A DNA stretch of 64,000 bases. It comes from a virus. Its lineage: Duplodnaviria > Heunggongvirae > Uroviricota > Caudoviricetes. The stretch spans positions 5,531 to 69,530 of the IMG/VR virus record IMGVR_UViG_2823949316_000001. One strand, given 5' to 3'. How positions within the stretch are numbered: position 1 is the first letter of the stretch; every line of letters begins with the position of its first letter. A model generated the notes under the pieces. It was not told where the DNA came from. It was given only the letters and a program-made list of their open reading frames with translations, and did not search any database. Below, one piece after another: positions 1 through 64,000 of this stretch. A program made the translations under genes and the position numbers.

Positions 1-359
1 TCGACCTCGGACTTGCCGTCGCCGCGCGACAGCTCGCGGTGGCCGTACTGGAAGTTGCCGTAGACGCGGGCCACTTCCTCGGCAAAACGGATGCTCGGGC
101 CGCTGCCGCGGTTCGGTACGCTGTAGAAGGCCTGGGCAGCAAACGCCGGGCTCTTGCAGGCGGCCATCAGCTCGGCATGGGCGCCGTTCAGGTCGCGCGG
201 GAACTTCTTGGCCAGGATCAGCTGACCCTGGGCCTCGGCGATCGCGCGCTCCTGTTCGATCGCCACGGCGCCGGCGTTCACGCTCGTCGGCATCTGGCTG
301 CGACTGGCGAAAGCAGGAAGGTTAGGCTGCTGCTCGCGGGTAACCAATTCTTGAGACAT
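1..359 (-). CDS. Putative phage recombination (single-strand annealing) protein, C-terminus cut by window edge; N-term MSQELVTREQQPNLPAF...
   Basis: ATG at 359 (complement) preceded by GAGGA RBS about 8 nt upstream. Clean protein-like reading frame runs to position 1 with no stop, so it is absent from the ORF track. The SSAP role is inferred only from synteny with the exonuclease/ATPase operon. Confidence 0.4.
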   Translation of the reverse strand, partial: MSQELVTREQQPNLPAFASRSQMPTSVNAGAVAIEQERAIAEAQGQLILAKKFPRDLNGAHAELMAACKSPAFAAQAFYSVPNRGSGPSIRFAEEVARVYGNFQYGHRELSRGDGKSEV

Positions 360-398
360 CTTGCGTCCTCGTTGTGATGTTGCGTTGATTATAAATGA

Positions 399-1730
399 TT
401 AGTCTTCGGAAGTGGCAGTATTTACTGCGAATTCTTCGTCAGATACTCGGGTGATGAAGAGCTGCAGGCCAGACTCCAGCGCGCGATCGCGGAACGCCTC
501 GAACGCACCCTTGTCCAGCAGCTCCAGGCCGTCACAGCAGATCACGCCCAGCGATCCGGCGCGCAGCTTGGCGATCTCGACAGCGATATCGACCTGCTGC
601 GCAGTGTTGAGGCGATCGAACGGAACAGCGTCGCGGAACACTTCGCCGTCGACCACTTCCAGCCCTGGAATCGGGAGGCTGGCGAGCAGGTCGGACTTGT
701 ACTTGTCGATATCGGTGATGGCCTGGGACTGCGCGGCGGCATCCTGCGTCAGCTCTTCCAGCTCCGTCTCCATCTGCTTGATGGTGGCCTCGGCCTGCTC
801 GCGCTTGGCGTGGGCGCTACGGTTGGCGCTGATCGACGCAATGGCCTGGTTGAGCGGTGCCACGGTGTCGGTGTGCTTCTGGATGGCCTTCTCGCGCTGC
901 TGGCCGGCCAGGCCTTCGATGCGGCGCTCCTCGGTCTGGATGGCCTCAACCTCAGCGAGGGCCTTAGCCTTCAGCTCGTCGATCTGGCGCTGGGTCTCAG
1001 AGCGGATTGCGTCGACCTTGGTCTGATTCTCAGTCTTGATGCCATCCAGCTTGTTGCGGATGCGCTCCAGCTCCTTGTCCTTCTCAACGGTGGCCGCATC
1101 CACCTGGCTGCGCAGCTCGTCCTCGCTGCCTTCCACGCCGCCTGGAGCGTCCGGCATGGCCAGGCGCAGCTGGTTGATCGTCGCGTCCTTCTCCTTGATG
1201 GCGCGGTTGGTACCGGTGCGATCGTCGTACACCTGCTTGCGCACCGCCTCGATCACCTGCAGGCCATGGACATTGGTGTCGACCATCACCGGTGCGTTGG
1301 CGATCTGCTCCAGCTTCTTGGCGTCGACCACTATCGGCATCGACTCCAGCAGGACTTTGACGCGATCCTGCTTGCGGGCGGTCAGGAACTCGACCGGGTT
1401 CACGCTGATGCTGTCGATCAGCTCGCGCAGGGCATCGGTCGGCTTCTTCACCTTTTCGCCGTCACGGGTGACGCTGAGCGGGCTGGAGCTCTGGGTCACG
1501 CGCTTGCGGATCTCGGTGCTGTCGTCGAGCACCAGCACGACTTCGCCCTTCTCCTCACCCTTGCGCAGCAGGGTCGCGTCGTGGCCGCCTTGCAGCGCGG
1601 TCTTGATCGCTTCCAGGACGCTGGTTTTGCCTTCACCGTTGCGGCCGCTGATTTCGTTGAACGTGCCGGCTTCGAACTCCAGCTGCTTGATGCCGAGGAT
1701 GTTGCTGATAGAGAGCTTCGCGATTTTCAT
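399..1730 (-). CDS. SMC/SbcC/RecN-like AAA ATPase (Walker A GRNGEGKTS, long coiled coil, C-terminal D-loop LGVICCDGLELLD)
   Basis: 443-aa ORF-track protein with an N-terminal P-loop, a central Glu/Lys/Ala/Gln-rich coiled coil and a C-terminal Walker-B/D-loop. Same strand and tightly spaced with the exonuclease and SSAP-like genes. Confidence 0.75.
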   Translation of the reverse strand: MKIAKLSISNILGIKQLEFEAGTFNEISGRNGEGKTSVLEAIKTALQGGHDATLLRKGEEKGEVVLVLDDSTEIRKRVTQSSSPLSVTRDGEKVKKPTDALRELIDSISVNPVEFLTARKQDRVKVLLESMPIVVDAKKLEQIANAPVMVDTNVHGLQVIEAVRKQVYDDRTGTNRAIKEKDATINQLRLAMPDAPGGVEGSEDELRSQVDAATVEKDKELERIRNKLDGIKTENQTKVDAIRSETQRQIDELKAKALAEVEAIQTEERRIEGLAGQQREKAIQKHTDTVAPLNQAIASISANRSAHAKREQAEATIKQMETELEELTQDAAAQSQAITDIDKYKSDLLASLPIPGLEVVDGEVFRDAVPFDRLNTAQQVDIAVEIAKLRAGSLGVICCDGLELLDKGAFEAFRDRALESGLQLFITRVSDEEFAVNTATSED

Positions 1731-1760
1731 TCTGGTTTTCGTCCGTGTTGGCCTTTCGGT

Positions 1761-2339
1761 TTACTGTTGGGCGCTGGCGAAGATGCTCTTCATCAGCGCG
1801 TAGGTTTTTGGTGCGCTGCCGCGGCCTTCGCGCCAGTCGGGCGACTCCTCGTCCATCAGCGCGCAGAGCTCGTCCCAGCGCGGCACCAGGGCAGCCCATT
1901 CAGGCCCCGCGGCGGCGACGCGCGGCAGGCAGCTGACCAGCTCCGGGCACTGATCGAGCAGTTTGCGGCAGCGGCTCAGGTCGTCGGGATCGTGCGGGTG
2001 GCTGTAGCCCCAGTCGCCAGTGCAGTCGTGTCCGGTGGTCAGCGTGAACAGCGTCTCGCTGCTGGTGCCGCGCTCGCCGGTGGCCAGCCACATGATTGCG
2101 TTCTGGCTCAGGCCGCTGTCGGCCTGAGCTACCTTGGCCTCAAGCACGGCCCCGGCCTCTAGCCGCTCGCGCAGCTTCGCCAGCTCGGCAGGCGTGCCGG
2201 CGGCCAGGTTGGCGCCCGCCATGCGCGCCGTGTCCGGACACATCACCGCGGTCTTGCCGCACAGTTTCGCAGCCTTGCTGATGAAATCGATCGGTTGCGG
2301 GCCGAAGCCCAGAACCACCACCCCTTCCTGTTCACGCAT
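1761..2339 (-). CDS. Hypothetical protein (192 aa), translationally coupled to upstream exonuclease gene
   Basis: Start MREQEGVVVLGFGPQ... (ATG at 2339) overlaps the exonuclease stop in ATGCGTGA. It is the in-frame 3' part of the 407-aa ORF-track entry 1761..2984, whose 5' part overlaps the exonuclease gene in another frame. Confidence 0.55.
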   Translation of the reverse strand: MREQEGVVVLGFGPQPIDFISKAAKLCGKTAVMCPDTARMAGANLAAGTPAELAKLRERLEAGAVLEAKVAQADSGLSQNAIMWLATGERGTSSETLFTLTTGHDCTGDWGYSHPHDPDDLSRCRKLLDQCPELVSCLPRVAAAGPEWAALVPRWDELCALMDEESPDWREGRGSAPKTYALMKSIFASAQQ

Positions 2340-3339
2340 GATCAAACTCCCGGTCAGCCCAATAGGGCAGTTTCGCTTGCAGCAGGTCGCCACCATCGGC
2401 GCCCGGCCAGTAATTTTCCTCGCGGCAACGCACGATGCGCAGCAGGTCGCGCTGGTACAGGCGCCGGCCGCGCTCCAGTGCTGGGTGATCGGCCTGCATG
2501 TAGTGGACGGCCACGTCGTATGGGCGGGTCTTCTGCGCGGCGATGAACGCAAAGCCACGCGGTGCGTCACGGCCATACAGAGCCTTGAGGATGTCCAGGT
2601 ACCAGGCCGCCTGCACTTCGTAGCGGCGACGTGCGATTGTGGTGCCGAAGCCTGCCTCGCTGACATCGTCGGTGGTCTTGAGGTCGACCACCCATTGGCC
2701 GTCATGCGTGATGGCGTCCGTCCGGCATTTGCGCAGCACGCGAACGGTGACGACCTTGCCGGTGTCGTGGTCGATATAGTCCTGGTCGTTCTCGATGAAG
2801 AAGGACTGCTCGACCTCGGCGCCGGACAGCAGCCCGCCTGCGAACGGGTGCCGGTTGACCGCCTGAAGCATGCAGAGCATGTCTTTGTAGTCTTTCGCCG
2901 GGATGATGATCTTGTTGCCCAGCGTGGCGTTGTAGTCCTGCTCCAGGTACATGAGGATCTTGTCGCGCGGGTAGCCTTCCTCATCTACCAGACGGCGCGC
3001 CAGCTCAGGCTTGGTGCCGCTGGTCATCGCCATCTTCTTGGACAGCTCCTGCTTCATGTCGTCGACGGTGGCCAGTGCTTGCGGATATGCGCTCTTGTCG
3101 AAGCCGACCGCGTAGGTCTCCTCGAACGTGCCAGGCTCCAGCACCAGCTTGTGGGTGCCATCGCCGACCGCAAAGCAGTGTTTAAACACCTCCGGCTCGC
3201 GAGCAGGATTGATGCGCTTGTCCCAGTAGTTGAGCGGGCTGACGGCAATGTCGTCCAGGTGGCTTTTACTGATGCCAGGCCCTGAGTGATATTGCTCGTT
3301 GGTCAGCTCCACCAGCCCATGCAGCTGTTGTTCGCTCAC
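2332..3339 (-). CDS. YqaJ/lambda-exonuclease-like phage recombination exonuclease
   Basis: Start taken at GTG 3339 (GAGGAAAT RBS), internal to ORF 2332..3423. Sequence ...HSGPGISKSHLDDIAVSPLNYW..., ...VVDLKTT..., size and position fit YqaJ-type exonucleases paired with an SSAP. Confidence 0.7.
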   Translation of the reverse strand: MSEQQLHGLVELTNEQYHSGPGISKSHLDDIAVSPLNYWDKRINPAREPEVFKHCFAVGDGTHKLVLEPGTFEETYAVGFDKSAYPQALATVDDMKQELSKKMAMTSGTKPELARRLVDEEGYPRDKILMYLEQDYNATLGNKIIIPAKDYKDMLCMLQAVNRHPFAGGLLSGAEVEQSFFIENDQDYIDHDTGKVVTVRVLRKCRTDAITHDGQWVVDLKTTDDVSEAGFGTTIARRRYEVQAAWYLDILKALYGRDAPRGFAFIAAQKTRPYDVAVHYMQADHPALERGRRLYQRDLLRIVRCREENYWPGADGGDLLQAKLPYWADREFDHA

Positions 3340-3380
3340 AGAATTTCCTCGGTGGGTGGATTTGGTGAGCGAAGTGTAAG

Positions 3381-3497
3381 TGCAAATTTGAGCAACGCGC
3401 AAGCATTTCACCTGCAATTTCACGGCTTTTACTTATGTGTCATAGATTTGCACGCGGAACTATTGTGGTTGATTGCTCAAATACGATAAACTTGAGC
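3381..3497. promoter_or_regulatory. Divergent early control region with operator-like half-palindromes (TGCAAATTTGAGCAA 3381-3395; TTGCTCAAATACGATAAACTTGAGC 3473-3497)
   Basis: 186-bp non-coding gap between the leftward exonuclease operon and the rightward cro-like gene. The sequences are related to the perfect palindromes at 12670, 15686 and 16492. Confidence 0.45.
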
Positions 3498-3525
3498 TTC
3501 ATTTACTGACCACGAGGATGCCCCC

Positions 3526-3762
3526 ATGGGCAGCATCAAAGAGATCGACACCAATCAGCGCGCCTTCCTGGGCAAGCTCGACGAGCTTGAGAACCGCGCT
3601 CACGCGGTAGGCCACACGCTGACCAGCATTTGCGAGCTGTCCGGCGTTGCCCGGGCCACCCCTGATCGCTGGCGCAAGAGCACGCCCAACACCATCAAGC
3701 TCGTCGACAAGCTCGAGGCCGTGGTGGTCGAGGCGGAAAAGCAGGCGGCCAAGGCCCAATAG
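3526..3762 (+). CDS. Cro-like small HTH DNA-binding regulator (78 aa)
   Basis: ORF-track protein with putative HTH ...TLTSICELSGVARATPDRWRK... First gene of the rightward replication operon, divergent from the recombination operon. Confidence 0.5.
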   Translation: MGSIKEIDTNQRAFLGKLDELENRAHAVGHTLTSICELSGVARATPDRWRKSTPNTIKLVDKLEAVVVEAEKQAAKAQ

Positions 3763-3811
3763 CAACCCAATCAGCGGGGCCGCGACCTATCGATAAAGCG
3801 CGGCTTACTTA

Positions 3812-5413
3812 ATGAAAATCACTCCTCGCGACTATCAAGAAGCCTTGATGGCCAAGGCACTGGCAGCGTTCCAGTCAGGCAAGAAGCGACCTCTGGTCGT
3901 TGCTGCGACCGGTGCCGGCAAGACCGTGGTGTTCAGCTGCATTGCCCAGCGCGCCAGCGCCAAGGGCAACAAGGTGCTGATCCTGGCGCACCGTGACCAG
4001 CTGATTAAGCAGGCCAGCGGAAAGCTGCGCGACTACGAGGTGCAGCACGGCATCATCATGGCCGGCTTCACGCCGAACCCGAATGCGAAGGTTCAGGTGG
4101 CGTCCGTCCAGACGCTGGTGCGGCGCCTGAAGAAGATGCGCTTCATTCCTGACCTGATCATTATCGACGAGGCGCACCTGTCGGCCGCCAAGTCGTACAT
4201 CGACATCATCAACCACTTCTCGAAGGCTCGTGTGCTCGGATTCACCGGGTCGCCGTGCCGGCTGGATGGCAAGCCCCTGGGCGCCGATTCTGGCGGCATC
4301 TACGACGACCTGATCCAGGCCATCACCATTCGCCAGCTGATCGACCGCGGCTTCCTCGTGCAGCCCAAGGTCTACGGTGCACCCCAGGAGATCGACCTGA
4401 CGGGCATCAAAAAGTCGATGGGCGACTACAACACCGAGCAGCTGGCCGAGGCCGTCGACAAGCCGCGGATCACCGGTGACGCGATCGCCCAGTACAAGAA
4501 GATTTGCCCGGGCGCTCCGGCGGTGGCCTGGTGCGTGACTGTACAGCACGCCCAGCACGTGGCCGACGAGTTCAACGCCGCCGGCATCAAGGCGGTGATG
4601 CTCTGCGGCGAGCACGACACGGCCTACCGCGACGCAGCCCTGCGGGGGCTCGAAACCGGCGAGATCCAGGTCGTCACCTTCGTCGGCATCCTGGTCGAGG
4701 GCGTCGACTGCCCGGCGATCAGCGCCATCATCCTGCTGCGCCCGACGATGTCGCTGTCGAGCTACCTGCAGGTGATCGGCCGCGGCCTGCGCCCATACAC
4801 CAACGCGGCCGGGGTGAAGAAAGAGGTCTGCTACGTCCTCGACCACGCCAGCCTGTGGCGCAAGCACGGCTTCGCCGACGAGGAGCGCGAGTGGGATCTG
4901 AACGGCGAGGTGAAGCTGCCGGGCAAGAAGAAGGATAAGGAGAAGGGTGTCGACCTGATCCAGTGCGGCGGCTGCTTCGCCGTGTTCGAGCCGGCGCCCG
5001 TGTGCCCGAACTGCGGCAAGCCTGTCGAAACCAAGGCCCGCAAACTCGACCAGGTCGACGGCGAGCTCGTCGAGATCACCGCCGAGATGCGCGAGGCGGT
5101 GCGCAAGGACAAGCAGCGCGAAGTCAAGGGCGCCAAGACGCTGGAGGAGCTGCAGCGCATCGCGGCCCAGCGCGGGTACTCACCAGGCTGGGCGAAGGCG
5201 ACCTTCGAGGCCCGCAAGCGCACCCGCGAGAAGTACCGGCCGGCCAGGCCGAAGGAGCCGAGCATGGCGGAGCTGCAGAGCATGACCCTGGAGCAACTGG
5301 AGCGCGTGGCCAACGAGCAAGGCTGGCCTCGCGATTTCCCGAGCGAGTTTTTTTACACCAAAGGCGCCGGTGCCCAACCGGACAATAACCAACAGACCCT
5401 TGGAGGGTTCTAA
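3812..5413 (+). CDS. Superfamily-2 DEAD/DEAH-box DNA helicase with C-terminal CxxC...CxxC zinc ribbon
   Basis: Walker A AATGAGKT, DEAH-like IIIDEAH, motif III TGSP, motif VI QVIGRGLRP. Zinc ribbon CGGCFAVFEPAPVCPNCG. Confidence 0.85.
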   Translation: MKITPRDYQEALMAKALAAFQSGKKRPLVVAATGAGKTVVFSCIAQRASAKGNKVLILAHRDQLIKQASGKLRDYEVQHGIIMAGFTPNPNAKVQVASVQTLVRRLKKMRFIPDLIIIDEAHLSAAKSYIDIINHFSKARVLGFTGSPCRLDGKPLGADSGGIYDDLIQAITIRQLIDRGFLVQPKVYGAPQEIDLTGIKKSMGDYNTEQLAEAVDKPRITGDAIAQYKKICPGAPAVAWCVTVQHAQHVADEFNAAGIKAVMLCGEHDTAYRDAALRGLETGEIQVVTFVGILVEGVDCPAISAIILLRPTMSLSSYLQVIGRGLRPYTNAAGVKKEVCYVLDHASLWRKHGFADEEREWDLNGEVKLPGKKKDKEKGVDLIQCGGCFAVFEPAPVCPNCGKPVETKARKLDQVDGELVEITAEMREAVRKDKQREVKGAKTLEELQRIAAQRGYSPGWAKATFEARKRTREKYRPARPKEPSMAELQSMTLEQLERVANEQGWPRDFPSEFFYTKGAGAQPDNNQQTLGGF

Positions 5414-5416
5414 TCG

Positions 5417-5875
5417 ATGTCGTCTCTCAACCAAGTAAACCTGATCGGCCGCCTGGGGCAGGATCCCGAAGTGAAGTACCTGCCCAATGGCGACGCGGTC
5501 TGCAACCTGAGCCTGGCGACGTCCGAGCGCTGGAAGGACAAGCAGACCCAGGAGCAAAAGGAAAAAACCGAGTGGCATAAGGTGGTGGTGTTCGGCAAGC
5601 TCGCCGAGATCGCCGGCCAGTACCTGCGCAAGGGCGCCCTGGTCTACTTCCAGGGCAAGCTGGAAACTCGCCAGTGGGAGAAGGACGGCGAGAAGCGCTA
5701 CACCACCGAGATCCGTGCGAGCGAGATGAAGATGCTCGGCAACAAGGACGATGCCGGCGGTCGTGATGGCAACAATACCCAACAGCAGCCCCGCCAACAG
5801 ACGCCGCAGCGTACTGCCCCGCAGCAGCCGAAGGGCGGAGCGGCTGACCAATTCGACGATGACGTGCCGTTCTGA
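5417..5875 (+). CDS. ssb: Single-stranded DNA-binding protein
   Basis: OB-fold N-terminus ([21 protein letters not shown]...[12 protein letters not shown]...), Gln/Pro-rich linker, canonical acidic tail DDDVPF. Confidence 0.9.
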
Positions 5876-5896
5876 CACGGCAACATCGACAACAAC

Positions 5897-5920
5897 AAAG
5901 GGGCCTCTGGCCCCTTTCCT
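5897..5920 (+). terminator. Rho-independent terminator after ssb
   Basis: GGGGCC-TCT-GGCCCC stem-loop followed by TTTCCTT. Confidence 0.55.
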
Positions 5921-5936
5921 TCGACCCGAGGGACTT

Positions 5937-6167
5937 ATGAAAGAAAGGATTTTGCAGGCGTACCAGAAGATGCGCGCAGCCGCACGTGGCGCCAAGGGCG
6001 TGGCGCCCGAGCTGACCGACAGTGACCTTGCCGCGGCCGACGTCGCCGCCAAGCATCCCGAGCATGTGCTGCGCCAGGCTGTCGTCATGCGCGCCGCATT
6101 CGAGCGCGAGGCGCTGAAGAACCCGCCGAAGACTGTCGGCCTCGACCTTCCGGTGGTGCCAGCATGA
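5937..6167 (+). CDS. Hypothetical protein (76 aa, MKERILQAYQKMRAAARG...)
   Basis: In-frame ATG inside ORF 5751..6167, after the terminator and with a GGGAC RBS. Stop overlaps the next start (ATGA). Confidence 0.45.
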   Translation: MKERILQAYQKMRAAARGAKGVAPELTDSDLAAADVAAKHPEHVLRQAVVMRAAFEREALKNPPKTVGLDLPVVPA

Positions 6168-6616
6168 GCGATCAAAAACCGACCAACCCCAAGGACATCA
6201 TCGGCAGCACCAAGCTGCCGCTCCACCTCTGGCCAACCACGGCGACCGCCATGGGCTGCATCGGCCTGCTCGAGGGCATGCTGAAGTACGGCCGCCAGAA
6301 CTGGCGCGAGGCAGGCGTGCGCGCGTCGATCTACGTCGATGCCTGCAAGCGCCACCTGGACGCCTGGTTCGAGGGCGAGGAGTGCGCGCCGGACAGCGGC
6401 TCGCCGCACCTGGCCAACGCCATCGCCTGCCTGGCCATCATTATCGACGCCAAGGCTGCCGGCAAGCTGGTGGATGATCGCGCCTACAACGGCGAGGGCT
6501 ATCGCAAGCTCGTCGAGGAGCTGACGCCGCAGGTGGCGCACCTGCAGGAGCTGTTCAAGGACAAGACCCCGCACCACTACACCATCGCCGACAAGGATGC
6601 CGCCAGTGGCCAGTGA
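6164..6616 (+). CDS. Hypothetical phage protein (150 aa); resembles dATP/dGTP diphosphohydrolase N-terminal domain proteins
   Basis: ORF-track protein, ATGA-coupled to the upstream gene. The motif LPLHLWP...KYGRQNWREAG is recalled from phage DUF proteins; the functional assignment is weak. Confidence 0.5.
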   Translation: MSDQKPTNPKDIIGSTKLPLHLWPTTATAMGCIGLLEGMLKYGRQNWREAGVRASIYVDACKRHLDAWFEGEECAPDSGSPHLANAIACLAIIIDAKAAGKLVDDRAYNGEGYRKLVEELTPQVAHLQELFKDKTPHHYTIADKDAASGQ

Positions 6617-7052
6617 AGGTACAACCCAGCGCCAAATCTGGCTCGCCCTGGGTCGAGTGTCCCGCCTGTTCCGGCTCAACACCGGTCGTGGCTGGATCTC
6701 GAACCTTGGGCCGAATGGCGTGACCCGCCTGCAGGACGGCTCGGTGCTGGTGAAGGCTGCGCGATCGATCTCGCTCGGCCTGGCCATGCCGAATGGCGAC
6801 CCGGTGAAGGGCGCATGTGACTTGCCCGGCTGGACGACCGTCGAAGTAACGCCTGAGATGGTTGGCAAGAAGATTGCTGTGTTCACGTCCGTCGAGGCCA
6901 AGGCGTCAAAAGGTGGTCGGGTGTCGCCTGATCAGAAGAACTGGCTCGACCAAGTAAAAGCCGCTGGCGGTATCGCCGGCGTTGCCAACTCGCCAGAATC
7001 CGCACGCGAAATTATTTCCGAGTGGGCTGCGCAGGTCGGTGCAAATTTGTAG
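6597..7052 (+). CDS. VRR-NUC domain nuclease
   Basis: ...QIWLALGRVSRLFRLNTGRGW... followed by D/E/K catalytic residues. Size (about 150 aa) is typical of VRR-NUC. The start is ATG 6597 or in-frame GTG 6606. Confidence 0.6.
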   Translation: MPPVASEGTTQRQIWLALGRVSRLFRLNTGRGWISNLGPNGVTRLQDGSVLVKAARSISLGLAMPNGDPVKGACDLPGWTTVEVTPEMVGKKIAVFTSVEAKASKGGRVSPDQKNWLDQVKAAGGIAGVANSPESAREIISEWAAQVGANL

Positions 7053-7267
7053 TAGCATTGTGACTTGTTGGATCAGCCGGGTGGCAGCCCGGCTAATTAC
7101 AGCTTCATCCCAGATATTCACGGCTTCATTGCTGCGACTCCCGCGGCCATAGGCCACTGTAGGTTAAGGGCTAGACACCGGTTAGCTCCCGGTGTCGAAG
7201 AGCGCTTTCTGCTGAGCGCCTGCCCGCTTTTTATTTACCAGCGGATAGACCCCGGGCAGAGGGACAA

Positions 7268-10150
7268 ATGGCTCAAGTACCAGCATCAACAATAGAAAGG
7301 GCAAAAGCTGACATCGTCGGTACGATTTCCAAGTACCTTGAACTCAAGAAAGTAGGCCAGGAATACGAGGCCTGCTGTCCATTCCATTCCGAGAAGACTC
7401 CGTCTTTCCGTGTCGTACCGGAAAAGCGCTTCTTCTACTGTTTCGGCTGCGGAGCTGGCGGTGATGCCACTGACTTCGTCCAAGACTTCGAAAGCATCGG
7501 CTTTCGTGATGCCATAGCGCGCATTGTTAATGACCAGTCCATTGGTGACGCCGTTCCCAAGGCCCGACAGACGGTCAAAAAAGAGGTCGAGGCCGAGTGG
7601 GAGCCAGTCGTTCCAGTGCCGGCCAATATCAAGCAGCGGCCCATGGATACCTTCAACCGTCGCAAGGGCGGTGAGTGGGAGAGGCTGGTCAGCAGCAAGC
7701 GCTGGGAGTACCGCGACGCCAATGGCGGACTGATCGGCTACATCTGCCGCTTCGAGCTGCCCGGTGGTGGCAAAGACGTCATCCCTCAGACCTACTGCGT
7801 TAACAAGCAGACCGGCGAGATGCGCTGGAAGTGGCTGTCGTTCGCGAAGCCGCGCCCGATCTATGGTCTCGACAAGCTGGCGAAGCATCCGCTCGCCCAG
7901 GTGATCCTCGCTGAGGGCGAGAAGGCGGCAGACGCCGCCCAGGCGCTGTACGAGGCGGCTGGCATCTCGCGTGACAAGCTGGTGGTGGTCTCCTGGCCGG
8001 GCGGCGGCAAGGCCGTGCCTCACGTCGACTGGTCACCCCTGGCGGGCCGCAACGTGGGCCTGTGGCCCGATGCCGACCAGAAGCCTTACGTCGACACGCA
8101 CCCCAAGGCCGGCCAGCTCATGCCCTTCATCGAGCAGCCGGGCGCCGTGTGCATGCTCGACATCGCCGAGCGCATCGAGGGTCAGGTCAACTCCCTGAAA
8201 TTCATCATGCCGCCGGAAGGTGTCGAGGATGGCTGGGATCTGGCCGACGCGCTGCCGGCCGGCTTCAACCTGCTGGCTCACACCCGGGCAGCAGCCATGC
8301 CGATCGCCGACTTCCGTGAGAAGCACGTTCCGGCCGCTGAGCCAGAGCAGATCATGCCCTGGGACGACGAGCCGGACGCTGATGACATCGCGCTGGCCTG
8401 TGGGGTCGATCCTGCGCCGGTCGCCGAGCAGCAGGCCCAGGCCCCAGCACCAGCCGCCCCGCAGCCGAAGCCGGCGCCGGGTGATGACTGGGAAGACCCG
8501 CTGATCAAGAACGGGCACTTCACCATCCTGGGCTACGACCGCGGCAAGTATTACTTCTTCGTCCACGAGAAGCGTCAGGTCATGGCCTACCAGAAGGGCG
8601 ACTTCAGCGACGCGGGCATGCTCGAGCTGGCTGAGATCAACTGGTGGGAGGAGCACTTCCCGGGCGAGCGGGGCAGCATGAACAAGAAGATGGCCCTGAA
8701 CTGGATCTTCCGCACCGCCAACCGCCGCGGCGTCTACGACCCGGAGCGCGTGCGCGGCCGCGGCGCCTGGACGGACAACAAGCGGGCCGTGTTCCACCAT
8801 GGCGGCCATCTCACCGTCGACGGCGTCTACACCGACATCACGGCCATGCGCTCTGCCTACGTCTACCAGGTCGAGCGGAGCATCCCGGCTCCAGCCGTCG
8901 AGCCCATGACCGACGAGGAGGGTTCCTGGCTGGTCAGCGTCGCCGAGATGGCCCGCTGGAGCATGGCCGGCAGTGCTGCCCTGCTCGCTGGCTTCGTCAT
9001 GCTCGCGCCGATCTGTGGCGCGCTGCCGTGGCGCTCGCACATCTGGCTGACCGGCGGCGCCGGGTCGGGCAAGTCCACCCTGCAGAGCAAATACGCGGCC
9101 TCGCTGCTGCGCGGCGTGTCGGTGTACGCCACCGGCGACAGTACCGAGCCCGGCATCCGCCAGAGCCTGCAAGCTGACTCCCTGCCGGTGCTGATCGACG
9201 AGATCGAGTCGAACAACGACAACGACAAGCGCCGCGTCGAGAACATCATCGGCATGATCCGCAAGACCTCGACCGAGAGCCAGGCCCAGACGCTGAAAGG
9301 CACTGTGTCCGGAGACGGCCAGAGCTTCCACGTCCGCTCCATGTTCTGCCTGGCGTCGATCAACGTGAACATGCCCAGCAAGGCCGACACCGACCGCCTG
9401 ACCAAGCTGGTGCTGCGCCCGCCGATCGCCGACAGCCGCGACCACTGGGACAAGCTCGAGGCCGAGCTGAACAAGATCGAGGAAGACGAGGACATTTCAA
9501 GCCGCCTGCTGGCGCGCGCCCTGGGCATGATGCCGGTCATCCTGGAGACCGTGAAGGTGTTCCGCCGGGCTGCCGCCAAGCACTTCGGCACCCAGCGCCA
9601 GGGCGACCAGTTCGGCACCCTGCTCGCCGGCTCCTGGTGCTTGCAGAAGAGTACCGTGCCTTCCGAGGAGGAGGCCATGGTGCTGATCCGCGGCTACAAC
9701 TGGAATGAGCACGTCGAGGACAACGACCAGGACGACGCGGCCCGCGCTGTCGAGGCCCTGCTGGGCGCCAAGCTGCGCGCCAAGAGCCTCGGCGGTAGCA
9801 CCGACGAGTACAGCGTCTACGAGCTGATCCGCGAGTGCTCTCCGATGCACCGCCACAACGTCATTGATGTCGGGGTCGCAGACGCGACCCTGAAGCGCCA
9901 CGGCATCCGCGTCGAGCACGCCACCGGCGAGCTGTGGTTCGGTACCAGCGTGACCAACCTGGTGCAGATGGCCAGCGGCATGTCCTTCGTCACCGACCTG
10001 CGCGGCCAGCTGCTCAGGGTCAAGGGCGCCAAGCGCATCAGCGGCAGCAAGAAGTTCAACGGCTCGGACAGCAAGGTGGTGAGCATCCCGCTGGATCCGA
10101 TCCTGGGCGATGAGAAGGAGGCGGGCAGCAGCGACGATCTGCCGATCTAG
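7268..10150 (+). CDS. Phage DNA primase (CHC2 zinc finger, DnaG-like) fused to a P-loop NTPase (helicase/origin-binding-like) domain, 960 aa
   Basis: N-terminal CCPFHSEKTPSFRV...FYCFGCGAGGD zinc finger. Central acidic, Pro-rich linker. C-terminal Walker A LTGGAGSGKST and Walker B VLIDEIE. Confidence 0.85.
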   Translation: MAQVPASTIERAKADIVGTISKYLELKKVGQEYEACCPFHSEKTPSFRVVPEKRFFYCFGCGAGGDATDFVQDFESIGFRDAIARIVNDQSIGDAVPKARQTVKKEVEAEWEPVVPVPANIKQRPMDTFNRRKGGEWERLVSSKRWEYRDANGGLIGYICRFELPGGGKDVIPQTYCVNKQTGEMRWKWLSFAKPRPIYGLDKLAKHPLAQVILAEGEKAADAAQALYEAAGISRDKLVVVSWPGGGKAVPHVDWSPLAGRNVGLWPDADQKPYVDTHPKAGQLMPFIEQPGAVCMLDIAERIEGQVNSLKFIMPPEGVEDGWDLADALPAGFNLLAHTRAAAMPIADFREKHVPAAEPEQIMPWDDEPDADDIALACGVDPAPVAEQQAQAPAPAAPQPKPAPGDDWEDPLIKNGHFTILGYDRGKYYFFVHEKRQVMAYQKGDFSDAGMLELAEINWWEEHFPGERGSMNKKMALNWIFRTANRRGVYDPERVRGRGAWTDNKRAVFHHGGHLTVDGVYTDITAMRSAYVYQVERSIPAPAVEPMTDEEGSWLVSVAEMARWSMAGSAALLAGFVMLAPICGALPWRSHIWLTGGAGSGKSTLQSKYAASLLRGVSVYATGDSTEPGIRQSLQADSLPVLIDEIESNNDNDKRRVENIIGMIRKTSTESQAQTLKGTVSGDGQSFHVRSMFCLASINVNMPSKADTDRLTKLVLRPPIADSRDHWDKLEAELNKIEEDEDISSRLLARALGMMPVILETVKVFRRAAAKHFGTQRQGDQFGTLLAGSWCLQKSTVPSEEEAMVLIRGYNWNEHVEDNDQDDAARAVEALLGAKLRAKSLGGSTDEYSVYELIRECSPMHRHNVIDVGVADATLKRHGIRVEHATGELWFGTSVTNLVQMASGMSFVTDLRGQLLRVKGAKRISGSKKFNGSDSKVVSIPLDPILGDEKEAGSSDDLPI

Positions 10151-10164
10151 AGATCAGGGGTAGA

Positions 10165-10192
10165 GAAAAGCCGGCGCTAAGCCGGCTTTTTC
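10165..10192 (+). terminator. Rho-independent terminator after primase gene (A-run on the 5' side as well, so possibly bidirectional)
   Basis: AAAAGCCGGC-GCTAA-GCCGGCTTTTTC. Confidence 0.6.
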
Positions 10193-10355
10193 TTGCCCCG
10201 CAACATCCCAAAGTCTGCCCATAGATCCTCGCTCGCGCCGCAGTCGCAGCATTCCCTGATTCTCCGGCTGTGGTAGTAGATCCAAGCGTGTTTGCCGCGG
10301 CAGGCAGGCCCTGTCGGCCGCCAATCCCAGACGTCTTTCATCGTTGCTCCAGGTA

Positions 10356-10378
10356 TAAAAAAGCCGCCTTTCGGCGGC
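10356..10378 (-). terminator. Rho-independent terminator ending the leftward 12629->10393 operon
   Basis: On the minus strand: CAGCCGCC-GAAA-GGCGGCTTTTTT. Confidence 0.55.
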
Positions 10379-10392
10379 TGTGGTTGGTGGGA

Positions 10393-10614
10393 CTATTGTG
10401 CCCGATTTCGCGGTGGCGGCATACCCAGTCGGATGGCCAGGTCATCGCAGACCCGGGCGACCCGCTCCCGCATTGCGCGGGCCTCGGCGTCGCGCTGGGC
10501 GGCCGCGGCTCGCCAGTCGAAGGTGGATGCCGCCGCCGGCGCCTGACGCAGCGTGTCACCGGCCCGCGCCTGGGCGCTGTCGGCGTAGAGGTCGAGCTGG
10601 TCAGTCACTGGCAT
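10393..10614 (-). CDS. Hypothetical small protein (73 aa, MPVTDQLDLYADSAQARAG...)
   Basis: Its ATG overlaps the upstream stop within CCATGCCAGTGA. It is the in-frame 3' part of ORF 10393..10779. Confidence 0.4.
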   Translation of the reverse strand: MPVTDQLDLYADSAQARAGDTLRQAPAAASTFDWRAAAAQRDAEARAMRERVARVCDDLAIRLGMPPPRNRAQ

Positions 10615-10772
10615 GGCTCCTTGGCGATGACGGCAATGGCCTGCAGCAGGCGGAGTTTCGCCGCCAGCGTCTCCTGCTTGCGAGTCGAGCGCTGAGCTTT
10701 TGGGCAGCGGTACTCCATGCGCACCGCGCGCTCCAGGCCGTCGACCAGGCCGCGCAGGCGGGGAGGGGTCAT
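10605..10772 (-). CDS. Hypothetical small protein (55 aa, MTPPRLRGLVDGLERAVRMEY...)
   Basis: ATGA overlap with the stop of the upstream 159-aa gene, and its stop overlaps the downstream start. Too short to appear in the ORF track. Confidence 0.35.
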   Translation of the reverse strand: MTPPRLRGLVDGLERAVRMEYRCPKAQRSTRKQETLAAKLRLLQAIAVIAKEPCQ

Positions 10773-11248
10773 GCGGCACCTTCCTGCTGGGCGCGGTGGG
10801 CGGCGAGGGCTGCGCGCGCTACGTTGCCGTAATTTCCTCGGCTGGTAGACTCGTAGAACTCCAGCGCAGAAACCAGCCCGCTCATGTCCTGCGCTGCTGG
10901 CTGCTCACCGCTTACAGGGTGCGGGGCGGCGGCGAGCAATCTCTCAAGCACGCTACTCAGGTAGGAAGATGACGCCGCTATGTCCTCCATGTAGCCAAGC
11001 GCACTGCGCCCCGCCTCGTAATCGACAGCGGCCTTATCAACCAGGCGGTACACCTTCCTAGCTGCGTGCAGCATAGTGGTCAGCTCAAGCCGACTTGGAT
11101 TGCTCGACGCCTCCCCGCCTGCCGGCAACTGGGCGCGGGCTTGCCAGATACGCCATGCAACTTCTCGGACAGTTGTGCTCTGGCTACCGCAAGCTGTTTC
11201 GTATGCCGCCTCGAACAGCGCGCGCTCTTGATCGTTGTGGTTACTCAT
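10769..11248 (-). CDS. Hypothetical protein (159 aa, MSNHNDQERALFEAAYETACGS...)
   Basis: In-frame ATG within ORF 10769..11533. Start/stop overlap ATGAGTAA with the upstream Cys-rich gene. Confidence 0.5.
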   Translation of the reverse strand: MSNHNDQERALFEAAYETACGSQSTTVREVAWRIWQARAQLPAGGEASSNPSRLELTTMLHAARKVYRLVDKAAVDYEAGRSALGYMEDIAASSSYLSSVLERLLAAAPHPVSGEQPAAQDMSGLVSALEFYESTSRGNYGNVARAALAAHRAQQEGAA

Positions 11249-12302
11249 GGCGCTGGGCCTCGGTAGGATAGGCCCACGGCCCGGTGTAGTCGCTGAAGTG
11301 GGTGCAGCACTCACGGCGGAAGCAGCGCGTCTTGCAGTCGTGGTGGCATGTGCCGCCGTCAATGCAGCGCTCACCAAGCACCTCCCCATCGCCGACGTTG
11401 GTGGGCTCTGCGCTGGCGGATAGCAGATAATCCGTCTTGCGCCGCAGGTTGTTGATGGCAGGTGATGACTTGCCAAGGTCGGTGTCCAGCCAGTCACGCA
11501 ATATAGCGAACGCCGCATCGCGCTTTCGCTCAATGCCGTTTAGCTCTACGAGCGAATTACGCAGATCGGCCGCATGACGCTCAGCCGCATCGGCGCGCTG
11601 GATTGCGGCTTCGAGTTGACCTTCAAGTTCAGCGGCCTTTTTGAGCACTTTCAGACAGTTGCTGGCCCACCTTTCTTTGTCGGCCAGCAGCCGCTCCCCC
11701 TCGGACGGGTCGGCGTGGGTGAAGAGCGGCCCCAGCTTGGCTATCTCGTCAAGACATTGATTCCAAGTACCATGCCCGTGCTCAGCTATCTCTTGAGTGT
11801 CTTTGCGTTTTGGCAGCGTCACCGGCTGCTGCTCGGACAACGGCTCCCCGTCTTTCAAGCGTTCAATCTCCGGCTCTGTCAACCCTTTGGTGCCACGCCC
11901 AGGAAAACCGCAGTCACGGTTGGGGCAGTAGATGGTACATACGCCGGTAACGCACAATTTCGTACCGCAAAGGCGGCAGAATGTGCCGCCTTTTACCCAC
12001 GCCACCGGCTCCTGCTCAGGCGCGGCGCCAACCTGCTTACATGAGCATGGCAAGCGCCCTTGGTTGCAATCACACGTTTTTGCTTGCTCCGGCGCGGCGC
12101 TGGCCTGGGCCTGCTTCACCTGGTGCAGCTCCTCAGCCAGACGAGCGTTGCGGCCAGCCATGTCGACCGCGGCCCACTCCATGCCGGCGAGGATGGTCTG
12201 CTGCAGCCGGGCGGTGGCCTGGGCGCTAGGTCGGCCAGGATCTTGGGCCAAGCCCTGCGCCAGCTCGAAGGCCTTCAAATCCATTTCAGCGCGCGTGTTC
12301 AT
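11241..12302 (-). CDS. Cys-rich (putative metal-binding) protein, 353 aa, with coiled-coil middle region
   Basis: In-frame ATG (MNTRAEMDLKAFELAQ...) within ORF 11241..12383. Three Cys clusters: CDCNQGRLPCSCKQ, CRLCGTKLCVTGVCTIYCPNRDCGF, CIDGGTCHHDCKTRCFRRECCTHF. The start overlaps the stop of the 37-aa gene (ATGA). Confidence 0.6.
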   Translation of the reverse strand: MNTRAEMDLKAFELAQGLAQDPGRPSAQATARLQQTILAGMEWAAVDMAGRNARLAEELHQVKQAQASAAPEQAKTCDCNQGRLPCSCKQVGAAPEQEPVAWVKGGTFCRLCGTKLCVTGVCTIYCPNRDCGFPGRGTKGLTEPEIERLKDGEPLSEQQPVTLPKRKDTQEIAEHGHGTWNQCLDEIAKLGPLFTHADPSEGERLLADKERWASNCLKVLKKAAELEGQLEAAIQRADAAERHAADLRNSLVELNGIERKRDAAFAILRDWLDTDLGKSSPAINNLRRKTDYLLSASAEPTNVGDGEVLGERCIDGGTCHHDCKTRCFRRECCTHFSDYTGPWAYPTEAQRHE

Positions 12303-12412
12303 GCCAGCCACCCCGCGACGTCCAGCAGGTTGACGGTGATCACCGCCGCAAGGCTGACGGCCATGAAGGTGATGATCTTCCACTTTGCGATTTGCGTCTC
12401 TGCGTTGCGCAT
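12299..12412 (-). CDS. Small hydrophobic protein (37 aa, MRNAETQIAKWKIITFMAVSLAAVITVNLLDVAGWLA)
   Basis: RBS GGAAAGGAAG immediately 5' of the ATG. One predicted TM helix. Coupled to the downstream Cys-rich gene. Confidence 0.4.
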   Translation of the reverse strand: MRNAETQIAKWKIITFMAVSLAAVITVNLLDVAGWLA

Positions 12413-12422
12413 CTTCCTTTCC

Positions 12423-12629
12423 TCACTGAGCGTGTTGTTGAGCGCACCGGTCGACGGTGCGCGTGAAGGTCTTGAGGTCTTTCCCGACGCCGTGCTGAGT
12501 GTACGGCGCCGGGCAATTGTGAGGGGGCTCCGCCATCGGTACCGGGCCGGCGATGATCGGGGCGAGTAATGCCCAGGTCAGCCAGGTGGTACATATGGCC
12601 ATGACATGGCCGGCGATGAGTTTCGGCAT
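12423..12629 (-). CDS. Small membrane protein (68 aa, MPKLIAGHVMAICTTWLTWALLAPIIAGPVPM...)
   Basis: In-frame ATG in ORF 12423..12860 with an AAGGGGCAACG RBS. N-terminal TM helix. First gene downstream of the operator/promoter at 12670. Confidence 0.45.
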   Translation of the reverse strand: MPKLIAGHVMAICTTWLTWALLAPIIAGPVPMAEPPHNCPAPYTQHGVGKDLKTFTRTVDRCAQQHAQ

Positions 12630-12668
12630 TGCGTTGCCCCTTGTATTTGTTGGGGCAATACTACGCCA

Positions 12669-12685
12669 TTGCTCAAATTTGAGCA
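12669..12685. promoter_or_regulatory. Perfect 16-bp palindromic operator TGCTCAAATTTGAGCA with minus-strand -10-like TAGTAT 5 bp downstream
   Basis: Lies between the end of a 62-aa gene and the start of the leftward operon at 12629. Same family as the sites at 15686 and 16492. Confidence 0.6.
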
Positions 12686-12709
12686 CGAGAACGCTTAGAA
12701 TGTTTTCTT

Positions 12710-12898
12710 CTATGCGTTGCTGTGAGCTGCGGTAAAAGTATTGATCTCGTTCGCCAGCTTCTGCGCACCGATGGTCGGATGGCGGCTGACGATGATCTTG
12801 GCCTGGCGCAGGAGGCGCATGGCTTCGTCGGTGTCGAAGGGAGCAGACGCACCAGCGCACTGGGCTTCGATGCGGCGTTGAGCAGCTGACTTGTCCAT
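12710..12898 (-). CDS. Hypothetical small protein (62 aa, MDKSAAQRRIEAQCAGASAPFDTDEAMRLLRQAK...)
   Basis: In-frame ATG in ORF 12710..13117. Weak call. Confidence 0.3.
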   Translation of the reverse strand: MDKSAAQRRIEAQCAGASAPFDTDEAMRLLRQAKIIVSRHPTIGAQKLANEINTFTAAHSNA

Positions 12899-12947
12899 GG
12901 CGGGAACTCGGCAGGAGGTGGGCTCACTGCCGAGTTTGGTGTCACGA

Positions 12948-14036
12948 TCAGTCGGGGCGCTTGCCCAGGGCGACGATCTGGTTCGGGGCCTTGGCCCAGC
13001 CCTGCAGCTCGGCGCGAGTGAATTTCCCGGCGTCCATCTGCTCGGCGGCGTACCCACTGAAGCCTGCGCAGTGATAGAGCTTGTGCTCGGTATGCCATAG
13101 GCAGAACACCGGCTCACCTGGCGGCCAGATCAGGTCGCGCAGCACCTCGGCGCGGCGGTAGTCCATTCGCGCCACGGCGGCGTTCAGCTCGCTCTCCAGG
13201 CGCTTGCGACGCAGAGACTTGTTGCGCTTGCAGCGCAGGTCGCCTGGGTTGTCGACATAAAGCTCGAAGCTGGCTTCGTTGGTGACAGCATACTTGCCGC
13301 TGACCACCCACCACATGTTGTTGATGTTGTAGTGGGCGATGCCGGTCTGCGCGCGACCCTTCCGGTCGAAGAAGTAGACGGGCTGGCCATGCTCGAGCAG
13401 CTTGCCATCGGCTGACTTGCGGTTGCTGTTGAAGCAGCTGGAGAGGCCAGGGCTGCTATTGGCGTCGCGGTAGGCCTGCCAGTCTCCCTTGAAGTGCCAG
13501 CTCTCGGAATAGCAGCCATTCAGGTATTCCATAGCCGTTGGCGGCTTGAGTCCGCGCCGCCGTGAACCTCGTCCAGGGCTCTGCTCTTCGAAGGTATAGC
13601 CGATGAACACGTTACAGAGGTAATCGCGGATCCGGCGCCGGGTTCGCTCCATCTCCAGGCGCAGAAGGTAAGGTGCGACGGCTTCTTTGTTCGACTCGTA
13701 GCGGCCCTTGTGATCTGGCCTGGTCGGGGTATTAGCCGACTGCCACATTTCCAGCCTGATGCAGCGCCCACTGAGATCCAGCAGGGCGTGCAGGTGTTCA
13801 CCCTTGCTGCATGTGCGATGGTTGTTGGCGATGATTTTATATTGATCAGCTTCATCCCACGGGCCGACAGTCCAGCCGATGCGGTTCAGTTGCTGGATGA
13901 TCCGAGCGAAAACTTCCCGCTTGAACTTCTTCCCCCAAGCGGTGCGCTCTTCCCAGCTCCCGCCCAGGCCTTCCTCCGAGATATACAGGGCGGCATCGCC
14001 GAAGCGGACAGTGCCCTGTCGATTGATTTGTGGCAT
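12948..14036 (-). CDS. Hypothetical protein (362 aa)
   Basis: ORF-track protein with balanced composition. Its start is preceded by TAAGGAAAGGAAATG and an upstream GCGCCCC-AGC-GGGGCGC hairpin. Confidence 0.7.
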   Translation of the reverse strand: MPQINRQGTVRFGDAALYISEEGLGGSWEERTAWGKKFKREVFARIIQQLNRIGWTVGPWDEADQYKIIANNHRTCSKGEHLHALLDLSGRCIRLEMWQSANTPTRPDHKGRYESNKEAVAPYLLRLEMERTRRRIRDYLCNVFIGYTFEEQSPGRGSRRRGLKPPTAMEYLNGCYSESWHFKGDWQAYRDANSSPGLSSCFNSNRKSADGKLLEHGQPVYFFDRKGRAQTGIAHYNINNMWWVVSGKYAVTNEASFELYVDNPGDLRCKRNKSLRRKRLESELNAAVARMDYRRAEVLRDLIWPPGEPVFCLWHTEHKLYHCAGFSGYAAEQMDAGKFTRAELQGWAKAPNQIVALGKRPD

Positions 14037-14074
14037 TTCCTTTCCTTAGCGCCCCAGCGGGGCGCGGTAGTTGA

Positions 14075-14686
14075 TCAGGACGCGGCCTGCAGCGCGTCGT
14101 TGTGCTTCTTGATTTCAGCGTGCAGGGCTCGCTCCGTCACCTCGACGAACCCGTCTGGGATGACAACCGGGGCGGCTTCCGTCGAGTCGTCATCGCGGTA
14201 TGGCAGGCTGCATGCGACCATCGTCTTTCCGTGGAGCAGGTAGGTCGATGCGTAATTGATCGAGCGGCCACTGAACACGCCGTCTGGCAGGCCAAGGCGA
14301 GCCGCGAAAACCGTGTCGATGGTCGGCCGACGGTATGAATTGGCGCCCTTCAGCTCATCGGGAATCGCGGGGGCACCCTCGCACAGGGTGTCGTAGAACT
14401 TCTTGCCGCGGCCCCGGACGGTGTACTTGAAGTAGTAGACCCCGTTCTCGCAGATGCGCTCGCCGCCCTTGAAGTCAGCGAGCGACGGGCCTACGCGCGG
14501 CGGGTTCTCTTCCTGGCAACGCTTGCAGAAGAACATGGGCACGCTGAATGGGTGCATGCCGAGCTCGTCGAATCCGAGCGCTTCGACCTTCTCCTTGAAG
14601 AACCGATAGCGGTTGGCGGCCTGGGCAGTGATTTCCTTGAGCACTTCAACGTGACGCGGGTCTGTCGAGGTGATGTAGTAGCGCAT
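14075..14686 (-). CDS. Hypothetical protein (203 aa, MRYYITSTDPRHVEVLKEITAQ...)
   Basis: Real start is an in-frame ATG at 14686, preceded by TAAGGAAAGGAAATG and a GCGGCC-AGC-GGCCGC hairpin. The upstream 224 codons of ORF 14075..15358 are Pro/Arg/His-rich read-through of other genes. Confidence 0.7.
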   Translation of the reverse strand: MRYYITSTDPRHVEVLKEITAQAANRYRFFKEKVEALGFDELGMHPFSVPMFFCKRCQEENPPRVGPSLADFKGGERICENGVYYFKYTVRGRGKKFYDTLCEGAPAIPDELKGANSYRRPTIDTVFAARLGLPDGVFSGRSINYASTYLLHGKTMVACSLPYRDDDSTEAAPVVIPDGFVEVTERALHAEIKKHNDALQAAS

Positions 14687-14727
14687 TTCCTTTCCTAAGC
14701 GGCCAGCGGCCGCGGTGTTGGTGGTCG

Positions 14728-15027
14728 TTATGCTGCTGCGAAGTGATGGCTGCCGACGCTGACGGCGACGATGCGGCGCCCGGCGCGGTACTCGGTTGCG
14801 GTGGTGGCGGTGTTGTAGCGGGTGCGCAGCCGGCCTGCGGTGGTCAGCGGCAGCAGGATCTTGTCCAGCTGTTCGGTGGTGACGGCGATGATCTTGCGCT
14901 TCATGGTGCGTTCCTTGATGTAGGAGGAGGCTTCCGCTTCCGTGGTGAATACAGCGAGCAGGCGGCCAGTGGTCACGCGGGTGACGCGGTGCAGGCCAGC
15001 GCAGTCGACGGTGATGGCGAGGGTCAC
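14728..15027 (-). CDS. Hypothetical protein (about 99 aa, ...TLAITVDCAGLHRVTRVTTGRLLAVFTTEAEASSYIKERTMKRKIIAV...)
   Basis: GTG start overlapping the upstream stop (GTGA). An alternative in-frame GTG lies at 15036. It is the 3' part of ORF 14728..15171. Confidence 0.4.
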   Translation of the reverse strand: MTLAITVDCAGLHRVTRVTTGRLLAVFTTEAEASSYIKERTMKRKIIAVTTEQLDKILLPLTTAGRLRTRYNTATTATEYRAGRRIVAVSVGSHHFAAA

Positions 15028-15383
15028 AGCTTGCACCCTGCAGCCAGGACAGCAGAGGTGCGGTGCACGTCGCCTTGGGTGCCCAGGCCAACCAGGGCAG
15101 AGCGGGCGGCGCGCTCGCTGTCGAAGGTATTGCCCTCGACGCCGGCCTCCTCGTCCGCCAGCTCGAACCAAGCCTTGCCGAAGCGGCCGTGGTGGAGCTT
15201 GCCGATAATGAAGGGTTTGGTTGGCAGCAATTTGCCTTCGGCCTGCAGCTCGGCGATGGTCGGGCCGGTGGCGACCAGGGCGTCGAAGTCGACGGTGGTG
15301 GCGGGTGCCTGGCCGGCGTTGACGCGCACGATGGCGCCCGCGTCTTCCAGCTGCTCAAGCATGAGTTGGGTTTGCGTATTCAT
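15024..15383 (-). CDS. Hypothetical protein (119 aa, MNTQTQLMLEQLEDAGAIVRVNAG...)
   Basis: ORF-track protein. GAGGATCAACCCGCC RBS. A GCCCC-TTAACT-GGGGC hairpin lies upstream. Confidence 0.55.
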   Translation of the reverse strand: MNTQTQLMLEQLEDAGAIVRVNAGQAPATTVDFDALVATGPTIAELQAEGKLLPTKPFIIGKLHHGRFGKAWFELADEEAGVEGNTFDSERAARSALVGLGTQGDVHRTSAVLAAGCKL

Positions 15384-15460
15384 GGCGGGTTGATCCTCGC
15401 TCGTGTGTTGGCTGGTACTGCCAAAGCCCCAGTTAAGGGGCGTGTGGGTGGCGGGGTTGG

Positions 15461-15634
15461 TTACTCAGCGAGCATGTAACCTTCGCCGTCAACAACAAAG
15501 CGGCTTCCATCCTTGAGCAGATAGATGCGGCTGCCGTCTTCAGCATCGATAATTTGATTGCTGAGCATGCGCGCCTGAATACGTGCACCAGTAACGCTTT
15601 TTGCGGTCTCGAGGATGTCTTGTGCGTCGGTCAT
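15461..15634 (-). CDS. Hypothetical small protein (57 aa, MTDAQDILETAKSVTGARIQARMLSNQIIDAEDG...)
   Basis: In-frame ATG with strong CTGGAGGGCAAGACG RBS. First gene downstream of the promoter/operator at 15686. Confidence 0.45.
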   Translation of the reverse strand: MTDAQDILETAKSVTGARIQARMLSNQIIDAEDGSRIYLLKDGSRFVVDGEGYMLAE

Positions 15635-15685
15635 CGTCTTGCCCTCCAGGGCGTTGTTCGTTTCGATGGGGCAATTATGCTTGAG

Positions 15686-15703
15686 TTGATCAAATTTGAT
15701 CAA
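15686..15703. promoter_or_regulatory. Perfect 18-bp palindrome TTGATCAAATTTGATCAA overlapping a leftward sigma70-like promoter (-35 TTGATC, 18-nt spacer, -10 CATAAT)
   Basis: Read on the minus strand: TTGATCAAATTTGATCAACTCAAGCATAAT, then a GGAGGG RBS and the start of the gene at 15634. Confidence 0.65.
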
Positions 15704-15826
15704 GCAACGCATTAGATCAGTTTGGCATAAGAGCGTGCGAATACTGGCTTGCCATCATCAGCGGGCGGGTAGCCATCCCGGCCCGGACAACCCCAGCTCG
15801 GTGCAAGCCTGGGGCGGTTTCGGCGG

Positions 15827-16087
15827 TTACGCGATGTCGTAGCGGGCGTGCCTCTGCTTGATGTCGCTGAGGCGGATGTTCAACGAGGCCATCATCGCTT
15901 TCTGGAAGCCTTCCCAGGTGGCCTGGGTCTCCGGATCGAAGTAGCGATCGAACTGACCGTTCACAGTGATGGTGCCGAGCGGGAGGACGGGTGTCAGGGT
16001 CGACGTCCAAGCCTCGAAATGCTTCTGGGTCATGCGGCCGGCCGCATTGGTGATCTCGACCGGCAGGTGGCTGGCGATGATGGTCAT
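15827..16087 (-). CDS. Hypothetical protein (86 aa)
   Basis: ORF-track protein MTIIASHLPVEITNAAGRMTQKHFEAW..., downstream of the 95-aa gene in the same leftward unit. Confidence 0.5.
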   Translation of the reverse strand: MTIIASHLPVEITNAAGRMTQKHFEAWTSTLTPVLPLGTITVNGQFDRYFDPETQATWEGFQKAMMASLNIRLSDIKQRHARYDIA

Positions 16088-16135
16088 GTCAGTTCCTTGT
16101 GGTGGTTGGCCCGGCTGCCCGGGCGTGATGGTCGG

Positions 16136-16423
16136 TTATGGCTTGTAGTGGGTGGCCAGCTCGAAGCTGCGCGCCAGGTCTTTCTTCAGCGCCTCGATCG
16201 TTTCATGGCTCAGGCCGTCGCGGATCACCACCGGCTTGATGATCTCGCGGCCGCCCAGCACGGTGAGCTGCAGCAGGACACCGGAGGCCATCAGGTGGTC
16301 GGTGGATGCCTTGGCGATGTCCTTCGAAGCGAACGCATAGACGTAGGCCAGCTGACCATTCAGCTCCATGACCTTGCGCTCGAGGTCGCGGTAGGTCGGT
16401 TTTTTGGTGGTGTTGCGAGCCAT
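16136..16423 (-). CDS. Hypothetical protein (95 aa, MARNTTKKPTYRDLERKVMELNGQ...)
   Basis: ORF-track protein. GAGGGGGG RBS. First gene downstream of the operator/promoter at 16492. Confidence 0.55.
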   Translation of the reverse strand: MARNTTKKPTYRDLERKVMELNGQLAYVYAFASKDIAKASTDHLMASGVLLQLTVLGGREIIKPVVIRDGLSHETIEALKKDLARSFELATHYKP

Positions 16424-16491
16424 GGTGATTGCCCCCCTCGGTCGGTTGCTGTCCGGAGTGTGTCTCCGTGTTGGGTTGCATTGTGCCTGCG

Positions 16492-16513
16492 TTGCTCAAA
16501 TTTGATCAAGCAA
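16492..16513. promoter_or_regulatory. Palindromic operator TTGCTCAAATTTGATCAAGCAA overlapping a leftward promoter (-35 TTGATC, 18-nt spacer, -10 CACAAT)
   Basis: Same family as the sites at 12670 and 15686. Lies in the 117-bp gap between the Rha-like gene and the 95-aa gene. Confidence 0.6.
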
Positions 16514-16540
16514 TTGCGATGACCGTTCGTCGGGTTTCCC

Positions 16541-17224
16541 TTAAAACAAACGCTCTTCCGCGCTACCTACCAATGCCTCAAGCAGCAGGTCGGCTTGCAC
16601 AGACACGACCTTCGACGAGTGCCCGCCAAAGCTCTTGGTGCCGTGGCGCTCGGCGCCATCAATGGCGCAGAACATCTGGCCCAGGCTGGCGGTCTCGACG
16701 CCGGCGCGCTGTGCCAGGCCGACCATCGCTGGCGTGGACATGCCGAGCCAGATCCGATCGCCGACCTTGCGCAGTCCGAACTCCTTGACGATTTCGCGTC
16801 GTTCGCCGGTGCCGTCTGCCAGCTTCTCTATGGCGGCCACGAACCCCATCTGACTGCCGACCGAGGCACGCAGCTCTGTGTGATCGACGTATGTCCTGAC
16901 CAGCGGGACAGCCGGCTGTATGCGGTTGAACACTGCGCCGATGCTGTCGCACTGGGCTTTCTTCAGGTTCAAGTGAACGGCCAGCGCCATCAAGTCGCCG
17001 ACCCGCAGCCGCGTATCCTTCTCATAAGCGAGCGAACCATCACGCTGCGGCAGCACGTCTTTGTCGAGTGTTCCGGCCGTCACCATGTCGCAGAGGTGGC
17101 GGATAAAGGCGCGGTGATCCATGCCGAGTTTATCGGCGACGATTTTGCTGTTGATGCTTGCTGCCATGGCGAGCCCCATAAAGTGGTTGTGGTTGTTGCG
17201 GTTGGAATTGTCCCATGCCCACAA
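16541..17224 (-). CDS. Phage regulatory protein, Rha-family-like N-terminus (antirepressor-like), about 227 aa
   Basis: N-terminal ...SINSKIVADKLGMDHRAFIRHLCDM... matches the Rha pattern S.LIAE.FGK.H.NVLR.I recalled from phage Rha proteins. The start codon is ambiguous (17224, 17179 or 17167). Confidence 0.5.
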   Translation of the reverse strand: MWAWDNSNRNNHNHFMGLAMAASINSKIVADKLGMDHRAFIRHLCDMVTAGTLDKDVLPQRDGSLAYEKDTRLRVGDLMALAVHLNLKKAQCDSIGAVFNRIQPAVPLVRTYVDHTELRASVGSQMGFVAAIEKLADGTGERREIVKEFGLRKVGDRIWLGMSTPAMVGLAQRAGVETASLGQMFCAIDGAERHGTKSFGGHSSKVVSVQADLLLEALVGSAEERLF

Positions 17225-17269
17225 CCTTGTCGCAACCGTTGCAACCTAGTTGACGGGCAGGGCGCGCAG

Positions 17270-17740
17270 CCAGAAAGCAGGGGCGACCGACCGCAAAAAC
17301 TGCGGAAACTGCTTTTTCGCCTGTATTTGCTGGCTGTTTGATCGAGGGGCGACCGACAAATGCAGTCTGGTCGCTCTTTTGGTCGCGCCCAGTGCCGCGA
17401 CTAATGCCCAAAAGGCGACCGGGCCGCGTCTCCCGTTTCTGCCAATGAATACAGGGCATTTGGCGGGGAGCGTCCAAAGCGACCGCTCCAGCCGGAAAAA
17501 GGTATAAGTAGGAATATACGGTTGTGCTGGTTGTGAATTGATAACACAACTATCACAACCAAGTTTAAGTCCTATAGGGGGCTTATATATATGGTTTCTT
17601 GGTTTCTCTTATTATTATTATTTAAATAAGTTATTGTTTTTATTATTATTATAGGGCCTTTTATGGGGCAACCAGAGGGGCAACCAAGGAGCAACCAGCA
17701 GCAGCGACCGGTCGCCCTAGTGACCGTCCGTCAACTTCTC
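17270..17740. repeat. Iteron-rich, AT-rich island (candidate replication origin / regulatory hub)
   Basis: At least 7 copies of GCGACC(G/A) in both orientations (17283, 17345, 17367-17390, 17412, 17479, 17708). About 100 bp of very AT-rich DNA (17560-17660) carries two (TTA)3-4 runs in a 63% GC genome. Three direct GGGCAACCA-like repeats at 17665-17700. TTGTG...CACAA dyad at 17531-17560. Confidence 0.5.
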
Positions 17741-17820
17741 GCAAATTACTCGGAATTATTTACCACCAGGCCAAGTCACCTGTAGAATTGCCCGCAGCAC
17801 TTACCGCTGGGGCAGCAGCA

Positions 17821-18345
17821 ATGGTCGAATACTTCACGCTGGAAGAACTACCGGACAGACCCATGTTCCGGTGCGAACGCAGGAACGCCACGCTACAGGT
17901 CTCGGCATGCGCCGGGATGTGGAGCGAAGCCAACGGCAAAGCCGCACCCGAACGTCTCGACCGTTGCAAGAATTGCCCACTGGGCGCAAAGCATGCCGGG
18001 GTCGGTGAAATCTCACTGTCACCGCTCAGGGGCATGAGCATCTGCGCTCGCTGTCACCAGGGCACCACCCGGCTCATTCGCAAGCACCTGTGCGTCAGCT
18101 GCTACAACCGCGAACGCGAGTTCAACCTGGGCCGCAATGCCAAGGGCTCAGCACCCGTCAAGCATCCTCCGCTGCACAACATCGAGATCCGCTACCAGGC
18201 CGGGGAAGTTCTCCAGCGCCTGGCGATGCCTGTTGTGTCGAGCGAGGAACTGGTGGTCGCAGCGCTCAGGGATACGAGCAAACAAGTTACATTCGCATTC
18301 AGCGGTAAGCGGCCAGAGATGCCGCAGGGAGAGTTGTTTGTATGA
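17821..18345 (+). CDS. Hypothetical Cys-rich protein (174 aa)
   Basis: In-frame ATG (MVEYFTLEELPDRP...) in ORF 17788..18345. First gene of the long rightward gene string. Several CxxC-type pairs. Confidence 0.5.
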   Translation: MVEYFTLEELPDRPMFRCERRNATLQVSACAGMWSEANGKAAPERLDRCKNCPLGAKHAGVGEISLSPLRGMSICARCHQGTTRLIRKHLCVSCYNREREFNLGRNAKGSAPVKHPPLHNIEIRYQAGEVLQRLAMPVVSSEELVVAALRDTSKQVTFAFSGKRPEMPQGELFV

Positions 18346-18728
18346 GCGCGCAGAATTCACAGGGTCGGCCGGCTGATAGCGTTATCATCGGGCAAAATCA
18401 CGTGCGCGCGATAGAGAGGGAAAACACCTCCGGTTGGCGCCTCGAGCAGCACTGCTGCCGGAACTGCTTCGGGCGCATCGCCTCGATCAAGCATCCTGAC
18501 GGCGGTCGCACGTACCAGTGCACCAACTGCGGCCTGGAAGGCCACGGCCACAAGCCTGACGTGGTGTGCTCGTGCGGCACCAAGCTGCGCAAGTACAAGG
18601 GCGACGGCCGCACCGGCGTGGTCATGGTCGACGCGGGCATCCGCTGCCACCCGAACAAGCGGGTCTCGCCTGAGTTCCCGTCGCTGATCGTGGCCAGCTA
18701 TGGCGGCGCCCAAGCGGAGGGTGTGTGA
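18342..18728 (+). CDS. Zinc-ribbon protein (128 aa; CCRNC...CTNCG...CSCG)
   Basis: ORF-track protein. ATGA-coupled to the upstream gene. Confidence 0.5.
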   Translation: MSAQNSQGRPADSVIIGQNHVRAIERENTSGWRLEQHCCRNCFGRIASIKHPDGGRTYQCTNCGLEGHGHKPDVVCSCGTKLRKYKGDGRTGVVMVDAGIRCHPNKRVSPEFPSLIVASYGGAQAEGV

Positions 18729-18934
18729 TGCGGACTGCTCGCTCTTTGCTGTTCGGTGCACGTGTCGCGCTGGCCGCCTGGTGCTTTCCGTTCCTGATCG
18801 GGCCAAGAACGCCTGAGAGAAGCGCCGCGATGGCCAAGTGCGGGCGCTGGGCAGCGCGATAACCAGATGACCAATCAGGGTTTCAAGACGCCAGAACCCT
18901 TGCGCCACAAGGCTTTCAGCCTAACGCCAAGGTT

Positions 18935-18954
18935 TTCGGGCGCACATAGGGCTC
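18935..18954 (+). repeat. TTCGGGCGC-N5-GGGCGC family motif, copy 1 (TTCGGGCGCACATAGGGCTC)
   Basis: Intergenic. Followed by an extended -10 TGgTACAAT at 19005-19014 and the gene at 19049. Confidence 0.55.
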
Positions 18955-19048
18955 AGATCGCCAAAAGTGATCAAGTGTAAAGCCCGGGCATTGATCAGAA
19001 ATGATTGGTACAATTCAGGCTCAACCCCAACACATCGCAGAGGCTCAC

Positions 19049-19282
19049 ATGAGCGAATTCCAACCGGTCACCACCGTGCGCGACCTGGCGACCATCGACG
19101 AGAACGAGTGCATGGCCGGCTACCTGGCTGGCCTGCGTGGCGCGCCTGAGCCTGGCAACACCGCGACGCGCTCCGCGTGGCATGGCTGGCGCAACGGCAT
19201 GGTCGACGGCGGTCACCGCGAGAAGGACTGGCACCAGTCCGTGCTGGCTGCTGACGTCTGCCTGCGGATGCCGCTGCAGTGA
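19049..19282 (+). CDS. Rmf/CrpP-like small protein (78 aa; ...CMAGYLAGLRG...SAWHGWRNGM...)
   Basis: In-frame ATG with AGAGG RBS downstream of the promoter-like TGgTACAAT. The pattern GY.AG..G......W.GWR resembles ribosome modulation factor / CrpP-like domains. Confidence 0.45.
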   Translation: MSEFQPVTTVRDLATIDENECMAGYLAGLRGAPEPGNTATRSAWHGWRNGMVDGGHREKDWHQSVLAADVCLRMPLQ

Positions 19283-19461
19283 GGTCTTTCTGGTGGCTGA
19301 TGGCCGGGCTTGGGTGCTGCGGCCTCGCGCTGGTGGCGATGATCGCCGGCGTCGCGGTCGACGCTACTCCGCGCTGGCTGGCCGGATGCACGATGGGGGC
19401 TGTCGCCGCGTCCATGGTCTGCGCGCTGCTGGCCTTGTCGGCCGATAGGGTGTCGGCATGA
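19279..19461 (+). CDS. Small membrane protein (60 aa)
   Basis: GTGA overlap with the upstream stop. Two hydrophobic segments. Confidence 0.4.
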   Translation: MRSFWWLMAGLGCCGLALVAMIAGVAVDATPRWLAGCTMGAVAASMVCALLALSADRVSA

Positions 19462-19832
19462 ACGTCTGCACCTGGAAGGCGCCCATGGTCACCCTGTACA
19501 CCGGCGAGCAGGTGCCCAGCGACAGCGAGGCCTGGCGCGCTGAGTGTGAGGCGCGCCACATCCTGACCATGACCCAGGCCCAGCGCATGGAGTTCTTCAC
19601 CATGGTCGAGAAGCGCCGCGGCACCGACGCAGCCAAGGCCCTCAAGATGCGCTGCTACGAGCTCGAGCCGCACTACGTGCTCAACCTGCCGAACAAGCAG
19701 CAGCGGCAGCACTACCTGGACGCCGTCGAGCTGCGCTTCGGCAAGAACCCATGCGACACCCTGAAGGCCAAACTGCTCGCCCTGCACGCCGCGCGACAAC
19801 CAGTTGCAGCGCAGGTTCAACAAAGCGCATAA
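19458..19832 (+). CDS. Hypothetical protein (124 aa)
   Basis: ORF-track protein. ATGA coupling. Confidence 0.5.
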   Translation: MNVCTWKAPMVTLYTGEQVPSDSEAWRAECEARHILTMTQAQRMEFFTMVEKRRGTDAAKALKMRCYELEPHYVLNLPNKQQRQHYLDAVELRFGKNPCDTLKAKLLALHAARQPVAAQVQQSA

Positions 19833-19876
19833 TTGCTCAAATACAACGCACCGGCGGAGCCGGTAAGGGGAAAGGG

Positions 19877-20128
19877 GTGAGCAAACTTCTCAGGCTGCTG
19901 GATATCATCGTCCCGCGCTTCATTTCCGAGGACACGGCAGTTCGCCGCGTCGGAAAATCGTCGATGTACGAGCCAGTGTGCTCGATGAAAGACATCGACC
20001 CAGGTGAGCGTTTCGATGGGATCGCCACCTACGTGATGTTCAACCTGTTCGGCCAGGGCCTGTTCCCTCGCCAGGTGGGCAGCATCCGCCCCTGGGTGAA
20101 CCCGCACGACGCGCAGGTGGCATCGTGA
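19877..20128 (+). CDS. Hypothetical protein (83 aa, MSKLLRLLDIIVPRFISEDTAV...)
   Basis: GTG start after an ACCGGC-GGA-GCCGGT hairpin and the AAGGGGAAAGGGGTG cassette. In-frame 3' part of ORF 19751..20128. Confidence 0.45.
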   Translation: MSKLLRLLDIIVPRFISEDTAVRRVGKSSMYEPVCSMKDIDPGERFDGIATYVMFNLFGQGLFPRQVGSIRPWVNPHDAQVAS

Positions 20129-20541
20129 TCCGCGCCGCGGCATTGGCCGCTGCACTGGTGGTGCTGGGTGGGTGCGACGGTGGCAGCCCCTCATACGGCG
20201 AGCTGAAGCCATACGATCAACCTGTCGGCCTGAAGGCTCGCGACGCTGATCGCTACGACCTTCTGGTTCTGCGCGACCCAGAGCGCGGGGTTACCTGCTG
20301 GCGACCCAGCAACGACAATCGAGCGCTGTCCTGCTTGCCAGACTGGATGCTCCAGGCCCAAGGGCCATCGGAAGCCATTGCCCATCAGCCGACCTGGGGC
20401 GATGGTCGCCCTTGCGCTGGGCACAAGGTGTGCGAGGGGTTCAGCAACCGTCGTGAGGCCCTGGCCTGCGCCGAAGGCCGACTGACCGGCCCAGCGTGCG
20501 ATGCTTGGGCTGAGCGCCAGCGTGAGGATCGTGGCCTATGA
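20125..20541 (+). CDS. Predicted lipoprotein (138 aa; signal peptide + lipobox LGGC)
   Basis: MIRAAALAAALVVLGGCDGG... GTGA-coupled. 6 Cys in the mature part. Confidence 0.5.
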   Translation: MIRAAALAAALVVLGGCDGGSPSYGELKPYDQPVGLKARDADRYDLLVLRDPERGVTCWRPSNDNRALSCLPDWMLQAQGPSEAIAHQPTWGDGRPCAGHKVCEGFSNRREALACAEGRLTGPACDAWAERQREDRGL

Positions 20542-20762
20542 TCCGCGCAACCACTCTCCTGCTCGCCGTGGCGGCCGCCGGCCTCCTGGCCAAAGCGCCC
20601 GCTGCAATCATGCCGACGCGCCGCCCTGAGTGGCAGCCTGGCTACGACATGAACGCGCTGCTTGACGATGCCGGCCGCCGGGCCGAGCGCGCGCTGCGCA
20701 AGGTGGCGCGCCGTTCCAAGCTCCAGCAGCTGCAGGCCCAGGCAGCAGGCGGTGCCGCATGA
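20538..20762 (+). CDS. Small secreted/membrane-anchored protein (74 aa)
   Basis: ATGA-coupled. N-terminal hydrophobic signal-like segment. Confidence 0.4.
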   Translation: MIRATTLLLAVAAAGLLAKAPAAIMPTRRPEWQPGYDMNALLDDAGRRAERALRKVARRSKLQQLQAQAAGGAA

Positions 20763-21043
20763 GGATCGCCTACAGCGCAGTATGCCGCGGCTACGCCAAG
20801 ACCGACCACACCGCCACCGCGGCGAAGAGCAAGGCCACCGGCAAGATCCGCGGCAATGCCCCGCTGATGACCGACGAGCAGATCCTGGAATGCCGGGCGC
20901 TCGACCAGTTCGCTGGCTGGGGCACCGAGCAGCTGCAGCGCCGCTACGGCGTCGACGCGGCCATGATTCAGCGCGTGCTGTCGGGCATCACCCGCTCGCG
21001 CCTGGTGGCCACCCGCAAGCACCTTCCAGCGGTGGCAGCATGA
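20759..21043 (+). CDS. Hypothetical protein (94 aa)
   Basis: ATGA-coupled ORF-track protein. Confidence 0.45.
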   Translation: MRIAYSAVCRGYAKTDHTATAAKSKATGKIRGNAPLMTDEQILECRALDQFAGWGTEQLQRRYGVDAAMIQRVLSGITRSRLVATRKHLPAVAA

Positions 21044-21171
21044 GCGCCGGGCAGTTTGTGGCGCTCTGCGCTGGCGTGTGGGTTCTGGCGGCGCTCGGCC
21101 TGCTCGCGTTCTTCCATGCTGCCACGCGCAATGACCCGGCCAGCATCATCGACGAGGAGGATGCCCTGTGA
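21040..21171 (+). CDS. Small membrane protein (43 aa, MSAGQFVALCAGVWVLAALGLLAFF...)
   Basis: ATGA overlap with the upstream stop. Single TM helix. Below the ORF-track size cutoff. Confidence 0.35.
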   Translation: MSAGQFVALCAGVWVLAALGLLAFFHAATRNDPASIIDEEDAL

Positions 21172-21566
21172 ACATCCAGCAACGCACCGAGGAGCGCTGG
21201 GGCATGCCGTTCTGGGATCTGGTCGGCGACTTCGCTGACCAGGGCCTGACCCGCAAGGACACGGCACGGGCGCTGGGCGTCGACTACTGCAACTTCCAGA
21301 AGAAGCTCGCTGACAACCCAAACAGTGACCCGTTCGATGCCTCGAACGTGGTCGCGCGCTACGTCGCCGAGACCGGCGAGCCGTTCCGTGATGCGGTGAT
21401 CAGGCTGGCCAAGACGCACACGGCCCAGGCCGCTGCGCTCGCGATCGGCTACTCGCACCGCAACCCATTCCTGCACGCCCTGCGCGCTCGCGGCATCGAG
21501 GTGCAGTTCCAGCGCCGCACGGCGCCAGATGCCCTTCACCAACTCTACGGAGATCACTCGAAATGA
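21168..21566 (+). CDS. Hypothetical HTH-containing protein (132 aa)
   Basis: GTGA-coupled. ...LTRKDTARALGVDYCNFQKKL... is HTH-like. Confidence 0.45.
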   Translation: MNIQQRTEERWGMPFWDLVGDFADQGLTRKDTARALGVDYCNFQKKLADNPNSDPFDASNVVARYVAETGEPFRDAVIRLAKTHTAQAAALAIGYSHRNPFLHALRARGIEVQFQRRTAPDALHQLYGDHSK

Positions 21567-21736
21567 ACGAGAACTACACCCACACGGAGCTCGTCGAGCT
21601 CGCAGCCATCCAGAAGCGCGCCGAGAAGCGCCTGCGCAAGTCTGTCCGCAAGCTGATCCGCGCCGACCTGCAGCGCCGGGCGATCACCGGCGAGCCGTCG
21701 CAGTTCAAGCGCGCTGCCTACGGCGCCCAGCTGTGA
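21563..21736 (+). CDS. Hypothetical small basic protein (57 aa)
   Basis: ATGA-coupled. MNENYTHTELVELAAIQKRAEKRLRK... Confidence 0.35.
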   Translation: MNENYTHTELVELAAIQKRAEKRLRKSVRKLIRADLQRRAITGEPSQFKRAAYGAQL

Positions 21737-21963
21737 GCAAGACCGCTCAGCGCCGGCGATCGGCCTACCAGAACGGCTATCGCGTGGGTCGCTACGGCTG
21801 GCCCGAAGGCGTGAAGAGCTACCGCGTGGGCGTGATCGGCGATGCAGCCTACGAGCGTGGCCTGCGCGATGGCCGCAAAGACCGCCGCGCCGCCCAGGAT
21901 CTGGGGCAGTCCATGCCGCGCCGCGTGCTCGCCTGGCTCAGCGGCCTGATGACCAAGCCCTGA
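21733..21963 (+). CDS. Second Rmf/CrpP-like small protein (76 aa; ...SAYQNGYRVGRYGWPEG...)
   Basis: GTGA-coupled. It is the 3' in-frame part of ORF 21529..21963. Confidence 0.4.
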   Translation: MSKTAQRRRSAYQNGYRVGRYGWPEGVKSYRVGVIGDAAYERGLRDGRKDRRAAQDLGQSMPRRVLAWLSGLMTKP

Positions 21964-22030
21964 CTAGCAATCTGGTGCTCTGGGTCGCCGGCCCCAGGGA
22001 ATACGCCACTTCCAGCCGGTATAAACCATC

Positions 22031-22051
22031 ATCGGGCGCCATTAGGGCGCC
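22031..22051 (+). repeat. TTCGGGCGC-N5-GGGCGC family motif, copy 2 (ATCGGGCGCCATTAGGGCGCC), fused to the ACAAGGGGAAAGGAAATG cassette
   Basis: Immediately upstream of the ACP gene. Confidence 0.55.
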
Positions 22052-22066
22052 ACAAGGGGAAAGGAA

Positions 22067-22309
22067 ATGGGCAAGACCGTAGAGCAGCGCGTCATCGAGA
22101 TCGTCGAGCAGCAGCTGGGCCTGGGCGGCAATGAGCCAGTGACCGCCGAGCAGCACATCCTGAACGACCTGGGCGGCGATAGCCTCGACTTCATCGAGAT
22201 TGTCATGGCCATCGAGGAGGAGTTCGAGATCGAGATCAGTGACGACGCCGCCGAAGGTGCGCAGACCGTTCAAGAAGCCATCGATCTGGTCAAGCGCCTG
22301 GTCGACTGA
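22067..22309 (+). CDS. Acyl carrier protein-like (80 aa; DSL phosphopantetheine-attachment motif LGGDSLDFIE)
   Basis: Acidic 4-helix-sized protein with Ser in the DSL motif. Preceded by motif copy 2 and a strong RBS, followed by a GGCGCC-TGCG-GGCGCC hairpin. Confidence 0.7.
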   Translation: MGKTVEQRVIEIVEQQLGLGGNEPVTAEQHILNDLGGDSLDFIEIVMAIEEEFEIEISDDAAEGAQTVQEAIDLVKRLVD

Positions 22310-22355
22310 TCACCACCACGGCGCCTGCGGGCGCCAACCTACCGAGGAAAGGAAA

Positions 22356-22781
22356 TTGAAACCACGTATCTTCGCGTACCTGTTCTTCATCGCCGTCATG
22401 TCCATGCTCATTGGCTCGGTGCGGCTCGACAGCCCAGGCCTGGCAAACATGGCCGCCGTCAGCCTTTGGGCGTTCTCCGCGCTCGGCATCTTCGGGGGTG
22501 TGATGGCCGCCGTAATGGGGCTCGGCGTCACGCACGCCACCGGCGAAGCGCGCGACAAGATCATTGCGCAAGCGCGCGACCTGATCGGAAAGACCACCTA
22601 CGGCCCTGTTCGCAAGACCATCTCCTGGCTGATGACGCTCGCCATCGTGCTGATGTCCGCATACGTCGGCTTGATCGCCACCGCGGTCATGTACTGCCTG
22701 GCGGTAGCTGCGACCCAGTTTGGCAAAGCCATGATCAAGTCAGCCTTGGCCGACTACGACGCCGAGGCATCCGCCGCCTAA
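22356..22781 (+). CDS. Integral membrane protein (141 aa, 4 predicted TM segments), TTG start
   Basis: TTG at 22356 after the hairpin + GAGGAAAGGAAATTG cassette. In-frame part of ORF 22200..22781. Confidence 0.5.
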   Translation: MKPRIFAYLFFIAVMSMLIGSVRLDSPGLANMAAVSLWAFSALGIFGGVMAAVMGLGVTHATGEARDKIIAQARDLIGKTTYGPVRKTISWLMTLAIVLMSAYVGLIATAVMYCLAVAATQFGKAMIKSALADYDAEASAA

Positions 22782-22822
22782 CCACCCCGCGCCACGGACG
22801 GCGCACCTATCGAGAATTGAGC

Positions 22823-23107
22823 ATGAACCTCGAAGACCACCGCAACCCCAACGGCACCTACGACGGCGTTGGCGTGATGGCTGAGCTGACCAGCCTACCG
22901 CGCGACGAGATTCGCGCGATCGCCGAGCAGGTGAAGGCGAACAGCGCGAAGCTGCGCGCCTGTCCTTGGCACGAGTTCGAGCAGCTGATCACCGCCCCGC
23001 CCGGCAATGGCAAGTACCGCTGCCGGCACTGCCAGGGTGAGGTCAGCGCGAGCGCCTACCACTGGCACCAGCAGGGGCGCCGGCCGATGCCGGTGGGCGA
23101 GCCATGA
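22823..23107 (+). CDS. Zinc-ribbon-containing hypothetical protein (94 aa)
   Basis: In-frame ATG in ORF 22466..23107. ...CPWHEF...CRHCQG... Confidence 0.45.
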   Translation: MNLEDHRNPNGTYDGVGVMAELTSLPRDEIRAIAEQVKANSAKLRACPWHEFEQLITAPPGNGKYRCRHCQGEVSASAYHWHQQGRRPMPVGEP

Positions 23108-23265
23108 GCGGCTGGACGATGATCGGCTTCGTGCTGATCGCCCACCACATTGGTCGGCCAGAGCTCGGCCTGGGCGCGTTCCTGATCTGGTGCCTGGTCG
23201 ATACGCCACGCCAGCGCTGCGAGAAGCTGGAGAAGCGGATTGCGGAGCTGGAGGGCAGACCGTGA
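23104..23265 (+). CDS. Small membrane protein (53 aa)
   Basis: ATGA-coupled. MSGWTMIGFVLIAHHIGRPELGLGAFLIWCLV... Confidence 0.35.
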   Translation: MSGWTMIGFVLIAHHIGRPELGLGAFLIWCLVDTPRQRCEKLEKRIAELEGRP

Positions 23266-23510
23266 GCAGGTCAATTACCGGAAGCAAAGGCCCAGGCTAC
23301 GACTTCTGGTCGCGCAGGCCATTCAGCGGTCGAGGGCATGGCGCGGTGGTCAAGCACTTCTGCCACAAGGCGGAGCGGCAGCAGGGTCGCCGCGCACCTG
23401 CCCAAGCGTTGCGCGCGGAGCACAAAGCCGATGCGGCTGACGATGCATTTGAGGTATGGGAGTGCGATCAGATTGATCGGCTTTACGGGCTTCGCGAACT
23501 ACAACCCTGA
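23262..23510 (+). CDS. Hypothetical protein (82 aa)
   Basis: GTGA-coupled. In-frame 3' part of ORF 23007..23510. Confidence 0.4.
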   Translation: MSRSITGSKGPGYDFWSRRPFSGRGHGAVVKHFCHKAERQQGRRAPAQALRAEHKADAADDAFEVWECDQIDRLYGLRELQP

Positions 23511-23576
23511 TACACCATCAGGGCATCAACGCTCGCCACGCCAGACGCTGCAAGGGCTGGCGAGCACACCGCACAC

Positions 23577-23600
23577 CTTCGGGCGCCATTCGGGCGCACC
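23577..23600 (+). repeat. TTCGGGCGC-N5-GGGCGC family motif, copy 3 (CTTCGGGCGCCATTCGGGCGCACC)
   Basis: Intergenic, upstream of the HTH protein / ParB-MTase pair. Confidence 0.5.
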
Positions 23601-23736
23601 AGCCCCGCAGCAAGGCACCTTTCGTCGTGACGGCACACTGGCGCCATCGCAACCGCCAGATGATGCAAGTGTGACCGACGACTCCTTCCACCACCGACTG
23701 GGCGATGCCCGGGCCATCTACGAAGGCACCCATGGC

Positions 23737-24189
23737 ATGACCATGGCGGAGCTGACCGAGGTGACCGGCATCCCGTCGCGCGTGCTCGCCGCGCAAAAGC
23801 GTGCAGAGGGCTGGGCCAAGGTGGTCAAGTCCGGCCAAACCGAAGAGGCCGCAGAGGCGGTGATCCGCTTCAACGAGTGGAAGATGCAGGTCGCCGAGGT
23901 CAACGCCCGCGATGGCGAGGCCATGCCGAACCTGGCCGTGCCCCTGCACGAGGACGCCGTGCACAAGCTGCTCGAGCGCCACAAGGCCGAACTGATCGCG
24001 CCGCGCGTCCTGTCGCAGGAGGCGATCAAGATCCGGCACAGCGACCCGAACATGGCGTTCCAGAAGGCGAAGCTGGCCAAGATCACGGCCGAGACGCTGG
24101 ACATCCTGCATCGGGCCGAGCGCCGGGCCTTTGGCGTGAAGGACGACGAGAAGCCGGGCGGCGGCGTGGTGGTGGTGGAGCGGACATGA
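23737..24189 (+). CDS. HTH DNA-binding protein (about 150 aa); possibly a small-terminase-like or regulatory protein
   Basis: ATG 23737 (alternative in-frame GTG at 23671) in ORF 23338..24189. N-terminal ...MAELTEVTGIPSRVLAAQKRAEGW... Stop overlaps the ParB-MTase start (ATGA). Confidence 0.4.
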   Translation: MTMAELTEVTGIPSRVLAAQKRAEGWAKVVKSGQTEEAAEAVIRFNEWKMQVAEVNARDGEAMPNLAVPLHEDAVHKLLERHKAELIAPRVLSQEAIKIRHSDPNMAFQKAKLAKITAETLDILHRAERRAFGVKDDEKPGGGVVVVERT

Positions 24190-25694
24190 GCGACCTGAGC
24201 AAGATGATGGGCCTCGACCCGGACGTGCCGCAGATCAAACTGCGCCCGCTCGACAGCCTGGTGGCCTACGCCCGCAACAGCCGCACGCACTCGCCGGCCC
24301 AGGTCGAGCAGCTGCAGGCCCTCCTGCTGGAATACGGCTGGACGAACAGCGTCCTGATCGACGACATGGGCATCGTCGCCGGGCACGGGCGCTGCATGGC
24401 CGCTGAGGCGATCTACAAGCGCGGCGAGCAGATCAAGTTCCCGAATGGCACGCCGATCCCGATCGGCATGGTGCCGACCATGGACGTCACCGGCTGGAGC
24501 GCGCAGCAGCGCCGGGCGTACATCATCGCCGACAACCGCTCCGCCCTGTCCGCGGGCTGGGACGACGAAATGCTGAAGCTGGAGCTGGCCGAGCTGAAGG
24601 AAGCCGACTTCGACCTGTCGCTGACCGCCTTCGACGAGGACGAGCTGGCGGCGCTGCTGGCGCCGGAGATCGAGCTGCCCGAAGACAAGGATCCGGACGC
24701 AGCACCTGCAGCACCCGATGAGCCCGTCAGCGTGCCGGGCGACGTGTGGGTGATGGGCGCGCACCGGCTGTGCGTCGGTGATGCCACCAGCGTCGATGCC
24801 TGGGATCGCCTGCTGGGCACCGAGCAGGTCGATATCGTCTGGACAGATCCACCCTACAACGTCGACCAGGGCCGCAAGAACCGCGAGCAGGACAAGTGGG
24901 ACGGCGGCAACCGCGCGGACACGGGCGCGATCGCCAACGACAAGATGTCGCCGGCCGAGTTTTCCGAGTTCCTGCAGACCACCTTCGCCACCCTGTTCGG
25001 CGTGATGAAGCCAGGGGCGCCGATCTACGTGGCGCACTCCGACCTCGAGGGCCAGACCTTCCGCAACGCCTTCGCCGACGCCGGCCTGCACCTGCAGTCC
25101 TGCCTGGTCTGGAAGAAAGACCGGATGGTGCTGGGGCGCATGGACTGGCAGAGCATCCACGAGCCGATCCTGTACGGCTGGAAGAAGGGCAGCGCGCACC
25201 GCTGGTACGGCGGCCGCAAGAACACCAGCGTGATCGACCTGGGCGACGGCTCGCCGTTCACCCGCATGGAGGATGGCCGGTACCAGGTGCGCATCGGCGA
25301 GAGCGTGCTGGTGGTGTCGGCGGATGCCATGGTCGAGCAGCATCCGTCGTCGATGTTGTTCGAGCCCAAGCCGGCGAGCAGTGGCCTGCATCCGACGCAG
25401 AAGCCCGTTGCCCTTGTCGAGCGGATGCTGAAGCAGTCCGCACGTGCCGGCGACCTGGTGGCCGATGCCTTCGGCGGATCCGGCAGCACGCTGATCGCCG
25501 CCGATCGCCTGGGCATGTCGGCACGCCTGATGGAGCTCAGCCCGAAGTTCGCCGACGTGATCGTGCGGCGCTGGGAGCACTACAGCGGGCGCAAGGCGGT
25601 GCACGCGGTGACCGGCGAGGAGTTCCCGGGCGAGGGCGAGGCCCGCGCGCTACCGCCGCAGGTTGATGACCTTGACGACGAAGCGTTGTTCTGA
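24186..25694 (+). CDS. ParB-like nuclease domain fused to beta-class N6A/N4C DNA methyltransferase
   Basis: In-frame ATG (MSDLSKMMGL...) in ORF 23877..25694. ParB-like N-terminus (KLRPLDSLVAYARNSRTHSPAQVEQL). Motif IV VWTDPPYN followed by C-terminal motif I DAFGGSGST. Confidence 0.85.
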   Translation: MSDLSKMMGLDPDVPQIKLRPLDSLVAYARNSRTHSPAQVEQLQALLLEYGWTNSVLIDDMGIVAGHGRCMAAEAIYKRGEQIKFPNGTPIPIGMVPTMDVTGWSAQQRRAYIIADNRSALSAGWDDEMLKLELAELKEADFDLSLTAFDEDELAALLAPEIELPEDKDPDAAPAAPDEPVSVPGDVWVMGAHRLCVGDATSVDAWDRLLGTEQVDIVWTDPPYNVDQGRKNREQDKWDGGNRADTGAIANDKMSPAEFSEFLQTTFATLFGVMKPGAPIYVAHSDLEGQTFRNAFADAGLHLQSCLVWKKDRMVLGRMDWQSIHEPILYGWKKGSAHRWYGGRKNTSVIDLGDGSPFTRMEDGRYQVRIGESVLVVSADAMVEQHPSSMLFEPKPASSGLHPTQKPVALVERMLKQSARAGDLVADAFGGSGSTLIAADRLGMSARLMELSPKFADVIVRRWEHYSGRKAVHAVTGEEFPGEGEARALPPQVDDLDDEALF

Positions 25695-25776
25695 TTGTGC
25701 AAACCCAGATCACCAGTCTGGGAATCCAAGCCTATAAAGCTGAGTCCTTTCAACAACTTACGCCAAATAGCAAGGG

Positions 25777-25798
25777 TCTCGGGCGCGTATAGGGCTCA
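25777..25798 (+). repeat. TTCGGGCGC-N5-GGGCGC family motif, copy 4 (TCTCGGGCGCGTATAGGGCTCA)
   Basis: Intergenic, in a lower-GC stretch upstream of the AraC-family gene. Confidence 0.5.
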
Positions 25799-25907
25799 AA
25801 TTAGCGTTATCTCTGGATAGCGGGGATATGTAATAAGATTCGTTCTAATCTGGACTTAACCTAGGTTATTGCGCTGCCCAGATTTTCATCTTTGGCAGTA
25901 ACCCATT

Positions 25908-26888
25908 GTGGCAGGACTTCCCGCAACCCCCGGCATCGAGATCCAGCATTTCGAAAACGCGGGCATCCGGATATTCACCGGCAAGTACACTGGACAGATA
26001 GACAATTTTACCGTGCCTGAGCACGTCGTGGTTCTGTCGCACTCGGATTACAAGCCGATCAGTTATGCTCCGGTAGAGCGCTGGAAGGTGAACGATGTCT
26101 GCTTCCTCCCCAAGGGATACACGCAGACCGGGCACCTGGCTGAGCTCGCCGAGCTGACTGCTATCAGGATGAGCGACGACCTCTTCACCAAGGTGGCCGA
26201 GGATCACGTCGACCACTCCCGCATCGAATTCCGCTATGCCGACATCACCGGGCCGACGACGCAGTCTCTGTCCGGAGCGCTTCGGCACATGTCCATGACC
26301 GAAGGATTCCGCGAGTGGCCGCTGCTGATCGAGAGCACGGCGATTGCCCTGGCTGTCGCTGCCGTGCGCAAGCTGTCGCCCAAGGCGTCGGTTGCATTCG
26401 ACAAGCAGAGCGAGCTCAGCGCGGCCAGGCGCCGGCGGGTGATGGACTTCATCGACGACAACATCCACCGGCAGATCACCCTGGCTGAGTTGGCAGCAGC
26501 GGCCAACCTGAGCGCCTTCCACTTCGCGCGCCGGTTCAAGGCTGCGACCGGCCAGACGCCGCTGCGGTTCATCGCCGAGCGGCGGGTGGTGGAGGCCAAG
26601 AAGCGCCTGCGTTCAGGGGTGATGCCGCTGGCACAGGTCGCACTGGAATGCGGCTACACCGGCCAGAGCCACTTCACCACAGCGTTCAAGGCCGTTACCG
26701 GCGTCACCCCGGGCATCTACCGCCGGGGAGCTCAGGCGGTGCTGATCGCCGGCCTGCTCTGCTTTTCCCTCATGTACAACGTCGCGACCCAGGCGGGCGC
26801 CATGGATGTCCTGATGGCCGCTATGCATGAGTTCGGCCACGAAGTCGTCGAGTTCGCGGTCGATCTGGATGACTTTCTTGAGCCGTAG
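25908..26888 (+). CDS. AraC/XylS-family transcriptional regulator (326 aa)
   Basis: C-terminal double HTH (...ITLAELAAAANLSAFHFARRFKAATGQTPLRFIAERRVVEAKKRL...ALECGYTGQSHFTTAFKAVTGVTPGIYRR). N-terminal sensor domain. The GTG start at 25908 has no clear SD, so the start is uncertain. Confidence 0.75.
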   Translation: MAGLPATPGIEIQHFENAGIRIFTGKYTGQIDNFTVPEHVVVLSHSDYKPISYAPVERWKVNDVCFLPKGYTQTGHLAELAELTAIRMSDDLFTKVAEDHVDHSRIEFRYADITGPTTQSLSGALRHMSMTEGFREWPLLIESTAIALAVAAVRKLSPKASVAFDKQSELSAARRRRVMDFIDDNIHRQITLAELAAAANLSAFHFARRFKAATGQTPLRFIAERRVVEAKKRLRSGVMPLAQVALECGYTGQSHFTTAFKAVTGVTPGIYRRGAQAVLIAGLLCFSLMYNVATQAGAMDVLMAAMHEFGHEVVEFAVDLDDFLEP

Positions 26889-26955
26889 TTCTGCTGCGCC
26901 ATCATTCGTGACGCGACAATCCTGATCAGGGTTAGTTCTGATCAGGAAAGGCACA

Positions 26956-28134
26956 TTGAAAAAGTCCAATGATTTGCAGCGTGCTGAGTACCAGCACCCG
27001 TTCAAGAAAGCGACTGACGAGCAAGTCATGGAGTGCATACGTGCAAACCTGACCGGCAAGCAGGCGGCCGCCAAACTGGGTATCCATGAGCGCGTCTACT
27101 TCTCCCGCAAAGCTGCGTTGGTGAAGAAGGGCTTCAGCCCTGAGCACGACATGGTGCACACGGTGCCTGACGGCTTCCTGGTGAAGGGCGTCAGCACCTA
27201 CTACGACGTGGATGGCAAGCCGCGCGGCCAGTGGGTCAAGAGCCAGGTCGACCGCGAGCGCCAGATCGAGCTGCTGCGCGAGGCCTGCGAGGCCATGGTC
27301 GAAGAGCTGCCCAAGCTCAAGCCGCGCAAGGATAACGGCCAGTACCTGTCGCACCTGATGGCAACCTACCCGATCGGCGATGCCCACATCGGCATGCGCG
27401 CCTGGGCCGAGGAGACGCAGGGCCAGAACTGGGATCTTGAGATCGGTGAGCGGATTCAGTGCGGCGCGATGGCCGCCCTCGTCGAGATGTCGCCGCCAGC
27501 CGAGAAGGCGGTCATCATCAACCTTGGGGATTGGTTCCACGCCGACAACATGGAAGGCACGACCAGCCGTAGCGGGCACATCCTGGACATGGACGGCCGC
27601 TACGCCAAGATGATCCGCGTCGGCATCAAGGTCATGCGCCAGTGCATCGAGTCAGCCCTGGGCAAGCACCGCACCGTGCGCGTCATCAACGTGATCGGCA
27701 ACCACGACGACACCGGCGCCATCTGGCTGGGCATCGCCCTGGGCCACATCTACGCCAACGAGCCGCGCGTCGAGATCGACAACAGCCCGGCGCCGTTCAT
27801 GTACGTCGAGCACGGCAAGGTGCTGATCGGCATGCACCACGGCCACACCTGCAAGCCCGACCGCCTGCCTGGCGTGATGGCTGCAGACCAGGCCAAGGCC
27901 TGGGGCCGCACCGAGTACCGCTACTGGTTCCTGGGCCACGTCCACCACCAGAGCGTCAAGGAATACGCCGGTGTCACCGTCGAGTCGTTCAACACGCTGA
28001 CCGCCAAGGACGCGTATGCTGCCTGGGGCGGCTACCGCGCGCAGCAGAACATGAAGTGCATCGTCATGCATTCGGAGTTCGGCGAAGTCGCGCGCCACAT
28101 CGTCAACCCGGCCATGCTCGAAGGCGCGGCCTGA
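26956..28134 (+). CDS. Calcineurin-like metallophosphoesterase with N-terminal HTH-like region (392 aa)
   Basis: Motifs GDAHIG, GDWFH, GNHDD, GMHHGH, GHVHH in canonical order. The 5' end of the gene is lower GC. Confidence 0.7.
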   Translation: MKKSNDLQRAEYQHPFKKATDEQVMECIRANLTGKQAAAKLGIHERVYFSRKAALVKKGFSPEHDMVHTVPDGFLVKGVSTYYDVDGKPRGQWVKSQVDRERQIELLREACEAMVEELPKLKPRKDNGQYLSHLMATYPIGDAHIGMRAWAEETQGQNWDLEIGERIQCGAMAALVEMSPPAEKAVIINLGDWFHADNMEGTTSRSGHILDMDGRYAKMIRVGIKVMRQCIESALGKHRTVRVINVIGNHDDTGAIWLGIALGHIYANEPRVEIDNSPAPFMYVEHGKVLIGMHHGHTCKPDRLPGVMAADQAKAWGRTEYRYWFLGHVHHQSVKEYAGVTVESFNTLTAKDAYAAWGGYRAQQNMKCIVMHSEFGEVARHIVNPAMLEGAA

Positions 28135-28156
28135 TCAACCATCACAAGGAGCACCC

Positions 28157-28432
28157 ATGAAGTATTTCGAACTGCCCGTAGGCGTCGTCCTGACCGGCCT
28201 GGGCAACGCCCGCCTGATCCACCAGGGCGGTGGCGTCTTCGTCTGTTCTGACGCACACGCGCCGAAGGTATTCGAGGTGGCTGCGCCGGAGGGCGAGGCC
28301 CTGGACACCAGTGCGGTGCCGGAGCTCGAGTCGATCGCCGACTACGGCGGTGTGTGGCAGCTGGGCAAGCGCGACATCGAGCAGCCAGCGCCGGCCGAGG
28401 AGCCTGAGCCCGTCGAGGAGCCTGCCGAGTGA
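28157..28432 (+). CDS. Hypothetical acidic protein (91 aa)
   Basis: ORF-track protein with good RBS AGGAGCACCC. Confidence 0.45.
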   Translation: MKYFELPVGVVLTGLGNARLIHQGGGVFVCSDAHAPKVFEVAAPEGEALDTSAVPELESIADYGGVWQLGKRDIEQPAPAEEPEPVEEPAE

Positions 28433-28728
28433 GCCTCGTTCTCTGGTTCCTGCTCCTGGTCGTCCAGAACGCCGCCTTCACCTGGGTTAGCCGCGCGCGT
28501 AACTCCGGCAGCTACGGCTACCACGCGATCGCCGCGGTGTTCAGCAACGGCATCTGGTTCGTATCGCAGTTCCTCCTGATCGGCATGGTGGTGCGCCCGG
28601 GCATGCAGCTGAGCGACGCCTACCACCTGGGCGCGGTCTACATCGCCGGCACGGTCACCGGTTCGGTGCTGATGCACTGGGTGTCGGTGCGCTGGCTGGA
28701 GCAGGGCAAGCGCAAGGTGGGCGGGTAG
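28429..28728 (+). CDS. Membrane protein, 3 predicted TM segments (99 aa); holin-like topology
   Basis: GTGA-coupled. MSLVLWFLLLVVQNAAFTWV... No endolysin gene was seen nearby, so a lysis role is speculative. Confidence 0.45.
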   Translation: MSLVLWFLLLVVQNAAFTWVSRARNSGSYGYHAIAAVFSNGIWFVSQFLLIGMVVRPGMQLSDAYHLGAVYIAGTVTGSVLMHWVSVRWLEQGKRKVGG

Positions 28729-28768
28729 CCAGACTGCGAGTCTGGGTGTCACCACCTGCAACACCAGC

Positions 28769-28800
28769 AGCGGCGCGCCATCTGAGCGCGCCGCTCTGTT
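28769..28800 (+). terminator. Terminator-like hairpin (AGCGGCGCGC-7nt-GCGCGCCGCT) followed by motif copy 5
   Basis: 10-bp perfect stem followed by a weak T tract (TCTGTTTC). Confidence 0.45.
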
Positions 28801-28820
28801 TCGGGCGCGTATCGGGCGCC
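28799..28820 (+). repeat. TTCGGGCGC-N5-GGGCGC family motif, copy 5 (TTTCGGGCGCGTATCGGGCGCC)
   Basis: Upstream of the higBA-like pair. Confidence 0.5.
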
Positions 28821-28872
28821 TCGGCATGGATTCACACTTGACCGCTATACCGCCTCACGGTATAGGCTGATC

Positions 28873-29163
28873 ATGATATCGAGCTTCCGAGATGCCTGGC
28901 TGCATGAGTTCTACGTCAACGGTACCGGGCACCGGCTGATCCCTGGCGCTATGGAAGGGGCTCTGGCCAGGAAGCTGGACATCATCCGCTTCGCCACGAC
29001 CGAGGGCGATCTGCGGGTACCGCCCGGGAACCGGTTCGAGCACCTGCACGGCAAGCTGGCCGCCTACTGCTCGATCCGGGTCAACAAGCAGTACCGCCTG
29101 ATCTTCCGCTGGAACGACGGCAAAGCGAGCGACGTATACCTGGATCCGCACACGTACCGGTGA
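28873..29163 (+). CDS. higB: HigB-like (RelE/ParE superfamily) toxin
   Basis: 96 aa. C-terminal ...RVNKQYRLIFRWNDGKASDVYLDPHTY matches the HigB/killer-protein pattern (..WRITF.F.NGDAY.L.Y.DYH). Confidence 0.7.
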   Translation: MISSFRDAWLHEFYVNGTGHRLIPGAMEGALARKLDIIRFATTEGDLRVPPGNRFEHLHGKLAAYCSIRVNKQYRLIFRWNDGKASDVYLDPHTYR

Positions 29164-29168
29164 GAGAC

Positions 29169-29474
29169 ATGATCGAGACCAACCGCAAGCCCACGACTGT
29201 CGGCGAGATCCTGACCGCCGAGTTCCTGGAGCCGATGGAGCTGACCCAGACCGACCTGGCCCGGGCCATGGGCGTGCAGACGCGCCTGGTCAACGAGCTG
29301 TGCCGCGATCGCCGGGCCGTGACCGCGGACACCGCCCTGATGCTGGCCGGCGTGTTCGGCACGTCGCCTGAATTCTGGCTCAACGCCCAGCAGGCCACCG
29401 ACCTGTGGGAGGCCATGCACGACGAGAAGCGCCGGCAGCGTATTGCCCGGGCGCGGCCGCTGCAGGCTGCCTGA
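29169..29474 (+). CDS. higA: HigA-like XRE-family HTH antitoxin
   Basis: ...ELTQTDLARAMGVQTRLVNELCRDRRAVTADTALMLAGVFGTSPEFWLNAQ... Overlaps the higB stop (GTG at 29160 or ATG at 29169). Confidence 0.7.
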   Translation: MIETNRKPTTVGEILTAEFLEPMELTQTDLARAMGVQTRLVNELCRDRRAVTADTALMLAGVFGTSPEFWLNAQQATDLWEAMHDEKRRQRIARARPLQAA

Positions 29475-29572
29475 TAGGTTCACGCTGTCTCCCGTGATTG
29501 CACGCAATATCGTTACTCAGATATGATGCGTGAAATCACGATCAAGCCAGGAAACAACCTGGCGGGAGACTT

Positions 29573-30787
29573 ATGGAAGCGCCGTACCAGCTTCACCTGG
29601 GCGACTGCCTGGCAGTGCTCAAAACCCTACCTGACAACTCCGTCGACAGCATCGTCACCGACCCTCCCTATGGCCTGAGCAAAGAGCCCGACATGCTCGA
29701 GGTGTTGCGCCACTGGATGGCCGGCGACGACTACCAGCACAAGGGCGGCGGTTTCATGGGCAAGACCTGGGACAGCTTCGTGCCCGGGCCGAGCGTGTGG
29801 CGCGAGAGCCTGCGCGTGCTCAAGCCTGGCGGCCACCTGCTGGCGTTCTTCGGCACGCGGACGCAGGACATGGGCACGCTGGCTATTCGTTTGGCTGGCT
29901 TCGAGATCCGCGACAGCATCGCCTGGGTGTACGGGTCGGGTTTCCCGAAGTCGCACAATCTTGAGGGCGAGTGGGAAGGCTGGGGTACTGCGCTCAAGCC
30001 GGCGCTGGAGCCGATCGCGGTGGCGCGCAAGCCATTCCGCGGCACCGTGGCGACCAACGTGCTGGCGCACGGCACTGGGGCGCTGAATATCGATGGGTGC
30101 CGGGTCGGTACGACGGTCGAGACATGGCCAAAGTCGAAAAGTTACACTCGACAGGAGCCTGGCGGTCGAGGCGAGAAGGAGTACCAGCTTACAGGAGAGG
30201 CGCCCGCCGGCCGCTGGCCCGCCAACCTGATCCACGACGGCAGCGACGAGGTGGTGGAGCTTTTCCCTGCGCAGGCCGGCGCAGCTGCTCCGGTGCGAGG
30301 CACTGAGGACAGCAAGGCCAGCGTCGGCAATGTGACTGGCGAGCGTGAGCGTGTTCCTGGCGCCTTCCACGCCGACAACGGCAGCGCTGCCCGCTTCTTC
30401 TACTGCGCCAAGGCCAGCCGCAAGGATCGCCACGAGGGCCTGGATGATCCTGGCGCTCAATTCAAGCGCGGCACCACCCTGCGCCAGGTCGAGAACACCG
30501 CGACAACCGGCAACAACCACCCGACCGTCAAGCCCACCGACCTGATGGCCTACCTGTGTCGGCTGGTGACGCCGCCGGGCGGTGTGGTGCTTGACCCGTT
30601 CATGGGTAGCGGCAGTACCGGCAAGGCCGCCATGCGCGAGGGCTTCCGCTTCATCGGCTGCGAGCTGTCGCCGGAGTACCTGGCGATCGCCGAGGCGCGC
30701 ATCGAGCACGAGCTGGTGAAGCGCGCGCCTGAGCCAGCGGTCGTGCAGGCGGTGCAGCAGGATATGTTCGCCCAGGAGGCCGTGTGA
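29573..30787 (+). CDS. Beta-class N6-adenine/N4-cytosine DNA methyltransferase (404 aa)
   Basis: Motif IV SIVTDPPYGL near the N-terminus and motif I DPFMGSGSTGKAA near the C-terminus. Confidence 0.85.
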   Translation: MEAPYQLHLGDCLAVLKTLPDNSVDSIVTDPPYGLSKEPDMLEVLRHWMAGDDYQHKGGGFMGKTWDSFVPGPSVWRESLRVLKPGGHLLAFFGTRTQDMGTLAIRLAGFEIRDSIAWVYGSGFPKSHNLEGEWEGWGTALKPALEPIAVARKPFRGTVATNVLAHGTGALNIDGCRVGTTVETWPKSKSYTRQEPGGRGEKEYQLTGEAPAGRWPANLIHDGSDEVVELFPAQAGAAAPVRGTEDSKASVGNVTGERERVPGAFHADNGSAARFFYCAKASRKDRHEGLDDPGAQFKRGTTLRQVENTATTGNNHPTVKPTDLMAYLCRLVTPPGGVVLDPFMGSGSTGKAAMREGFRFIGCELSPEYLAIAEARIEHELVKRAPEPAVVQAVQQDMFAQEAV

Positions 30788-31434
30788 GCCTCCTTATCCC
30801 GATGTCGCACGCCGACCTGTGCGCCACCGCGGTGAAGTGGCTGAAGCGGGCGAACTCGGCCGGCGGCCCGGGCTGCCACGTGGCGGTCAGCGAGTGCCGG
30901 TCGGGCTGGACTGGTGAGGTGCCGGACGCGATCGGGTTCCGCGCTGCTGGCAGCTACGACGACGGGTCGGTCGTGGTCGAGTGCAAGACCAGCCGTGCCG
31001 ACTTCCTGGCCGATCGCAAGAAGGCGCACCGCACCACCGGCGGCTGCGGCAACTGGCGGTATTTCATGGCGCCAGAGGGGCTGATCAGCCCTGACGAGCT
31101 GCCGCCAGGCTGGGGCCTGCTCACGGTGAACAGCCGCGGGCACGTGAAGGCAGTGGCCGGCCCTGCGGCGCACTACGGCGGGCGGTACGACGCCAGGCTC
31201 GAGGCCATCGAGGCCTTCCGCCACGTCGCCGATCGCGACCGCGAGCAGTTCCTGCTGACGAAGTTGCTGCACCGTGTCGGCGATGCCGAGGAGATGAACC
31301 GGAAGATCAAGGCTGTCTACGCGGAGCAGACCAGGCTGATCAATCGCGTGAACTCGCAGATCAGGGAACTCGACGAGCTGCGCAACGAGAACTGGCGCCT
31401 GAAGCACGCGCTTGAGCAGGCTCAATCCAGATAG
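30784..31434 (+). CDS. Putative PD-(D/E)xK-type nuclease with C-terminal coiled coil (216 aa), GTGA-coupled to the methyltransferase
   Basis: ...GEVPDAIGFRAAGSYDDGSVVVECKTSRADF... gives a D ... E-x-K arrangement. The nuclease assignment is a motif-level inference. Confidence 0.45.
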   Translation: MSLLIPMSHADLCATAVKWLKRANSAGGPGCHVAVSECRSGWTGEVPDAIGFRAAGSYDDGSVVVECKTSRADFLADRKKAHRTTGGCGNWRYFMAPEGLISPDELPPGWGLLTVNSRGHVKAVAGPAAHYGGRYDARLEAIEAFRHVADRDREQFLLTKLLHRVGDAEEMNRKIKAVYAEQTRLINRVNSQIRELDELRNENWRLKHALEQAQSR

Positions 31435-31467
31435 ATAATCAGGGCGTCACAGCTCAGGAACACAAGG

Positions 31468-31498
31468 ACGGCGCGGCCTGCGAGGGTTGCGCCGTTTT
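31468..31498 (+). terminator. Rho-independent terminator-like hairpin + TTTT
   Basis: ACGGCGC-14nt-GCGCCGT then TTTTCATT. Immediately followed by motif copy 6. Confidence 0.5.
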
Positions 31499-31519
31499 CA
31501 TTGGGCGCACATAGGGCGC
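31498..31519 (+). repeat. TTCGGGCGC-N5-GGGCGC family motif, copy 6 (CATTGGGCGCACATAGGGCGCA)
   Basis: Upstream of the SPFH gene. Confidence 0.5.
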
Positions 31520-31603
31520 AGGTGTTGCAATTGATCAGAAAAGAGTAATAGAATTGCGTCACTGCCGAGGCATGAGCCAGGCAGAACTCCAGAGGAAAGG
31601 AAT

Positions 31604-32470
31604 GTGGAAAGTAACGTTCGCGGTTATGCGGTAAAAGGTCTTGTGGCAGTGGCGGCTCTGCTTCTGTTTGTGGCAGCCATTCTGAGCTTCTACACCGTCG
31701 ACGAGAAGGAACGTGGCGTGGTGCTGCGTAACGGTGCGTTCGTCGAGGTGGCGGATCCCGGCCTGCACTGGAAGATCCCCTTCATTGACACGGTGAAGAC
31801 CATCTCGGTGCAGAACAACGCCAACAACTGGAACGGTCTGCAGGCCTACAGCCGCGACCAGCAAGCCGCATCGCTGGTGGTGTCGGTCAGCTGGCACGTT
31901 CCACCAGGCGAAGTCGCTGCCGTGTACCGTGGCTACGGCGACCTGGAAGGTCTGCTGGCCCGAGCCATTGCCCGCCACGTGCCGACCCAGGTCGAGAACG
32001 TGTTCGGCCAGTACACCGCCGTCAACGCTGTGCAGCAGCGCGGCAAGCTCGTCACGGACATTGCTTCGGCGATCAAGGGCGCCATTACCGGCCCAGTGGT
32101 GATCGACAGCGTCCAGGTCGAGAACATCGACTTCAGTGATGCCTACGAGAAGTCGATCGAAGAGCGCATGCGGGCCGAAGTCGCCGTGAAAACCCGCGAG
32201 CAACAGCTGGCCACCGAGCAGATCCAGGCGCAGATCGTGGTCACCCAGGCCCAGGCCACGGCTGACTCAGCGCTCGCTGCCTCCCGTGCCAAGGCTGAAG
32301 GTATCGCGCTGCTGGGTGCCGCGGAAGCCGAGGCGATCAAGGCTCGTGCTCAGGCCCTGGGCAGCAACCCGGAGCTGGTGGAGCTGACCAAGGCAGAGCG
32401 TTGGAACGGTGCCCTGCCTTCGACCATGCTGCCGAACCAGGCGCTGCCGTTCATCGAAGCCAAGAAGTAA
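31604..32470 (+). CDS. SPFH/Band-7 (prohibitin/HflK/C-like) membrane protein, GTG start
   Basis: N-terminal TM helix, then ...VDEKERGVVLRNGAFVEVADPGLHWKIPFIDTV... and a long Ala/Glu/Gln-rich coiled coil. Start GTG 31604 after GAGGAAAGGAAT. Confidence 0.75.
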   Translation: MESNVRGYAVKGLVAVAALLLFVAAILSFYTVDEKERGVVLRNGAFVEVADPGLHWKIPFIDTVKTISVQNNANNWNGLQAYSRDQQAASLVVSVSWHVPPGEVAAVYRGYGDLEGLLARAIARHVPTQVENVFGQYTAVNAVQQRGKLVTDIASAIKGAITGPVVIDSVQVENIDFSDAYEKSIEERMRAEVAVKTREQQLATEQIQAQIVVTQAQATADSALAASRAKAEGIALLGAAEAEAIKARAQALGSNPELVELTKAERWNGALPSTMLPNQALPFIEAKK

Positions 32471-32537
32471 TGCAATCGGGCGCCCCGGCGCCCAACCCTT
32501 AGAACAACAGCAGGCGCGGCCTGCAGGGGAAAGGAAG

Positions 32538-32831
32538 GTGAGCAAACAGAACGAGCTGGAGCTGAACAGTACCAGCACTCTCGCCCTAACGGGCAACGCC
32601 CTGGGCCACGAGTTCGGGCATCAGGACTACGGCACGCTGCAACTGAATGGCGTGCGCCTGGTGAATGAGGCCTGGCTGCTCGGCATGATTGAGCAGCGCG
32701 ACCAGCTCCTGGCGGCGCTGGAGAATGCGGAGGAGTGCCTGGCCGGCGTCGATGCAACGGACTACCCGGTCAGCGAAGAGCTTGCGCAGGTGCGCGCCGC
32801 CATCGCCGCGGTGAAGGGTGGTGCCCAATGA
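32538..32831 (+). CDS. Hypothetical protein (97 aa) ending ...KGGAQ
   Basis: GTG start after two GC hairpins + AGGGGAAAGGAAGGTG. In-frame 3' part of ORF 32409..32831. Confidence 0.5.
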   Translation: MSKQNELELNSTSTLALTGNALGHEFGHQDYGTLQLNGVRLVNEAWLLGMIEQRDQLLAALENAEECLAGVDATDYPVSEELAQVRAAIAAVKGGAQ

Positions 32832-33442
32832 GCGCCAAACCAGTGAAGGCCTTCATCATCGAGACCGATGATCCGGAAGAATCCACAATCCAATTCGCTA
32901 CCACCAACGTGGCGGCCCGCCGGCAGGGCGCCGATGAGATAGGTACCGACTTCGAGGCTGTGTCCTGCAAGCGCCTGCCGTGGGCCGATCAGTATGTGGA
33001 CAGCGGCATCCCGGCGCTGGCCTACATCGAGAACGACTGGCATGTCAGCTGCGCCAACTGCGGCGCCATGGTGCACAAGGAGTCGGGTTCGACCGACGAT
33101 GACGGCAACTACGAACCGCACGAACCTGTGTATCGCGGCGAGCATGTGTTCTGCAGTCCTGGCTGCGAGACTTCGCACGACTCCAAGGTGGCTGAGCAAA
33201 ACGCGAAGTTCGCCGCCTTCGAGAGCCGTGTGCGCGAGCTGCGGCCCGACCTGCAGTACAAGTCGTTTCGCGGTGCCTATCCGTACATCACCATGACCGG
33301 CGAGTTCATGTTCGATGGCGCCAAGTACGGCGGCTCAGTGCGTGACGAAGGTGACGGCGCGCTGTTGTGGTTCGTGGCCAATGGTGACAAGGCCGCATGG
33401 GATCAATACGAGGCCGACCAGGCCAAGTCAGGTGCCCAATGA
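32828..33442 (+). CDS. Hypothetical Cys-containing protein (204 aa) ending ...KSGAQ
   Basis: ATGA-coupled in-frame ATG in ORF 32735..33442. CANCG...CSPGC zinc-ribbon-like pairs. Confidence 0.5.
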   Translation: MSAKPVKAFIIETDDPEESTIQFATTNVAARRQGADEIGTDFEAVSCKRLPWADQYVDSGIPALAYIENDWHVSCANCGAMVHKESGSTDDDGNYEPHEPVYRGEHVFCSPGCETSHDSKVAEQNAKFAAFESRVRELRPDLQYKSFRGAYPYITMTGEFMFDGAKYGGSVRDEGDGALLWFVANGDKAAWDQYEADQAKSGAQ

Positions 33443-33657
33443 AGCCCATCCCAATCTCCGCCGCCGAGCGCATCGCGAAAGAGTTCGGCTACGACCAGGT
33501 GATCATCGTCGCCCGCAAGGTCGGCGACGATCCTGATCCGCATGGCGAGCACGTGACCACCTTCGGCGTCACCAAGGCGCATTGCGCCGTGGCGGCCAGG
33601 GCCGGTGACTTCCTCAAGTACAAGGTGATGGGCTGGGTTAAGGACGGTGAGAAATGA
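33439..33657 (+). CDS. Hypothetical protein (72 aa)
   Basis: ATGA-coupled. MKPIPISAAERIAKEFGYDQVIIVARK... Confidence 0.45.
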   Translation: MKPIPISAAERIAKEFGYDQVIIVARKVGDDPDPHGEHVTTFGVTKAHCAVAARAGDFLKYKVMGWVKDGEK

Positions 33658-34052
33658 CGCGCATGATCGAGGTGAAGGTCGCCGAGCTGAGTGGGCGCGC
33701 GCTGGACTGGGCTGTCGACGCGGTTGTTTCTGGCAGGCCGCTGGAGGTGCGCCACCACAAGAGCGGTAACGGCGAGTGGGCGTTCTTCCACGAGGACATC
33801 CCGTACCAGCAGGGGCCGGCGCCGTACTCGACCGACTGGGCGAAGGGCGGGCCGCTGATCCAGAAGTACCGTATCAGCGTGACAGGCCCAGGCCATTCGC
33901 TCGGGTTCTGGTCAGCACACATGCTCGGAAGCGAGGTCATGAGCTCCTGCCAGGGGCTCAACGCCTTGCAGGCCGCGTGCCGCCGCTTGGTCTACGAGCG
34001 CCTGGGCGACACCGTCAGCGTGCCGGCTGAGCTGGTGGGAGGTGGCGTGTGA
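33654..34052 (+). CDS. Hypothetical protein (132 aa)
   Basis: ORF-track protein. ATGA-coupled. Confidence 0.5.
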   Translation: MTRMIEVKVAELSGRALDWAVDAVVSGRPLEVRHHKSGNGEWAFFHEDIPYQQGPAPYSTDWAKGGPLIQKYRISVTGPGHSLGFWSAHMLGSEVMSSCQGLNALQAACRRLVYERLGDTVSVPAELVGGGV

Positions 34053-34243
34053 GTAGCACTCGCGTGTCATCACGCCAGATCCCATGCTGGCCTACGCCGT
34101 GCAGTAAAGAGGGATGCGTTTACCTCAATGCTGACGGCGTTTGCGGCGAGCCCAGAATTAACCGAGGGAATAGCGATGCCGCGTGCCATCGAATGAATCC
34201 GAAGGACGTCCTGGCGGCTCTGTCGATCACTCCCAGACACTGA
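34049..34243 (+). CDS. Small Cys-rich protein (64 aa)
   Basis: GTGA-coupled. 6 Cys. Confidence 0.35.
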   Translation: MSSTRVSSRQIPCWPTPCSKEGCVYLNADGVCGEPRINRGNSDAACHRMNPKDVLAALSITPRH

Positions 34244-34275
34244 ATCAGGGTGTCACAGTATCAAGATCAAGCAGC

Positions 34276-34305
34276 GGCGCGGCCTTAAAGGCTGCGCCAT
34301 TTTTC
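34276..34305 (+). terminator. Rho-independent terminator (GGCGCGGCC-TTAAA-GGCTGCGCC + ATTTTTC)
   Basis: 9-bp stem with one mismatch, followed by a T-run and then motif copy 7. Confidence 0.55.
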
Positions 34306-34326
34306 TAGGGCGCCAATAGGGCGCAA
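34305..34326 (+). repeat. TTCGGGCGC-N5-GGGCGC family motif, copy 7 (TCTAGGGCGCCAATAGGGCGCA)
   Basis: Followed by GAGGAAAGGACATG and the gene at 34345. Confidence 0.5.
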
Positions 34327-34344
34327 AATATTTGAGGAAAGGAC

Positions 34345-34761
34345 ATGTCATTCCCGAACAAAGCAGGCGATCACCAAGACACCGACGACATTCTGCGTGC
34401 CGAGCTGAAGGCGGCCGGCATCCCGACCATTCAGGAAGCGGATGGAAAAGGCCCTGAGCACATGGCCGAGCTGCTGCGCAAGATGTCGGGCGAGGTCAAA
34501 ACCTCCGTAATCGGCATCCTGCACGGCTGGAAGTTCACTCGTGCCTGGTACTACTGGGTCTGCGAAGGCCCGGGCATCGAGGTTGCGGCTGCAGAGGAAC
34601 TGCACGCCTCACATGGTCGTTCGGTTCGCGTTGACGGCCACTGCGGCTGCCCTAGCCCTCGCGAGCAGTACAAGGGGCTGGCTGTCGGTCTCTACCATGT
34701 AGACGACGCGGACGGCCTCAAGGCCCTGGCCGACACCATCCGCAAATTGGTCGGTGAATAG
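34345..34761 (+). CDS. Hypothetical protein (138 aa)
   Basis: ORF-track protein with strong RBS. Confidence 0.55.
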   Translation: MSFPNKAGDHQDTDDILRAELKAAGIPTIQEADGKGPEHMAELLRKMSGEVKTSVIGILHGWKFTRAWYYWVCEGPGIEVAAAEELHASHGRSVRVDGHCGCPSPREQYKGLAVGLYHVDDADGLKALADTIRKLVGE

Positions 34762-34846
34762 CGCAGGCGTTGCGCATATTTGAGCAAGTAAGTTACACTC
34801 GCCACAAGACAAACAACCGCCGGCATGACCGGCCAAGGAAAGGAAG

Positions 34847-35434
34847 GTGGAAGACAATATTCAGTGGGAGGAATGCGCTATTGGCGCCTTCGCTAACGTG
34901 AGCGGCATGTTCCGTTCATTCCAGGTATCCACGAAAGTCCGTGACGACAACTGCGTTCAGCCAGGTCGCGCAGGTTTTGTTGGCAAGAAGGTCGATGGTG
35001 CTGAGTACCACGTTTTCTCCGACATCTGGCTCTGGATTCCGCGCCCCGTGAAATGGAACGGCGAAGGCCTTCCACCGGTTGGGGCTGAACTCGAGTGCGG
35101 ATTTGCATGCGAAGGCTTCAAGGCCTGGCACAAAGGTGTCTGTGTCGCTATCGGCATTGATCCGGAAGACCGTGAAGAAATCTGCGTCGTGAAGAGCGGC
35201 GAGAAGATCGCCATGTACACGACCTATGGCGGCAGGATGCGCCCCATCCGCACCGCCGAGCAGATCGCGGCCGAGGAGCGCAATGAACGCATTGCAGCCA
35301 TGTGCAAGCTGGTGCAGGCGCATCCAACGTATCCAGTTCACAATCTTGACATCTCCCACTCTGCCGCCATGCGCCTCACTGTCGAAGCCCTGCACGACGC
35401 CGGCTACCGCCGTGTCGAAGGCGGTGCGCAATGA
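34847..35434 (+). CDS. Hypothetical protein (195 aa) ending ...EGGAQ
   Basis: GTG start after a GCCGG-CATGA-CCGGC hairpin + CAAGGAAAGGAAGGTG. Confidence 0.5.
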   Translation: MEDNIQWEECAIGAFANVSGMFRSFQVSTKVRDDNCVQPGRAGFVGKKVDGAEYHVFSDIWLWIPRPVKWNGEGLPPVGAELECGFACEGFKAWHKGVCVAIGIDPEDREEICVVKSGEKIAMYTTYGGRMRPIRTAEQIAAEERNERIAAMCKLVQAHPTYPVHNLDISHSAAMRLTVEALHDAGYRRVEGGAQ

Positions 35435-35721
35435 GCCTGGTCGAGCAGCGGCGCGATGCGTTCGAGCAGGCAGTCATCGAGCGCTTCAAGGAGAGCGGGT
35501 TCCTCGAGGTCGAGATCCGCGTCGAGTGTCTGGGCCGCAGCGGCGATGGCTACGCCGACAGCTCGGTCGATGCGTACTGGGCGTTCTGGAACAAGGCGCT
35601 GGACAGCGTGGTGATCGAGCTGCCGATGGTCTGGGCCGGCGGCTCCTTCAAGGAAGGCGCGATGAGCGCTGTCGGTGTGCGTGACGCAATCGAGGCCGCC
35701 GGCCTGAAGGTGGCGTCATGA
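35431..35721 (+). CDS. Hypothetical protein (96 aa)
   Basis: ATGA-coupled ORF-track protein. Confidence 0.45.
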   Translation: MSLVEQRRDAFEQAVIERFKESGFLEVEIRVECLGRSGDGYADSSVDAYWAFWNKALDSVVIELPMVWAGGSFKEGAMSAVGVRDAIEAAGLKVAS

Positions 35722-35876
35722 ACTACCTCATTGCCTTCCTGGTCGTGGTGATTGGCCAGGTCGTCATGCACCTCATCTTCCCGGACAGCCCGGTGAGCCG
35801 AATGGACGTCGTATTCGGCGCATTCTTCGGGTTACTGATGCTCTGGGGTGTGACGTGGGCGAGGGCTAAGCCATGA
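35718..35876 (+). CDS. Small membrane protein (52 aa, MNYLIAFLVVVIGQVVMHLIFP...)
   Basis: ATGA overlap at both ends. Two hydrophobic helices. Confidence 0.35.
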   Translation: MNYLIAFLVVVIGQVVMHLIFPDSPVSRMDVVFGAFFGLLMLWGVTWARAKP

Positions 35877-36139
35877 CCATCACCCGCATCACCATCACCG
35901 CAAGCCGGCCGCGCAAGCAGCCCAAGGCCGGTGACGAACGCTTCCTGAAGGGGCGCCAGGTCACGCAGATCCGCCAGCAGGAGATGCACGTCTACCCGGG
36001 CGGCAACGGGCGCATGGCCGGCGTGGTCAGCAATGGCCGCCCGGTCTGGGAGTGGGTCGATAAGGGCAGCGACCGCGACCGCACGTCCGCTGCGTGGAAG
36101 GCCAAGCGCGCCGCTGAGCTCGCGGAGCGTGCGCCATGA
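35873..36139 (+). CDS. Hypothetical protein (88 aa)
   Basis: ATGA-coupled. Confidence 0.4.
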   Translation: MTITRITITASRPRKQPKAGDERFLKGRQVTQIRQQEMHVYPGGNGRMAGVVSNGRPVWEWVDKGSDRDRTSAAWKAKRAAELAERAP

Positions 36140-36438
36140 ACCTCGACATCACTGGAGATCGCTACGGCATGCTGGTAGCCGTCCGCCGCAATCCTGACGG
36201 CCAGGGCCAGGGCGCGCAGTGGTACTTCGCCTGCGATTGCGGGCGCGAGGCCTCGCTGAGGCTCAAGGACGTGCGCCACGGCAACACGCTGTCCTGCGGC
36301 TGCATGAAGAATGCGCGAGGATACCGCTATGGCGCGCCAAAGCTGATGCAGCCAAGGCCTTGGCGCGACACGCCGACCACGTTCGCCAAGAGCTTCGAGG
36401 CGGAGTGTGCTGGTGCGCGGATTGGGGTGGCGCCATGA
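36136..36438 (+). CDS. Hypothetical zinc-finger-like protein (100 aa; CDCG...CGC)
   Basis: ATGA-coupled. Confidence 0.45.
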   Translation: MNLDITGDRYGMLVAVRRNPDGQGQGAQWYFACDCGREASLRLKDVRHGNTLSCGCMKNARGYRYGAPKLMQPRPWRDTPTTFAKSFEAECAGARIGVAP

Positions 36439-36704
36439 CCCGCGACCTCTGCATCATGGCCTGCATCTTCTGCCGGGATCCGCAGTTCCACCAGTGGGCA
36501 GGCGCCACTGCTCGCGCTCAGCGCTGGCTGTTCATCGGTGACGTCGACATGAAGGTTGACGATGGCCGGTTGGCCAAGCGCTTCATCCTGAGCCAGTGCC
36601 AGGTGAAGTCCCGCAACGAGCTGGACACCAACCCAGACGCAGCCCAGCGCTTCCACGAGCTGGTGCGCAAGCCGTTTCTGGAGTGGAAGGAGGGGAGGAC
36701 GTGA
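36435..36704 (+). CDS. Hypothetical protein (89 aa)
   Basis: ATGA-coupled in-frame ATG in ORF 36219..36704. Confidence 0.4.
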   Translation: MTRDLCIMACIFCRDPQFHQWAGATARAQRWLFIGDVDMKVDDGRLAKRFILSQCQVKSRNELDTNPDAAQRFHELVRKPFLEWKEGRT

Positions 36705-36928
36705 GCGGGACAAGGGTGTTAATTGTCGATGGATGTTCGGCCGCATACCTCGCACGCCTGATCGGCGATCTTACGGAACGTGAAGTAGGGTTCGTGCACG
36801 GCAGCAAATCGGCGCCCGCGCCTCGTCCTGGCGGCATGCTTGGCCTCGCCCCGCTTGATCAGGTTGCCGAAGTGCGGCCTCCGAGTGGATCAGCCGGCCC
36901 GCGCGACCGCTGGGGCAAGGTTCGCTGA
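36701..36928 (+). CDS. Hypothetical protein (75 aa)
   Basis: GTGA-coupled. 3' part of ORF 36596..36928. Confidence 0.35.
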   Translation: MSGTRVLIVDGCSAAYLARLIGDLTEREVGFVHGSKSAPAPRPGGMLGLAPLDQVAEVRPPSGSAGPRDRWGKVR

Positions 36929-37260
36929 TGGCCGTCCTCAACAAGCACCATCACGGCGGCCAGATCCCGCAAGGCGCGGTCAACATCATGCGCGGGACGC
37001 TGTTCGGCAACCCGTTCGTGATCGGCCGCGACGGCGATCGCACCGAGGTGGTCGAGAAGTACCGGCAGTATCTGTGGAAGCGGATTCGCGAGGACTACAC
37101 CTTCATGAATGCCGTCTACAAGCTGCACGGCCGCGACCTGTGTTGCTGCTGCGCACCGGCGGCCTGCCACGGGCACGTACTCGAGCGGGCCGCTGCCTGG
37201 CTGGAGCTGCGTTCGCGCCCAGCCGAAGAAAATCAATCAGACGCGCCCGCCGGGCGCTAG
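36928..37260 (+). CDS. Hypothetical protein (110 aa) with GNPF...C..C..CH motif (DUF4326-like)
   Basis: TGATG-coupled. ...LFGNPFVIGRDGDRTEVVEKYRQYLW...CCCCAPAACHGH... Confidence 0.5.
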   Translation: MAVLNKHHHGGQIPQGAVNIMRGTLFGNPFVIGRDGDRTEVVEKYRQYLWKRIREDYTFMNAVYKLHGRDLCCCCAPAACHGHVLERAAAWLELRSRPAEENQSDAPAGR

Positions 37261-37270
37261 GGGAAAGGAA

Positions 37271-37723
37271 GTGAGCGAACTGATGGATCACGGCATCATC
37301 GGGATGCCGTTCGATATGGCAATGGGCGACGAGCTATCGCGCCAGCAGTTCTATGCCCGGGCTCAGGCGATACTTGCCGAGCGCGACCAGCTGCGCGCCG
37401 AGGTCGAGGCTTTGCGCGAAGATGTCGAGGCGGGCGAGCAGTGGCGCGCACTGGCGCTTCAGTTTGACCGGCACCGCATGTCAGCGATTTGGCACCTGAA
37501 AGCACTGCTGGGCAGCGCCGAGCACGCAGGCGCTGCCCATGATTTCCTCGATGCGCCACCGGTGCAGGGAAATGTGTTGTGGGCTGAGATCGAGGCGCTG
37601 CGGAAGGATGCGGCGCGCTGGAATTGGTATGCGCCGCAGGTAGGCAAGTATGTCGGCGAAGGCATTGATGCCGTGAACGCAGAAGTAGACGCCGCCATGG
37701 CTGCGAAGGAGGGTGACCTGTGA
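37271..37723 (+). CDS. Hypothetical coiled-coil protein (150 aa)
   Basis: GTG start after a GCGCCC-GCC-GGGCGC hairpin + TAGGGGAAAGGAAGTG. Confidence 0.45.
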   Translation: MSELMDHGIIGMPFDMAMGDELSRQQFYARAQAILAERDQLRAEVEALREDVEAGEQWRALALQFDRHRMSAIWHLKALLGSAEHAGAAHDFLDAPPVQGNVLWAEIEALRKDAARWNWYAPQVGKYVGEGIDAVNAEVDAAMAAKEGDL

Positions 37724-37968
37724 GCTACCAACTCGAAGAAGCTGCTGCACTGCTGGATAAGGAGCTGCCAGACTGGTCGTGGTCATTCACGCGCATCCGC
37801 AACCCTGGCCACGCGGTAAGCCCGTTCGGCGAAGGGGTCGGGCTCGATCTGCTTGGCCCTGATGGAAAGCTGCGCGTGTACCAGAAGCACGGAACCTCAG
37901 CATTGGAGGCTGCGCGGCGGGCCATACCGCGCGCTCGTGCGCGCCTTGCTGGCGACTCCGGTGCTTGA
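37720..37968 (+). CDS. Hypothetical protein (82 aa)
   Basis: GTGA-coupled ORF-track protein. Confidence 0.4.
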   Translation: MSYQLEEAAALLDKELPDWSWSFTRIRNPGHAVSPFGEGVGLDLLGPDGKLRVYQKHGTSALEAARRAIPRARARLAGDSGA

Positions 37969-38016
37969 TGACCAGATGCCAAGTCAGGGGCTCAGCCTCC
38001 TGATCGCCTACTGACG

Positions 38017-38045
38017 CGCCGCCTACAAGGGCGGCGTTGTCGTTT
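38017..38045 (+). terminator. Rho-independent terminator (GCGCCGCC-TACAAG-GGCGGCG + TTGTCGTTT)
   Basis: Follows the gene at 37968 and directly abuts motif copy 8. Confidence 0.55.
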
Positions 38046-38063
38046 CGGGCGCTGGTAGGGCGC
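38041..38063 (+). repeat. TTCGGGCGC-N5-GGGCGC family motif, copy 8 (GTTTCGGGCGCTGGTAGGGCGCG)
   Basis: Heads the 240-nt structured leader of the 1295-aa gene. Confidence 0.5.
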
Positions 38064-38215
38064 GCGAGATGTTGTTGCGCGCAGGCTCAGCGGGACGTTA
38101 TGATGAGTTCTCTTTTTTGAATAACCATTGCTTTGGAGGGTCGCATCATGAAGCGCGATGAACACGATGACTTGTAGCAAGCTCGACACCGGCTTCGGTG
38201 AAAGCTGACTCCACT

Positions 38216-38246
38216 CAAAAAGCCCGCCGATGCGCGGGCTTTTTCA
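38216..38246 (+). terminator. Intrinsic terminator/attenuator hairpin inside the leader of the 1295-aa gene (AAAAAGCCCGC-CGAT-GCGGGCTTTTTCAT)
   Basis: Perfect stem + T5, 40 nt upstream of the ATG at 38286. Preceded by a 9-codon ORF (MKRDEHDDL, 38150-38179) and a CACCG-GCTT-CGGTG hairpin in a lower-GC leader. Confidence 0.55.
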
Positions 38247-38285
38247 TGGGCGGCGCGCCACCCGTCGTGATTCCACAATGGGCAC

Positions 38286-41200
38286 ATGACCACTATCGTG
38301 CCCACGTCTATGCATCGCCAAGTCCTGCTGATCAAAGCCCAGGGTGATTTCAAGCACTCTGGAAAATACTTCCTGCAGAACGGGCGGTGGCATAAATTGC
38401 ACCCGGACAAGCCGGCGCCGAAGGGCGCGCCAGTGGCGGCCCACCCGAAGGCCGCCGGTAACCACGCGCCTGTGGCGCACTTCACCGACGACGAGTGGCA
38501 GAAGCTCAAGCTGCCAGCCGAGAACAGCAACGCCGGCACCTTCAACAAGCAGCTCGAACAGCTCAAGCAGCTGAGCGACGCCGGCGACGTGACCGGCATC
38601 CTCGGCATGCAGCTCGGCACGAATACCTACGGAAAAAAGCTCTCGACGATCGCCAACCACCTGCTCGGCCTGCACGGCAGCGAGCACAAGGTCGCGCCCG
38701 GGCAGAAGGCTGGCGAGCATGCGGCTGTGCAGCAGGCGCCGGCTGAGCACAGCGCAGCGTCACCGGCCACCGAGCCCAAGGCGGAGGAGAAGCCAGCCGC
38801 CCCGGCCGAGAAGCCAGCGGCGAGCAAGCCTGACGCCATCGCCAAGTTCCAGGCCTCGCATGCGAAGCAAGGCACACCATCGACAACGGTCGATGGCAAA
38901 GACTGGTTCGTGGTCGGCACTGGCACCACCAATGACGAAGGCAAGGTCTACGCGCACCTGGCGAGCAAGACCGAAGGCCAGGTTCAGAAAAACGGCTTCG
39001 TACCGAAACAGATGGCCGACTGGATCGACCCGGCGACGATCAGCGACCCGAAGAAGACGGCAGCTGCTGCAGCATCGAAGGCGACCGGCTTGCCCATGCC
39101 CGCCTTCGTGGAAGGCAAGACCACCACTGGGGTGGTCAGCTACTACGAGGCCCAGGCCCAGAAAATCCTCGACATGGCCGCCGCCGGCGACGTGGAAGGC
39201 CTGGCGGCCATGAAGGAAGACGGCCTGAAGCCGAACAGCAAAGGCAAGGTCAGCAACACCTTCAAGGGCAAGACCGAGAACAGCAAAACGCTGCTGGCGC
39301 TGCATGCGCAGGCGGTCGTGCATGCCAAGGGTGGCGCCACCGCGGAACAGCCGGCACCAGCGGCCGAGGCCAGCACCCCTGCGCCGGCCGAGCCTTCGCC
39401 GGCCGAGAAAGTGAAGCAGGCCACGCAGGCAGCCACCGCTGCCGTGGCGCAGACGCCAGAGCACCAGGAGGCGGTCGCGATCGCCACTGCCAGCCTGGCC
39501 GGCTCGAAGGTCTCCCAGATCCCGTGGGACAGCCAGCTGCTGCCGGACAGCAACAAGAACGCAAAGAGCCACAACAAGCAGGTCGCGAAGATCCAGGCGA
39601 TGGCCGAGGCCGGTGACCTGGCTGGGCTGGAGGCGCTGAAATTCGGCACCAACACCTACGGCAAGAAGCAGGAGAAGCTGAAGCAGCTGGCGATCGCCGC
39701 GCTGCAGGAGGACGCCGCAGCGCCTGTACCTGCTGCCGCACCTGCGCCTGCCGAGAAGAAGGGCTACGACAAGTACGGCATCTTCGACAGCCTCACGAGC
39801 GACATCGACACTGCCGCCAGCGGCGGCGATGCGTCCACGCTGAAGGACATCGAATCCTACCTGAATACGCCGGCCCACAAGAACGAGCCCGGGCTGGACG
39901 CGATCAAAAAATATCTGGATAGGGCAAAGGCGTCCGTGGCGACACCGGCGGCTCCTGCCGCAGAGCAAGGCCCCAAGGAAGGCGACACCAAGCAAGGCGC
40001 CGATGGCATGCTCGTGTTCAAGGACGGCCGCTGGCACAAGCAGGCCGAGCCGGCAGCAGCCGCTCCTGAGCCTGCCCCAGCCCATCCGATCGACGCAGTC
40101 CCGATGCCGGAGCTCACCTTCTCGAGCGCCGCCAGCAACGCGAAGGTGGCGGCCGCCCTGGAGAAGCTGAAGGAACAGATCAAGGCGGAAGGGCCTGGCG
40201 CGCTCAAGGGCGTAACCAAGCACATGAAGAGCAAGGGCAAGTACATCGTCAGCCTGCCCGGCACATACGGCAGCCTGAAGGTGTACGGCTACGAGCACGC
40301 GCCCGACCATGCTGGCACCAAGGTGCACGCCTACATCGAGGCACTGAAAGCTGCAGCAGGCAAGCCCAGCAAGGCCCCCGCGAAAGCCAAGGCCAAAAAT
40401 CCTGTCGTTGACGCCGATGGCATCCAGTCCATGGACAGCTGGAAGAAGACCGGGGAGCAGGCCGGCTCGAACCCAGGCGGCAAGTTCAAGGACGAGAACG
40501 GCGTCGAGTGGTACTGCAAATTCCCGTCCGACGAGGATGTCGCCAAGTCCGAGGTGCTGGCCGCGAAGCTCTACGCTGTCGCCGGCGTGATCGGCCAGGA
40601 CGCGAAGCTGATCAAGAAGGACGGCAAGCTGGGCATCGCTTCCCGCTGGACGACCGTGAGCAAGGCTGCGCCAAAGGATCTGGCCAAGGCCGCGGGCGCG
40701 CAGTCCGGGTTCGCCGTCGACGCGTGGCTCGCGAACTGGGACGTCGTCGGCATGGGCTTCGACAACCTGCAGGTCGGGCCGGATGGCAAGGCCGTCCGCG
40801 TCGATGCCGGCGGCTCACTCACCTACCGCGCCCAGGGCGGCAAGAAGGCGTTCGGCGCCACCGTCGCCGAGATCGACAGCATGCGCGACGCGAAGGTCAA
40901 CGCCCAGTCGGCGGCCGTGTTCGGCAGCATGACCCAGGCCGACCTGACGGCATCCGTGGCGAAGGTGGCGGCGATCCCTGATTCCGCCATCAAGAACCTG
41001 GTGGAGCTGCACGGCCCAGGCGATGCGGCAGAGCGCAAGGCGCTGGCTGACACTCTGATCGCCCGCAAGAACGACCTGATCGCCAAGTATCCCAAGGCTG
41101 CCAAGACGCCGAAAAAGCGCCTTGACCCGAACAGCCTGCCGGTCGATCCGGATCGCCTGCCGAAGGCGCACGACTTCAACAACTGGCTGGGCGCCGGCAA

Positions 41201-42173
41201 GCCTCTGTCGTCGCAGCCGCACGTCAACGCCGCGAACATGGCGGTTGAGCAGGAGCTGCTGGCGCTCGCCAAGACCGGCAACCTGACCAAGCTGAAAGAC
41301 TTCCAGTTCCACGCCATCGACAAGGCCACGGGCAACCAGACCGGCCAGCTGATCCCGATCGCCGAGCATCCGTCAAAGCACGTCGTTCAGCTGCACGCCG
41401 ACCTGGTGATGGCCCTGGACGAGATCGCCAACCCGCCGCAGCCCCTGAAGGTCTTCCAGGAGACCGACGTCGGCACGATCGACCAGCTGGCCGCGGCGCT
41501 GCCGTCGAAGAAGTTCGGCACCACCGTCACCTCGGTGCACTCGAACGAGAAGCTGGGCTTCTGGGTGGTGCTGGGCACGGCGCACGGCGCAGCGAAGTTC
41601 AAACCGTCCAAGGTGATGGACTATTCGAGCGCGGCGATCGCGGCGGCGAAAGAGAAGTTCCAGCAGGCCAGCCACCTGGCCAAGCACTTCATCTACTCGG
41701 TGCAGGCATCCGGCAGCTACAACGACCTGTTCCGCGCCGGCAAGTCGCACGATCACGCCGGCAACAAGCTGTCGGACGTGGCCAAGGCCGCGCTCGAGCA
41801 CGCGACCACCATGCCGGAAGGCACCAGCTTGTACCGCTGGCAGTCGATACCTGACGACATGGTGAAGAAGATCCTGGACGCGCCGGACGGCACTGTCTTC
41901 CAGGCCACCGGCCCTATGTGCACCTCGTACCACCCAACCGGTACGGCAGGGTTCGGCAAGCACCGCGTGACCGTGCGCTACGCCAATGGCGCCAAGGCGG
42001 TAGAGAGCTTCGCATCCGGGAAGTTTTCCGGTGAAAAAGAGGTGACCACGCTGCCGAACTCGCGCTTCGTGATCCTCAAGAAGGAGATGGTGCCTGACGT
42101 CGAGCACGGGAACCCGGGCGGCAAGCGCCTGGAGCTGGAGGTGCTGATGTTACCTCCCGATATGGGCCTGTGA
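38286..42173 (+). CDS. 1295-aa polyvalent protein: N-terminal tandem repeats (GTNTYGKK-type), Ala/Pro-rich linkers, central atypical-kinase-like domain, C-terminal R-S-ExE mono-ADP-ribosyltransferase-like domain
   Basis: Uninterrupted 3.9-kb ORF. About 45-aa repeats ...AGDVTGILGMQLGTNTYGKK... / ...AGDLAGLEALKFGTNTYGKK..., plus degenerate copies. Kinase-like motifs GSNPGGKFKDENGVEWYCKF (Gly-rich loop + Lys), DAWLANWD (D-x4-N), VRVDAGG (DFG-like). C-terminal LYRW (Arg), CTSY (STS-like), SGEKEV (ExE) at ART-typical spacings. Confidence 0.8.
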   Translation: MTTIVPTSMHRQVLLIKAQGDFKHSGKYFLQNGRWHKLHPDKPAPKGAPVAAHPKAAGNHAPVAHFTDDEWQKLKLPAENSNAGTFNKQLEQLKQLSDAGDVTGILGMQLGTNTYGKKLSTIANHLLGLHGSEHKVAPGQKAGEHAAVQQAPAEHSAASPATEPKAEEKPAAPAEKPAASKPDAIAKFQASHAKQGTPSTTVDGKDWFVVGTGTTNDEGKVYAHLASKTEGQVQKNGFVPKQMADWIDPATISDPKKTAAAAASKATGLPMPAFVEGKTTTGVVSYYEAQAQKILDMAAAGDVEGLAAMKEDGLKPNSKGKVSNTFKGKTENSKTLLALHAQAVVHAKGGATAEQPAPAAEASTPAPAEPSPAEKVKQATQAATAAVAQTPEHQEAVAIATASLAGSKVSQIPWDSQLLPDSNKNAKSHNKQVAKIQAMAEAGDLAGLEALKFGTNTYGKKQEKLKQLAIAALQEDAAAPVPAAAPAPAEKKGYDKYGIFDSLTSDIDTAASGGDASTLKDIESYLNTPAHKNEPGLDAIKKYLDRAKASVATPAAPAAEQGPKEGDTKQGADGMLVFKDGRWHKQAEPAAAAPEPAPAHPIDAVPMPELTFSSAASNAKVAAALEKLKEQIKAEGPGALKGVTKHMKSKGKYIVSLPGTYGSLKVYGYEHAPDHAGTKVHAYIEALKAAAGKPSKAPAKAKAKNPVVDADGIQSMDSWKKTGEQAGSNPGGKFKDENGVEWYCKFPSDEDVAKSEVLAAKLYAVAGVIGQDAKLIKKDGKLGIASRWTTVSKAAPKDLAKAAGAQSGFAVDAWLANWDVVGMGFDNLQVGPDGKAVRVDAGGSLTYRAQGGKKAFGATVAEIDSMRDAKVNAQSAAVFGSMTQADLTASVAKVAAIPDSAIKNLVELHGPGDAAERKALADTLIARKNDLIAKYPKAAKTPKKRLDPNSLPVDPDRLPKAHDFNNWLGAGKPLSSQPHVNAANMAVEQELLALAKTGNLTKLKDFQFHAIDKATGNQTGQLIPIAEHPSKHVVQLHADLVMALDEIANPPQPLKVFQETDVGTIDQLAAALPSKKFGTTVTSVHSNEKLGFWVVLGTAHGAAKFKPSKVMDYSSAAIAAAKEKFQQASHLAKHFIYSVQASGSYNDLFRAGKSHDHAGNKLSDVAKAALEHATTMPEGTSLYRWQSIPDDMVKKILDAPDGTVFQATGPMCTSYHPTGTAGFGKHRVTVRYANGAKAVESFASGKFSGEKEVTTLPNSRFVILKKEMVPDVEHGNPGGKRLELEVLMLPPDMGL

Positions 42174-42207
42174 TGCTACAATACCTGCAAATCAGTGAGA
42201 TGCGACC

Positions 42208-42705
42208 ATGACCGACCCACGTGAAATCGAAGGCAGCCCCGAGCGGGCAGCCGATCGCGGCCGAGCCGAAGACCTCGGCTTCAGCATGGATCCGCGCCCG
42301 TCCCTGGGGAACGTGGACGTGGTTCGCGGCCTGGTGTCCGAATTCGGCTCGGCGATCGTGGGTGTGCGCAAGGACTACCACGAGGACAAGCTGACCGGCG
42401 AGCAGGCCCAGGAGCGCGTTCGCGAGCTCGCCCGCGAGTACGGCGACATCATCCTCGGCCGCAGCGAGAAATACTTCGCGCTGCCCTGGAATGACCCTTC
42501 GCGCCTTGGTCGACGCATCAAGCTCGTAGTGCCGGCAGCCGAAGGCGTCAGCGACCCGGGCGAGCTGCTGTTCGTGACGATCGGCACAAGCCTGATGGCC
42601 ATCGGCAAGGCGCACGAGGAAGAGCGCCTGTCCGACGCAGATGCCGAGCGCCACACCAAGGACATGCTCGAAGACACGGCCAGCCTGATCCTGGGGCATC
42701 GCTGA
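42208..42705 (+). CDS. Hypothetical protein (165 aa) immediately downstream of the polyvalent protein; candidate immunity/chaperone partner
   Basis: ORF-track protein 35 nt after the 1295-aa gene. Stop overlaps the NUDIX gene start (TGATG). Confidence 0.55.
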   Translation: MTDPREIEGSPERAADRGRAEDLGFSMDPRPSLGNVDVVRGLVSEFGSAIVGVRKDYHEDKLTGEQAQERVRELAREYGDIILGRSEKYFALPWNDPSRLGRRIKLVVPAAEGVSDPGELLFVTIGTSLMAIGKAHEEERLSDADAERHTKDMLEDTASLILGHR

Positions 42706-43499
42706 TGGTGCAGGTACTGGCCAAGGCCCGGGTGAAGGGCTACGCGAAAAAGGACGGCACCTACGTCAAGCCGCATGACCGGAAGGAGGCGCCGGCCGCG
42801 GCGCGCCCCGAGCAGAAGCAGCTGCGCCTGCCTACCGAGACGGACGAGATTTTGCATCATCACCCCAAGGCCGGGGAGAACGGAGCCCAGGTCGTGTTGA
42901 AGAAGCCCAGCCACCCGAGCGCGCCCAGCACCTGGCACAGCCCGACCGCCGTGGCGACCTTCGTACCTGACGGCGACGTGCCGCTGTCGATCAACGGCGT
43001 CCGGCTCAGCCCCTGGAAGGATCACCCGACCACCAATGAGGGCTGGGATTACGTCGACGGCGTCAACGACGACCTCTGGGAGCCGGCATTCATCCTGCCA
43101 CCCGGTAAGAAGGCGGCCAGCGGCGTGGTCATCGAAGAGCCTGATGGGCGTGTGTGGTTGATCCACCCGACCAACCAGTTCGGCGGGTACCACGCCAGTT
43201 TCCCCAAGGGCACGGCCGAGCCGGAGCTGTCGCTGCAGGCGAACGCCATCAAGGAGGCGTTCGAGGAGTCAGGCCTGAAGGTCGAGATCACCGGCTTGCT
43301 GGGGGACTACGAAAGGACAACGTCTGTAGCTCGAATTTACACAGCCAGGCGCGTAGGCGGAACGCCAATTGCGATGGGCTGGGAGTCGCAAGCTGTCAGC
43401 CTTTGCCCTGTCGAACACCTCTATGAGCTGCTGAATGTTTGGGCTGATCACGGAATAGCTGAAGCGATCGGCGCCGGGCCGATACCGAAAGTAAAATGA
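42705..43499 (+). CDS. NUDIX hydrolase with basic N-terminal extension (264 aa)
   Basis: Nudix box GGYHASFPKGTAEPELSLQANAIKEAFEESGLKVEI (GX5EX7[RK]EuXEEXGu pattern, Lys in place of Arg). Confidence 0.7.
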   Translation: MVQVLAKARVKGYAKKDGTYVKPHDRKEAPAAARPEQKQLRLPTETDEILHHHPKAGENGAQVVLKKPSHPSAPSTWHSPTAVATFVPDGDVPLSINGVRLSPWKDHPTTNEGWDYVDGVNDDLWEPAFILPPGKKAASGVVIEEPDGRVWLIHPTNQFGGYHASFPKGTAEPELSLQANAIKEAFEESGLKVEITGLLGDYERTTSVARIYTARRVGGTPIAMGWESQAVSLCPVEHLYELLNVWADHGIAEAIGAGPIPKVK

Positions 43500-44137
43500 A
43501 CGTAGTCAGCCGAGCAGAAGCACGCGAGCAGGGCCTAAAGCGCTACTTTACTGGGGCGCCTTGCAAGCGCGGACACATCGATGAACGCTTCACTGCCTCT
43601 ACGAGATGCGTCTCGTGCAACGCGATCATCTGTGCCGGATGGAAAGCCGGGAACAAAGACCTGAAGGATGAGCTTGATCGCGAGTACCGGAGCAACAATC
43701 GCGAGAGGCAGAAGAAAAATTCGTCCGATTGGTACAGCCGGAACCGCGACCTCACCATTGAGAGAGCCCGCCAGCATGCCCAGAAGTCGCCGGAGGCTCA
43801 GGCAAAGAAGAAGCGGGAGTGGAAATTCAGGAATCCTGATAGCTCCACGTTTCACTCCGCACTGCGTCGAGCCAGGAAAAGCGCGGCAATGCCAGCCTGG
43901 TTCGGCGAGCTTGACGAGTTCGTATGGGATGAGGCTGCTGAGCTCGCCATCCTGAGACGCGCTGCTACTGACATCAGCTGGGCGGCTGATCACATGATCC
44001 CGCTAGCTTGCAAAAAGGCCTGTGGGCTGCACGTCTGGAATAACTGCCAGGTGATCCCTGCGTACCTGAATGGACGCAAGGGCAACAAGCTGATCCTCAC
44101 TGAGCCGGACGAATGGCTTGCACGTATAAGCAAGTAA
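43496..44137 (+). CDS. HNH endonuclease (213 aa)
   Basis: Cys-rich N-terminus. C-terminal ...AADHMIPLACKKACGLHVWNNCQVIPAYLNGRKGN (H-N-H/N). ATGA-coupled. GC content is lower than neighbours. Confidence 0.7.
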   Translation: MNVVSRAEAREQGLKRYFTGAPCKRGHIDERFTASTRCVSCNAIICAGWKAGNKDLKDELDREYRSNNRERQKKNSSDWYSRNRDLTIERARQHAQKSPEAQAKKKREWKFRNPDSSTFHSALRRARKSAAMPAWFGELDEFVWDEAAELAILRRAATDISWAADHMIPLACKKACGLHVWNNCQVIPAYLNGRKGNKLILTEPDEWLARISK

Positions 44138-44186
44138 ATAGCAAGTATTCACAAGTAATGGCGTGATGCAGTTGCCTACTTGCGCA

Positions 44187-44204
44187 ATTAATCAAATTTG
44201 ATAT
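44187..44204 (+). promoter_or_regulatory. Degenerate operator-family palindrome TTAATCAAATTTGATATA with flanking -35 TTGCGC / -10 TATACG-like elements
   Basis: Intergenic between the HNH gene and the gene at 44247. Same core (TCAAATTTGA) as the leftward operators. Confidence 0.4.
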
Positions 44205-44246
44205 ACGCTAGCCTCATTCCGCTCAACAACGAATGAGGCTTTCTGT

Positions 44247-44600
44247 ATGTGGATCTGTTTAAACAATGCTTTCCTGTCGATCATCGAGCCCGTCAAGGGC
44301 GGCGACAAGCTGCGCGTTCGCGCTCGCCGCAAGGGTGACATCGAGGCGGTCTTCCCGGGCGCCAAGGTCGAGCGCACCCCGGGCCGTGACTATCTCTACC
44401 GCGCCGAGCTGCCGCGCGAGCAGGTGGTCGCGGCCATCGCCAGCCAGGTGGCCGGCATCAGCTACCCGAACTTCAAGGACAGCGTGAAGAACAAGCCCCT
44501 GCACGATGCCTATGCCCGCTTCTGGGGCATCATGGCCAACCTGCAGGAGCTGCGCCCTTACTCGACCACCAAGCGCCGCGGCCAGGGAGCGTTCCTGTGA
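44247..44600 (+). CDS. Hypothetical protein (117 aa)
   Basis: ORF-track protein with GAGG RBS. Stop overlaps the MTase start (GTGA). Confidence 0.5.
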   Translation: MWICLNNAFLSIIEPVKGGDKLRVRARRKGDIEAVFPGAKVERTPGRDYLYRAELPREQVVAAIASQVAGISYPNFKDSVKNKPLHDAYARFWGIMANLQELRPYSTTKRRGQGAFL

Positions 44601-46246
44601 ACGCCGTCGTAGGCCAGGTGACTGGCGAAATCATCGAGGACGTGTCCGAGTTCTTCGCGCCGATGTCGGCTGACTTGGTGGACAGCCTGATCGGCCAGTA
44701 CAACGCCGCCCGCGGCAACGTCGAGGCCCTGGCGGCTGCCGTGCGCGCCGGCCAGAACGCCTCGGTGCTGCACTACTTTGTCGAGGGCAACGTGCGCGAA
44801 GAGCGCTACACCCTGCCGAAGACGGTCGAGGCCCTGTTCCGCACCGAGGGCGCCATCGCTCAGCTCAACGCCGACTTCTGGAACCGTGCGCTGCGCCTGA
44901 CCGACGTGCTCGACTACATGCCGCAGAAGCGCCGCGACGAGTGGTTCGAGCAGATCCGCAACCCGGAAGGGCGCAAGGCCGGCCGGCACACCAGCGACAC
45001 GGAGCTGCCGCCGCTGCCTGAGTTCGAGGAAGCCACTGTGCGCTCGACCCTGGCCGGCCTGCTGCACAACCGTGCCCAGTTCCTGGCCGAGCGTGTCGAC
45101 GGCATCTTCCGCGCGCTGAGCCGTGCCCACGTGACCAACCAGCCCCAGGGCTTTGGCAAGCGCATGATCATCGCCAACGTGTTCGGCTACCAGACCCACG
45201 GCCACATCAACGACCTGCGCTGCGTGATCGCCAAGTTCATGGGGCGCGACGAGCCGAAGCACGGTGCCACTGACCCAGTGATCAAGGCCGCCCGCCGCCA
45301 GAACGGCCAGTGGATGAACGTCGACGGTGGGGCTCTCCGGATCCGTGTTTATGGCGGCGTCGGTACCGCGCACCTCGAGGTGCACCCGGACATGGCCTGG
45401 CGCCTGAATGCCATCCTGGCCAGCCTGCACCCCCTCGCTATCCCGGCCGAGTTCCGCACCAAGCCGAAGCGCGTGAAGAAGATCAAGGACTTCGAGCTCT
45501 TCGACCGTCCGCTGCCGTTCGCGGTGATCCATCTGCTGGCAGGCATGCGCCAGGTTCGTGAGCGCATCGAACCAGCCTATCCGGAGCGCTACCGCGACGT
45601 GCCGAACGCGCTCAGCTGGGACTACGGCCAGCACGAGAAAGCGGCAATGGCGGAAGCCGAGAAGGTGCTGATGTCCATCGGCGCGGTGAAGGAGAAGCAC
45701 TACTGGCAGTTCGACTACAACCCGCAAGAGGTGCTTGATCAGGTGGTGTGCTCCGGCTGCATCCCCGACCACAAGTCGCACCAGTTCTACCCGACCCCGG
45801 CGTCAGTGGCCGAGAAGGCGATCGAGCTGGCCGAGATCCAGCCAGGGCATCAAGTGCTGGAGCCGAGCGCCGGCCAGGGTGGTCTGGCTGACCTGATCCC
45901 TGAACTTGCCTTCACCAGCTGCGTCGAGATCAGCCCGCTGCACTGCCAGATCCTCAAGGCCAAGGGCCACAACGTGATCGAGGCCGACTTCCTCAAGTGG
46001 CGCGGGATCGGCGCGTTCCACCGGGTGGTGATGAACCCGCCTTTCAGCGAGGGCCGCTGGCAGGCGCACCTGCAGCACGCCGCGACCATGCTCTACCCGG
46101 GCGGCCGTCTCGTCGCCATCCTGCCTGCCAGCGCCAAGGGCAAGCAGGTGCTGGAAGGCTTCGACCTGCAGTGGTCGCCGGTGATGGAGAACCAGTTCGC
46201 CGGAACGAGCGTGGACGTGGTGATCCTGACCGCTACCCGCCTGTAA
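44597..46246 (+). CDS. Gamma-class N6-adenine DNA methyltransferase fused to an N-terminal ~350-aa domain of unknown function (549 aa)
   Basis: C-terminal FYPTP ... VLEPSAGQGGL (motif I) ... VVMNPPFSEG (motif IV, NPPF) in gamma-class order. Confidence 0.8.
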   Translation: MNAVVGQVTGEIIEDVSEFFAPMSADLVDSLIGQYNAARGNVEALAAAVRAGQNASVLHYFVEGNVREERYTLPKTVEALFRTEGAIAQLNADFWNRALRLTDVLDYMPQKRRDEWFEQIRNPEGRKAGRHTSDTELPPLPEFEEATVRSTLAGLLHNRAQFLAERVDGIFRALSRAHVTNQPQGFGKRMIIANVFGYQTHGHINDLRCVIAKFMGRDEPKHGATDPVIKAARRQNGQWMNVDGGALRIRVYGGVGTAHLEVHPDMAWRLNAILASLHPLAIPAEFRTKPKRVKKIKDFELFDRPLPFAVIHLLAGMRQVRERIEPAYPERYRDVPNALSWDYGQHEKAAMAEAEKVLMSIGAVKEKHYWQFDYNPQEVLDQVVCSGCIPDHKSHQFYPTPASVAEKAIELAEIQPGHQVLEPSAGQGGLADLIPELAFTSCVEISPLHCQILKAKGHNVIEADFLKWRGIGAFHRVVMNPPFSEGRWQAHLQHAATMLYPGGRLVAILPASAKGKQVLEGFDLQWSPVMENQFAGTSVDVVILTATRL

Positions 46247-46249
46247 TGC

Positions 46250-46279
46250 TTGCTCATATCTGAGCAACACAGGTACAAT
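46250..46279 (+). promoter_or_regulatory. Sigma70-like promoter (-35 TTGCTC, 18-nt spacer, -10 TACAAT) overlapping the palindrome TTGCTCATATCTGAGCAA
   Basis: Directly after the MTase stop. Followed by a GCCGGGC-AAC-GCCCGGC hairpin, AGGGGAAAGGAAGGTG and the gene at 46327. Confidence 0.55.
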
Positions 46280-46326
46280 TCAGCCAACACAACAGAGCCG
46301 GGCAACGCCCGGCAGGGGAAAGGAAG

Positions 46327-46845
46327 GTGAAATTAGTAGAGTTGCTGGCACGGAAGCTGGGCGAGTGGCCTGATAGCTGCATGGTTATCGCCCAGGACTT
46401 AAGCGGCATAGTATTTCTTTGGAAGTATCAAGACATCGAGTTCGAGGGTAATGGGTGGCGTCACCGAACGAACATGGGTCTTTGTGATTTCGAGTATGAA
46501 ATCGGCCAGCACGAGACTTGCACTGACCACGCCACCGCCATCGTCACCCGCGAGCAGTGGCAGGCCGAGCGTGATCGACTGATCGCCAGCGGCGAAGAGC
46601 TGCCCACCCATCGCATCGTCGGTGACGCCAACGATGCCGAGGGCGCGCTGGCCGGCGCCCAGGCCGAGGCCGACACCTGGGAGCAGCGCGCCGTCAAAGA
46701 GGCAACCCGCGTCGTCGAGCTGGAGGCGGAGCGAGCCGATCTCGTAGCGGCACTGGAAGCCATTATCACCATTTCCGACCGCAAGCACGACGCATGGGAT
46801 CACGCCAAGGCGCTGATTGCCCGCGTCAAGGGCGGTGCGCAATGA
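46327..46845 (+). CDS. Hypothetical protein (172 aa) with a low-GC N-terminal domain and a C-terminal coiled coil ending ...VKGGAQ
   Basis: GTG start. The first ~200 nt are markedly AT-richer than the rest, suggesting a chimeric gene. Confidence 0.5.
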   Translation: MKLVELLARKLGEWPDSCMVIAQDLSGIVFLWKYQDIEFEGNGWRHRTNMGLCDFEYEIGQHETCTDHATAIVTREQWQAERDRLIASGEELPTHRIVGDANDAEGALAGAQAEADTWEQRAVKEATRVVELEAERADLVAALEAIITISDRKHDAWDHAKALIARVKGGAQ

Positions 46846-47138
46846 ACCATCATCTCCTGATCGGGCAGAAGCTCCAGCAGCTGCTGGATCTTGCCGAGCG
46901 CGCGCGGCAGAACACCGACCTGCTCAGCAACCACTTCGAGAGCAAAGTCCCGCAACGCCTGACCGACCACTTGGCAGCGCTGCTTGATCACCAGCAGAAG
47001 ATCATGGCAGCGGACGGTGGCGAGAGCGCCGGCGCCGACTACATGACGTCAATCGATGCTGATATCCGCAAGGTAAAGCACGCCCTCACCGCGTATGTTC
47101 CTGAAGCGGCGGGCCTGGTGAGCGGAGGTGCGCAATGA
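46842..47138 (+). CDS. Hypothetical protein (98 aa) ending ...SGGAQ
   Basis: ATGA-coupled in-frame ATG in ORF 46794..47138. Confidence 0.45.
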   Translation: MNHHLLIGQKLQQLLDLAERARQNTDLLSNHFESKVPQRLTDHLAALLDHQQKIMAADGGESAGADYMTSIDADIRKVKHALTAYVPEAAGLVSGGAQ

Positions 47139-47356
47139 GCATCATCGAGCAGATCGCCGGGCGACTGTTCGCCATCGAAATGCTGCGCAGCGTAGACGGC
47201 ATGCCGAAGTCGATGTTTGCCGATGGTGGCGGCCTGGACACCGTGGCGCGCAATCTGGAAGCCACTGCAGCGCGCTATCCCGCTGACTACGCCGCCGGCA
47301 TCCGCCAGGTGACCGGCCAGGTGCTCGCCAAGCTGGCGGCTGGGGGTGGGAAGTGA
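47135..47356 (+). CDS. Hypothetical protein (73 aa)
   Basis: ATGA-coupled. Confidence 0.4.
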   Translation: MSIIEQIAGRLFAIEMLRSVDGMPKSMFADGGGLDTVARNLEATAARYPADYAAGIRQVTGQVLAKLAAGGGK

Positions 47357-47712
47357 GCATCGTCAAGGTCAAAAAGGCTTTGGTCATCACCCTTGGTGCC
47401 GGGAGCGTGCTGGTCGGGCAGGCCGTCACGCGCCACCAGGCGGCACTGTGCTTCGTCCGGCCAGCAGAGTCGAAGGCGCCAGGAACGCCTGCGCCTGAGC
47501 TGGACAACACCATGCAGGTTGAGGATGTCGACGCAGCCATCGCCTTCCCGGACGTCCTGGCGATCGATCGCATGATCAACAACCTCACCCAGCTGCGCGC
47601 CGCCTTCGCGGAAGCCAGGAAGCAGCCGGCCAAATGCGTCGAGTGCGACGACGGCATGTGCGGCGGCACCGGCATCTACGAAGGCCGCAAGTGCGATGGG
47701 ATACCGTTCTGA
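47353..47712 (+). CDS. Hypothetical protein (119 aa) with C-terminal CVECDDGMCGG...C zinc-binding-like motif
   Basis: GTGA-coupled. Confidence 0.4.
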   Translation: MSIVKVKKALVITLGAGSVLVGQAVTRHQAALCFVRPAESKAPGTPAPELDNTMQVEDVDAAIAFPDVLAIDRMINNLTQLRAAFAEARKQPAKCVECDDGMCGGTGIYEGRKCDGIPF

Positions 47713-48089
47713 TGGGCTGTGTCATCGAAGGGGAGCGCTGTACTCGATGCTGCGAAGCAATCACTCTGAAAATGAGCCGGTCGCAACTTCTGGCTCATCC
47801 ATCTTCAGATGCCCAGTTCATCCGCGAGCACTGGAAGCCGATCAGTAAGCGTAGGGCGAAGAAGAAAAACCCTTACCTGTTTCAGCGGCACCCGCGCCTG
47901 CAATCTGCAAAGGCATGGCGCCTGTACCACTGCACGGCTCTGACAAGTGAGGGATGCGGAAAGTACGAGGATCGTCCGGCGGTGTGCAGCGGTTACCCTC
48001 TGTATGGGGCGGGCGGCCTGCACAGCAGGCCTGACTATCACCCGCAGTGCGTGGAGTGGAAAATGATCGACGTGGTGCAGAATCCCTGA
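47712..48089 (+). CDS. YkgJ-like cysteine-cluster protein (125 aa; CTRCCEAI...C...C)
   Basis: TGATG-coupled in-frame ATG in ORF 47634..48089. The 5' half is lower GC. Confidence 0.45.
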   Translation: MGCVIEGERCTRCCEAITLKMSRSQLLAHPSSDAQFIREHWKPISKRRAKKKNPYLFQRHPRLQSAKAWRLYHCTALTSEGCGKYEDRPAVCSGYPLYGAGGLHSRPDYHPQCVEWKMIDVVQNP

Positions 48090-48154
48090 TCCCAAAGCAG
48101 GGCATCAACACCGCCTCACCCTCGGTGCAGTAAGGCTGCAGTGGTGAGGCGAAA

Positions 48155-48178
48155 ACTTCGGGCGCGTATAGGGCGCTC
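48155..48178 (+). repeat. TTCGGGCGC-N5-GGGCGC family motif, copy 9 (ACTTCGGGCGCGTATAGGGCGCTC)
   Basis: Follows a long CGCCTCACC...GGTGAGGCG hairpin (48112-48151). Upstream of the phosphatase gene. Confidence 0.5.
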
Positions 48179-48206
48179 CAGCAAACAGCCCGGGAGGGCA
48201 GAAAGG

Positions 48207-48932
48207 ATGTCGGCTCCACCACTTCTCAAGCGTTTCCCCGCCAACACAGTCGGTCGCGATTTCGCGGTCGGCGATATCCACGGCCATTTCACCCGCCTGC
48301 AGGCCGCCCTGGACGCAATCGGCTTCGACCCTGCCGTCGATCGCCTGTTCTCGGTCGGCGACCTGGTCGACCGCGGGCCAGAGTGCGAGGAGGTGATCAA
48401 GTGGCTGAACAAGCCCTGGTTCCACCCCGTGCGCGGCAACCATGACGACTACGTGTGCCGGTACGACACGTGCGACATCGGCAACTGGCTGCACAACGGC
48501 GGCTCCTGGTTCCTGGGTCTGCCCAGCCTGGAGCAGGCCAACTACCAAGTCATGTTCAACGAGCTGCCGATCGCCATCGAGGTCGAGACGCCGGAAGGCC
48601 TGGTCGGCCTGTTGCATGCCGACTGCCCATTCCCATCCTGGTTCGAGCTCCAGTTCGAGCTGACTGGTGCGACCGAGCACAAGCGCCTCAAGTTGGTGAA
48701 GAACACCTGCATGTGGTCGCGCAACCGCATCGAGTTCGGCGATGCCAGCGGCGTTGCGGACGTCCGCGCGGTAGTCTGCGGCCACACGCCAGTGCGGCAG
48801 CCTGTTGTTCTCGGCAACGTGTACCACATCGACACCGGCGGCTGGTTCCCGGACGAGAGCGGGCACTTCACGCTGCTCGACCTGCAGACGCTGGCGGCAA
48901 CACCACCGATCCCTGCGAAGCTGGAGTGGTGA
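48207..48932 (+). CDS. Lambda-type Ser/Thr protein phosphatase (PPP family), 241 aa
   Basis: GDIHGHF, GDLVDRGPE, RGNHDD, GHT motifs in order. In-frame ATG (MSAPPLLKRF...) in ORF 48141..48932 with GGCAGAAAGG RBS. Confidence 0.8.
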   Translation: MSAPPLLKRFPANTVGRDFAVGDIHGHFTRLQAALDAIGFDPAVDRLFSVGDLVDRGPECEEVIKWLNKPWFHPVRGNHDDYVCRYDTCDIGNWLHNGGSWFLGLPSLEQANYQVMFNELPIAIEVETPEGLVGLLHADCPFPSWFELQFELTGATEHKRLKLVKNTCMWSRNRIEFGDASGVADVRAVVCGHTPVRQPVVLGNVYHIDTGGWFPDESGHFTLLDLQTLAATPPIPAKLEW

Positions 48933-48938
48933 CACCAA

Positions 48939-48958
48939 CCCCGCTACGGCGGGGTTTT
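48939..48958 (+). terminator. Rho-independent terminator (CCCCGC-TACG-GCGGGG + TTTTCC) directly upstream of the terminase gene
   Basis: Perfect 6-bp GC stem + T4. Confidence 0.55.
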
Positions 48959-48970
48959 CCGTTGTCGTGA

Positions 48971-48984
48971 CTGCAAAATTGCAG
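48971..48984 (+). promoter_or_regulatory. Perfect 14-bp palindrome CTGCAAAATTGCAG occupying the RBS position 1 nt upstream of the terminase ATG
   Basis: No recognisable SD; the palindrome lies where the SD would be expected. Confidence 0.4.
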
Positions 48985-48985
48985 C

Positions 48986-51589
48986 ATGAGCGAAGTCAAA
49001 ATCCGCCTCCCGGCGCCCCATCCTGTCCAAAAGAAAATCCTCAGTCGCCCGACCCGCTTCAATGCCATCTGCATGGGCGAGAAGGGCGGCAAGACCACGC
49101 TCGGCATCGAGGTGCTGATCATGTCAGCCCGCGGCGCATTGGCCGGCAATGCGCCGGTAGCCTGGTTCGCCGCCACCAAGGAAGAGCTCGTCGAGGTCAA
49201 GCGCATCGTCCGGCGCGCCATCGACCAGGTCATCAAGCGGCAGCCCAACGCGCGCCGCATCGAGCTCGCCAACGGCAACGCCATCGACTTCTACTCGCTC
49301 GACGAGATGCCTAAGAGTTTCCCGCAGTACGGCCTGATCGTGGTCGACGACGTGTGCCAGGTGCCCCTGTTCCTCGATACCTGGGAGGACGTGCTGAGCG
49401 AGTGCCTGCGCGAGCACCAGGGCGAGGGCTGGTTCCTGTCGAACGCCTACGGCAAGCGCAACGACTTCTACCGCCTGTACCAGATCGGCAACCTGGATCC
49501 GGACTGGTCTTGCTGGCAGTTCCCGTCCGACTGCAACCCGTTCCTGCCCGAAGACGCGAAGGCCGAAATGGCCGAGGTCACCGAGCTCGAGCTGCGGCAG
49601 CGGTTCGGCGCCGAGTTTCTGGATGTCGCCGTCGAGCTGACGGCTGCGCAGCGCGTGCTGAAGCAGGGCGAGACCTTCATCCAGTGGTGCGAGCGCCTGG
49701 AGCAGGATGGCCTGAAGGTGGACGGCGTCCCGTTCACGCTGTCCGACCGCCCCGCCATGCGCTTCATCTACGAGCTGATCCCGTCCACCAGGGAGGAGGC
49801 CTTCGAGCGCGTCGACGTGATCATGAAGTGCACCCAGGTGGGATTCACGGTGATGGAGATGCTGGCGGCCATCTACCTGGCCCTGCGGTTCGCCCCGGCC
49901 AAGATCGGCATGTTCATGCCGTCGACGTCCCTGGCGTCGGGCAAGTCCTCTGAGCGCTTCCTGCCGATCGCGCGCACCGTGCCGGCCGTGCACCGCCTGA
50001 TGACCGAGAAGAACGCCTCTGGCGGCCGCGGTGGCGAGGGTAACGTTCTGATCAGGAACCTGGGGCCGTCGCGCTTCCACTTCCTCTGGACGTCCGGCGC
50101 GACCGCGACCGAGTCGTTCCCGATGGACGTCATCTCCTTCGACGAGGTGCAGGAGATGCTGATCGCCGACATGGAGAAGGTGGTCGAGCGTCTGTCGGCG
50201 TCCAAGCTGAAATACACCCTCATGGGCAGCACGGCCAACTGGCCAGACAGCGACATCCACTGGTGGTACCAGCGCGGCACCCAGCACCAGTTCCACACCG
50301 AGTGCCCGCACTGCGGCCTGGGCCAGGTGCTCGACGAGCACTTCCCGGAGTGCATCCAGTTCGACCCGCAGCACCCGAAGCGCAAGCAGCGCGGCGACAC
50401 CATCCTGCTCGGCGAGTACCGCTACCAGTGCCACTCGTGCAAGGGCTGGATCGACGACCCGCAGCAGGGCGAGTGGATCGCCAAGAACCCGGCGGCCGAC
50501 ATCCGGTCGGTGCACTTCCCGCAGTTCCTGTCGCCGACGATCAGCCCGCGCAACATCATCGAGGCGTTCCGCAACAACGACAGCATGAAGGGCTTCTACA
50601 ACCGGAAGCTGGGCAAGCCGTACACCGACCCGTCGCAGGTGCCGGTGAACCTGGAGATGCTGAACCAGTGCGCCGCGGAAGGCATGCGCCGGGGCGTGGT
50701 CTGGAAGGATCGGGCGCGCAACACCTTCATGGGCATCGACCAGATGGGCGCCTACAACGTGGCGATCATCAAAGAGCGCATGGACAGCGGTCACCAGGCC
50801 GTGATCCACCTCGAGTACATCTTCGACGCAGACCCGTTCATGCGCTGCAGCAAGCTCATGGAGCTCTACGGCGTGCAGTGCTGCGTGGTCGAGACGCTGC
50901 CTAACTACAACGATGCGAAGCGCTTCGCCCAGCGCCACTCCGGCAAGGTGTTCCTGGCCGGCTACGGCAACATGGACAATGAGATGCTGATCTGGGGCGA
51001 CACCCCGAAAAGCAACTCATCCGATCGCCGCACGGACGAAGAAGCGCTCGACCGCTACACGGTTCGCCTCGACCAGTACAAGTGCATGCAGGTTTCGATG
51101 GCCCGCTTTGCGACGCAGAGCTGCCTGTTCCCGGATCCTACCGCGCTGGTGCAGATGTATGCCGAGAAGGGCGAGAAGGCGCTGACGCCGGTCTGCAAGG
51201 ACGTGGCATTCTTCCACTTCACGCGCACGGCGCTGGTGGTCGAGAAGGACGAGGACGAGAAGAAGTACAAGCGCAAGGTGGTCAAGGTCGGCATCGACCC
51301 GCACACCAGCTATGCCAACATGCTCTGCGACGTGGCCTGGTCGCGCGCGCACGGCACGAGCACGTTCATCCTGCCGAGCGGCGGCACCGATCACCAGAAG
51401 GCCCTGGAGCCCGGGCAGATCGATATTCCTGACCAGATCGCGGCAGTGATGTCTCAGCTGCAGATTTCGAGGGACGAGGTGTGCGGGAACTGCGTCAACC
51501 GCGACGAGGAGACCGGCCTGTGCTCTGAGCAGCGGGTGCTCACCGCGAAGGCCGATCCTGGGTGCTGGGCGTTCATTGCCAAAGGCTGA
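48986..51589 (+). CDS. Putative terminase large subunit (GpA-like: N-terminal ATPase, internal zinc ribbon, C-terminal nuclease), 867 aa
   Basis: Walker A-like MGEKGGKTT. Acidic Walker-B-like IVVDDV and ISFDEVQEM. CPHCG...CHSCKG zinc ribbon. The portal gene follows after an inserted leftward cluster. No small-subunit gene was identified directly upstream. Confidence 0.55.
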   Translation: MSEVKIRLPAPHPVQKKILSRPTRFNAICMGEKGGKTTLGIEVLIMSARGALAGNAPVAWFAATKEELVEVKRIVRRAIDQVIKRQPNARRIELANGNAIDFYSLDEMPKSFPQYGLIVVDDVCQVPLFLDTWEDVLSECLREHQGEGWFLSNAYGKRNDFYRLYQIGNLDPDWSCWQFPSDCNPFLPEDAKAEMAEVTELELRQRFGAEFLDVAVELTAAQRVLKQGETFIQWCERLEQDGLKVDGVPFTLSDRPAMRFIYELIPSTREEAFERVDVIMKCTQVGFTVMEMLAAIYLALRFAPAKIGMFMPSTSLASGKSSERFLPIARTVPAVHRLMTEKNASGGRGGEGNVLIRNLGPSRFHFLWTSGATATESFPMDVISFDEVQEMLIADMEKVVERLSASKLKYTLMGSTANWPDSDIHWWYQRGTQHQFHTECPHCGLGQVLDEHFPECIQFDPQHPKRKQRGDTILLGEYRYQCHSCKGWIDDPQQGEWIAKNPAADIRSVHFPQFLSPTISPRNIIEAFRNNDSMKGFYNRKLGKPYTDPSQVPVNLEMLNQCAAEGMRRGVVWKDRARNTFMGIDQMGAYNVAIIKERMDSGHQAVIHLEYIFDADPFMRCSKLMELYGVQCCVVETLPNYNDAKRFAQRHSGKVFLAGYGNMDNEMLIWGDTPKSNSSDRRTDEEALDRYTVRLDQYKCMQVSMARFATQSCLFPDPTALVQMYAEKGEKALTPVCKDVAFFHFTRTALVVEKDEDEKKYKRKVVKVGIDPHTSYANMLCDVAWSRAHGTSTFILPSGGTDHQKALEPGQIDIPDQIAAVMSQLQISRDEVCGNCVNRDEETGLCSEQRVLTAKADPGCWAFIAKG

Positions 51590-52243
51590 TCAGTCGTAGT
51601 CGAACGAGCTGACAGAGTAGCTGCGCAGGATCGCAGGTGCGCCTGGGTTGTTGATCAGTACGTCTACGGTGTCGCCATTGTCGATCCAGCAGCCCTTGAC
51701 GCCGAATGCGTCCTGCCCGGGCTTGCTCAGGCGGATGTCAGCGGCCTTGCCGGGCACGCCGTGGCAGCTCATGTGGGTGTCCAGGTCGAGACGCACTTCC
51801 ATCTGCCCGTTGGCGCCGAAGGTGTCGCGCAGTACAGGGCGCACCTTCGGCCGCGGCTGGGTGGCTGACACCGGCGACATGTTCCAGTCGGTGAAGTGCT
51901 CGGTCTTCACAAAATCGTTGATGTTGCGGATGAACTCCGCCGGCGCGCCGGTCTCGTTGCTGCGCATGAACAGGGTCACGGTGCCGTCACCGTTCGGCCA
52001 CCAGCAGCCGATGCCCAGGCGATGGATCAGCTTGGGGGCGTTCGGCGACATGCCACCGATCACCGCCGCCGGGTAGCCCGTGCGGCCCTTGCAGGCGCGA
52101 GGCTCGGCCTCGTGGTCGTGCAGCTCCAGGGCGTACATGACCGAGCTGGATGACTTGGTGAGTGCGGCCGCCACGACTTCGGCATGGGCGGAGGTGGTGG
52201 CCAGGACAGCGGCCAGGGCGATGGCATAACGGATCATGGGCAT
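51590..52243 (-). CDS. Secreted/periplasmic protein with cleavable signal peptide (217 aa)
   Basis: MPMIRYAIALAAVLATTSAHA/EVV... GAGGAG RBS. Convergent with and abutting the terminase stop. Confidence 0.6.
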   Translation of the reverse strand: MPMIRYAIALAAVLATTSAHAEVVAAALTKSSSSVMYALELHDHEAEPRACKGRTGYPAAVIGGMSPNAPKLIHRLGIGCWWPNGDGTVTLFMRSNETGAPAEFIRNINDFVKTEHFTDWNMSPVSATQPRPKVRPVLRDTFGANGQMEVRLDLDTHMSCHGVPGKAADIRLSKPGQDAFGVKGCWIDNGDTVDVLINNPGAPAILRSYSVSSFDYD

Positions 52244-52392
52244 ATACTCCTCAGCTTATCGACTACCGGACGTTGAGTCCGGCGTCGACGCACCAGTGGT
52301 TGAGTGAGGCGCCTGGCGCTGTTCTGGTGTGGATGGCTGCTCCTGCAGCTCGCCCCAGGCCTGGCGGCGGCGCTGGGCCGCCCGGGCTTGTG

Positions 52393-53073
52393 TCATTCGT
52401 CGCATTCTTCTTCCTCGGCAGCCATCGGCCCGTGATCTGGGCAGTGTGGCGGCCCTACTTCATCCAGCCATTTGCGCGAGACGCGCGCCACGTAACCGCA
52501 ATCTGCGCAGAGCACCTTCATCAGGCGGGTGGTCTGCTTCTTCGGAGCGTTGGTGATCAGCTCCTGCAGCTTGTCGCCCGCCAGGCCTTCCCGGATGCCC
52601 TTGGCGATCAGGCCGGCGCCTTGTGGGCGTTTGCCGGACGGGAACAGGCCCTCTGGGCGCCACTGCAGCTTGCCGTGTGGCAGTTGGCCCAGCTCGTCGA
52701 TGAAGGGCTGCACCCATGCCTCGAACACTGGTGTCGGCACCGTGCAGGTGAATGGCTTGGTCATGCCGATCAGCATCATGAGCCGTTTGAAATTGCCCTT
52801 GTGGCCCTCCTGGAGCCCGACCGCCACGTGGCAGAGCTCGTGCGCCAGATAGGCGGTCACCATCATCGGGCGATCCTCATCCGGACGGATCAGGATCTCG
52901 AACTTGCCGTCAGCGCTGGCCACGTCCGACCAGACCTCGGCGGCCGCGCGGGCGTTCTGCCCGCCGGAGGTGAAGCCGATCGAGACGCGGAATGGCTTGA
53001 GGGGGAAGCCGAGCTCGGCGAAGCGCGGAGCCATACGCTCCGCGATCGCGTTCAACCATGTTTCCCTGTTCAC
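52393..53073 (-). CDS. SprT-like zinc metalloprotease domain protein with C-terminal zinc ribbon (226 aa)
   Basis: HExxH motif AYLAHELCHVAV. C-terminal CADCGY...CPDHG. Confidence 0.7.
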   Translation of the reverse strand: MNRETWLNAIAERMAPRFAELGFPLKPFRVSIGFTSGGQNARAAAEVWSDVASADGKFEILIRPDEDRPMMVTAYLAHELCHVAVGLQEGHKGNFKRLMMLIGMTKPFTCTVPTPVFEAWVQPFIDELGQLPHGKLQWRPEGLFPSGKRPQGAGLIAKGIREGLAGDKLQELITNAPKKQTTRLMKVLCADCGYVARVSRKWLDEVGPPHCPDHGPMAAEEEECDE

Positions 53074-53789
53074 GGCTTGGCCTGATCAGGTACGCCCTTG
53101 TTCAGCATGCTGCGCACACTCTCGACCAGCTCTACAGGCGCCAGGGCCTGGGTTTTCTTCGCTGGCTGAGGCAGAAGCTTGCCGGCTTCAGGAAAAATAT
53201 CGATCAACTGACGGGATGTGCGGCAAGAGCTGATGACGTTAGTTGCCTTCGCATGGAATTCGACGGCCGCCCTCAAGATATCCAGCAGCTGTTCTTTGAC
53301 TGCGCTGGCCTGTTTGGCGATCTTGCTGCCAGCCTCTACCTCTCCCATGCCGTTCAGACGAGGGACTGAACCATTGGTCGACGTGAACTGGAGCTCGTAG
53401 TTATCGTAGTAGCCTTCCTTGCGAACGAAGCTGGCAACCTGTGCGTACTCAGGTGTTTTGAGGATGGTTTTAAAAATATCGAGACGCGCGCTCTCGTCGC
53501 TGCGGTGGCGGGAGAAGGCGATCCGCAGAGGGTTCCCTTGTCCGGGCACCGAAAGGCTCTCCCGCGTGGTTGCCGCCACGACACCGGCGGCGATCAATTC
53601 TGGGTAGCGCTTCGGATCGATCTGCAGAACCTTCCCGACCGCGGCAGCGTGATCGGCCCAAAACTGCTCGTTCAGCTTGGTAAGAGTTGCACCGATGCGC
53701 TTGCCATGCTTCGCGACAGCCTGCTGTGTGAGTTGGTCTACAACGCGCTCGCGCATCTCTTTGGATAGCGCAAAAGATTGAGTGGTCAT
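53070..53789 (-). CDS. Hypothetical protein (239 aa)
   Basis: ORF-track protein. RBS AGAAGGAAAGGAAATG. ATGA-coupled to the SprT-like gene. Confidence 0.55.
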   Translation of the reverse strand: MTTQSFALSKEMRERVVDQLTQQAVAKHGKRIGATLTKLNEQFWADHAAAVGKVLQIDPKRYPELIAAGVVAATTRESLSVPGQGNPLRIAFSRHRSDESARLDIFKTILKTPEYAQVASFVRKEGYYDNYELQFTSTNGSVPRLNGMGEVEAGSKIAKQASAVKEQLLDILRAAVEFHAKATNVISSCRTSRQLIDIFPEAGKLLPQPAKKTQALAPVELVESVRSMLNKGVPDQAKP

Positions 53790-53848
53790 TTCCTTTCCTT
53801 CTAGAGTAATCGTCAGTATTTAAAGGCCATTTGCTGCGGCCTGGATGA

Positions 53849-53878
53849 ATCATACTTGATCAAAAATAAGTAATGCAA
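53849..53878 (-). promoter_or_regulatory. Strong sigma70-like leftward promoter (-35 TTGCAT, 18-nt spacer containing TTGATCAAG, -10 TATGAT)
   Basis: Read on the minus strand: TTGCATTACTTATTTTTGATCAAGTATGAT. Upstream of the 239-aa/SprT unit. Confidence 0.55.
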
Positions 53879-53890
53879 GCATTTGGTCAA

Positions 53891-53916
53891 AGAAAACCCG
53901 CCGAAGCGGGTCTTTT
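53891..53916. terminator. Bidirectional-looking intrinsic terminator (ACCCGC-CGAA-GCGGGT flanked by A- and T-runs)
   Basis: AAAGAAAACCCGCCGAAGCGGGTCTTTTG. Confidence 0.5.
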
Positions 53917-53928
53917 GCATGGTGCAGG

Positions 53929-54141
53929 TCAAAGCAGAACGAGCGGCTGCTTCGGCACCAACTGATCAGCCAGCATGCGGCGCAGGATACGCTCATGCGG
54001 TGACTGGCTGACCTGCTCGTTCGCCCAAGCTTCCCAGTCGCTGCGCTTGCCGTACTCGGCGATGATGCGCCCGGCCTCGCCGCGGGCGGCCAGCCAGGTG
54101 TCCAGGCTCTTCTGGCGTTGTTGAGCGATGAGGGTCATCAA
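53929..54141 (-). CDS. Hypothetical protein (70 aa)
   Basis: ATGA-coupled to the MazG-like gene. Confidence 0.4.
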   Translation of the reverse strand: MMTLIAQQRQKSLDTWLAARGEAGRIIAEYGKRSDWEAWANEQVSQSPHERILRRMLADQLVPKQPLVLL

Positions 54142-54608
54142 TAGGCCTTCCCGCCGGCCAGCTGCCGGGTTTCCAGCTTGTGATCGGCGCGACGCTGGTT
54201 GTAGGCCAGCTTCTCGATGGCAGCGCTGGTAATGTCGAGCTCGAGGAAGCCACCCAGGTCAAGAATGCGGATCAAGGCGTCCGCCAGCTCAACCTCGATC
54301 ATCTGACGGTGAGGCAGGTGGTCGTCCATCAGCTTTTTGCGATCGCCTTCCATCGCCTCGCTGATTTCCGAGTGGATCAGGCACAGTTTCTCGGCGACGT
54401 TGACCTGCTCCAGGGTCTTGCGCTCCCCAGTCGCTTTGTCAGTCCACCAGCCGCTGAGGCAGGCCAGCGAGTGGCAGAGATCCTGAAGGATATCCAGGCC
54501 CTCGACCGCGCGCTCAATGCCACGGGTATGTTGGATGCCGCCGATGTATGGAGTGGTCGCCATGATGGCTTCGAGTTCTTGTGCTGCCTGGTTGAGTGGA
54601 GTGGTCAC
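54138..54608 (-). CDS. MazG-like nucleoside-triphosphate pyrophosphohydrolase (156 aa)
   Basis: ...EISEAMEG... and ...EVELADALIRILDLG... helices typical of all-alpha NTP-PPase (MazG) proteins. Confidence 0.6.
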   Translation of the reverse strand: MTTPLNQAAQELEAIMATTPYIGGIQHTRGIERAVEGLDILQDLCHSLACLSGWWTDKATGERKTLEQVNVAEKLCLIHSEISEAMEGDRKKLMDDHLPHRQMIEVELADALIRILDLGGFLELDITSAAIEKLAYNQRRADHKLETRQLAGGKAY

Positions 54609-54632
54609 GTTCCTTTCCTCGTTGGTGGTTGG

Positions 54633-54830
54633 TCATGCTGCCGCGCGCCTGGCGGCTGTCTGTTCGGCCCTGCAGGCCTTGCATTCTGAGTGGTAGTGCC
54701 CGCGCGTGGTAATGAAGCTGAAGAATTCGTCAGTCTGCGGCCACCACTCTTCGCAGTGCCCGCACAGCTTTTCTATCTCGCCGTCAATTTTTCTGAGTAC
54801 AGGCCTACCAGCGTAGCGTCGGATTACCAT
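54633..54830 (-). CDS. Small zinc-finger protein (65 aa; CGHCEE...CKAC)
   Basis: ORF-track protein. First gene of the leftward cluster, divergent from the portal gene. Confidence 0.45.
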   Translation of the reverse strand: MVIRRYAGRPVLRKIDGEIEKLCGHCEEWWPQTDEFFSFITTRGHYHSECKACRAEQTAARRAAA

Positions 54831-54922
54831 CGCTTGACTGCTCTGTGGGTGCTGGCGTGCTGATGATACTCAAAAATGAACAAGCAGCGCAACAGCACCC
54901 GTCGTGACGTGAAACTAGCGCC

Positions 54923-56587
54923 ATGAGCGATAAAGCGATCGAAGTAGCACACAACCCAGCAGCGCCTGCCGACGAGCAGCGCGATGCCATGCGCGTCGCT
55001 CAGAAAGACGCGATGCCGTCCACCGTGCGCGATATGCTGCCGGTGGTCGAGTTCATGCAGCGCCAGATCGAAGAGCAGGACATGCACAAGGCTCTGTCGA
55101 AGCCGAATGTGATCCCGTTCCCGTCGACCGCTATCGAGAAGAAGCGCGACGGCATGCAGTCGGTCTTCCTGGACGATCGCCGGATCCAGATGCTTGGCGA
55201 CTACTACGAGCCGCCCGGCAATTTCGGCTTCGACATGATGCGCGCGATGGTCGACCAGACGCCGATCCTGTCGTCGGTGATCTTGACCCGCCAGCGCCAG
55301 ATCAAGCGCTTCTGCCGCGTGCAGGAGAGTGGCAAGGGGCCAGGGTTCGCCATCAAGCTCAAGGACACCTCTGCAAAGCAGGGCGATTCCGAGCGCCAGT
55401 CCATCCAGCTGCTGGAAGGGTTCTTCACCAACTGCGGGTGGGAGGCGAGCCCCAGGGTGCGCAAGCGCCTGCGCCGGGATAACTTCTCCGGCTTCATGAT
55501 GAAGCAGGTACGGGACAGCCTGATCCTGGACAGCGCGCCGATCGAGACCGAGTGGAAGCGCGACCGCAAGCTCGGCATCGACGGGTTCTACGCCGTGGAC
55601 GGCGCGACCATCCGCCTGTGCAGCGAGGAAGGCTACCAGGGCGACGACGAGATTTTTGCCCTGCAGGTCGTCCAGGGCAACCTGCGGGCAGCCTACACCT
55701 ACGACGACCTGATCTACGAGCCGCGCAACCCGCGCACTGACGTGATGGTTGGCGGCTACGGCATGTCCGAGACCGAGCTGCTTATCAAGGTGGTCACCGG
55801 CCTGCTCAATGCCATGACCTACAACCTGAAATTCTTCGACAGCAACAACATCCCGAAAGGGATGCTGCACCTGTCCGGCGACTACTCCGAAAGCGACCTG
55901 AATTCGTTTAAACGCTACTGGAACGCCATGGTGAAGGGTATCAACAATGCCTGGAGCCTGCCGGTGATGGTCTCCAAGAACCAGGAGTCCAAGGCGTCGT
56001 TCGAGAAGTTCGGCGTCGACATCGATGACGTGATGTTCGCCAAGTGGATGACCTTTCTCACGTCGATCGTCTGCGCGATCTACGGCATGGCCCCGGACGA
56101 GATCAACTTCGAGTCGTTCACGGCCGGCAATACCTCGGCGCTGTCCGGCAGCGACACCGAAGAGAAGCTGATCAACTCCAAGGACAAAGGTCTTCGCCCG
56201 CTGCTCAGCCACTTCGAGGACGTCTTCAGCGATTTCATCGTCGCCGAGTTCGGCGACAAGTACGTGTTCCGCTGGACTGGCCTGGACGAGATGAATCCGG
56301 AGCAGGCCTGGAAGGAAGAGGAGGCCCTGAGCACGCTGAACGAGGCGCGCAAGGCCCGCGGCTGGGACGAGATCAAGGACGAGATCCTGGGCAACGCGCC
56401 ACTGAACCCGAACCTGATGGGCGCGTACATGCAGGCCCATGCGCCGGCAGGCGATGAGCCCGAACAGTCGGCGGCACCCCAGGGCAAGCCTGCTCCCAAG
56501 GCCGATCGCAACCCGGAAGACGACGCCGAGGATGGCGAGGATCTGGCGAAGTCGTTCGGCCTGCCAGTTTTCAGGGTCGACCCATGA
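54923..56587 (+). CDS. Putative portal protein (554 aa)
   Basis: Size, position between the terminase and head genes, and a highly acidic C-terminus. Assignment by synteny only. Confidence 0.55.
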   Translation: MSDKAIEVAHNPAAPADEQRDAMRVAQKDAMPSTVRDMLPVVEFMQRQIEEQDMHKALSKPNVIPFPSTAIEKKRDGMQSVFLDDRRIQMLGDYYEPPGNFGFDMMRAMVDQTPILSSVILTRQRQIKRFCRVQESGKGPGFAIKLKDTSAKQGDSERQSIQLLEGFFTNCGWEASPRVRKRLRRDNFSGFMMKQVRDSLILDSAPIETEWKRDRKLGIDGFYAVDGATIRLCSEEGYQGDDEIFALQVVQGNLRAAYTYDDLIYEPRNPRTDVMVGGYGMSETELLIKVVTGLLNAMTYNLKFFDSNNIPKGMLHLSGDYSESDLNSFKRYWNAMVKGINNAWSLPVMVSKNQESKASFEKFGVDIDDVMFAKWMTFLTSIVCAIYGMAPDEINFESFTAGNTSALSGSDTEEKLINSKDKGLRPLLSHFEDVFSDFIVAEFGDKYVFRWTGLDEMNPEQAWKEEEALSTLNEARKARGWDEIKDEILGNAPLNPNLMGAYMQAHAPAGDEPEQSAAPQGKPAPKADRNPEDDAEDGEDLAKSFGLPVFRVDP

Positions 56588-56831
56588 ATCAAGCCCAAGC
56601 ATAACCCTGAATCCTGACAGGGCCTGGCCGGGGCTAAGCGGCCGGGGCATTTTCTACCTCTCGCGGTCGGAGGTCTGCCCATCAGTGATGGTGGTCGGCA
56701 GGAACGACTGAGAAGCGCAGCCCTCTGCTCGGTTCGCCGGGTTCGTCGCTAAGGGGGAAGTTCCAGCCGCCGGCGCAGCGCTAACTGCCCGGCGGCCGGG
56801 GCGCCACCACTCCAGCTGCGAGCCAAGGCCA

Positions 56832-57989
56832 ATGTCCAACCTCTTTCTCGACATCTACCCCCTCTCCGAGCGCGCCACCAACGACGCGCTCGAGTACATT
56901 TTCAAGGCGCACGACCACGGCGGCGACGGCATCTGGTCGCCTCACGAGTCGCCGCTGATCCGGCGCCTGGTCGAGCTGTTCACCAAGCGCGGTCTCGACC
57001 GCCTGGACGCCGTCCAGAAGCAGATCCTGGCCTGGGAGGCAGGTGATCACCACAAGCCCAGCGAGGCGCCGGTGGCCCGCCCTGGCATGATGGAGCGCTG
57101 GAACGAGGCCGAGCTGTCTCTGGTGAAGCTTTACCTGGAGAGCCTGCCGCCCGAGCAATGGGGACTGGATGACCATATGATGGCCGTCGACTACGTCGTG
57201 CAGCGCTACCTGCCGGCCGACGAGCTCAAGACCGAAGCCGAGTGGCTGTCGACCCGCGCCGGCATGATGGGCAAGGTGCAGGCAAACCTCGATGCCGCCG
57301 CCGTAGCAACCATGACGGGCAAGGGCGCCGACGCGATCCTGGCGGCTCTGCCCAGCACGGTTGCCCAGGCCGTCAGCCAGTTCAACCTGCCAGCGCAGCA
57401 GCGCGCCACCCTGGAGTTCGCCCGGGTGCGCACCGCTGAGAACGTGCGGGCGCTGACGGATTCCGTGCGGCACCGCATGCGCAACACCATCGTGCAGCAC
57501 CTGGAGGAGCAACAGACCACCGCCGCAGGCGTGCCTGGCCAGGCCCTGCAGTCGAAGCTGTTCGACCAGTTCGCCATGCTCAACCGGGACTGGCGTCGCA
57601 TCGCCGTGACCGAGGCTGGCGAGGCACAGACGCAGGGTTATATCGCCAGCCTCAAGCCGGGCACGAAGGTGAAGCGGGTCGAGCAATACGCAACCGCCTG
57701 CGGGTTCTGCAAGAAGATCGACGGCGTGATCGCTACCGTGGTGGCCGCCGACGCGCCGGACAAAGACCCGGAGACCCAGATTTGGCCAGGCAAGAACAAC
57801 GTCGGTCGCTCCGCCTCGCCGCGCAAGCGCGTTGGCGACCAGCTGGTGGCGCGTGATCCGGACGAGATGTGGCAGTTGCCGGCAGGCCTGGCGCATCCGC
57901 ACTGTCGCGGGCGCTGGGTGCCGGTGATCGAGGACGAGCCAGGTGACGATCCTGAGTTCGCCGACATGTTGCGCGAGCTGCTGGCGTAG
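56832..57989 (+). CDS. Putative MuF-like minor head (morphogenesis) protein (385 aa)
   Basis: Position directly after the portal in the head module. No motif-level support. Confidence 0.4.
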   Translation: MSNLFLDIYPLSERATNDALEYIFKAHDHGGDGIWSPHESPLIRRLVELFTKRGLDRLDAVQKQILAWEAGDHHKPSEAPVARPGMMERWNEAELSLVKLYLESLPPEQWGLDDHMMAVDYVVQRYLPADELKTEAEWLSTRAGMMGKVQANLDAAAVATMTGKGADAILAALPSTVAQAVSQFNLPAQQRATLEFARVRTAENVRALTDSVRHRMRNTIVQHLEEQQTTAAGVPGQALQSKLFDQFAMLNRDWRRIAVTEAGEAQTQGYIASLKPGTKVKRVEQYATACGFCKKIDGVIATVVAADAPDKDPETQIWPGKNNVGRSASPRKRVGDQLVARDPDEMWQLPAGLAHPHCRGRWVPVIEDEPGDDPEFADMLRELLA

Positions 57990-58042
57990 CGCCACCGCTC
58001 AGCTTGCGCTAAAATGATCAAACCTGACCCGGAGCCAACCAC

Positions 58043-58258
58043 ATGAAAAAGCTGCTGCTGTCCCTGTACATCGCCACCGCCACTGCCTGCATGGCCGGCG
58101 GCCCTGTGTTCGCCGCCGATGCCGGCAGCTGCTATGCGATCGCTGACGCGGATGCGCGGGCCTACTGCCTGGCGAAGGCGCGCGGCGACAGCGGCACCTG
58201 TTACACGATTCAGTCGAGCGGCCTGCGCTCGCAGTGCCTGGCCGAGGTGCGGAAGTAG
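58043..58258 (+). CDS. Small lipoprotein (71 aa) with two tandem CY-x13-C-L-A-x-xR repeats
   Basis: Signal peptide MKKLLLSLYIATATAC (lipobox ATAC). 6 Cys. Own terminator downstream. A strong -10-like TAAAAT lies upstream. Confidence 0.55.
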   Translation: MKKLLLSLYIATATACMAGGPVFAADAGSCYAIADADARAYCLAKARGDSGTCYTIQSSGLRSQCLAEVRK

Positions 58259-58317
58259 TTGCAGGCGCGATAGCTCTGCGCGCATACTACCCGGGCACTT
58301 CCTTTCCTTCCCCAATT

Positions 58318-58341
58318 GCCGCTCCCTGGAGCGGCTTTTTT
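58318..58341 (+). terminator. Rho-independent terminator (GCCGCTCC-CTG-GAGCGGC + TTTTTT)
   Basis: Perfect stem + T6 after the lipoprotein gene. Confidence 0.65.
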
Positions 58342-58387
58342 ATGCCTGCGCTCCCAGCTGAAATCGTCGTGACAGCAAACTGACTTC

Positions 58388-59287
58388 ATGAACGAAGCAG
58401 AGCGCATCGGCGCGAACCCAGAATACCTGAGCATTGGCACCATGCTCAAAGCTCGCCCCTCCGAGGAGGGTGGCGAGCGCTTTATCTATCTGGAAGCCGC
58501 CCGCGAAGGCGTTGACCAGCAGAACGAGTGCGTCCTGGCCAAAGCGCTTGGCGACTCTGCAGAACACTTCCTCAAGTTCGGCAACATCGACATCGATCAC
58601 AAGACCATGCCGGTGATCGCCAAGGCTTACGGTTTGACCCTGGCCGAGGCCCAGTCCCATGAGATCGGCACGCCGGAAGACGTGCAGGTCGACGGCAAGT
58701 CCGTGCTGGTGAAGGCCCGCCTGTACCGTGGCGACACGCCGCTGGCAGCGAACGCGAACATGGTCTGGGACAGCATGACCAAGCTGAACCCGCCGAAGCG
58801 CTGGTATGCGTCCGTGGGCGGCGCGACTCTGGCGAAAGCCGCCGGCATCGACCCGGCCACCAAGAACCGCGTCGAATTCGTGACGAAGGTGCGCTGGTCG
58901 AATCTCGCGATCAGCCAGCAGCCTGTGAACCAGCATGTCTCCCCGGTCAGCACCATTCCATTTGGTGCCCTGGCCAAGTGCTGGACGGCTGAAGGCTTCA
59001 ACATGGCCAAGGCCCTGGAGGCGAGCTTCGCCACCGACGCCGCGGCAAAGACCGGCGGCGCCGCGCTCGGCATGCAGTCGCTCGATACCGGCAGCAACCA
59101 GCCGGTCAGCTACTACGACTTCCGCAACAAATTGGCCGATGCGCTGCAGGGCAGCCTGGTCGGCCAGAACATGCACGCGATGATCGATCACGCGGTGCAA
59201 GAATTCAGTCTGTCGCCAGATGAGGCGGCGGAGTGGGTGGATCGCTTCCTGAGCGATTTGAAATCTAGTCTATCCAAACGGAGCTAA
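58388..59287 (+). CDS. Head-module protein (299 aa), possibly prohead protease or head accessory protein
   Basis: Position between the MuF-like gene and the scaffold. No catalytic motif recognised. Confidence 0.45.
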   Translation: MNEAERIGANPEYLSIGTMLKARPSEEGGERFIYLEAAREGVDQQNECVLAKALGDSAEHFLKFGNIDIDHKTMPVIAKAYGLTLAEAQSHEIGTPEDVQVDGKSVLVKARLYRGDTPLAANANMVWDSMTKLNPPKRWYASVGGATLAKAAGIDPATKNRVEFVTKVRWSNLAISQQPVNQHVSPVSTIPFGALAKCWTAEGFNMAKALEASFATDAAAKTGGAALGMQSLDTGSNQPVSYYDFRNKLADALQGSLVGQNMHAMIDHAVQEFSLSPDEAAEWVDRFLSDLKSSLSKRS

Positions 59288-59289
59288 AC

Positions 59290-59919
59290 ATGAGCACTGG
59301 CAAATTCGATGAATTGCTCGCTCAGCTCAATGCTGAGCAAGAAGAGCAATCCACCCTGGCCAAGGCCCTTCCGGCGGATGGCGGTGAGGACGACAAGGCG
59401 ATCCAAACTGCTTCCGCTGAAGGTGCCGAAGGCGAGAACACCAATCCCGAGGACGAAGGCGAAGAGGGCAAGCAGCCCCTGGCCAAGTCCATGACCACCG
59501 CCGAAGGCGAAGAGCTGGAAATCGTCGACGCAGGTGAGCTGATCAAGTCGCTGCACGACCTGACCGGCCGCACCACCGTGGTCGAGGAAACCCTGACCAA
59601 GGGCCTGGAAGCCGCTCTCGGTCTGATCAAGGGCCAAGGCGACATGATCAAGTCCCTGCAGGGCCAGATCAGCAAGCTGGGTGGCCAAGGCGCTGGTCGC
59701 AAGACCGTGCTGGCTGTGCACGAGCGCGCCGCTCCTGCCGCCGAAACCCTGGCCAAGTCCCAAGCCGAAGAAGGCATGACCAAGGAACAGTTCCTGGCCA
59801 AGTCCGAAGCTGCCTGGCAGGCCAACAAGATCACCGGCATCGAATTCTCCGCAGTGGACGCAGCTTTGCGCACCGGCGGCAAGCTCGACCCGTCGCTGAT
59901 CCAACGCATCGTTCAGTAA
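59290..59919 (+). CDS. Putative scaffolding protein (209 aa, acidic, coiled coil)
   Basis: Highly acidic N-terminus (EGENTNPEDEGEEG), heptad-like middle. Immediately precedes the major capsid gene. Confidence 0.5.
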   Translation: MSTGKFDELLAQLNAEQEEQSTLAKALPADGGEDDKAIQTASAEGAEGENTNPEDEGEEGKQPLAKSMTTAEGEELEIVDAGELIKSLHDLTGRTTVVEETLTKGLEAALGLIKGQGDMIKSLQGQISKLGGQGAGRKTVLAVHERAAPAAETLAKSQAEEGMTKEQFLAKSEAAWQANKITGIEFSAVDAALRTGGKLDPSLIQRIVQ

Positions 59920-59961
59920 CCCGCCGCACTGGCAAAACCATCCACTGAGGATACCAAATCG

Positions 59962-61470
59962 ATGGACGCAAACTCCCTACTCGCTCAGCTTGCCAGCAGC
60001 GCAACTGCTACGAGCGGCGGCAACTCCCAGCTCGGCGGCTCGATGGGCGGCGCAGGCGCTGACCTGCTGAAAGCCCTCGAGGCCAGCAACTACCAGACCG
60101 ACGTCGCCACCCTGGACGGCGGTGGTGCTCTCGGCATCCAGTCGCTGGACACCGCGATGAAGACCGTTGTTCAGGAAGAGAAGCACTTCACCCTGTTCAA
60201 CCGCCTGCAGCGCACCAACGCCACCAACATCGTCGACGAGTACACCCGTCAGAACAACATCGGCGGCTTCCTGGGCGGCTCGACCAACACCCAGATGGGT
60301 CAGGTTCGCGCGGCTACCGGCGAATACAAGCGCGAAGTTGGCTTCGTGAAGTTCCTGATGACCCTGCGTCAGGTCGGTTACGTGCTGAACGTCGGCAACA
60401 ACCTGGCCCAGCCGCTGGCTGTCGAAGAGCGCAACGGTGCCAAGCAGCTGCTCACCGACGCCAACTACCTGCTGTATCACGGCAACGCTGATGCCAGCCC
60501 GACCCAGTACGACGGCATCATCAAGCAGATCGAAGACGGCGTTTCCAAGGGCGAGATCGCTCCGGAAAACGTCATCGACATGCAGGGCAAGAAGCTCGAC
60601 AGCGTCGAGGCCTTCAGCCAGGTCAACGTTTCCGTGGGCAACTACGGTTCGTGGGGCCGCAGCACCGACGTGTTCCTGCCGATGAGCGTGCAGAACGACC
60701 TCAACCAGGGTCTGGATCCTGCCTTCCGCTGGACTCCGCAGGGCATGAACACCCCGATGGTCGGTGGCCATGTCGAAGGCATCCGTCTGCAGGGTGGCGT
60801 TCTGCGCACCAACGAAGACACCTTCATCCATAACGAGTACCACCCGATGGTGTCGCCGTTCGAGGTGACTCAGCCGGTCGTGGCCGCTGCCAACGCCGCA
60901 TTCAAGCCTGCCAGCATCGCCGGCGTGGCTGCTGCCGACGCATCGTCCCAGTTCACCAGCACTCGTGCCGGTAACTACTTCTACGCTGTCGCCGGTATCG
61001 GCGCCAACGGTGAAGGCCTGACTGCTGTCGTGAAGTCGGCCCAGGTCGCAGTTGCTGCGGGCAACAAGGTCACCCTGACCATCACCCCGTCTGCCGCGAA
61101 CTCCGAAACTGGCTACGCGATCTATCGCAGCCGCCAGAACGGCAGCAACGACACCGCCGACATGCGTCTGGTGAAGGTCATCGCGAAGGCCCAGGGTGCC
61201 AACACCGTGTTCGTCGACCTGAACCGCGACATCCCGGGCACCGTCACTGTGCCGCTGCTGAACATGGACACCGGCGCCGATGCCATCGGCTGGCGTCAGT
61301 TCCAGCCGATGACCAAGATCCCGCTGCCCTTCGGTGTCGGTGGTGTCCCGGTTCATTCCTGGTTCCAGTTTCTATTCGGTTACCTCCGCGTGACCAAGCC
61401 GAAGCACCACGGCATGATCAAAAATATCTTGCCCTCAAACTCGAAGTGGCGCCCGCACCAAGGGGAGTAA
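59962..61470 (+). CDS. Putative major capsid protein (502 aa)
   Basis: Large Gly/Ala/Thr-rich structural-looking protein following the scaffold. Very high codon adaptation (third-position G/C). Assignment by synteny. Confidence 0.55.
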   Translation: MDANSLLAQLASSATATSGGNSQLGGSMGGAGADLLKALEASNYQTDVATLDGGGALGIQSLDTAMKTVVQEEKHFTLFNRLQRTNATNIVDEYTRQNNIGGFLGGSTNTQMGQVRAATGEYKREVGFVKFLMTLRQVGYVLNVGNNLAQPLAVEERNGAKQLLTDANYLLYHGNADASPTQYDGIIKQIEDGVSKGEIAPENVIDMQGKKLDSVEAFSQVNVSVGNYGSWGRSTDVFLPMSVQNDLNQGLDPAFRWTPQGMNTPMVGGHVEGIRLQGGVLRTNEDTFIHNEYHPMVSPFEVTQPVVAAANAAFKPASIAGVAAADASSQFTSTRAGNYFYAVAGIGANGEGLTAVVKSAQVAVAAGNKVTLTITPSAANSETGYAIYRSRQNGSNDTADMRLVKVIAKAQGANTVFVDLNRDIPGTVTVPLLNMDTGADAIGWRQFQPMTKIPLPFGVGGVPVHSWFQFLFGYLRVTKPKHHGMIKNILPSNSKWRPHQGE

Positions 61471-61498
61471 TGGCGTCCACACGCTAGAGTGAGTTAGA

Positions 61499-61522
61499 AT
61501 GGCGGCCTTTATAGGCCGCCAT
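61499..61522 (+). terminator. Perfect 9-bp-arm hairpin ATGGCGGCC-TTTATA-GGCCGCCAT + TTCTATTT after the capsid gene
   Basis: Strong stem-loop 29 nt after the capsid stop. The ORF-track start at 61499 runs through it, so the real downstream start is taken at 61535. Confidence 0.6.
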
Positions 61523-61534
61523 TTCTATTTGACC

Positions 61535-62437
61535 ATGCCAAAATTTACGATCGACGAATGCTTTGAAGAGGCAAAAAAATACAGCGCGAGAGTTGATTTT
61601 TTCAAAGGAAGCCCGGCCGCATACGCCGCTCTTCAGAAAAGAAAACTGCTTTCTGATGCTTGCTCCCACATGACGCTTTCTCCCAGGTATTCGTACACGC
61701 GCTGGGACGTTGCATCGGCATTCGCTGAGGCAGCGAAATACAAAAATCGAGCTGAGTTCAAGCGCAAATGTCCTGGCGCCTACGAGTTCGCGCTGGCCAA
61801 CGAAATCCTAGACCAGGCATGCTCAACAATGCGTAGTGGGCATCGCTTTTGGCACCTGTTTGAGCTTATGGCGGTCGCGCTGAAGTATGATGACTGGGGT
61901 CAATTTCAAAGGCATGAGCGTCAAGCCTACACTTACGCTACGAAATACAAGCTGCAGGCTCTAGCTAGCTCTCACATGAAAAAGTTGCGCATCACCTGGA
62001 CAAAGGATTTGGCAATGGCCGAGGCCGCCAAGCACCAGTCGCGCGGACTATTCCAGGCAGCAGCCTCCGGCGCCTACAAGCACGCCGATCAATATGGTTA
62101 CCTCGACGAGGCGTGTGCCCACATGCCGCCACCGGAGTATGGGTTCTCGAAGGAAAAGCCGTCCGTGCTTTACCATCTCCGCATCACCACCCCTAGCGTC
62201 GTGCTCTACAAAATCGGCATTACAAACCGAGATCCTGCCGCAAGGGTGAAAGGCATGGGAGTGCCGGCGGGCACTGATGTCGAGGTTCTGGACATGATCA
62301 AATTTGAATCTGGTCGTGATGCCAGAATCGCAGAGAAGCGTTTGCATCGGCGGCATGCCGAGCATCGCTACACTGGAGCGCCGGTGTTGAAGAACGGAAA
62401 TACCGAGCTTTTCACCGTCAACGTTCTCGAAATTTAG
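61535..62437 (+). CDS. T5orf172/GIY-YIG-superfamily domain protein with four ~60-aa N-terminal tandem repeats, encoded in a low-GC insertion
   Basis: C-terminal ...VLYKIGITNRDPAARVKGM...DARIAEKRLHRRH...GNTELF (T5orf172-like). Repeats KYxxRxxFxxxxxGAYxxAxxxxLLDEACxHM x4. GC content is clearly below flanking genes. Confidence 0.55.
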   Translation: MPKFTIDECFEEAKKYSARVDFFKGSPAAYAALQKRKLLSDACSHMTLSPRYSYTRWDVASAFAEAAKYKNRAEFKRKCPGAYEFALANEILDQACSTMRSGHRFWHLFELMAVALKYDDWGQFQRHERQAYTYATKYKLQALASSHMKKLRITWTKDLAMAEAAKHQSRGLFQAAASGAYKHADQYGYLDEACAHMPPPEYGFSKEKPSVLYHLRITTPSVVLYKIGITNRDPAARVKGMGVPAGTDVEVLDMIKFESGRDARIAEKRLHRRHAEHRYTGAPVLKNGNTELFTVNVLEI

Positions 62438-62455
62438 CGATCAGAGGATCCTTCC

Positions 62456-62884
62456 ATGCCCCGCGTAATTTGTGACCTGCCGTTCGCCAGCGATCTGATC
62501 AACGGCGTTGCATTCCATCCGCTCGACCAGGGCGGCAAGATTTCCGACGACATCGAGACCGAGCTGGCCGAGTGGTTCGCCACCATCCCCGGCTACAAGC
62601 TGGACGAGGAAGGCACCGAGCCCGAGGCGCCGGTAGTGACCCCGCCCCCGAAGCTGACCAAGGCCCAGCAGAAGGCTGCCGATAAGGCTGCCGCGCAGAA
62701 GGCCGCGGAAGAAGCGGCAGCCAAGGCGAAGCCCGAGGCTCCGGCGACCACCGAGACCGCTGCAACCGAGTCCCAGGCCGAGACCCAGTCTGAGGGCGAC
62801 ACCCAGACCGAAACCCAGTCCGAAACCGAAACTGAGACCGAAGCCACGGCCTCGGAAGAAGGTTCGCAGGACGCAGTGTTCTAA
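62456..62884 (+). CDS. Hypothetical protein (142 aa) with Ala/Lys-rich and Thr/Glu-rich low-complexity tail
   Basis: ORF-track protein. RBS GAGGATCC. Confidence 0.45.
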   Translation: MPRVICDLPFASDLINGVAFHPLDQGGKISDDIETELAEWFATIPGYKLDEEGTEPEAPVVTPPPKLTKAQQKAADKAAAQKAAEEAAAKAKPEAPATTETAATESQAETQSEGDTQTETQSETETETEATASEEGSQDAVF

Positions 62885-62893
62885 GGAGGACAC

Positions 62894-63037
62894 ATGAAGG
62901 AGACCATCCGCAAGCTGTTGAACAACCTCAACATCGGCACCAACAAGGCGAAGGTCGGCGACTATGTTGCCAGCCTGGAAGACCGCATCAAGACCCTGGA
63001 GACCAAGGTCGCCGCTCTGGAATCTGCCGCCGCCTGA
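62894..63037 (+). CDS. Small coiled-coil protein (47 aa, MKETIRKLLNNLNIGTNKAKVGDYVASLEDRIKTLETKVAALESAAA)
   Basis: AAGGAGGA RBS 6 nt upstream. Followed by a terminator. Confidence 0.4.
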   Translation: MKETIRKLLNNLNIGTNKAKVGDYVASLEDRIKTLETKVAALESAAA

Positions 63038-63055
63038 CCGGCGTGATGTCACACT

Positions 63056-63081
63056 AAAGGCCGCCGCGTGCGGCCTTTTTC
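63056..63081 (+). terminator. Rho-independent terminator (GGCCGC-CGCGT-GCGGCC + TTTTTCTT)
   Basis: Perfect GC stem + T-run. Confidence 0.6.
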
Positions 63082-63094
63082 TTGAGGATTTTTC

Positions 63095-63969
63095 ATGACC
63101 ACGATCATCGCCGGCAGCCCGGCCAGCTTCTCCGTAACCGTCCAGGCGAACGGCCAGCCTGTGCCGATCACGGGCGGCGTCGAGGCCCGTGTCTTCTCCA
63201 TGGACGGCAAGCAGGAGTTCGTGCCGGCCTTCCCGGCCCAGGGCGACGCATCCGGTGCTGTCGCGGTCGAGCTCGACGATACCCAGACCGGCACGCTGCC
63301 AGCCGGCGACGTCATGCTCGTGCTGTCGGGCGGCTTCGGGATCAAGCGGTTCAAGCTGACAGTGGAGACGCTGTTCGAGCCCACTCGCACATCCCTGTTC
63401 ATCAAAGACATCATCATCGAGGAGCTGCGCAACGATCGCCTGATGGCGGCCGCTGCCGGCGTGCTGCAGGACGTGGTGGTGAGCGACGACTACCTGTGGG
63501 ACAAGATTCGGGCCGCAGAATCCGAGCTGTCGCACACCCTGCGCGTGCCGTTGGTGCCCACCCGCTTTTTCCCGAACCAGCCCACCCAGGAGCAGATCGA
63601 CGCACTGGACGGCATGGCCTGGGCGGTCGAGGTCGGCAACGACTACGACCCGACCATGTGGCAGGGCGACAAGTGGGGCTTCATCGTTACCCGCGAGCGC
63701 CCGATCATCTCGATTGATGACCTGGTGTTCCGGTACCCGGGCGGCAGCTTCGGTGTGGTGAACATCCCGCCGCAGTGGATCAACGTCGACGCGAAGTACG
63801 GTCACGTGCGCATCGTGCCGACCACCAGCGTGGTCTACAACGGCATGGCCGGCGCCGTGATGATGGCCGGCGTCAGCGGGCGGATCATTCCGTCCATGAT
63901 CCAGATGACCTACACCGCGGGCCTGACCGACGTTGCCAACACCTACCCGGAGCTGCTGGACGCCATTAA
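63095..63969 (+). CDS. Phage structural-module protein, 3'-truncated by window edge (MTTIIAGSPASFSVTVQANGQ...)
   Basis: ATG at 63095 (GAGGATTTTTC upstream). Clean frame to the window end with no stop, so it is absent from the ORF track. The overlapping ORF-track entry 63082..63717 is in another frame and is Arg/Pro-rich. Confidence 0.5.
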
Positions 63970-64000
63970 GAAGAAGGCCGTGCTCAAGGTCGTCGGCGAC

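Follow-up and report, generated by a model that had tools for sequence, protein, structure and literature searches.

Toxin-antitoxin modules of the HigBA family, for which a solved complex is available (6f8s), have the toxin gene first, overlapping toxin and antitoxin genes, an antitoxin with a helix-turn-helix (HTH), and a promoter region that contains a palindrome. Type II restriction-modification (R-M) systems pair a methylase gene with an adjoining, translationally coupled gene for a PD-(D/E)xK nuclease; as a rule, the restriction enzyme of such a pair changes faster in evolution than its methylase does. Orphan phage methyltransferases of the beta class (PHROG 67) share a CcrM-like core, belong to PF01555 and carry the DPPY motif, with the motifs in the order IV...I. 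The lambda nin-region nucleases NinG/Rap and RusA, considered here together with archaeal Hjc, are small, act as dimers and have their niche between replication and late/lysis genes. A further family of PD-(D/E)xK proteins, MmcB/DUF1052 (PF06319), includes SPO1766, solved as 3dnx, and Caulobacter MmcB, an endonuclease implicated in crosslink repair (PMC9578287).

Here we compare these systems with a locus at positions 28769–31434 of a 64,000-nucleotide stretch of viral DNA (the window; positions 5,531 to 69,530 of IMG/VR record IMGVR_UViG_2823949316_000001). The window is a large, Pseudomonas-type, Jeremy/Dolphis-like phage or prophage. An earlier note on this DNA, made from the letters alone, had proposed a HigBA-like module next to a methyltransferase coupled to a PD-(D/E)xK-like protein, and had seen in the latter two a possible compact R-M/defence island of Type II layout. 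We find that the block is most likely an orphan anti-restriction methylase followed by a replication/recombination nuclease.

Organisation of the locus

The ORF listing contains four open reading frames in this interval, all on the plus strand, and every sequence feature of the earlier note is found where it was placed. The reading frames and the elements around them are as follows.

28769–28795, plus strand: GC-rich hairpin with a perfect 10-bp stem and a 7-nt loop (inverted repeat I2), downstream of a gene for a 99-residue protein
28803–28819, plus strand: motif copy 5, GGGCGC-NN-AT-N-GGGCGC
28845–28865, plus strand: perfect palindrome CTATACCG-N5-CGGTATAG (inverted repeat I4), whose end lies 7 nt ahead of the higB ATG
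28873–29163, plus strand: higB, RelE/HigB-family toxin of 96 residues (PF05015, phrog_3066, 6f8s_B)
29160–29474, plus strand: higA, HTH antitoxin of 104 residues, its GTG start overlapping the higB stop (TIGR02607, HTH_3)
29573–30787, plus strand: beta-class N6-adenine/N4-cytosine DNA methyltransferase of 404 residues (PF01555, phrog_67, CcrM 6pbd)
30774–30779, plus strand: Shine-Dalgarno sequence AGGAGG in the 3' end of the methylase gene, with 4 nt between it and the nuclease GTG
30784–31434, plus strand: predicted MmcB-like PD-(D/E)xK nuclease of 216 residues (PHROG 631), with a domain at about residues 1–130, then helices and a long C-terminal helix (residues 168–215)
31465–31498, plus strand: intrinsic terminator hairpin followed by UUUUCAUU, closing the higBA-methylase-nuclease unit
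31503–31519, plus strand: motif copy 6, GGGCGC-NN-AT-N-GGGCGC, at which the next unit starts

The intergenic motif GGGCGC-NN-AT-N-GGGCGC occurs nine times in the window, always on the plus strand, against 0.24 occurrences expected by chance. Its fifth copy, which the earlier note had placed ahead of the toxin-antitoxin pair, is real, and probably serves as a promoter or operator of the phage at the beginning of the higBA-methylase-nuclease transcription unit. That unit would run from copy 5 (28803) to the hairpin at 31465–31498 (−24.8 kcal/mol, z = −3.87, with none of 200 shuffles folding as well), and would enclose three functionally separate things. The upstream hairpin at 28769–28795 (−25.4 kcal/mol, z = −2.05) has the terminator-like look described before, but its T-run is weak. 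Both flanking hairpins escaped a strict scan for promoters and terminators and were seen by folding. No tRNA gene marking an integration site was found within the window.

The HigBA module

HigB matched PF05015 with an E-value of 1.8e-34 (118.5 bits against a cutoff of 27) over model positions 2–91 of 91, and phrog_3066, ‘toxin of TA system’, with an E-value of 1.4e-26. Its closest solved structure is 6f8s_B, a ‘Putative Killer protein’ (E = 2e-10). HigA scored 103.2 bits against a cutoff of 47.7 with the equivalog model TIGR02607, also matched HTH_3, and among solved structures matched 6f8s_A (E = 7e-16) together with several chains named HigA. The PF05015 and TIGR02607 matches bear out the earlier recognition of a HigB-like/HigA-like pair. 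The order is toxin-first, with higB lying upstream of higA and overlapping it, as in the described family. An alternative higA start, an ATG at 29170 with GGTGAGAG before it, would give a product of 101 residues.

The palindrome at 28845–28865 is unique in the window, where 0.03 would be expected by chance, and is probably the HigA operator. HigBA would probably be autoregulated through it. A separate role for HigA, as the controller (C) protein of an R-M system, was considered and rejected, as the PADLOC control-protein match reached only E = 0.044 against the full match to TIGR02607.

The window copy differs from the described HigBA family in being phage-borne and in lying in a variable slot. 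The content of this slot differs between related phages, in which another toxin-antitoxin pair, encoded on the other strand, takes the place of HigBA, and in a comparison with phage Jeremy and a Kaistia prophage only the window has HigBA. Because the slot varies in this way, HigBA is plausible as accessory cargo, and we predict a type II toxin-antitoxin module serving as addiction or abortive-infection cargo. The earlier note had grouped toxin-antitoxin and R-M genes together as prophage defence or addiction cargo; the toxin-antitoxin part of that proposal stands as plausible, whereas the R-M part finds no support in the comparisons below.

The methyltransferase

The methylase matched PF01555 with an E-value of 5.6e-33 (115.2 bits against a cutoff of 26.7) and phrog_67 with an E-value of 1.3e-77, and among solved structures it is closest to CcrM (6pbd, E = 2e-20). 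DPPY lies at residues 30–33 and FMGSG at residues 343–347, which is the beta-class order with motif IV before motif I; this order and the PF01555 match uphold the earlier assignment to the beta class. Because of its DPPY motif, the enzyme is probably an N6-adenine methylase. An insert of ∼130 residues between DPPY and FMGSG, that is, between the catalytic and SAM-binding parts, sets the window enzyme apart from the orphan phage methyltransferases that it otherwise resembles, and its Kaistia orthologue has an extra HTH insert. A methylase annotation is attached to relatives in 414 phage records, mostly of actinophages.

The window phage has three methylases, with genes at 23877–25694, 29573–30787 and 44597–46246, and three methylases in one phage are the usual picture of phage self-protection. 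We predict that the 29573–30787 enzyme is an orphan phage methylase which most likely methylates phage DNA and thereby blocks cutting by host restriction.

Fold and family of the 216-residue nuclease

The AlphaFold model of the 216-residue protein is confident (pLDDT 92) and has the nuclease fold on which the earlier R-M proposal depended. Its core is alpha-beta-beta-beta-alpha-beta, in which strand 2 begins with an aspartate and strand 3 carries (D/E)xK, and in the model the protein is a PD-(D/E)xK nuclease with an intact D...ExK site. The motifs that the earlier note had picked out in the N-terminal half are PDAIGF (residues 47–52) and VVVECK (residues 63–68), and the residues D48, E66 and K68 within them are invariant in 46 homologues. 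The C-terminal coiled coil that it had described is modelled as a single long helix spanning residues 168–215.

The protein matched PHROG 631 along its length, with an E-value of 2.2e-56 and residues 5–203 aligned to profile positions 21–218 of 260. It had no Pfam match at E ≤ 0.01 and none in NCBIfam, and it matched no restriction-enzyme model in PADLOC, where the sole match, to PDC-M68B (E = 0.045), lay on the coiled coil. In the PDB, neither the protein sequence by itself nor a profile found more than a marginal match to 3dnx (E = 0.018–0.037). PF06319 was matched by two of 43 distant relatives at E-values of about 0.003, for which no cutoff comparison is given. Since these sequence matches are marginal, the relationship to MmcB rests on the fold, which is structurally similar to that of the solved member 3dnx. 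The window protein differs from the MmcB/DUF1052 family in missing its Pfam model, in adding a C-terminal helical and coiled-coil extension (residues 135–215), and in being phage-encoded, whereas MmcB is the product of an SOS-regulated chromosomal gene.

Within PHROG 631, which includes P7 upf89.0, the window copy differs in nothing of kind, and is set apart by following a methylase; most members lie after a DUF1367-like gene and before NinG, or among small early genes. The name ‘adenylosuccinate synthase’ that NCBI gives to this family is wrong. Literature searches on phage Dolphis and on MmcB-like proteins of phages turned up no functional studies.

Distribution and neighbours of the nuclease family

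PHROG 631 comprises 5,576 clusters at 50% identity (representatives, E ≤ 0.001) and is present in 645 phage records, including those of virulent Ackermannviridae, and the domain is also found in P7. Kuttervirus EP75, which is virulent, has its homologue directly next to the DNA primase gene. Across the family the commoner neighbours are NinB, NinG, RusA, DUF1367, YbcO, replication protein O, CII and the Ref nuclease, and close relatives of the window nuclease also lie near RecT, RdgC and SSB.

Methylase neighbours were counted over ∼4 kb on each side of the nuclease gene. A relative of the window methylase lay within 4 kb of a nuclease homologue in only three of 83 loci. Any methylase was the nearest same-strand neighbour upstream in 3/68 cases and downstream in 5/67 (about eight of 68 viral loci). 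A separate motif-based methylase detector (DPPY with FxGxG, or C5 motifs) was less sensitive than Pfam, missing the N6_N4 gene in L006, and gives a lower bound only. Orthologues 77% identical to the window nuclease occur in prophages of P. aeruginosa and Aquipseudomonas, between an IstB/DnaC-like gene and NinG, and no methylase was found there in 12.6 kb (in P. aeruginosa the setting is lambdoid).

The window nuclease shares with the lambda nin-region nucleases and Hjc both its small size and the niche between replication and late/lysis genes, and the Hjc model was touched by two of its distant relatives (E = 0.006). NinG and RusA, in contrast, are absent from its structural and sequence matches. 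We predict a metal-dependent MmcB-like PD-(D/E)xK endonuclease, probably a dimer formed through the C-terminal helix, that would most likely cut DNA structures or damaged or branched intermediates in phage replication, recombination or repair. This would be the role of the lambda nin-region nucleases that normally lie beside it, and such an enzyme would not recognise an unmethylated sequence. The substrate is inferred from fold and neighbours only, and we give a role in replication, recombination or repair an even chance.

The nuclease could instead be a counter-defence or host-takeover factor that, for example, destroys a host defence nucleic acid or cuts host DNA non-specifically. The spread of the family through virulent and temperate phages, always in early regions, would suit such a factor, as would the lack of any function for it in the literature. 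The consistent neighbours are, however, genes of recombination and replication (NinG, NinB, RusA, RecT, SSB, RdgC and primase), and the closest relative among cellular proteins is a repair nuclease, which makes a counter-defence function unlikely.

Relationship between the methylase and the nuclease

The methylase stop (TGA, 30785–30787) and the nuclease start (GTG, 30784–30786) overlap in the sequence GTGA, and the translational coupling proposed earlier is supported. GTG 30784 was taken as the start because H9 is invariant, the N-terminus MSLIP is the same as in the phage Dolphis protein, and AGGAGG precedes it. Two other starts were rejected: that of NCBI at V17 (200 residues, P0001) and an ATG at M7, a position occupied by Leu in Dolphis. 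Of 41 adjacent gene pairs between 15.8 and 53.1 kb (a crude, high-GC3 gene set), 10 overlap by four nucleotides, and such an overlap is not unusual in this phage. The GTGA overlap would reflect a compact operon style, with no functional R-M pairing.

The window, phage Jeremy and the Kaistia prophage have a common gene order of ParB-methylase, AraC-like regulator, variable slot, methylase, nuclease and giant protein. Relative to the window, the nuclease is 84% identical in Kaistia and 72% in Jeremy (also 72% in Dolphis), and the methylase is ∼72% identical in Kaistia and 53% in Jeremy. The methylase-nuclease pair is a matter of lineage synteny, with HigBA in the variable cargo slot.

The 4-nt overlap is kept in four Jeremy-like elements, which leaves room for a functional link specific to this lineage. 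The pair could be a weapon found only in Jeremy-like phages, in which the nuclease degrades unmethylated DNA of the host or of competitor phages and the methylase, translated together with it, labels the DNA of the phage itself. Retention of the overlap across diverged elements, despite a methylase only 53–72% identical, and the placing of both genes in one terminator-closed unit speak for it. Gene overlaps are generic in such operons, however, a change of substrate is unlikely at 77% identity to methylase-free orthologues, and in a related contig (L092) two opposite-strand genes separate the nuclease from the methylases. We regard this weapon as quite improbable.

A classical Type II R-M system would require the 216-residue protein to be a sequence-specific endonuclease, with the methylase protecting the same sites and the pair defending the lysogen. 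The two genes are adjacent, with the 4-nt overlap, as in such systems. The nuclease family is nevertheless untied to methylases: most of ∼68 viral loci have none adjacent, orthologues 77–78% identical have no methylase close by, those at 77% lying in methylase-free nin regions of P. aeruginosa prophages, and the domain is found in virulent Ackermannviridae and in P7. PADLOC, Pfam and NCBIfam gave no match to a known restriction-enzyme family, and the domain of ∼130 residues comes without a separate DNA-recognition domain. In addition, sequence identity is higher for the nuclease than for the methylase, and the phage has three methylases. The earlier R-M interpretation is not supported on these grounds: a classical Type II system is very improbable, and the block is probably, with good confidence, not an R-M system. 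The full reading, of HigBA cargo, an orphan methylase and an MmcB-like nuclease of replication, recombination or repair in one unit, is the best explanation and, taken whole, somewhat probable.

Implications

There is a slim chance that the Jeremy/Dolphis-like methylase-nuclease pair is a methylation-gated module built from a co-opted nin-region nuclease, and, if true, it would be an R-M-like weapon made from a repair-type nuclease; on a broader view, PHROG 631 would be a core nuclease of phages with a new substrate. More generally, where a phage methylase lies beside a PD-(D/E)xK gene, the dependence of the nuclease on methylases should be checked family-wide before the pair is called R-M. 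The nine-copy intergenic motif and the presence of HigBA in a swap-in cargo slot offer handles on the organisation of this phage lineage. The nuclease family is very large, lies outside Pfam and carries a wrong name in public annotation, and its conserved place by NinG, primase and recombination genes makes it a reasonable target for the biochemistry of phage replication and repair.

Organisation of the block

The window comes from a large Jeremy/Dolphis-like phage or prophage and encodes a helicase, a primase and the large terminase (48986–51589); no tRNA gene was found in it. Four genes within 28.7–31.5 kb, all on the + strand, had been read in an earlier note as a possible compact Type II restriction-modification (R-M) and toxin–antitoxin defence island. 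The features concerned are:

23877–25694: ParB–N6/N4 methylase fusion (phrog_498)
28769–28795: perfect hairpin, 10-bp stem, −25.4 kcal/mol, 3' of the preceding gene
28803–28819, + strand: GGGCGCGTATCGGGCGC, fifth copy of the repeat GGGCGC-NN-AT-N-GGGCGC
28845–28865: perfect 8-bp palindrome CTATACCG-N5-CGGTATAG, unique within the window
28873–29163, + strand: higB, HigB/RelE-like toxin, 96 aa
29160–29474, + strand: higA, HigA antitoxin, 104 aa
29573–30787, + strand: beta-class N6/N4 DNA methyltransferase, 404 aa
30784–31434, + strand: PD-(D/E)xK-like protein ('nuclease'), 216 aa
31465–31498: strong terminator hairpin, −24.8 kcal/mol, z = −3.87, then UUUUCAUU
44597–46246: third methylase, 549 aa (phrog_6263)

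The 17-nt repeat occurs nine times, always intergenic and on the + strand (at 18938, 22034, 23581, 25781, 28803, 31503, 34308, 38047 and 48160), against 0.24 copies expected by chance. Several copies have a GC-rich hairpin 5' of them and a GGGTGTCAC-like box ∼60 nt upstream, and judged by sequence the element looks like a terminator-plus-promoter or operator cassette bounding phage transcription units. The hairpin and repeat described ahead of higBA are both present, and a sixth copy lies directly 3' of the terminator hairpin at 31465–31498, placing the four genes in one motif-to-terminator unit.

HigBA is accessory cargo in a variable slot

The toxin–antitoxin assignment was confirmed. The 96-aa protein matches PF05015 (E = 1.8e-34) and phrog_3066 ('toxin of TA system'), with 6f8s_B ('Putative Killer protein') as its nearest solved structure, while the 104-aa protein scores 103 bits on TIGR02607 (cutoff 47.7) and resembles 6f8s_A and several HigA structures. 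With 7 nt between its end and the higB ATG, the palindrome is an evident candidate HigA operator and probably serves as such.

The window, phage Jeremy and a Kaistia sp. 32K prophage have a common gene order: the ParB-methylase (75–80% identical), an AraC-like regulator, a variable slot, a methylase of the 29573–30787 type, the nuclease, small genes and a giant protein. The methylase–nuclease pair is thus synteny passed down within a single phage lineage. In the window, the slot between regulator and methylase (25908–29474) contains HigBA together with two small genes and an exonuclease of the phosphoesterase type (phrog_704). Jeremy has a PAPS-reductase-like gene there (stretch L001 1356–3760) and, on the opposite strand, a toxin–antitoxin pair other than HigBA; the Kaistia prophage has four small ORFs (L084 2035–4337), and in the related contig L092 two small opposite-strand genes occupy the same place. 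Because the contents differ in each genome, HigBA is independent accessory cargo and does not form a unit with the methylase. It would act as an autoregulated type II toxin–antitoxin module that serves the phage for addiction or abortive infection.

The exonuclease just upstream of HigBA (26956–28134, 392 aa; metallophosphoesterase-type 'DNA repair exonuclease', phrog_704 E = 5e-126) has no match in the Jeremy (L001) and Kaistia (L084) stretches compared. The giant conserved protein of the Jeremy-like lineage is a 1,295-aa ORF here (38286–42173), without Pfam or PHROG match; its N-terminus is 80–86% identical to a Jeremy protein annotated as an ADP-ribosyltransferase.

The methyltransferases

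The beta-class call for the 404-aa protein also held: it matches PF01555 (E = 5.6e-33) and phrog_67 (E = 1.3e-77), its DPPY (residues 30–33) precedes FMGSG (343–347) as in the beta-class motif order, and its nearest solved relative is CcrM. Three DNA methyltransferase genes (23877–25694, 29573–30787 and 44597–46246) lie in this one phage, and relatives of the 29573–30787 methylase are present in hundreds of phage records. From these numbers we infer that it is most likely an orphan phage methylase, one of three, that pre-empts host restriction. The Kaistia orthologue (L084 4424–6004) is 526 aa long, with an unusual internal helix-turn-helix insert (HTH_3/HTH_31 matches) between two PF01555 matches.

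Fold and active site of the 216-aa protein

No useful match to this protein came from Pfam, NCBIfam or PADLOC scans; it matches PHROG 631, of unknown function (E = 2.2e-56). Across 46 homologues of 50–84% identity, H9, W19, E37, E45, D48, E66, K68, R71, D73, D77, K80, H82, R83, R92 and Y93 are invariant. A confident AlphaFold2 model (pLDDT 92.1, pTM 0.79) has an α-β-β-β-α-β core in which D48 begins strand 2 and E66-x-K68 lies in strand 3, a predicted placement that is the canonical PD-(D/E)xK arrangement; the C-terminal part is helical and ends in a single long helix (168–215). The suggested PD-(D/E)xK-like protein with a coiled-coil tail is therefore upheld. Foldseek against viral models matched it to phage proteins that UniProt calls 'MmcB family DNA repair protein', a link that is marginal by sequence (3dnx, E = 0.02–0.04; PF06319 touched by two of 43 distant relatives, E about 0.003).

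The start is supported by invariant H9, an MSLIP N-terminus common to phage Dolphis, and a Shine-Dalgarno sequence (AGGAGG, 4 nt 5' of the GTG). NCBI begins the identical protein of Microvirga lupini (FHR70_000703) at a later codon, giving 200 aa; that start would drop conserved residues including H9, and was rejected. This alphaproteobacterial assembly holds the sole 100%-identical database protein; an 85% match is from Kaistia, and other close relatives are mostly from Pseudomonas and allies. Either the Jeremy-like phage type spans distant hosts, it seems, or the Microvirga assembly is mixed. Among the 120 homologues collected, this ∼210-aa phage nuclease family is named 'adenylosuccinate synthase' by NCBI and UniRef, a propagated misannotation.

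The methylase–nuclease pair is probably not a restriction-modification system

The sequence observations of the earlier note were all correct; the R-M interpretation built on them is not supported by our comparisons. The 4-nt GTGA overlap exists (GTG 30784–30786, methylase TGA 30785–30787) and is not distinctive, since 4-nt overlaps join 10 of 41 adjacent + strand gene pairs in this region and the Jeremy operon is built likewise.

The nuclease family is large, phage-borne and mostly without a nearby methylase. It comprises 5,576 representatives of 50%-identity clusters (E ≤ 0.001) and occurs in 645 phage GenBank records, including the virulent 157-kb Ackermannviridae, P7 (upf89.0) and Stx phages. 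Across 83 surveyed loci (80 from IMG/VR and three phages), a relative of the 29573–30787 methylase lay within about 4 kb of the nuclease in only three. By Pfam, a methylase of any class was the nearest same-strand neighbour at 3/68 loci upstream and 5/67 downstream, and a search for methylase motifs on either side detected one at 6/64 loci or more. Commoner neighbours are NinB, NinG, RusA, DUF1367, YbcO, replication protein O, CII and the Ref nuclease; the recurrent neighbourhood is the lambdoid nin or replication region.

The nuclease's closest relatives decide the matter. Lambdoid prophages of P. aeruginosa and Aquipseudomonas encode nucleases 77% identical to ours in the order repressor, cro, replication, IstB/DnaC-like, conserved 187-aa gene, nuclease, NinG, holin and lysozyme, with no methylase in 12.6 kb. 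Unprotected, a restriction enzyme with sequence specificity could not be maintained there. Conservation points the same way: in R-M pairs the nuclease is usually less conserved than the methylase, whereas here it is better conserved (84% versus about 72% identity with Kaistia; 72% versus 53% with Jeremy).

Six Pseudomonas lambdoid prophage loci (L004, L086–L089 and L091) carry a conserved overlapping trio of a 187–188-aa gene (without Pfam annotation; 60–82% identical between loci), the MmcB-like nuclease and NinG, which suggests a functional nin-region module. Further close relatives lie near RecT and NinG or near RdgC and SSB, and in Kuttervirus EP75 the homologue abuts a primase gene.

Proposed role of the nuclease

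The 216-aa protein would be a metal-dependent PD-(D/E)xK endonuclease, probably dimeric via its C-terminal helix. A literature search found no characterised member of the phage family, so its substrate is one we infer: its gene neighbours, its place in nin regions and its closest relative in cells make branched or damaged DNA the most likely target, during the phage's replication, recombination or repair. The cellular relative is MmcB of Caulobacter, a PD-(D/E)xK endonuclease linked to the repair of interstrand crosslinks (PMC9578287). A methylation-gated attack by the nuclease on host or rival DNA is an improbable reason for the conserved coupling in Jeremy-like phages. The block consists of ordinary phage genes of known kinds, and its only mildly interesting element is an under-annotated and misnamed nuclease family.

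Follow-up and report, generated by a model that had tools for sequence, protein, structure and literature searches.

Translational coupling at ATGA overlaps, with the Shine–Dalgarno (SD) sequence lying inside the upstream gene, is familiar from the E. coli trp genes and from many phage operons. Requirements for re-initiation are set out in PMC2268962. Short sequences at gene boundaries have also been linked to recombination. In lambdoid phages, boundary “linker” sequences have been proposed to target homologous recombination between mosaic modules (PMC3029335; PMC3974807), and in T4-type phages modular shuffling is mediated by PeSL promoter/stem-loop cassettes, which lie on either side of small accessory ORFs (PMC2839356; PMC4122927). 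The PeSLs sit between genes, combine a promoter with a terminator, and measure tens of bp; recombination and mini-circles have been demonstrated for them. In cluster I mycobacteriophages, Island3 gene 68 is an insertion, and its product carries a second copy of the 18 C-terminal residues encoded by the gene upstream (PMC3029335).

Here we consider a near-identical stretch of 12–21 bases found at five gene boundaries in a 64,000-nt stretch of a Caudoviricetes genome (hereafter, the window). To judge from its sequence and surroundings, this repeat is probably a translational-coupling junction of the ordinary kind, copied to several places in the genome.

Anatomy of the Five Junctions

The motif GGTGC[G/C]CAATGA, whose shared form we write as GGTGCSCAATGA, is common to five gene pairs on the plus strand, where the upstream genes stop at 32831, 33442, 35434, 46845, and 47138. 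Junction J1 (32811–32831; GTGAAGGGTGGTGCCCAATGA) combines the tail ...AVKGGAQ of g32538 (32538–32831; 97 aa, GTG start inside a leader motif) with the SD and ATG of g32828 (32828–33442; 204 aa, phrog_8514), which in turn ends in ...AKSGAQ at J2 (33422–33442; GCCAAGTCAGGTGCCCAATGA), where g33439 begins (33439–33657; 72 aa, phrog_38816, MKPIPIS...). At J3 (35414–35434; GTCGAAGGCGGTGCGCAATGA), the tail ...RVEGGAQ belongs to g34847 (34847–35434; 195 aa, phrog_3483 and, for its C-terminal part, phrog_7798; GTG start in a leader motif) and the downstream gene is g35431 (35431–35721; 96 aa, weak matches to phrog_343 and PF26207). J4 (46825–46845; GTCAAGGGCGGTGCGCAATGA) joins the tail ...RVKGGAQ of g46327 (46327–46845; 172 aa, N-terminal part matching phrog_7798; GTG start in a leader motif) to g46842 (46842–47138; 98 aa), and J5 (47118–47138; GTGAGCGGAGGTGCGCAATGA) joins the tail ...LVSGGAQ of g46842, through the SD GGAGGTG, to g47135 (47135–47356; 73 aa). 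The initial annotation had reported five such boundaries, with each upstream stop embedded in CAATGA and the ATG of that hexamer opening the next gene; all five were located on the plus strand, and the frames, when checked, agree at every one. Its description of the tails as K/E/S-G-G-A-Q fits J1, J3, J4, and J5 but not J2, which ends in K-S-G-A-Q (i.e., GGAQ in four of the five proteins and SGAQ in one).

Several junctions are identical over much of their length. J3 and J4 share the 15-mer GGCGGTGCGCAATGA, as the annotation had pointed out; J1 and J2 carry the same 12-mer, which flanks g32828 on both sides as GGTGCCCAATGA; and J4 equals J5 around g46842, with GGTGCGCAATGA on both flanks of that gene, although identical variants in adjacent junctions have a chance probability of ~0.2. 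The upstream genes had been called unrelated. BLASTP among their products found no similarity beyond the last 7–12 residues, in accord with that view, but g32538 and g46327 have homologous C-terminal regions of ~45 aa, detectable via a 243-aa homologue in locus L033, and this domain is common to both proteins, the L033 protein, and Dolphis gp106. The two C-terminal domains differ mostly at third codon positions.

With up to one mismatch allowed, GGTGCGCAATGA has seven matches in the window vs. 0.68 ± 0.87 expected, a number reached by none of 100 shuffles, and GGNGCNCAATGA has six matches on the plus strand and none on the minus strand. A match at 5098 lacks the ATGA, while a near-match at 35275–35286 lies inside g34847, out of frame (protein ...AEERNER...), and forms no junction. 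The end of g47135 is a related GGGGGTGGGAAGTGA junction (...GGGK). Independent gene calls (Logan contig SRR10143751_117) end and start genes exactly at the J1–J5 overlaps, and homologues of g32828 and g33439 have matching N-termini, confirming both starts; for g46327, the same caller gives the start as 46381. Coding evidence for the flanking ORFs comprises GC3 values of 0.67–0.88, PHROG matches (g32828, g33439, g34847, g35431, and g46327), and homologues of g46842, the basis for g47135 and g32538 as genes being GC3 and gene calls only.

The five copies are spread over three cassettes, where they occupy the first junction or the first two, and every cassette opens with a 38-nt hairpin-RBS leader of family D7. 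This plus-strand leader consists of AACAACAG, a hairpin, and AGGGGAAAGGAAGGTG, which provides the RBS and GTG start of g32538 in the copy at 32503–32540; the other copies lie at the starts of g34847 (34812–34849) and g46327 (46292–46329). Just upstream of the leader in two of the three cassettes is a promoter-like site. Specifically, candidate sigma-70-like promoters on the plus strand, both recognized by sequence pattern only, precede the second leader copy (34770–34799; TTGCGC-N18-TACACT, with palindromic TTGCGCAtatTTGAGCAA; D8) and the third (46250–46279; TTGCTC-N18-TACAAT, with palindromic TTGCTCAtatcTGAGCAA), the former not being listed by the promoter scan. A further plus-strand promoter-like site (31525–31554; TTGCAA-N18-TAGAAT) stands ahead of g31604 and g32538, making g32538 the second gene after that site and the first after the leader copy at 32503. 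More generally, repeated intergenic modules, built of a terminator-like hairpin, GGGCGC-N5-GGGCGC, a sigma-70-like promoter, and the hairpin-RBS leader, flank variable small genes in the accessory-gene regions.

Predicted Translation Signal and GGAQ Tails

The motif can be read as an extended SD, AAGGnGGTG (or GGAGGTG), followed by a 4-nt spacer and the ATGA stop/start overlap; it lies within the upstream ORF, and as many as 8–9 nt of it can pair with the 16S 3′ end. Predicted pairing energies with the anti-SD (GAUCACCUCCUUA) range from −6.7 to −13.9 kcal/mol (J1, −10.9; J2, −6.7; J3, −11.6; J4, −11.2; J5, −13.9), as compared with means of −7.3 kcal/mol (sd 2.8) at 53 other gene starts and −4.9 (5th percentile −10.0) at random positions, and some of these values rank with the strongest SD pairings predicted anywhere in the window. 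The last 5–7 codons of the upstream gene spell the extended SD, (G/A)AAGGnGGTG, and four bases past it the ATG of the next gene overlaps the upstream TGA (CAATGA). Because the SD stands four bases before an overlapping ATG, a ribosome ending the first gene would be positioned to start the second. The earlier reading of the motif as an SD with a coupled start is thus supported by the complementarity, the fixed 4-nt spacing, the overlap of ATG with the upstream TGA, and the predicted pairing strength, and it is from this anatomy that we infer actual coupling of the gene pairs.

The GGAQ tail would then be mainly a by-product of the RNA signal read in the upstream frame (GGN GGT GCN CAA TGA). Among 844 unselected ATGA junctions from GC-rich phage loci, which served as the background set, 39 have GGTG at spacing 4, and the commonest outcome, in 23 of these 39, is a protein ending in GGA-x. 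GGTG at spacing 4–5 is the norm among relatives, where tails include VEGGAA (Dolphis gp106) and VEGGAE (a gene in L029); in L304, CAATGA junctions with the tails DGGAQ and GGGDQ and an EGGAQ tail at a CAGTGA overlap all lie within 3 kb. We find it barely credible that ...GGAQ-COOH is instead a functional C-terminal peptide, i.e., a tag (degron, processing or conjugation signal) on several small phage proteins, for which the ...GGQ end of Pup offers a comparison. Such a tag would draw support from the fact that J1–J5 vary in the third base of Gly and Ala codons (GGT/GGC/GGA, GCC/GCG) and from the g46842 homologue in L348, which at 53% identity keeps the tail (...LVKAGAQ) and so argues that the tail is not always a disposable by-product. 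Homologues of two other upstream genes speak against it: those of g34847 share a conserved ...GYRR/K and then end in QEEGK, VTP, QESST, or EAS, and orthologues of g32828 end in ...KEAAHG. Relatives more broadly end in A, E, Q, S, R, or K while the RNA pattern stays, the rare codon GGT is invariant where it forms GGTG, and the position of the motif is tied to the downstream ATG and not to any protein domain.

It is likewise very unlikely that GGUGCSCAAUGA is an operator, whether bound or cleaved by a phage translational repressor or RNase, for which T4 RegA and RegB are the comparison, or recognized as a DNA methyltransferase/endonuclease site. While the spacer is conserved beyond the needs of SD pairing, all copies lie on one strand in two accessory-gene clusters, and the phage has genes for several DNA methyltransferases, relatives with the same genes show free variation in the spacer, and a palindrome is present only in TGCGCA, i.e., in three of the five copies. 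Furthermore, no candidate RNA-binding regulator was found in the phage, no RNA structure is common to J1–J5 (fold z-scores only −2.0 to +0.3), and an Rfam search of the junctions returned no match. A translation signal within coding sequence thus appears to shape protein C-termini (the GGAx tails), and signals of this kind yield look-alike “motifs” that could pass for protein tags or the ends of mobile elements, which is of use for annotation and for mining phage genomes for repeats.

Mosaic Breakpoints and the Origin of the Five Copies

The initial annotation had seen in the motif a conserved linker at which genes can be swapped with coupling kept, and some homology breakpoints do fall on it. 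In the g33439 family, GGTGnnCAATGAAGCC persists although the gene upstream is a different one in each of the window, L033, and L304 (the breakpoint at J2), and in L348 the g46842 homologue with its ...LVxxGAQ tail is followed by a gene unrelated to g47135 (the breakpoint at J5). In IMG/VR, the exact 17-mer stands precisely at homology breakpoints in L102/L124, L076/L096, and the trio L079/L098/L123. However, this association is not specific to the motif. Control 17-mers that differ from it in the last codon only, GGCGGTGCGGCATGAGC and GGCGGTGCGGAATGAGC, are at 116 and 38 junctions, show the same pairs similar only upstream or only downstream, and are equally at breakpoints; the exact 17-mer has 58 IMG/VR loci, and variants with another last codon have at least 120 and 49. 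The genes flanked by the motif do differ between phages, upstream of g33439 and downstream of g46842, but most joints around these genes use other sequences: g33439 homologues in L013/L301, L302, and L303 have other junctions, and most contexts of this family, which has ~45 different upstream neighbours in metagenomes, use unrelated ones. Nor did related genomes bear out a conserved element, as no more than a scattered handful of motif copies turned up across 65 related loci (1.16 Mb) and the orthologous boundaries of the closest relatives have a different sequence, e.g., GGGGGGTGTGTGATGG and AAGGAGGCCGCCCATGGCTAG at the two ends of the g32828 orthologues (76% identity; L056–L067). As an explanation of mosaic assembly, a special conserved linker is therefore not supported, and the linker reading as a whole finds only partial support. 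Based on these sequence comparisons, we suggest that the junctions mark gene-swap points because only gene-end exchanges that preserve the SD and start survive; they may also supply 12–17 bp of microhomology, and a role in causing swaps is no more than a possibility.

What, then, produced five copies? One possibility, which we consider unlikely, is that homologous or microhomology exchange at the 12–17-mer, perhaps by the phage's own recombinase, swaps genes while keeping coupling; equally unlikely is its corollary that the multiplicity of the motif is both cause and consequence of shuffling. The exact breakpoints in IMG/VR and the retention of the junction by g33439 and g46842 are what such exchange would leave, as are the identical 12-mers on either side of g32828 and of g46842, a 9-nt scar resembling a duplication at the L304 gp106 junction, and the excess of one variant within the genome; the inserted Island3 gene that duplicates the upstream C-terminal 18 residues is a comparable precedent (PMC3029335). 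Set against this are the control junctions, the differing boundaries in relatives, and the other contexts of g33439, together with the length of the identical core, which at 12–15 bp (17 bp at most) is below the minimum for efficient pairing by Red-beta (23–27 bp) or RecA (31–34 bp; cited in PMC3945230). In addition, the synonymous-site differences between J1 and J4 are expected of old divergence, not recent exchange. Pure convergence, in which the SD, spacing, ATGA overlap, and GC-rich codons leave few sequences and each junction evolved independently, also strikes us as quite improbable, even though most GGTG-N4-ATGA junctions of unrelated phages yield GGAx tails, IMG/VR has the exact 17-mer in 32 distinct contexts (its sister variants in 105 and 36), and relatives show recurrent junctions of their own (GAGGCNGCATGA). 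Of the 39 background junctions with GGTG at spacing 4, 3 (7.7%) have the C[G/C]CA spacer, vs. 5 of 7–8 here (binomial probability ~1e-4 for 5/8), and this excess implies that the five copies exceed what constraint alone would give. Moreover, the favoured last codon elsewhere is GCA, not CAA (275 vs. 50), and three of the six closest g33439 relatives keep a GGTGnnCAATGA-type junction despite different upstream genes.

The copies thus appear to have spread by descent. They would not be independent inventions but products of duplication or recombination near gene ends, events in which the junction would stay attached to whichever flanking gene is kept. All five lie in D7-led cassettes, g32538 and g46327 share a domain, and J1 matches J2 as J4 matches J5, which together support this reading. 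A lineage-specific translational preference could also give five copies, but the last codons at other ATGA junctions of this genome are GCA, CCA, and AAA, which counts against a lineage-wide preference. Similarity beyond the ~21-nt motif is at background level, so that descent is untraceable past the motif except for J1/J4.

Comparison With Known Systems

As in the proposed lambdoid linkers, a short sequence is found at several gene boundaries and homology breakpoints fall on it. Unlike those linkers, the motif here is fully explained by a translational signal, spans 12–17 bp only, is absent from the orthologous boundaries of relatives, and behaves like control junctions. The resemblance to Island3 lies in a small gene that ends in the tail and junction of the preceding gene (cf. 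g32538/g32828 and g46327/g46842), although the Island3 repeat is ~50 bp and clearly DNA-homologous, whereas here 12 bp are identical and 5–6 residues are involved.

The likeness to PeSL cassettes is one of arrangement, in that accessory regions are punctuated by repeated intergenic modules around variable small genes. In contrast to PeSLs, the GGAQ junction is intragenic/overlapping and much shorter, exchange has been demonstrated for PeSLs but would be conjectural here, and the phage, a Dolphis-like temperate one, belongs to a different family. It is a speculative and rather doubtful extension that, in the Dolphis-like lineage, the standard junction (GGnGGTGCnCAATGA), the leader (hairpin-GGAAAGGAAGGTG), and the promoter/terminator modules are interchangeable “connectors” at which short-homology recombination swaps accessory genes; we are just as doubtful that the phage's own recombinase repeatedly inserts or replaces accessory genes at them. 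If true, connectors would be homogenized within a genome, giving temperate phages a counterpart to the PeSL shuffling of T4 that reaches down to coupled gene pairs; accessory-gene shuffling in one temperate phage group would then have a concrete substrate open to testing.

With the coupled ATGA pairs of the E. coli trp genes and phage operons, the junctions share the 4-nt overlap, the strings of small co-oriented genes, and an SD placed 4–9 nt upstream, where it forms part of the final codons of the preceding ORF. The predicted mechanism is no different; what is unusual is that one 12–15-mer version of it recurs five times in one genome.

A Recurrent Junction with Translational-Coupling Anatomy

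Five plus-strand gene junctions in the window (J1–J5; motif GGTGCSCAATGA, or in degenerate form GGNGGTGCSCAATGA) join genes named here by their start positions: g32538/g32828 (J1, stop at 32831), g32828/g33439 (J2, 33442), g34847/g35431 (J3, 35434), g46327/g46842 (J4, 46845), and g46842/g47135 (J5, 47138). Allowing ≤1 mismatch, GGTGCGCAATGA has seven matches in the window, all on the plus strand, where 0.68 are expected and 0 of 100 shuffles reach seven, which rules out chance as the source of the repeated junction. Five of the seven are the sites of the initial annotation, whose claim of a junction shared among gene ends is borne out by these counts, by the reading frames, and by independent gene calls on the source contig (Logan SRR10143751_117, 92.6 kb), where genes end and start exactly at the J1–J5 overlaps. 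At all five sites the upstream frame ends G-A-Q-stop and the next ORF begins at the ATG within CAATGA; the GGAQ-stop ending claimed throughout holds at four of the five but not at J2, which reads SGAQ-stop. The identical 15-mer reported for two copies is indeed common to J3 and J4, GGTGCCCAATGA is shared by J1 and J2, and GGTGCGCAATGA by J3, J4, and J5. Neither remaining match is a junction: the one at 5098 lacks ATGA, and the would-be sixth copy at 35275 lies out of frame within g34847 and is therefore a chance match.

An alignment of the five sites on ATGA shows a common core of 12 nt, GGTGC[G/C]CAATGA, with weaker conservation upstream to about -21 (GTs-rAr-GGn) and background identity in the farther flanks. 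The conserved upstream part (AAGGnGGTG or GGAGGTG) matches the complement of the 16S rRNA 3′ end, AAGGAGGTG, and predicted duplex energies at J1–J5 (-10.9, -6.7, -11.6, -11.2, and -13.9 kcal/mol) compare with means of -7.3 (sd 2.8) at 53 other window gene starts and -4.9 at random positions. Judged from sequence, the sites are built like a classical translational-coupling junction: the last codons of the upstream gene contain a Shine–Dalgarno (SD) sequence, the spacer to the start is constant at 4 nt, and the stop and start codons overlap. The 16S complementarity, the spacer, and the overlap support the functional role first proposed, an SD plus a coupled start. J1–J5 show no common RNA secondary structure (fold z-scores of -2.0 to +0.3) and no match to an Rfam family. 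A DNA methylation or restriction site is unlikely, as the palindrome TGCGCA is present in only 3/5 copies and neither strand nor frame varies among the copies.

The GGAQ tail itself appears to be mostly a by-product of this RNA signal. In g34847 homologues, similarity runs as far as ..AGYRR/K; the terminal tails that follow are QEEGK, VTP, QESST, or EAS, and the SD differs from tail to tail, as does the downstream gene. Orthologues of g32828 (76% identity) end in ..KEAAHG at an AAGGAGG-type junction. An unselected set of 844 ATGA junctions in GC-rich phage loci includes 39 with GGTG at spacing 4, of which 23 read G-G-A-x-stop, most commonly GGAA-stop. The exception to this pattern is a homologue of g46842 (53% identity; locus L348) that keeps a terminal ..LVKAGAQ; the g46842 search returned only this protein and an identical one.

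The Junction in Relatives and Metagenomes

The window phage is a distant relative of Dolphis (L003), a 93.5-kb temperate Pseudomonas putida phage on which we found no literature. Megablast against INPHARED returned only Dolphis, Jeremy, ST4, and U7 (9–23% of the query at 76–79% identity), no close relatives were found in genome or viral contigs with a 1295-aa window protein as query, and an endonuclease query of genome contigs gave only three distant loci, none informative. In relatives of the phage, GGTG at spacing 4–5 ahead of ATGA or GTGA is the rule, and some have a recurrent junction of their own (GAGGCnGCATGA). Like terminal tails include VEGGAA (Dolphis gp106), VEGGAE (L029), GGEQ and GGGQ (L033), and, within 3 kb of L304, DGGAQ and GGGDQ (both CAATGA) and EGGAQ (CAGTGA).

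More widely, 58 IMG/VR loci contain GGCGGTGCGCAATGAGC, the exact 17-mer; 43 of 59 matches are true junctions, and these represent 32 distinct contexts. Two control 17-mers differing from it in the last codon only were found in at least 120 loci (GGCGGTGCGGCATGAGC, GGAA-stop; 116 junctions among the matches listed) and in 49 loci (GGCGGTGCGGAATGAGC, GGAE-stop; 38 junctions). Both controls behave as the exact 17-mer does, and by these counts the window-type 17-mer appears not to be special globally. One locus (L125, IMGVR_UViG_3300024040_000024, 7645–8116) holds two exact copies 455 bp apart with one gene between them; this pair is probably a tandem gene duplication that brought the junction along, because the upstream tails (TPAAxxEGGAQ-stop) and the downstream N-termini (MSRV..) are similar.

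Homology Breakpoints at the Junction

The initial annotation also cast the junction as a conserved linker where genes can be exchanged with coupling kept, and as a view of how the phage's gene mosaic is assembled; this evolutionary reading is only partly supported. Breakpoints do fall there: among IMG/VR loci, homology is lost directly after the 17-mer (L102/L124) or begins 3 nt before it (L076/L096), and L079 and L123 have only about 35 nt in common, around the 17-mer, with L098 as the recombinant type. The junction is also kept across neighbor changes, as GGTGnnCAATGAAGCC lies ahead of g33439 (MKPIPIS.., phrog_38816) in the window, L033, and L304 behind three different upstream genes, and g46842 keeps its junction in the window and L348 with unrelated genes downstream. 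However, control junctions yield one-flank-only pairs likewise, and the nearest relatives carry other junction sequences at the orthologous boundaries. In metagenomes, the g33439 family (72 aa; window 33439–33657 and loci L301–L347) shows about 45 different upstream neighbors and junction types, and most of these junctions bear no relation to the motif. The 12–15 bp of junction identity fall below the minimal efficient pairing segments of Red-beta (23–27 bp) and RecA (31–34 bp; PMC3945230). Breakpoints coincide with the junction, but the association is not specific to its sequence. Mosaic joints in general have been viewed either as homologous exchange at short boundary sequences or as illegitimate recombination, with selection then retaining intact genes (PMC3029335; PMC3974807), and the g33439 family, widespread in metagenomes, offers a handy natural experiment on phage gene-boundary evolution.

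Origin of the Five Copies

Constraint alone is insufficient for five copies, because the C[G/C]CA spacer is found in 3/39 (7.7%) of background GGTG-N4-ATGA junctions versus 5 of 7–8 in the window phage (binomial probability roughly 1e-4, our own post hoc estimate). Rather than being scattered, J1–J5 belong to three units, in each of which they occupy the first junction or the first two, and each unit is headed by a 38-nt plus-strand leader (AACAACAG, hairpin, AGGGGAAAGGAAGGTG; 32503–32540, 34812–34849, and 46292–46329), and g32538, g34847, and g46327 are therefore alike in both 5′ start context and 3′ end. Looser leader copies lie at 22058, 31594, and 37262 (plus strand) and at 12422, 14045, 14695, 53798, and 54618 (minus strand). 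Across the family, the leader (ACAACA(G), GC-rich hairpin, (T/C)A(A/G)GGAAAGGAA, start codon, often GTG) precedes the first gene after an intergenic gap, also in Dolphis, L029, L033, and L304, and its hairpin could stabilize the mRNA 5′ end or gate the ribosome-binding site. Just upstream of the 34812 and 46292 copies is a candidate sigma-70-like promoter whose -35 region is palindromic (sequence pattern TTGCkC-N18-TACAmT, the -35 region within the inverted repeat TTGCTCAnnnnTGAGCAA; 34770–34799 and 46250–46279), which looks like an operator overlapping a promoter; related repeats occur at 15674–15707 and 16480–16513. For the 32503 copy, the 68-nt gap ahead of it holds no such promoter; this copy follows g31604 and a promoter-like site at 31525.

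Paralogy of the upstream genes fails as a whole explanation, as BLASTP similarity is limited to the last 7–12 residues and only g32538 and g46327 share a domain. This ~45-aa C-terminal domain (..QRDxLxAALE..AxIAxVKG) is internal in an L033 protein (E = 5e-11 to g46327, 0.006 to g32538) and occurs also in Dolphis gp106. The helical segment (QRDeLLaALE ... AW..A..aIA.vKG; window 32538–32831 and 46327–46845, L033 1576–2307, L003 34694–35248) lies at the C-terminus in the window genes; in the relatives its position is internal. Its carriers are otherwise different and leader-headed. The shared segment, together with PHROG 7798 being matched in its N-terminal half by g46327 and in its C-terminal half by g34847, indicates domain-level mosaicism. 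Most differences between J1 and J4 are in third codon positions, suggesting an old shared ancestry. Identical 12-mers stand on either side of g32828, and another identical pair on either side of g46842, as insertion of a gene along with a junction copy would produce (variant pairing of neighboring junctions alone has p about 0.2). Most likely, the junction multiplied through copying by descent within repeated promoter–leader–accessory-gene cassettes.

Other Features of the Element

A direct repeat, GGGCGC-N5-GGGCGC (consensus TTCGGGCGCnnnT[A/C]GGGCGC), has seven plus-strand copies (22034, 23581, 28803, 31503, 34308, 38047, and 48160) versus 0.22 expected per strand, and 4/7 lie directly behind a terminator-like hairpin plus T-run and ahead of a promoter-like site. 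Dolphis has 12 plus-strand copies, with a cluster at 40.1–40.55 kb adjoining the integrase, and the element is kept also in L033, L029, and L304. A phage regulator or antiterminator might bind it.

The 1295-aa ORF (38286–42173) has 45–50% identity over its C-terminal ~700–1000 aa to Dolphis gp117 (annotated ADP-ribosyltransferase), and its N-terminal ~270 residues have no match among the relatives compared; NUDIX, DUF4942 endonuclease, and metallophosphoesterase genes lie downstream. The protein identical to that of g46842 (98 aa, 46842–47138) comes from a 1.44-Mb NCBI contig labeled Microvirga lupini, where it is annotated "putative transcriptional regulator"; Pseudomonas, however, is the host of the nearest sequenced phages. 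Possible readings are an alphaproteobacterial prophage or a mixed assembly.

Comparison with Known Systems

On sequence grounds, we read the junction as an ordinary, strong translational-coupling junction. Its closest known kinds include ATGA translational coupling and the lambdoid "boundary sequences," and the surrounding intergenic modules come closest to the T4 PeSL cassettes (PMC2839356).
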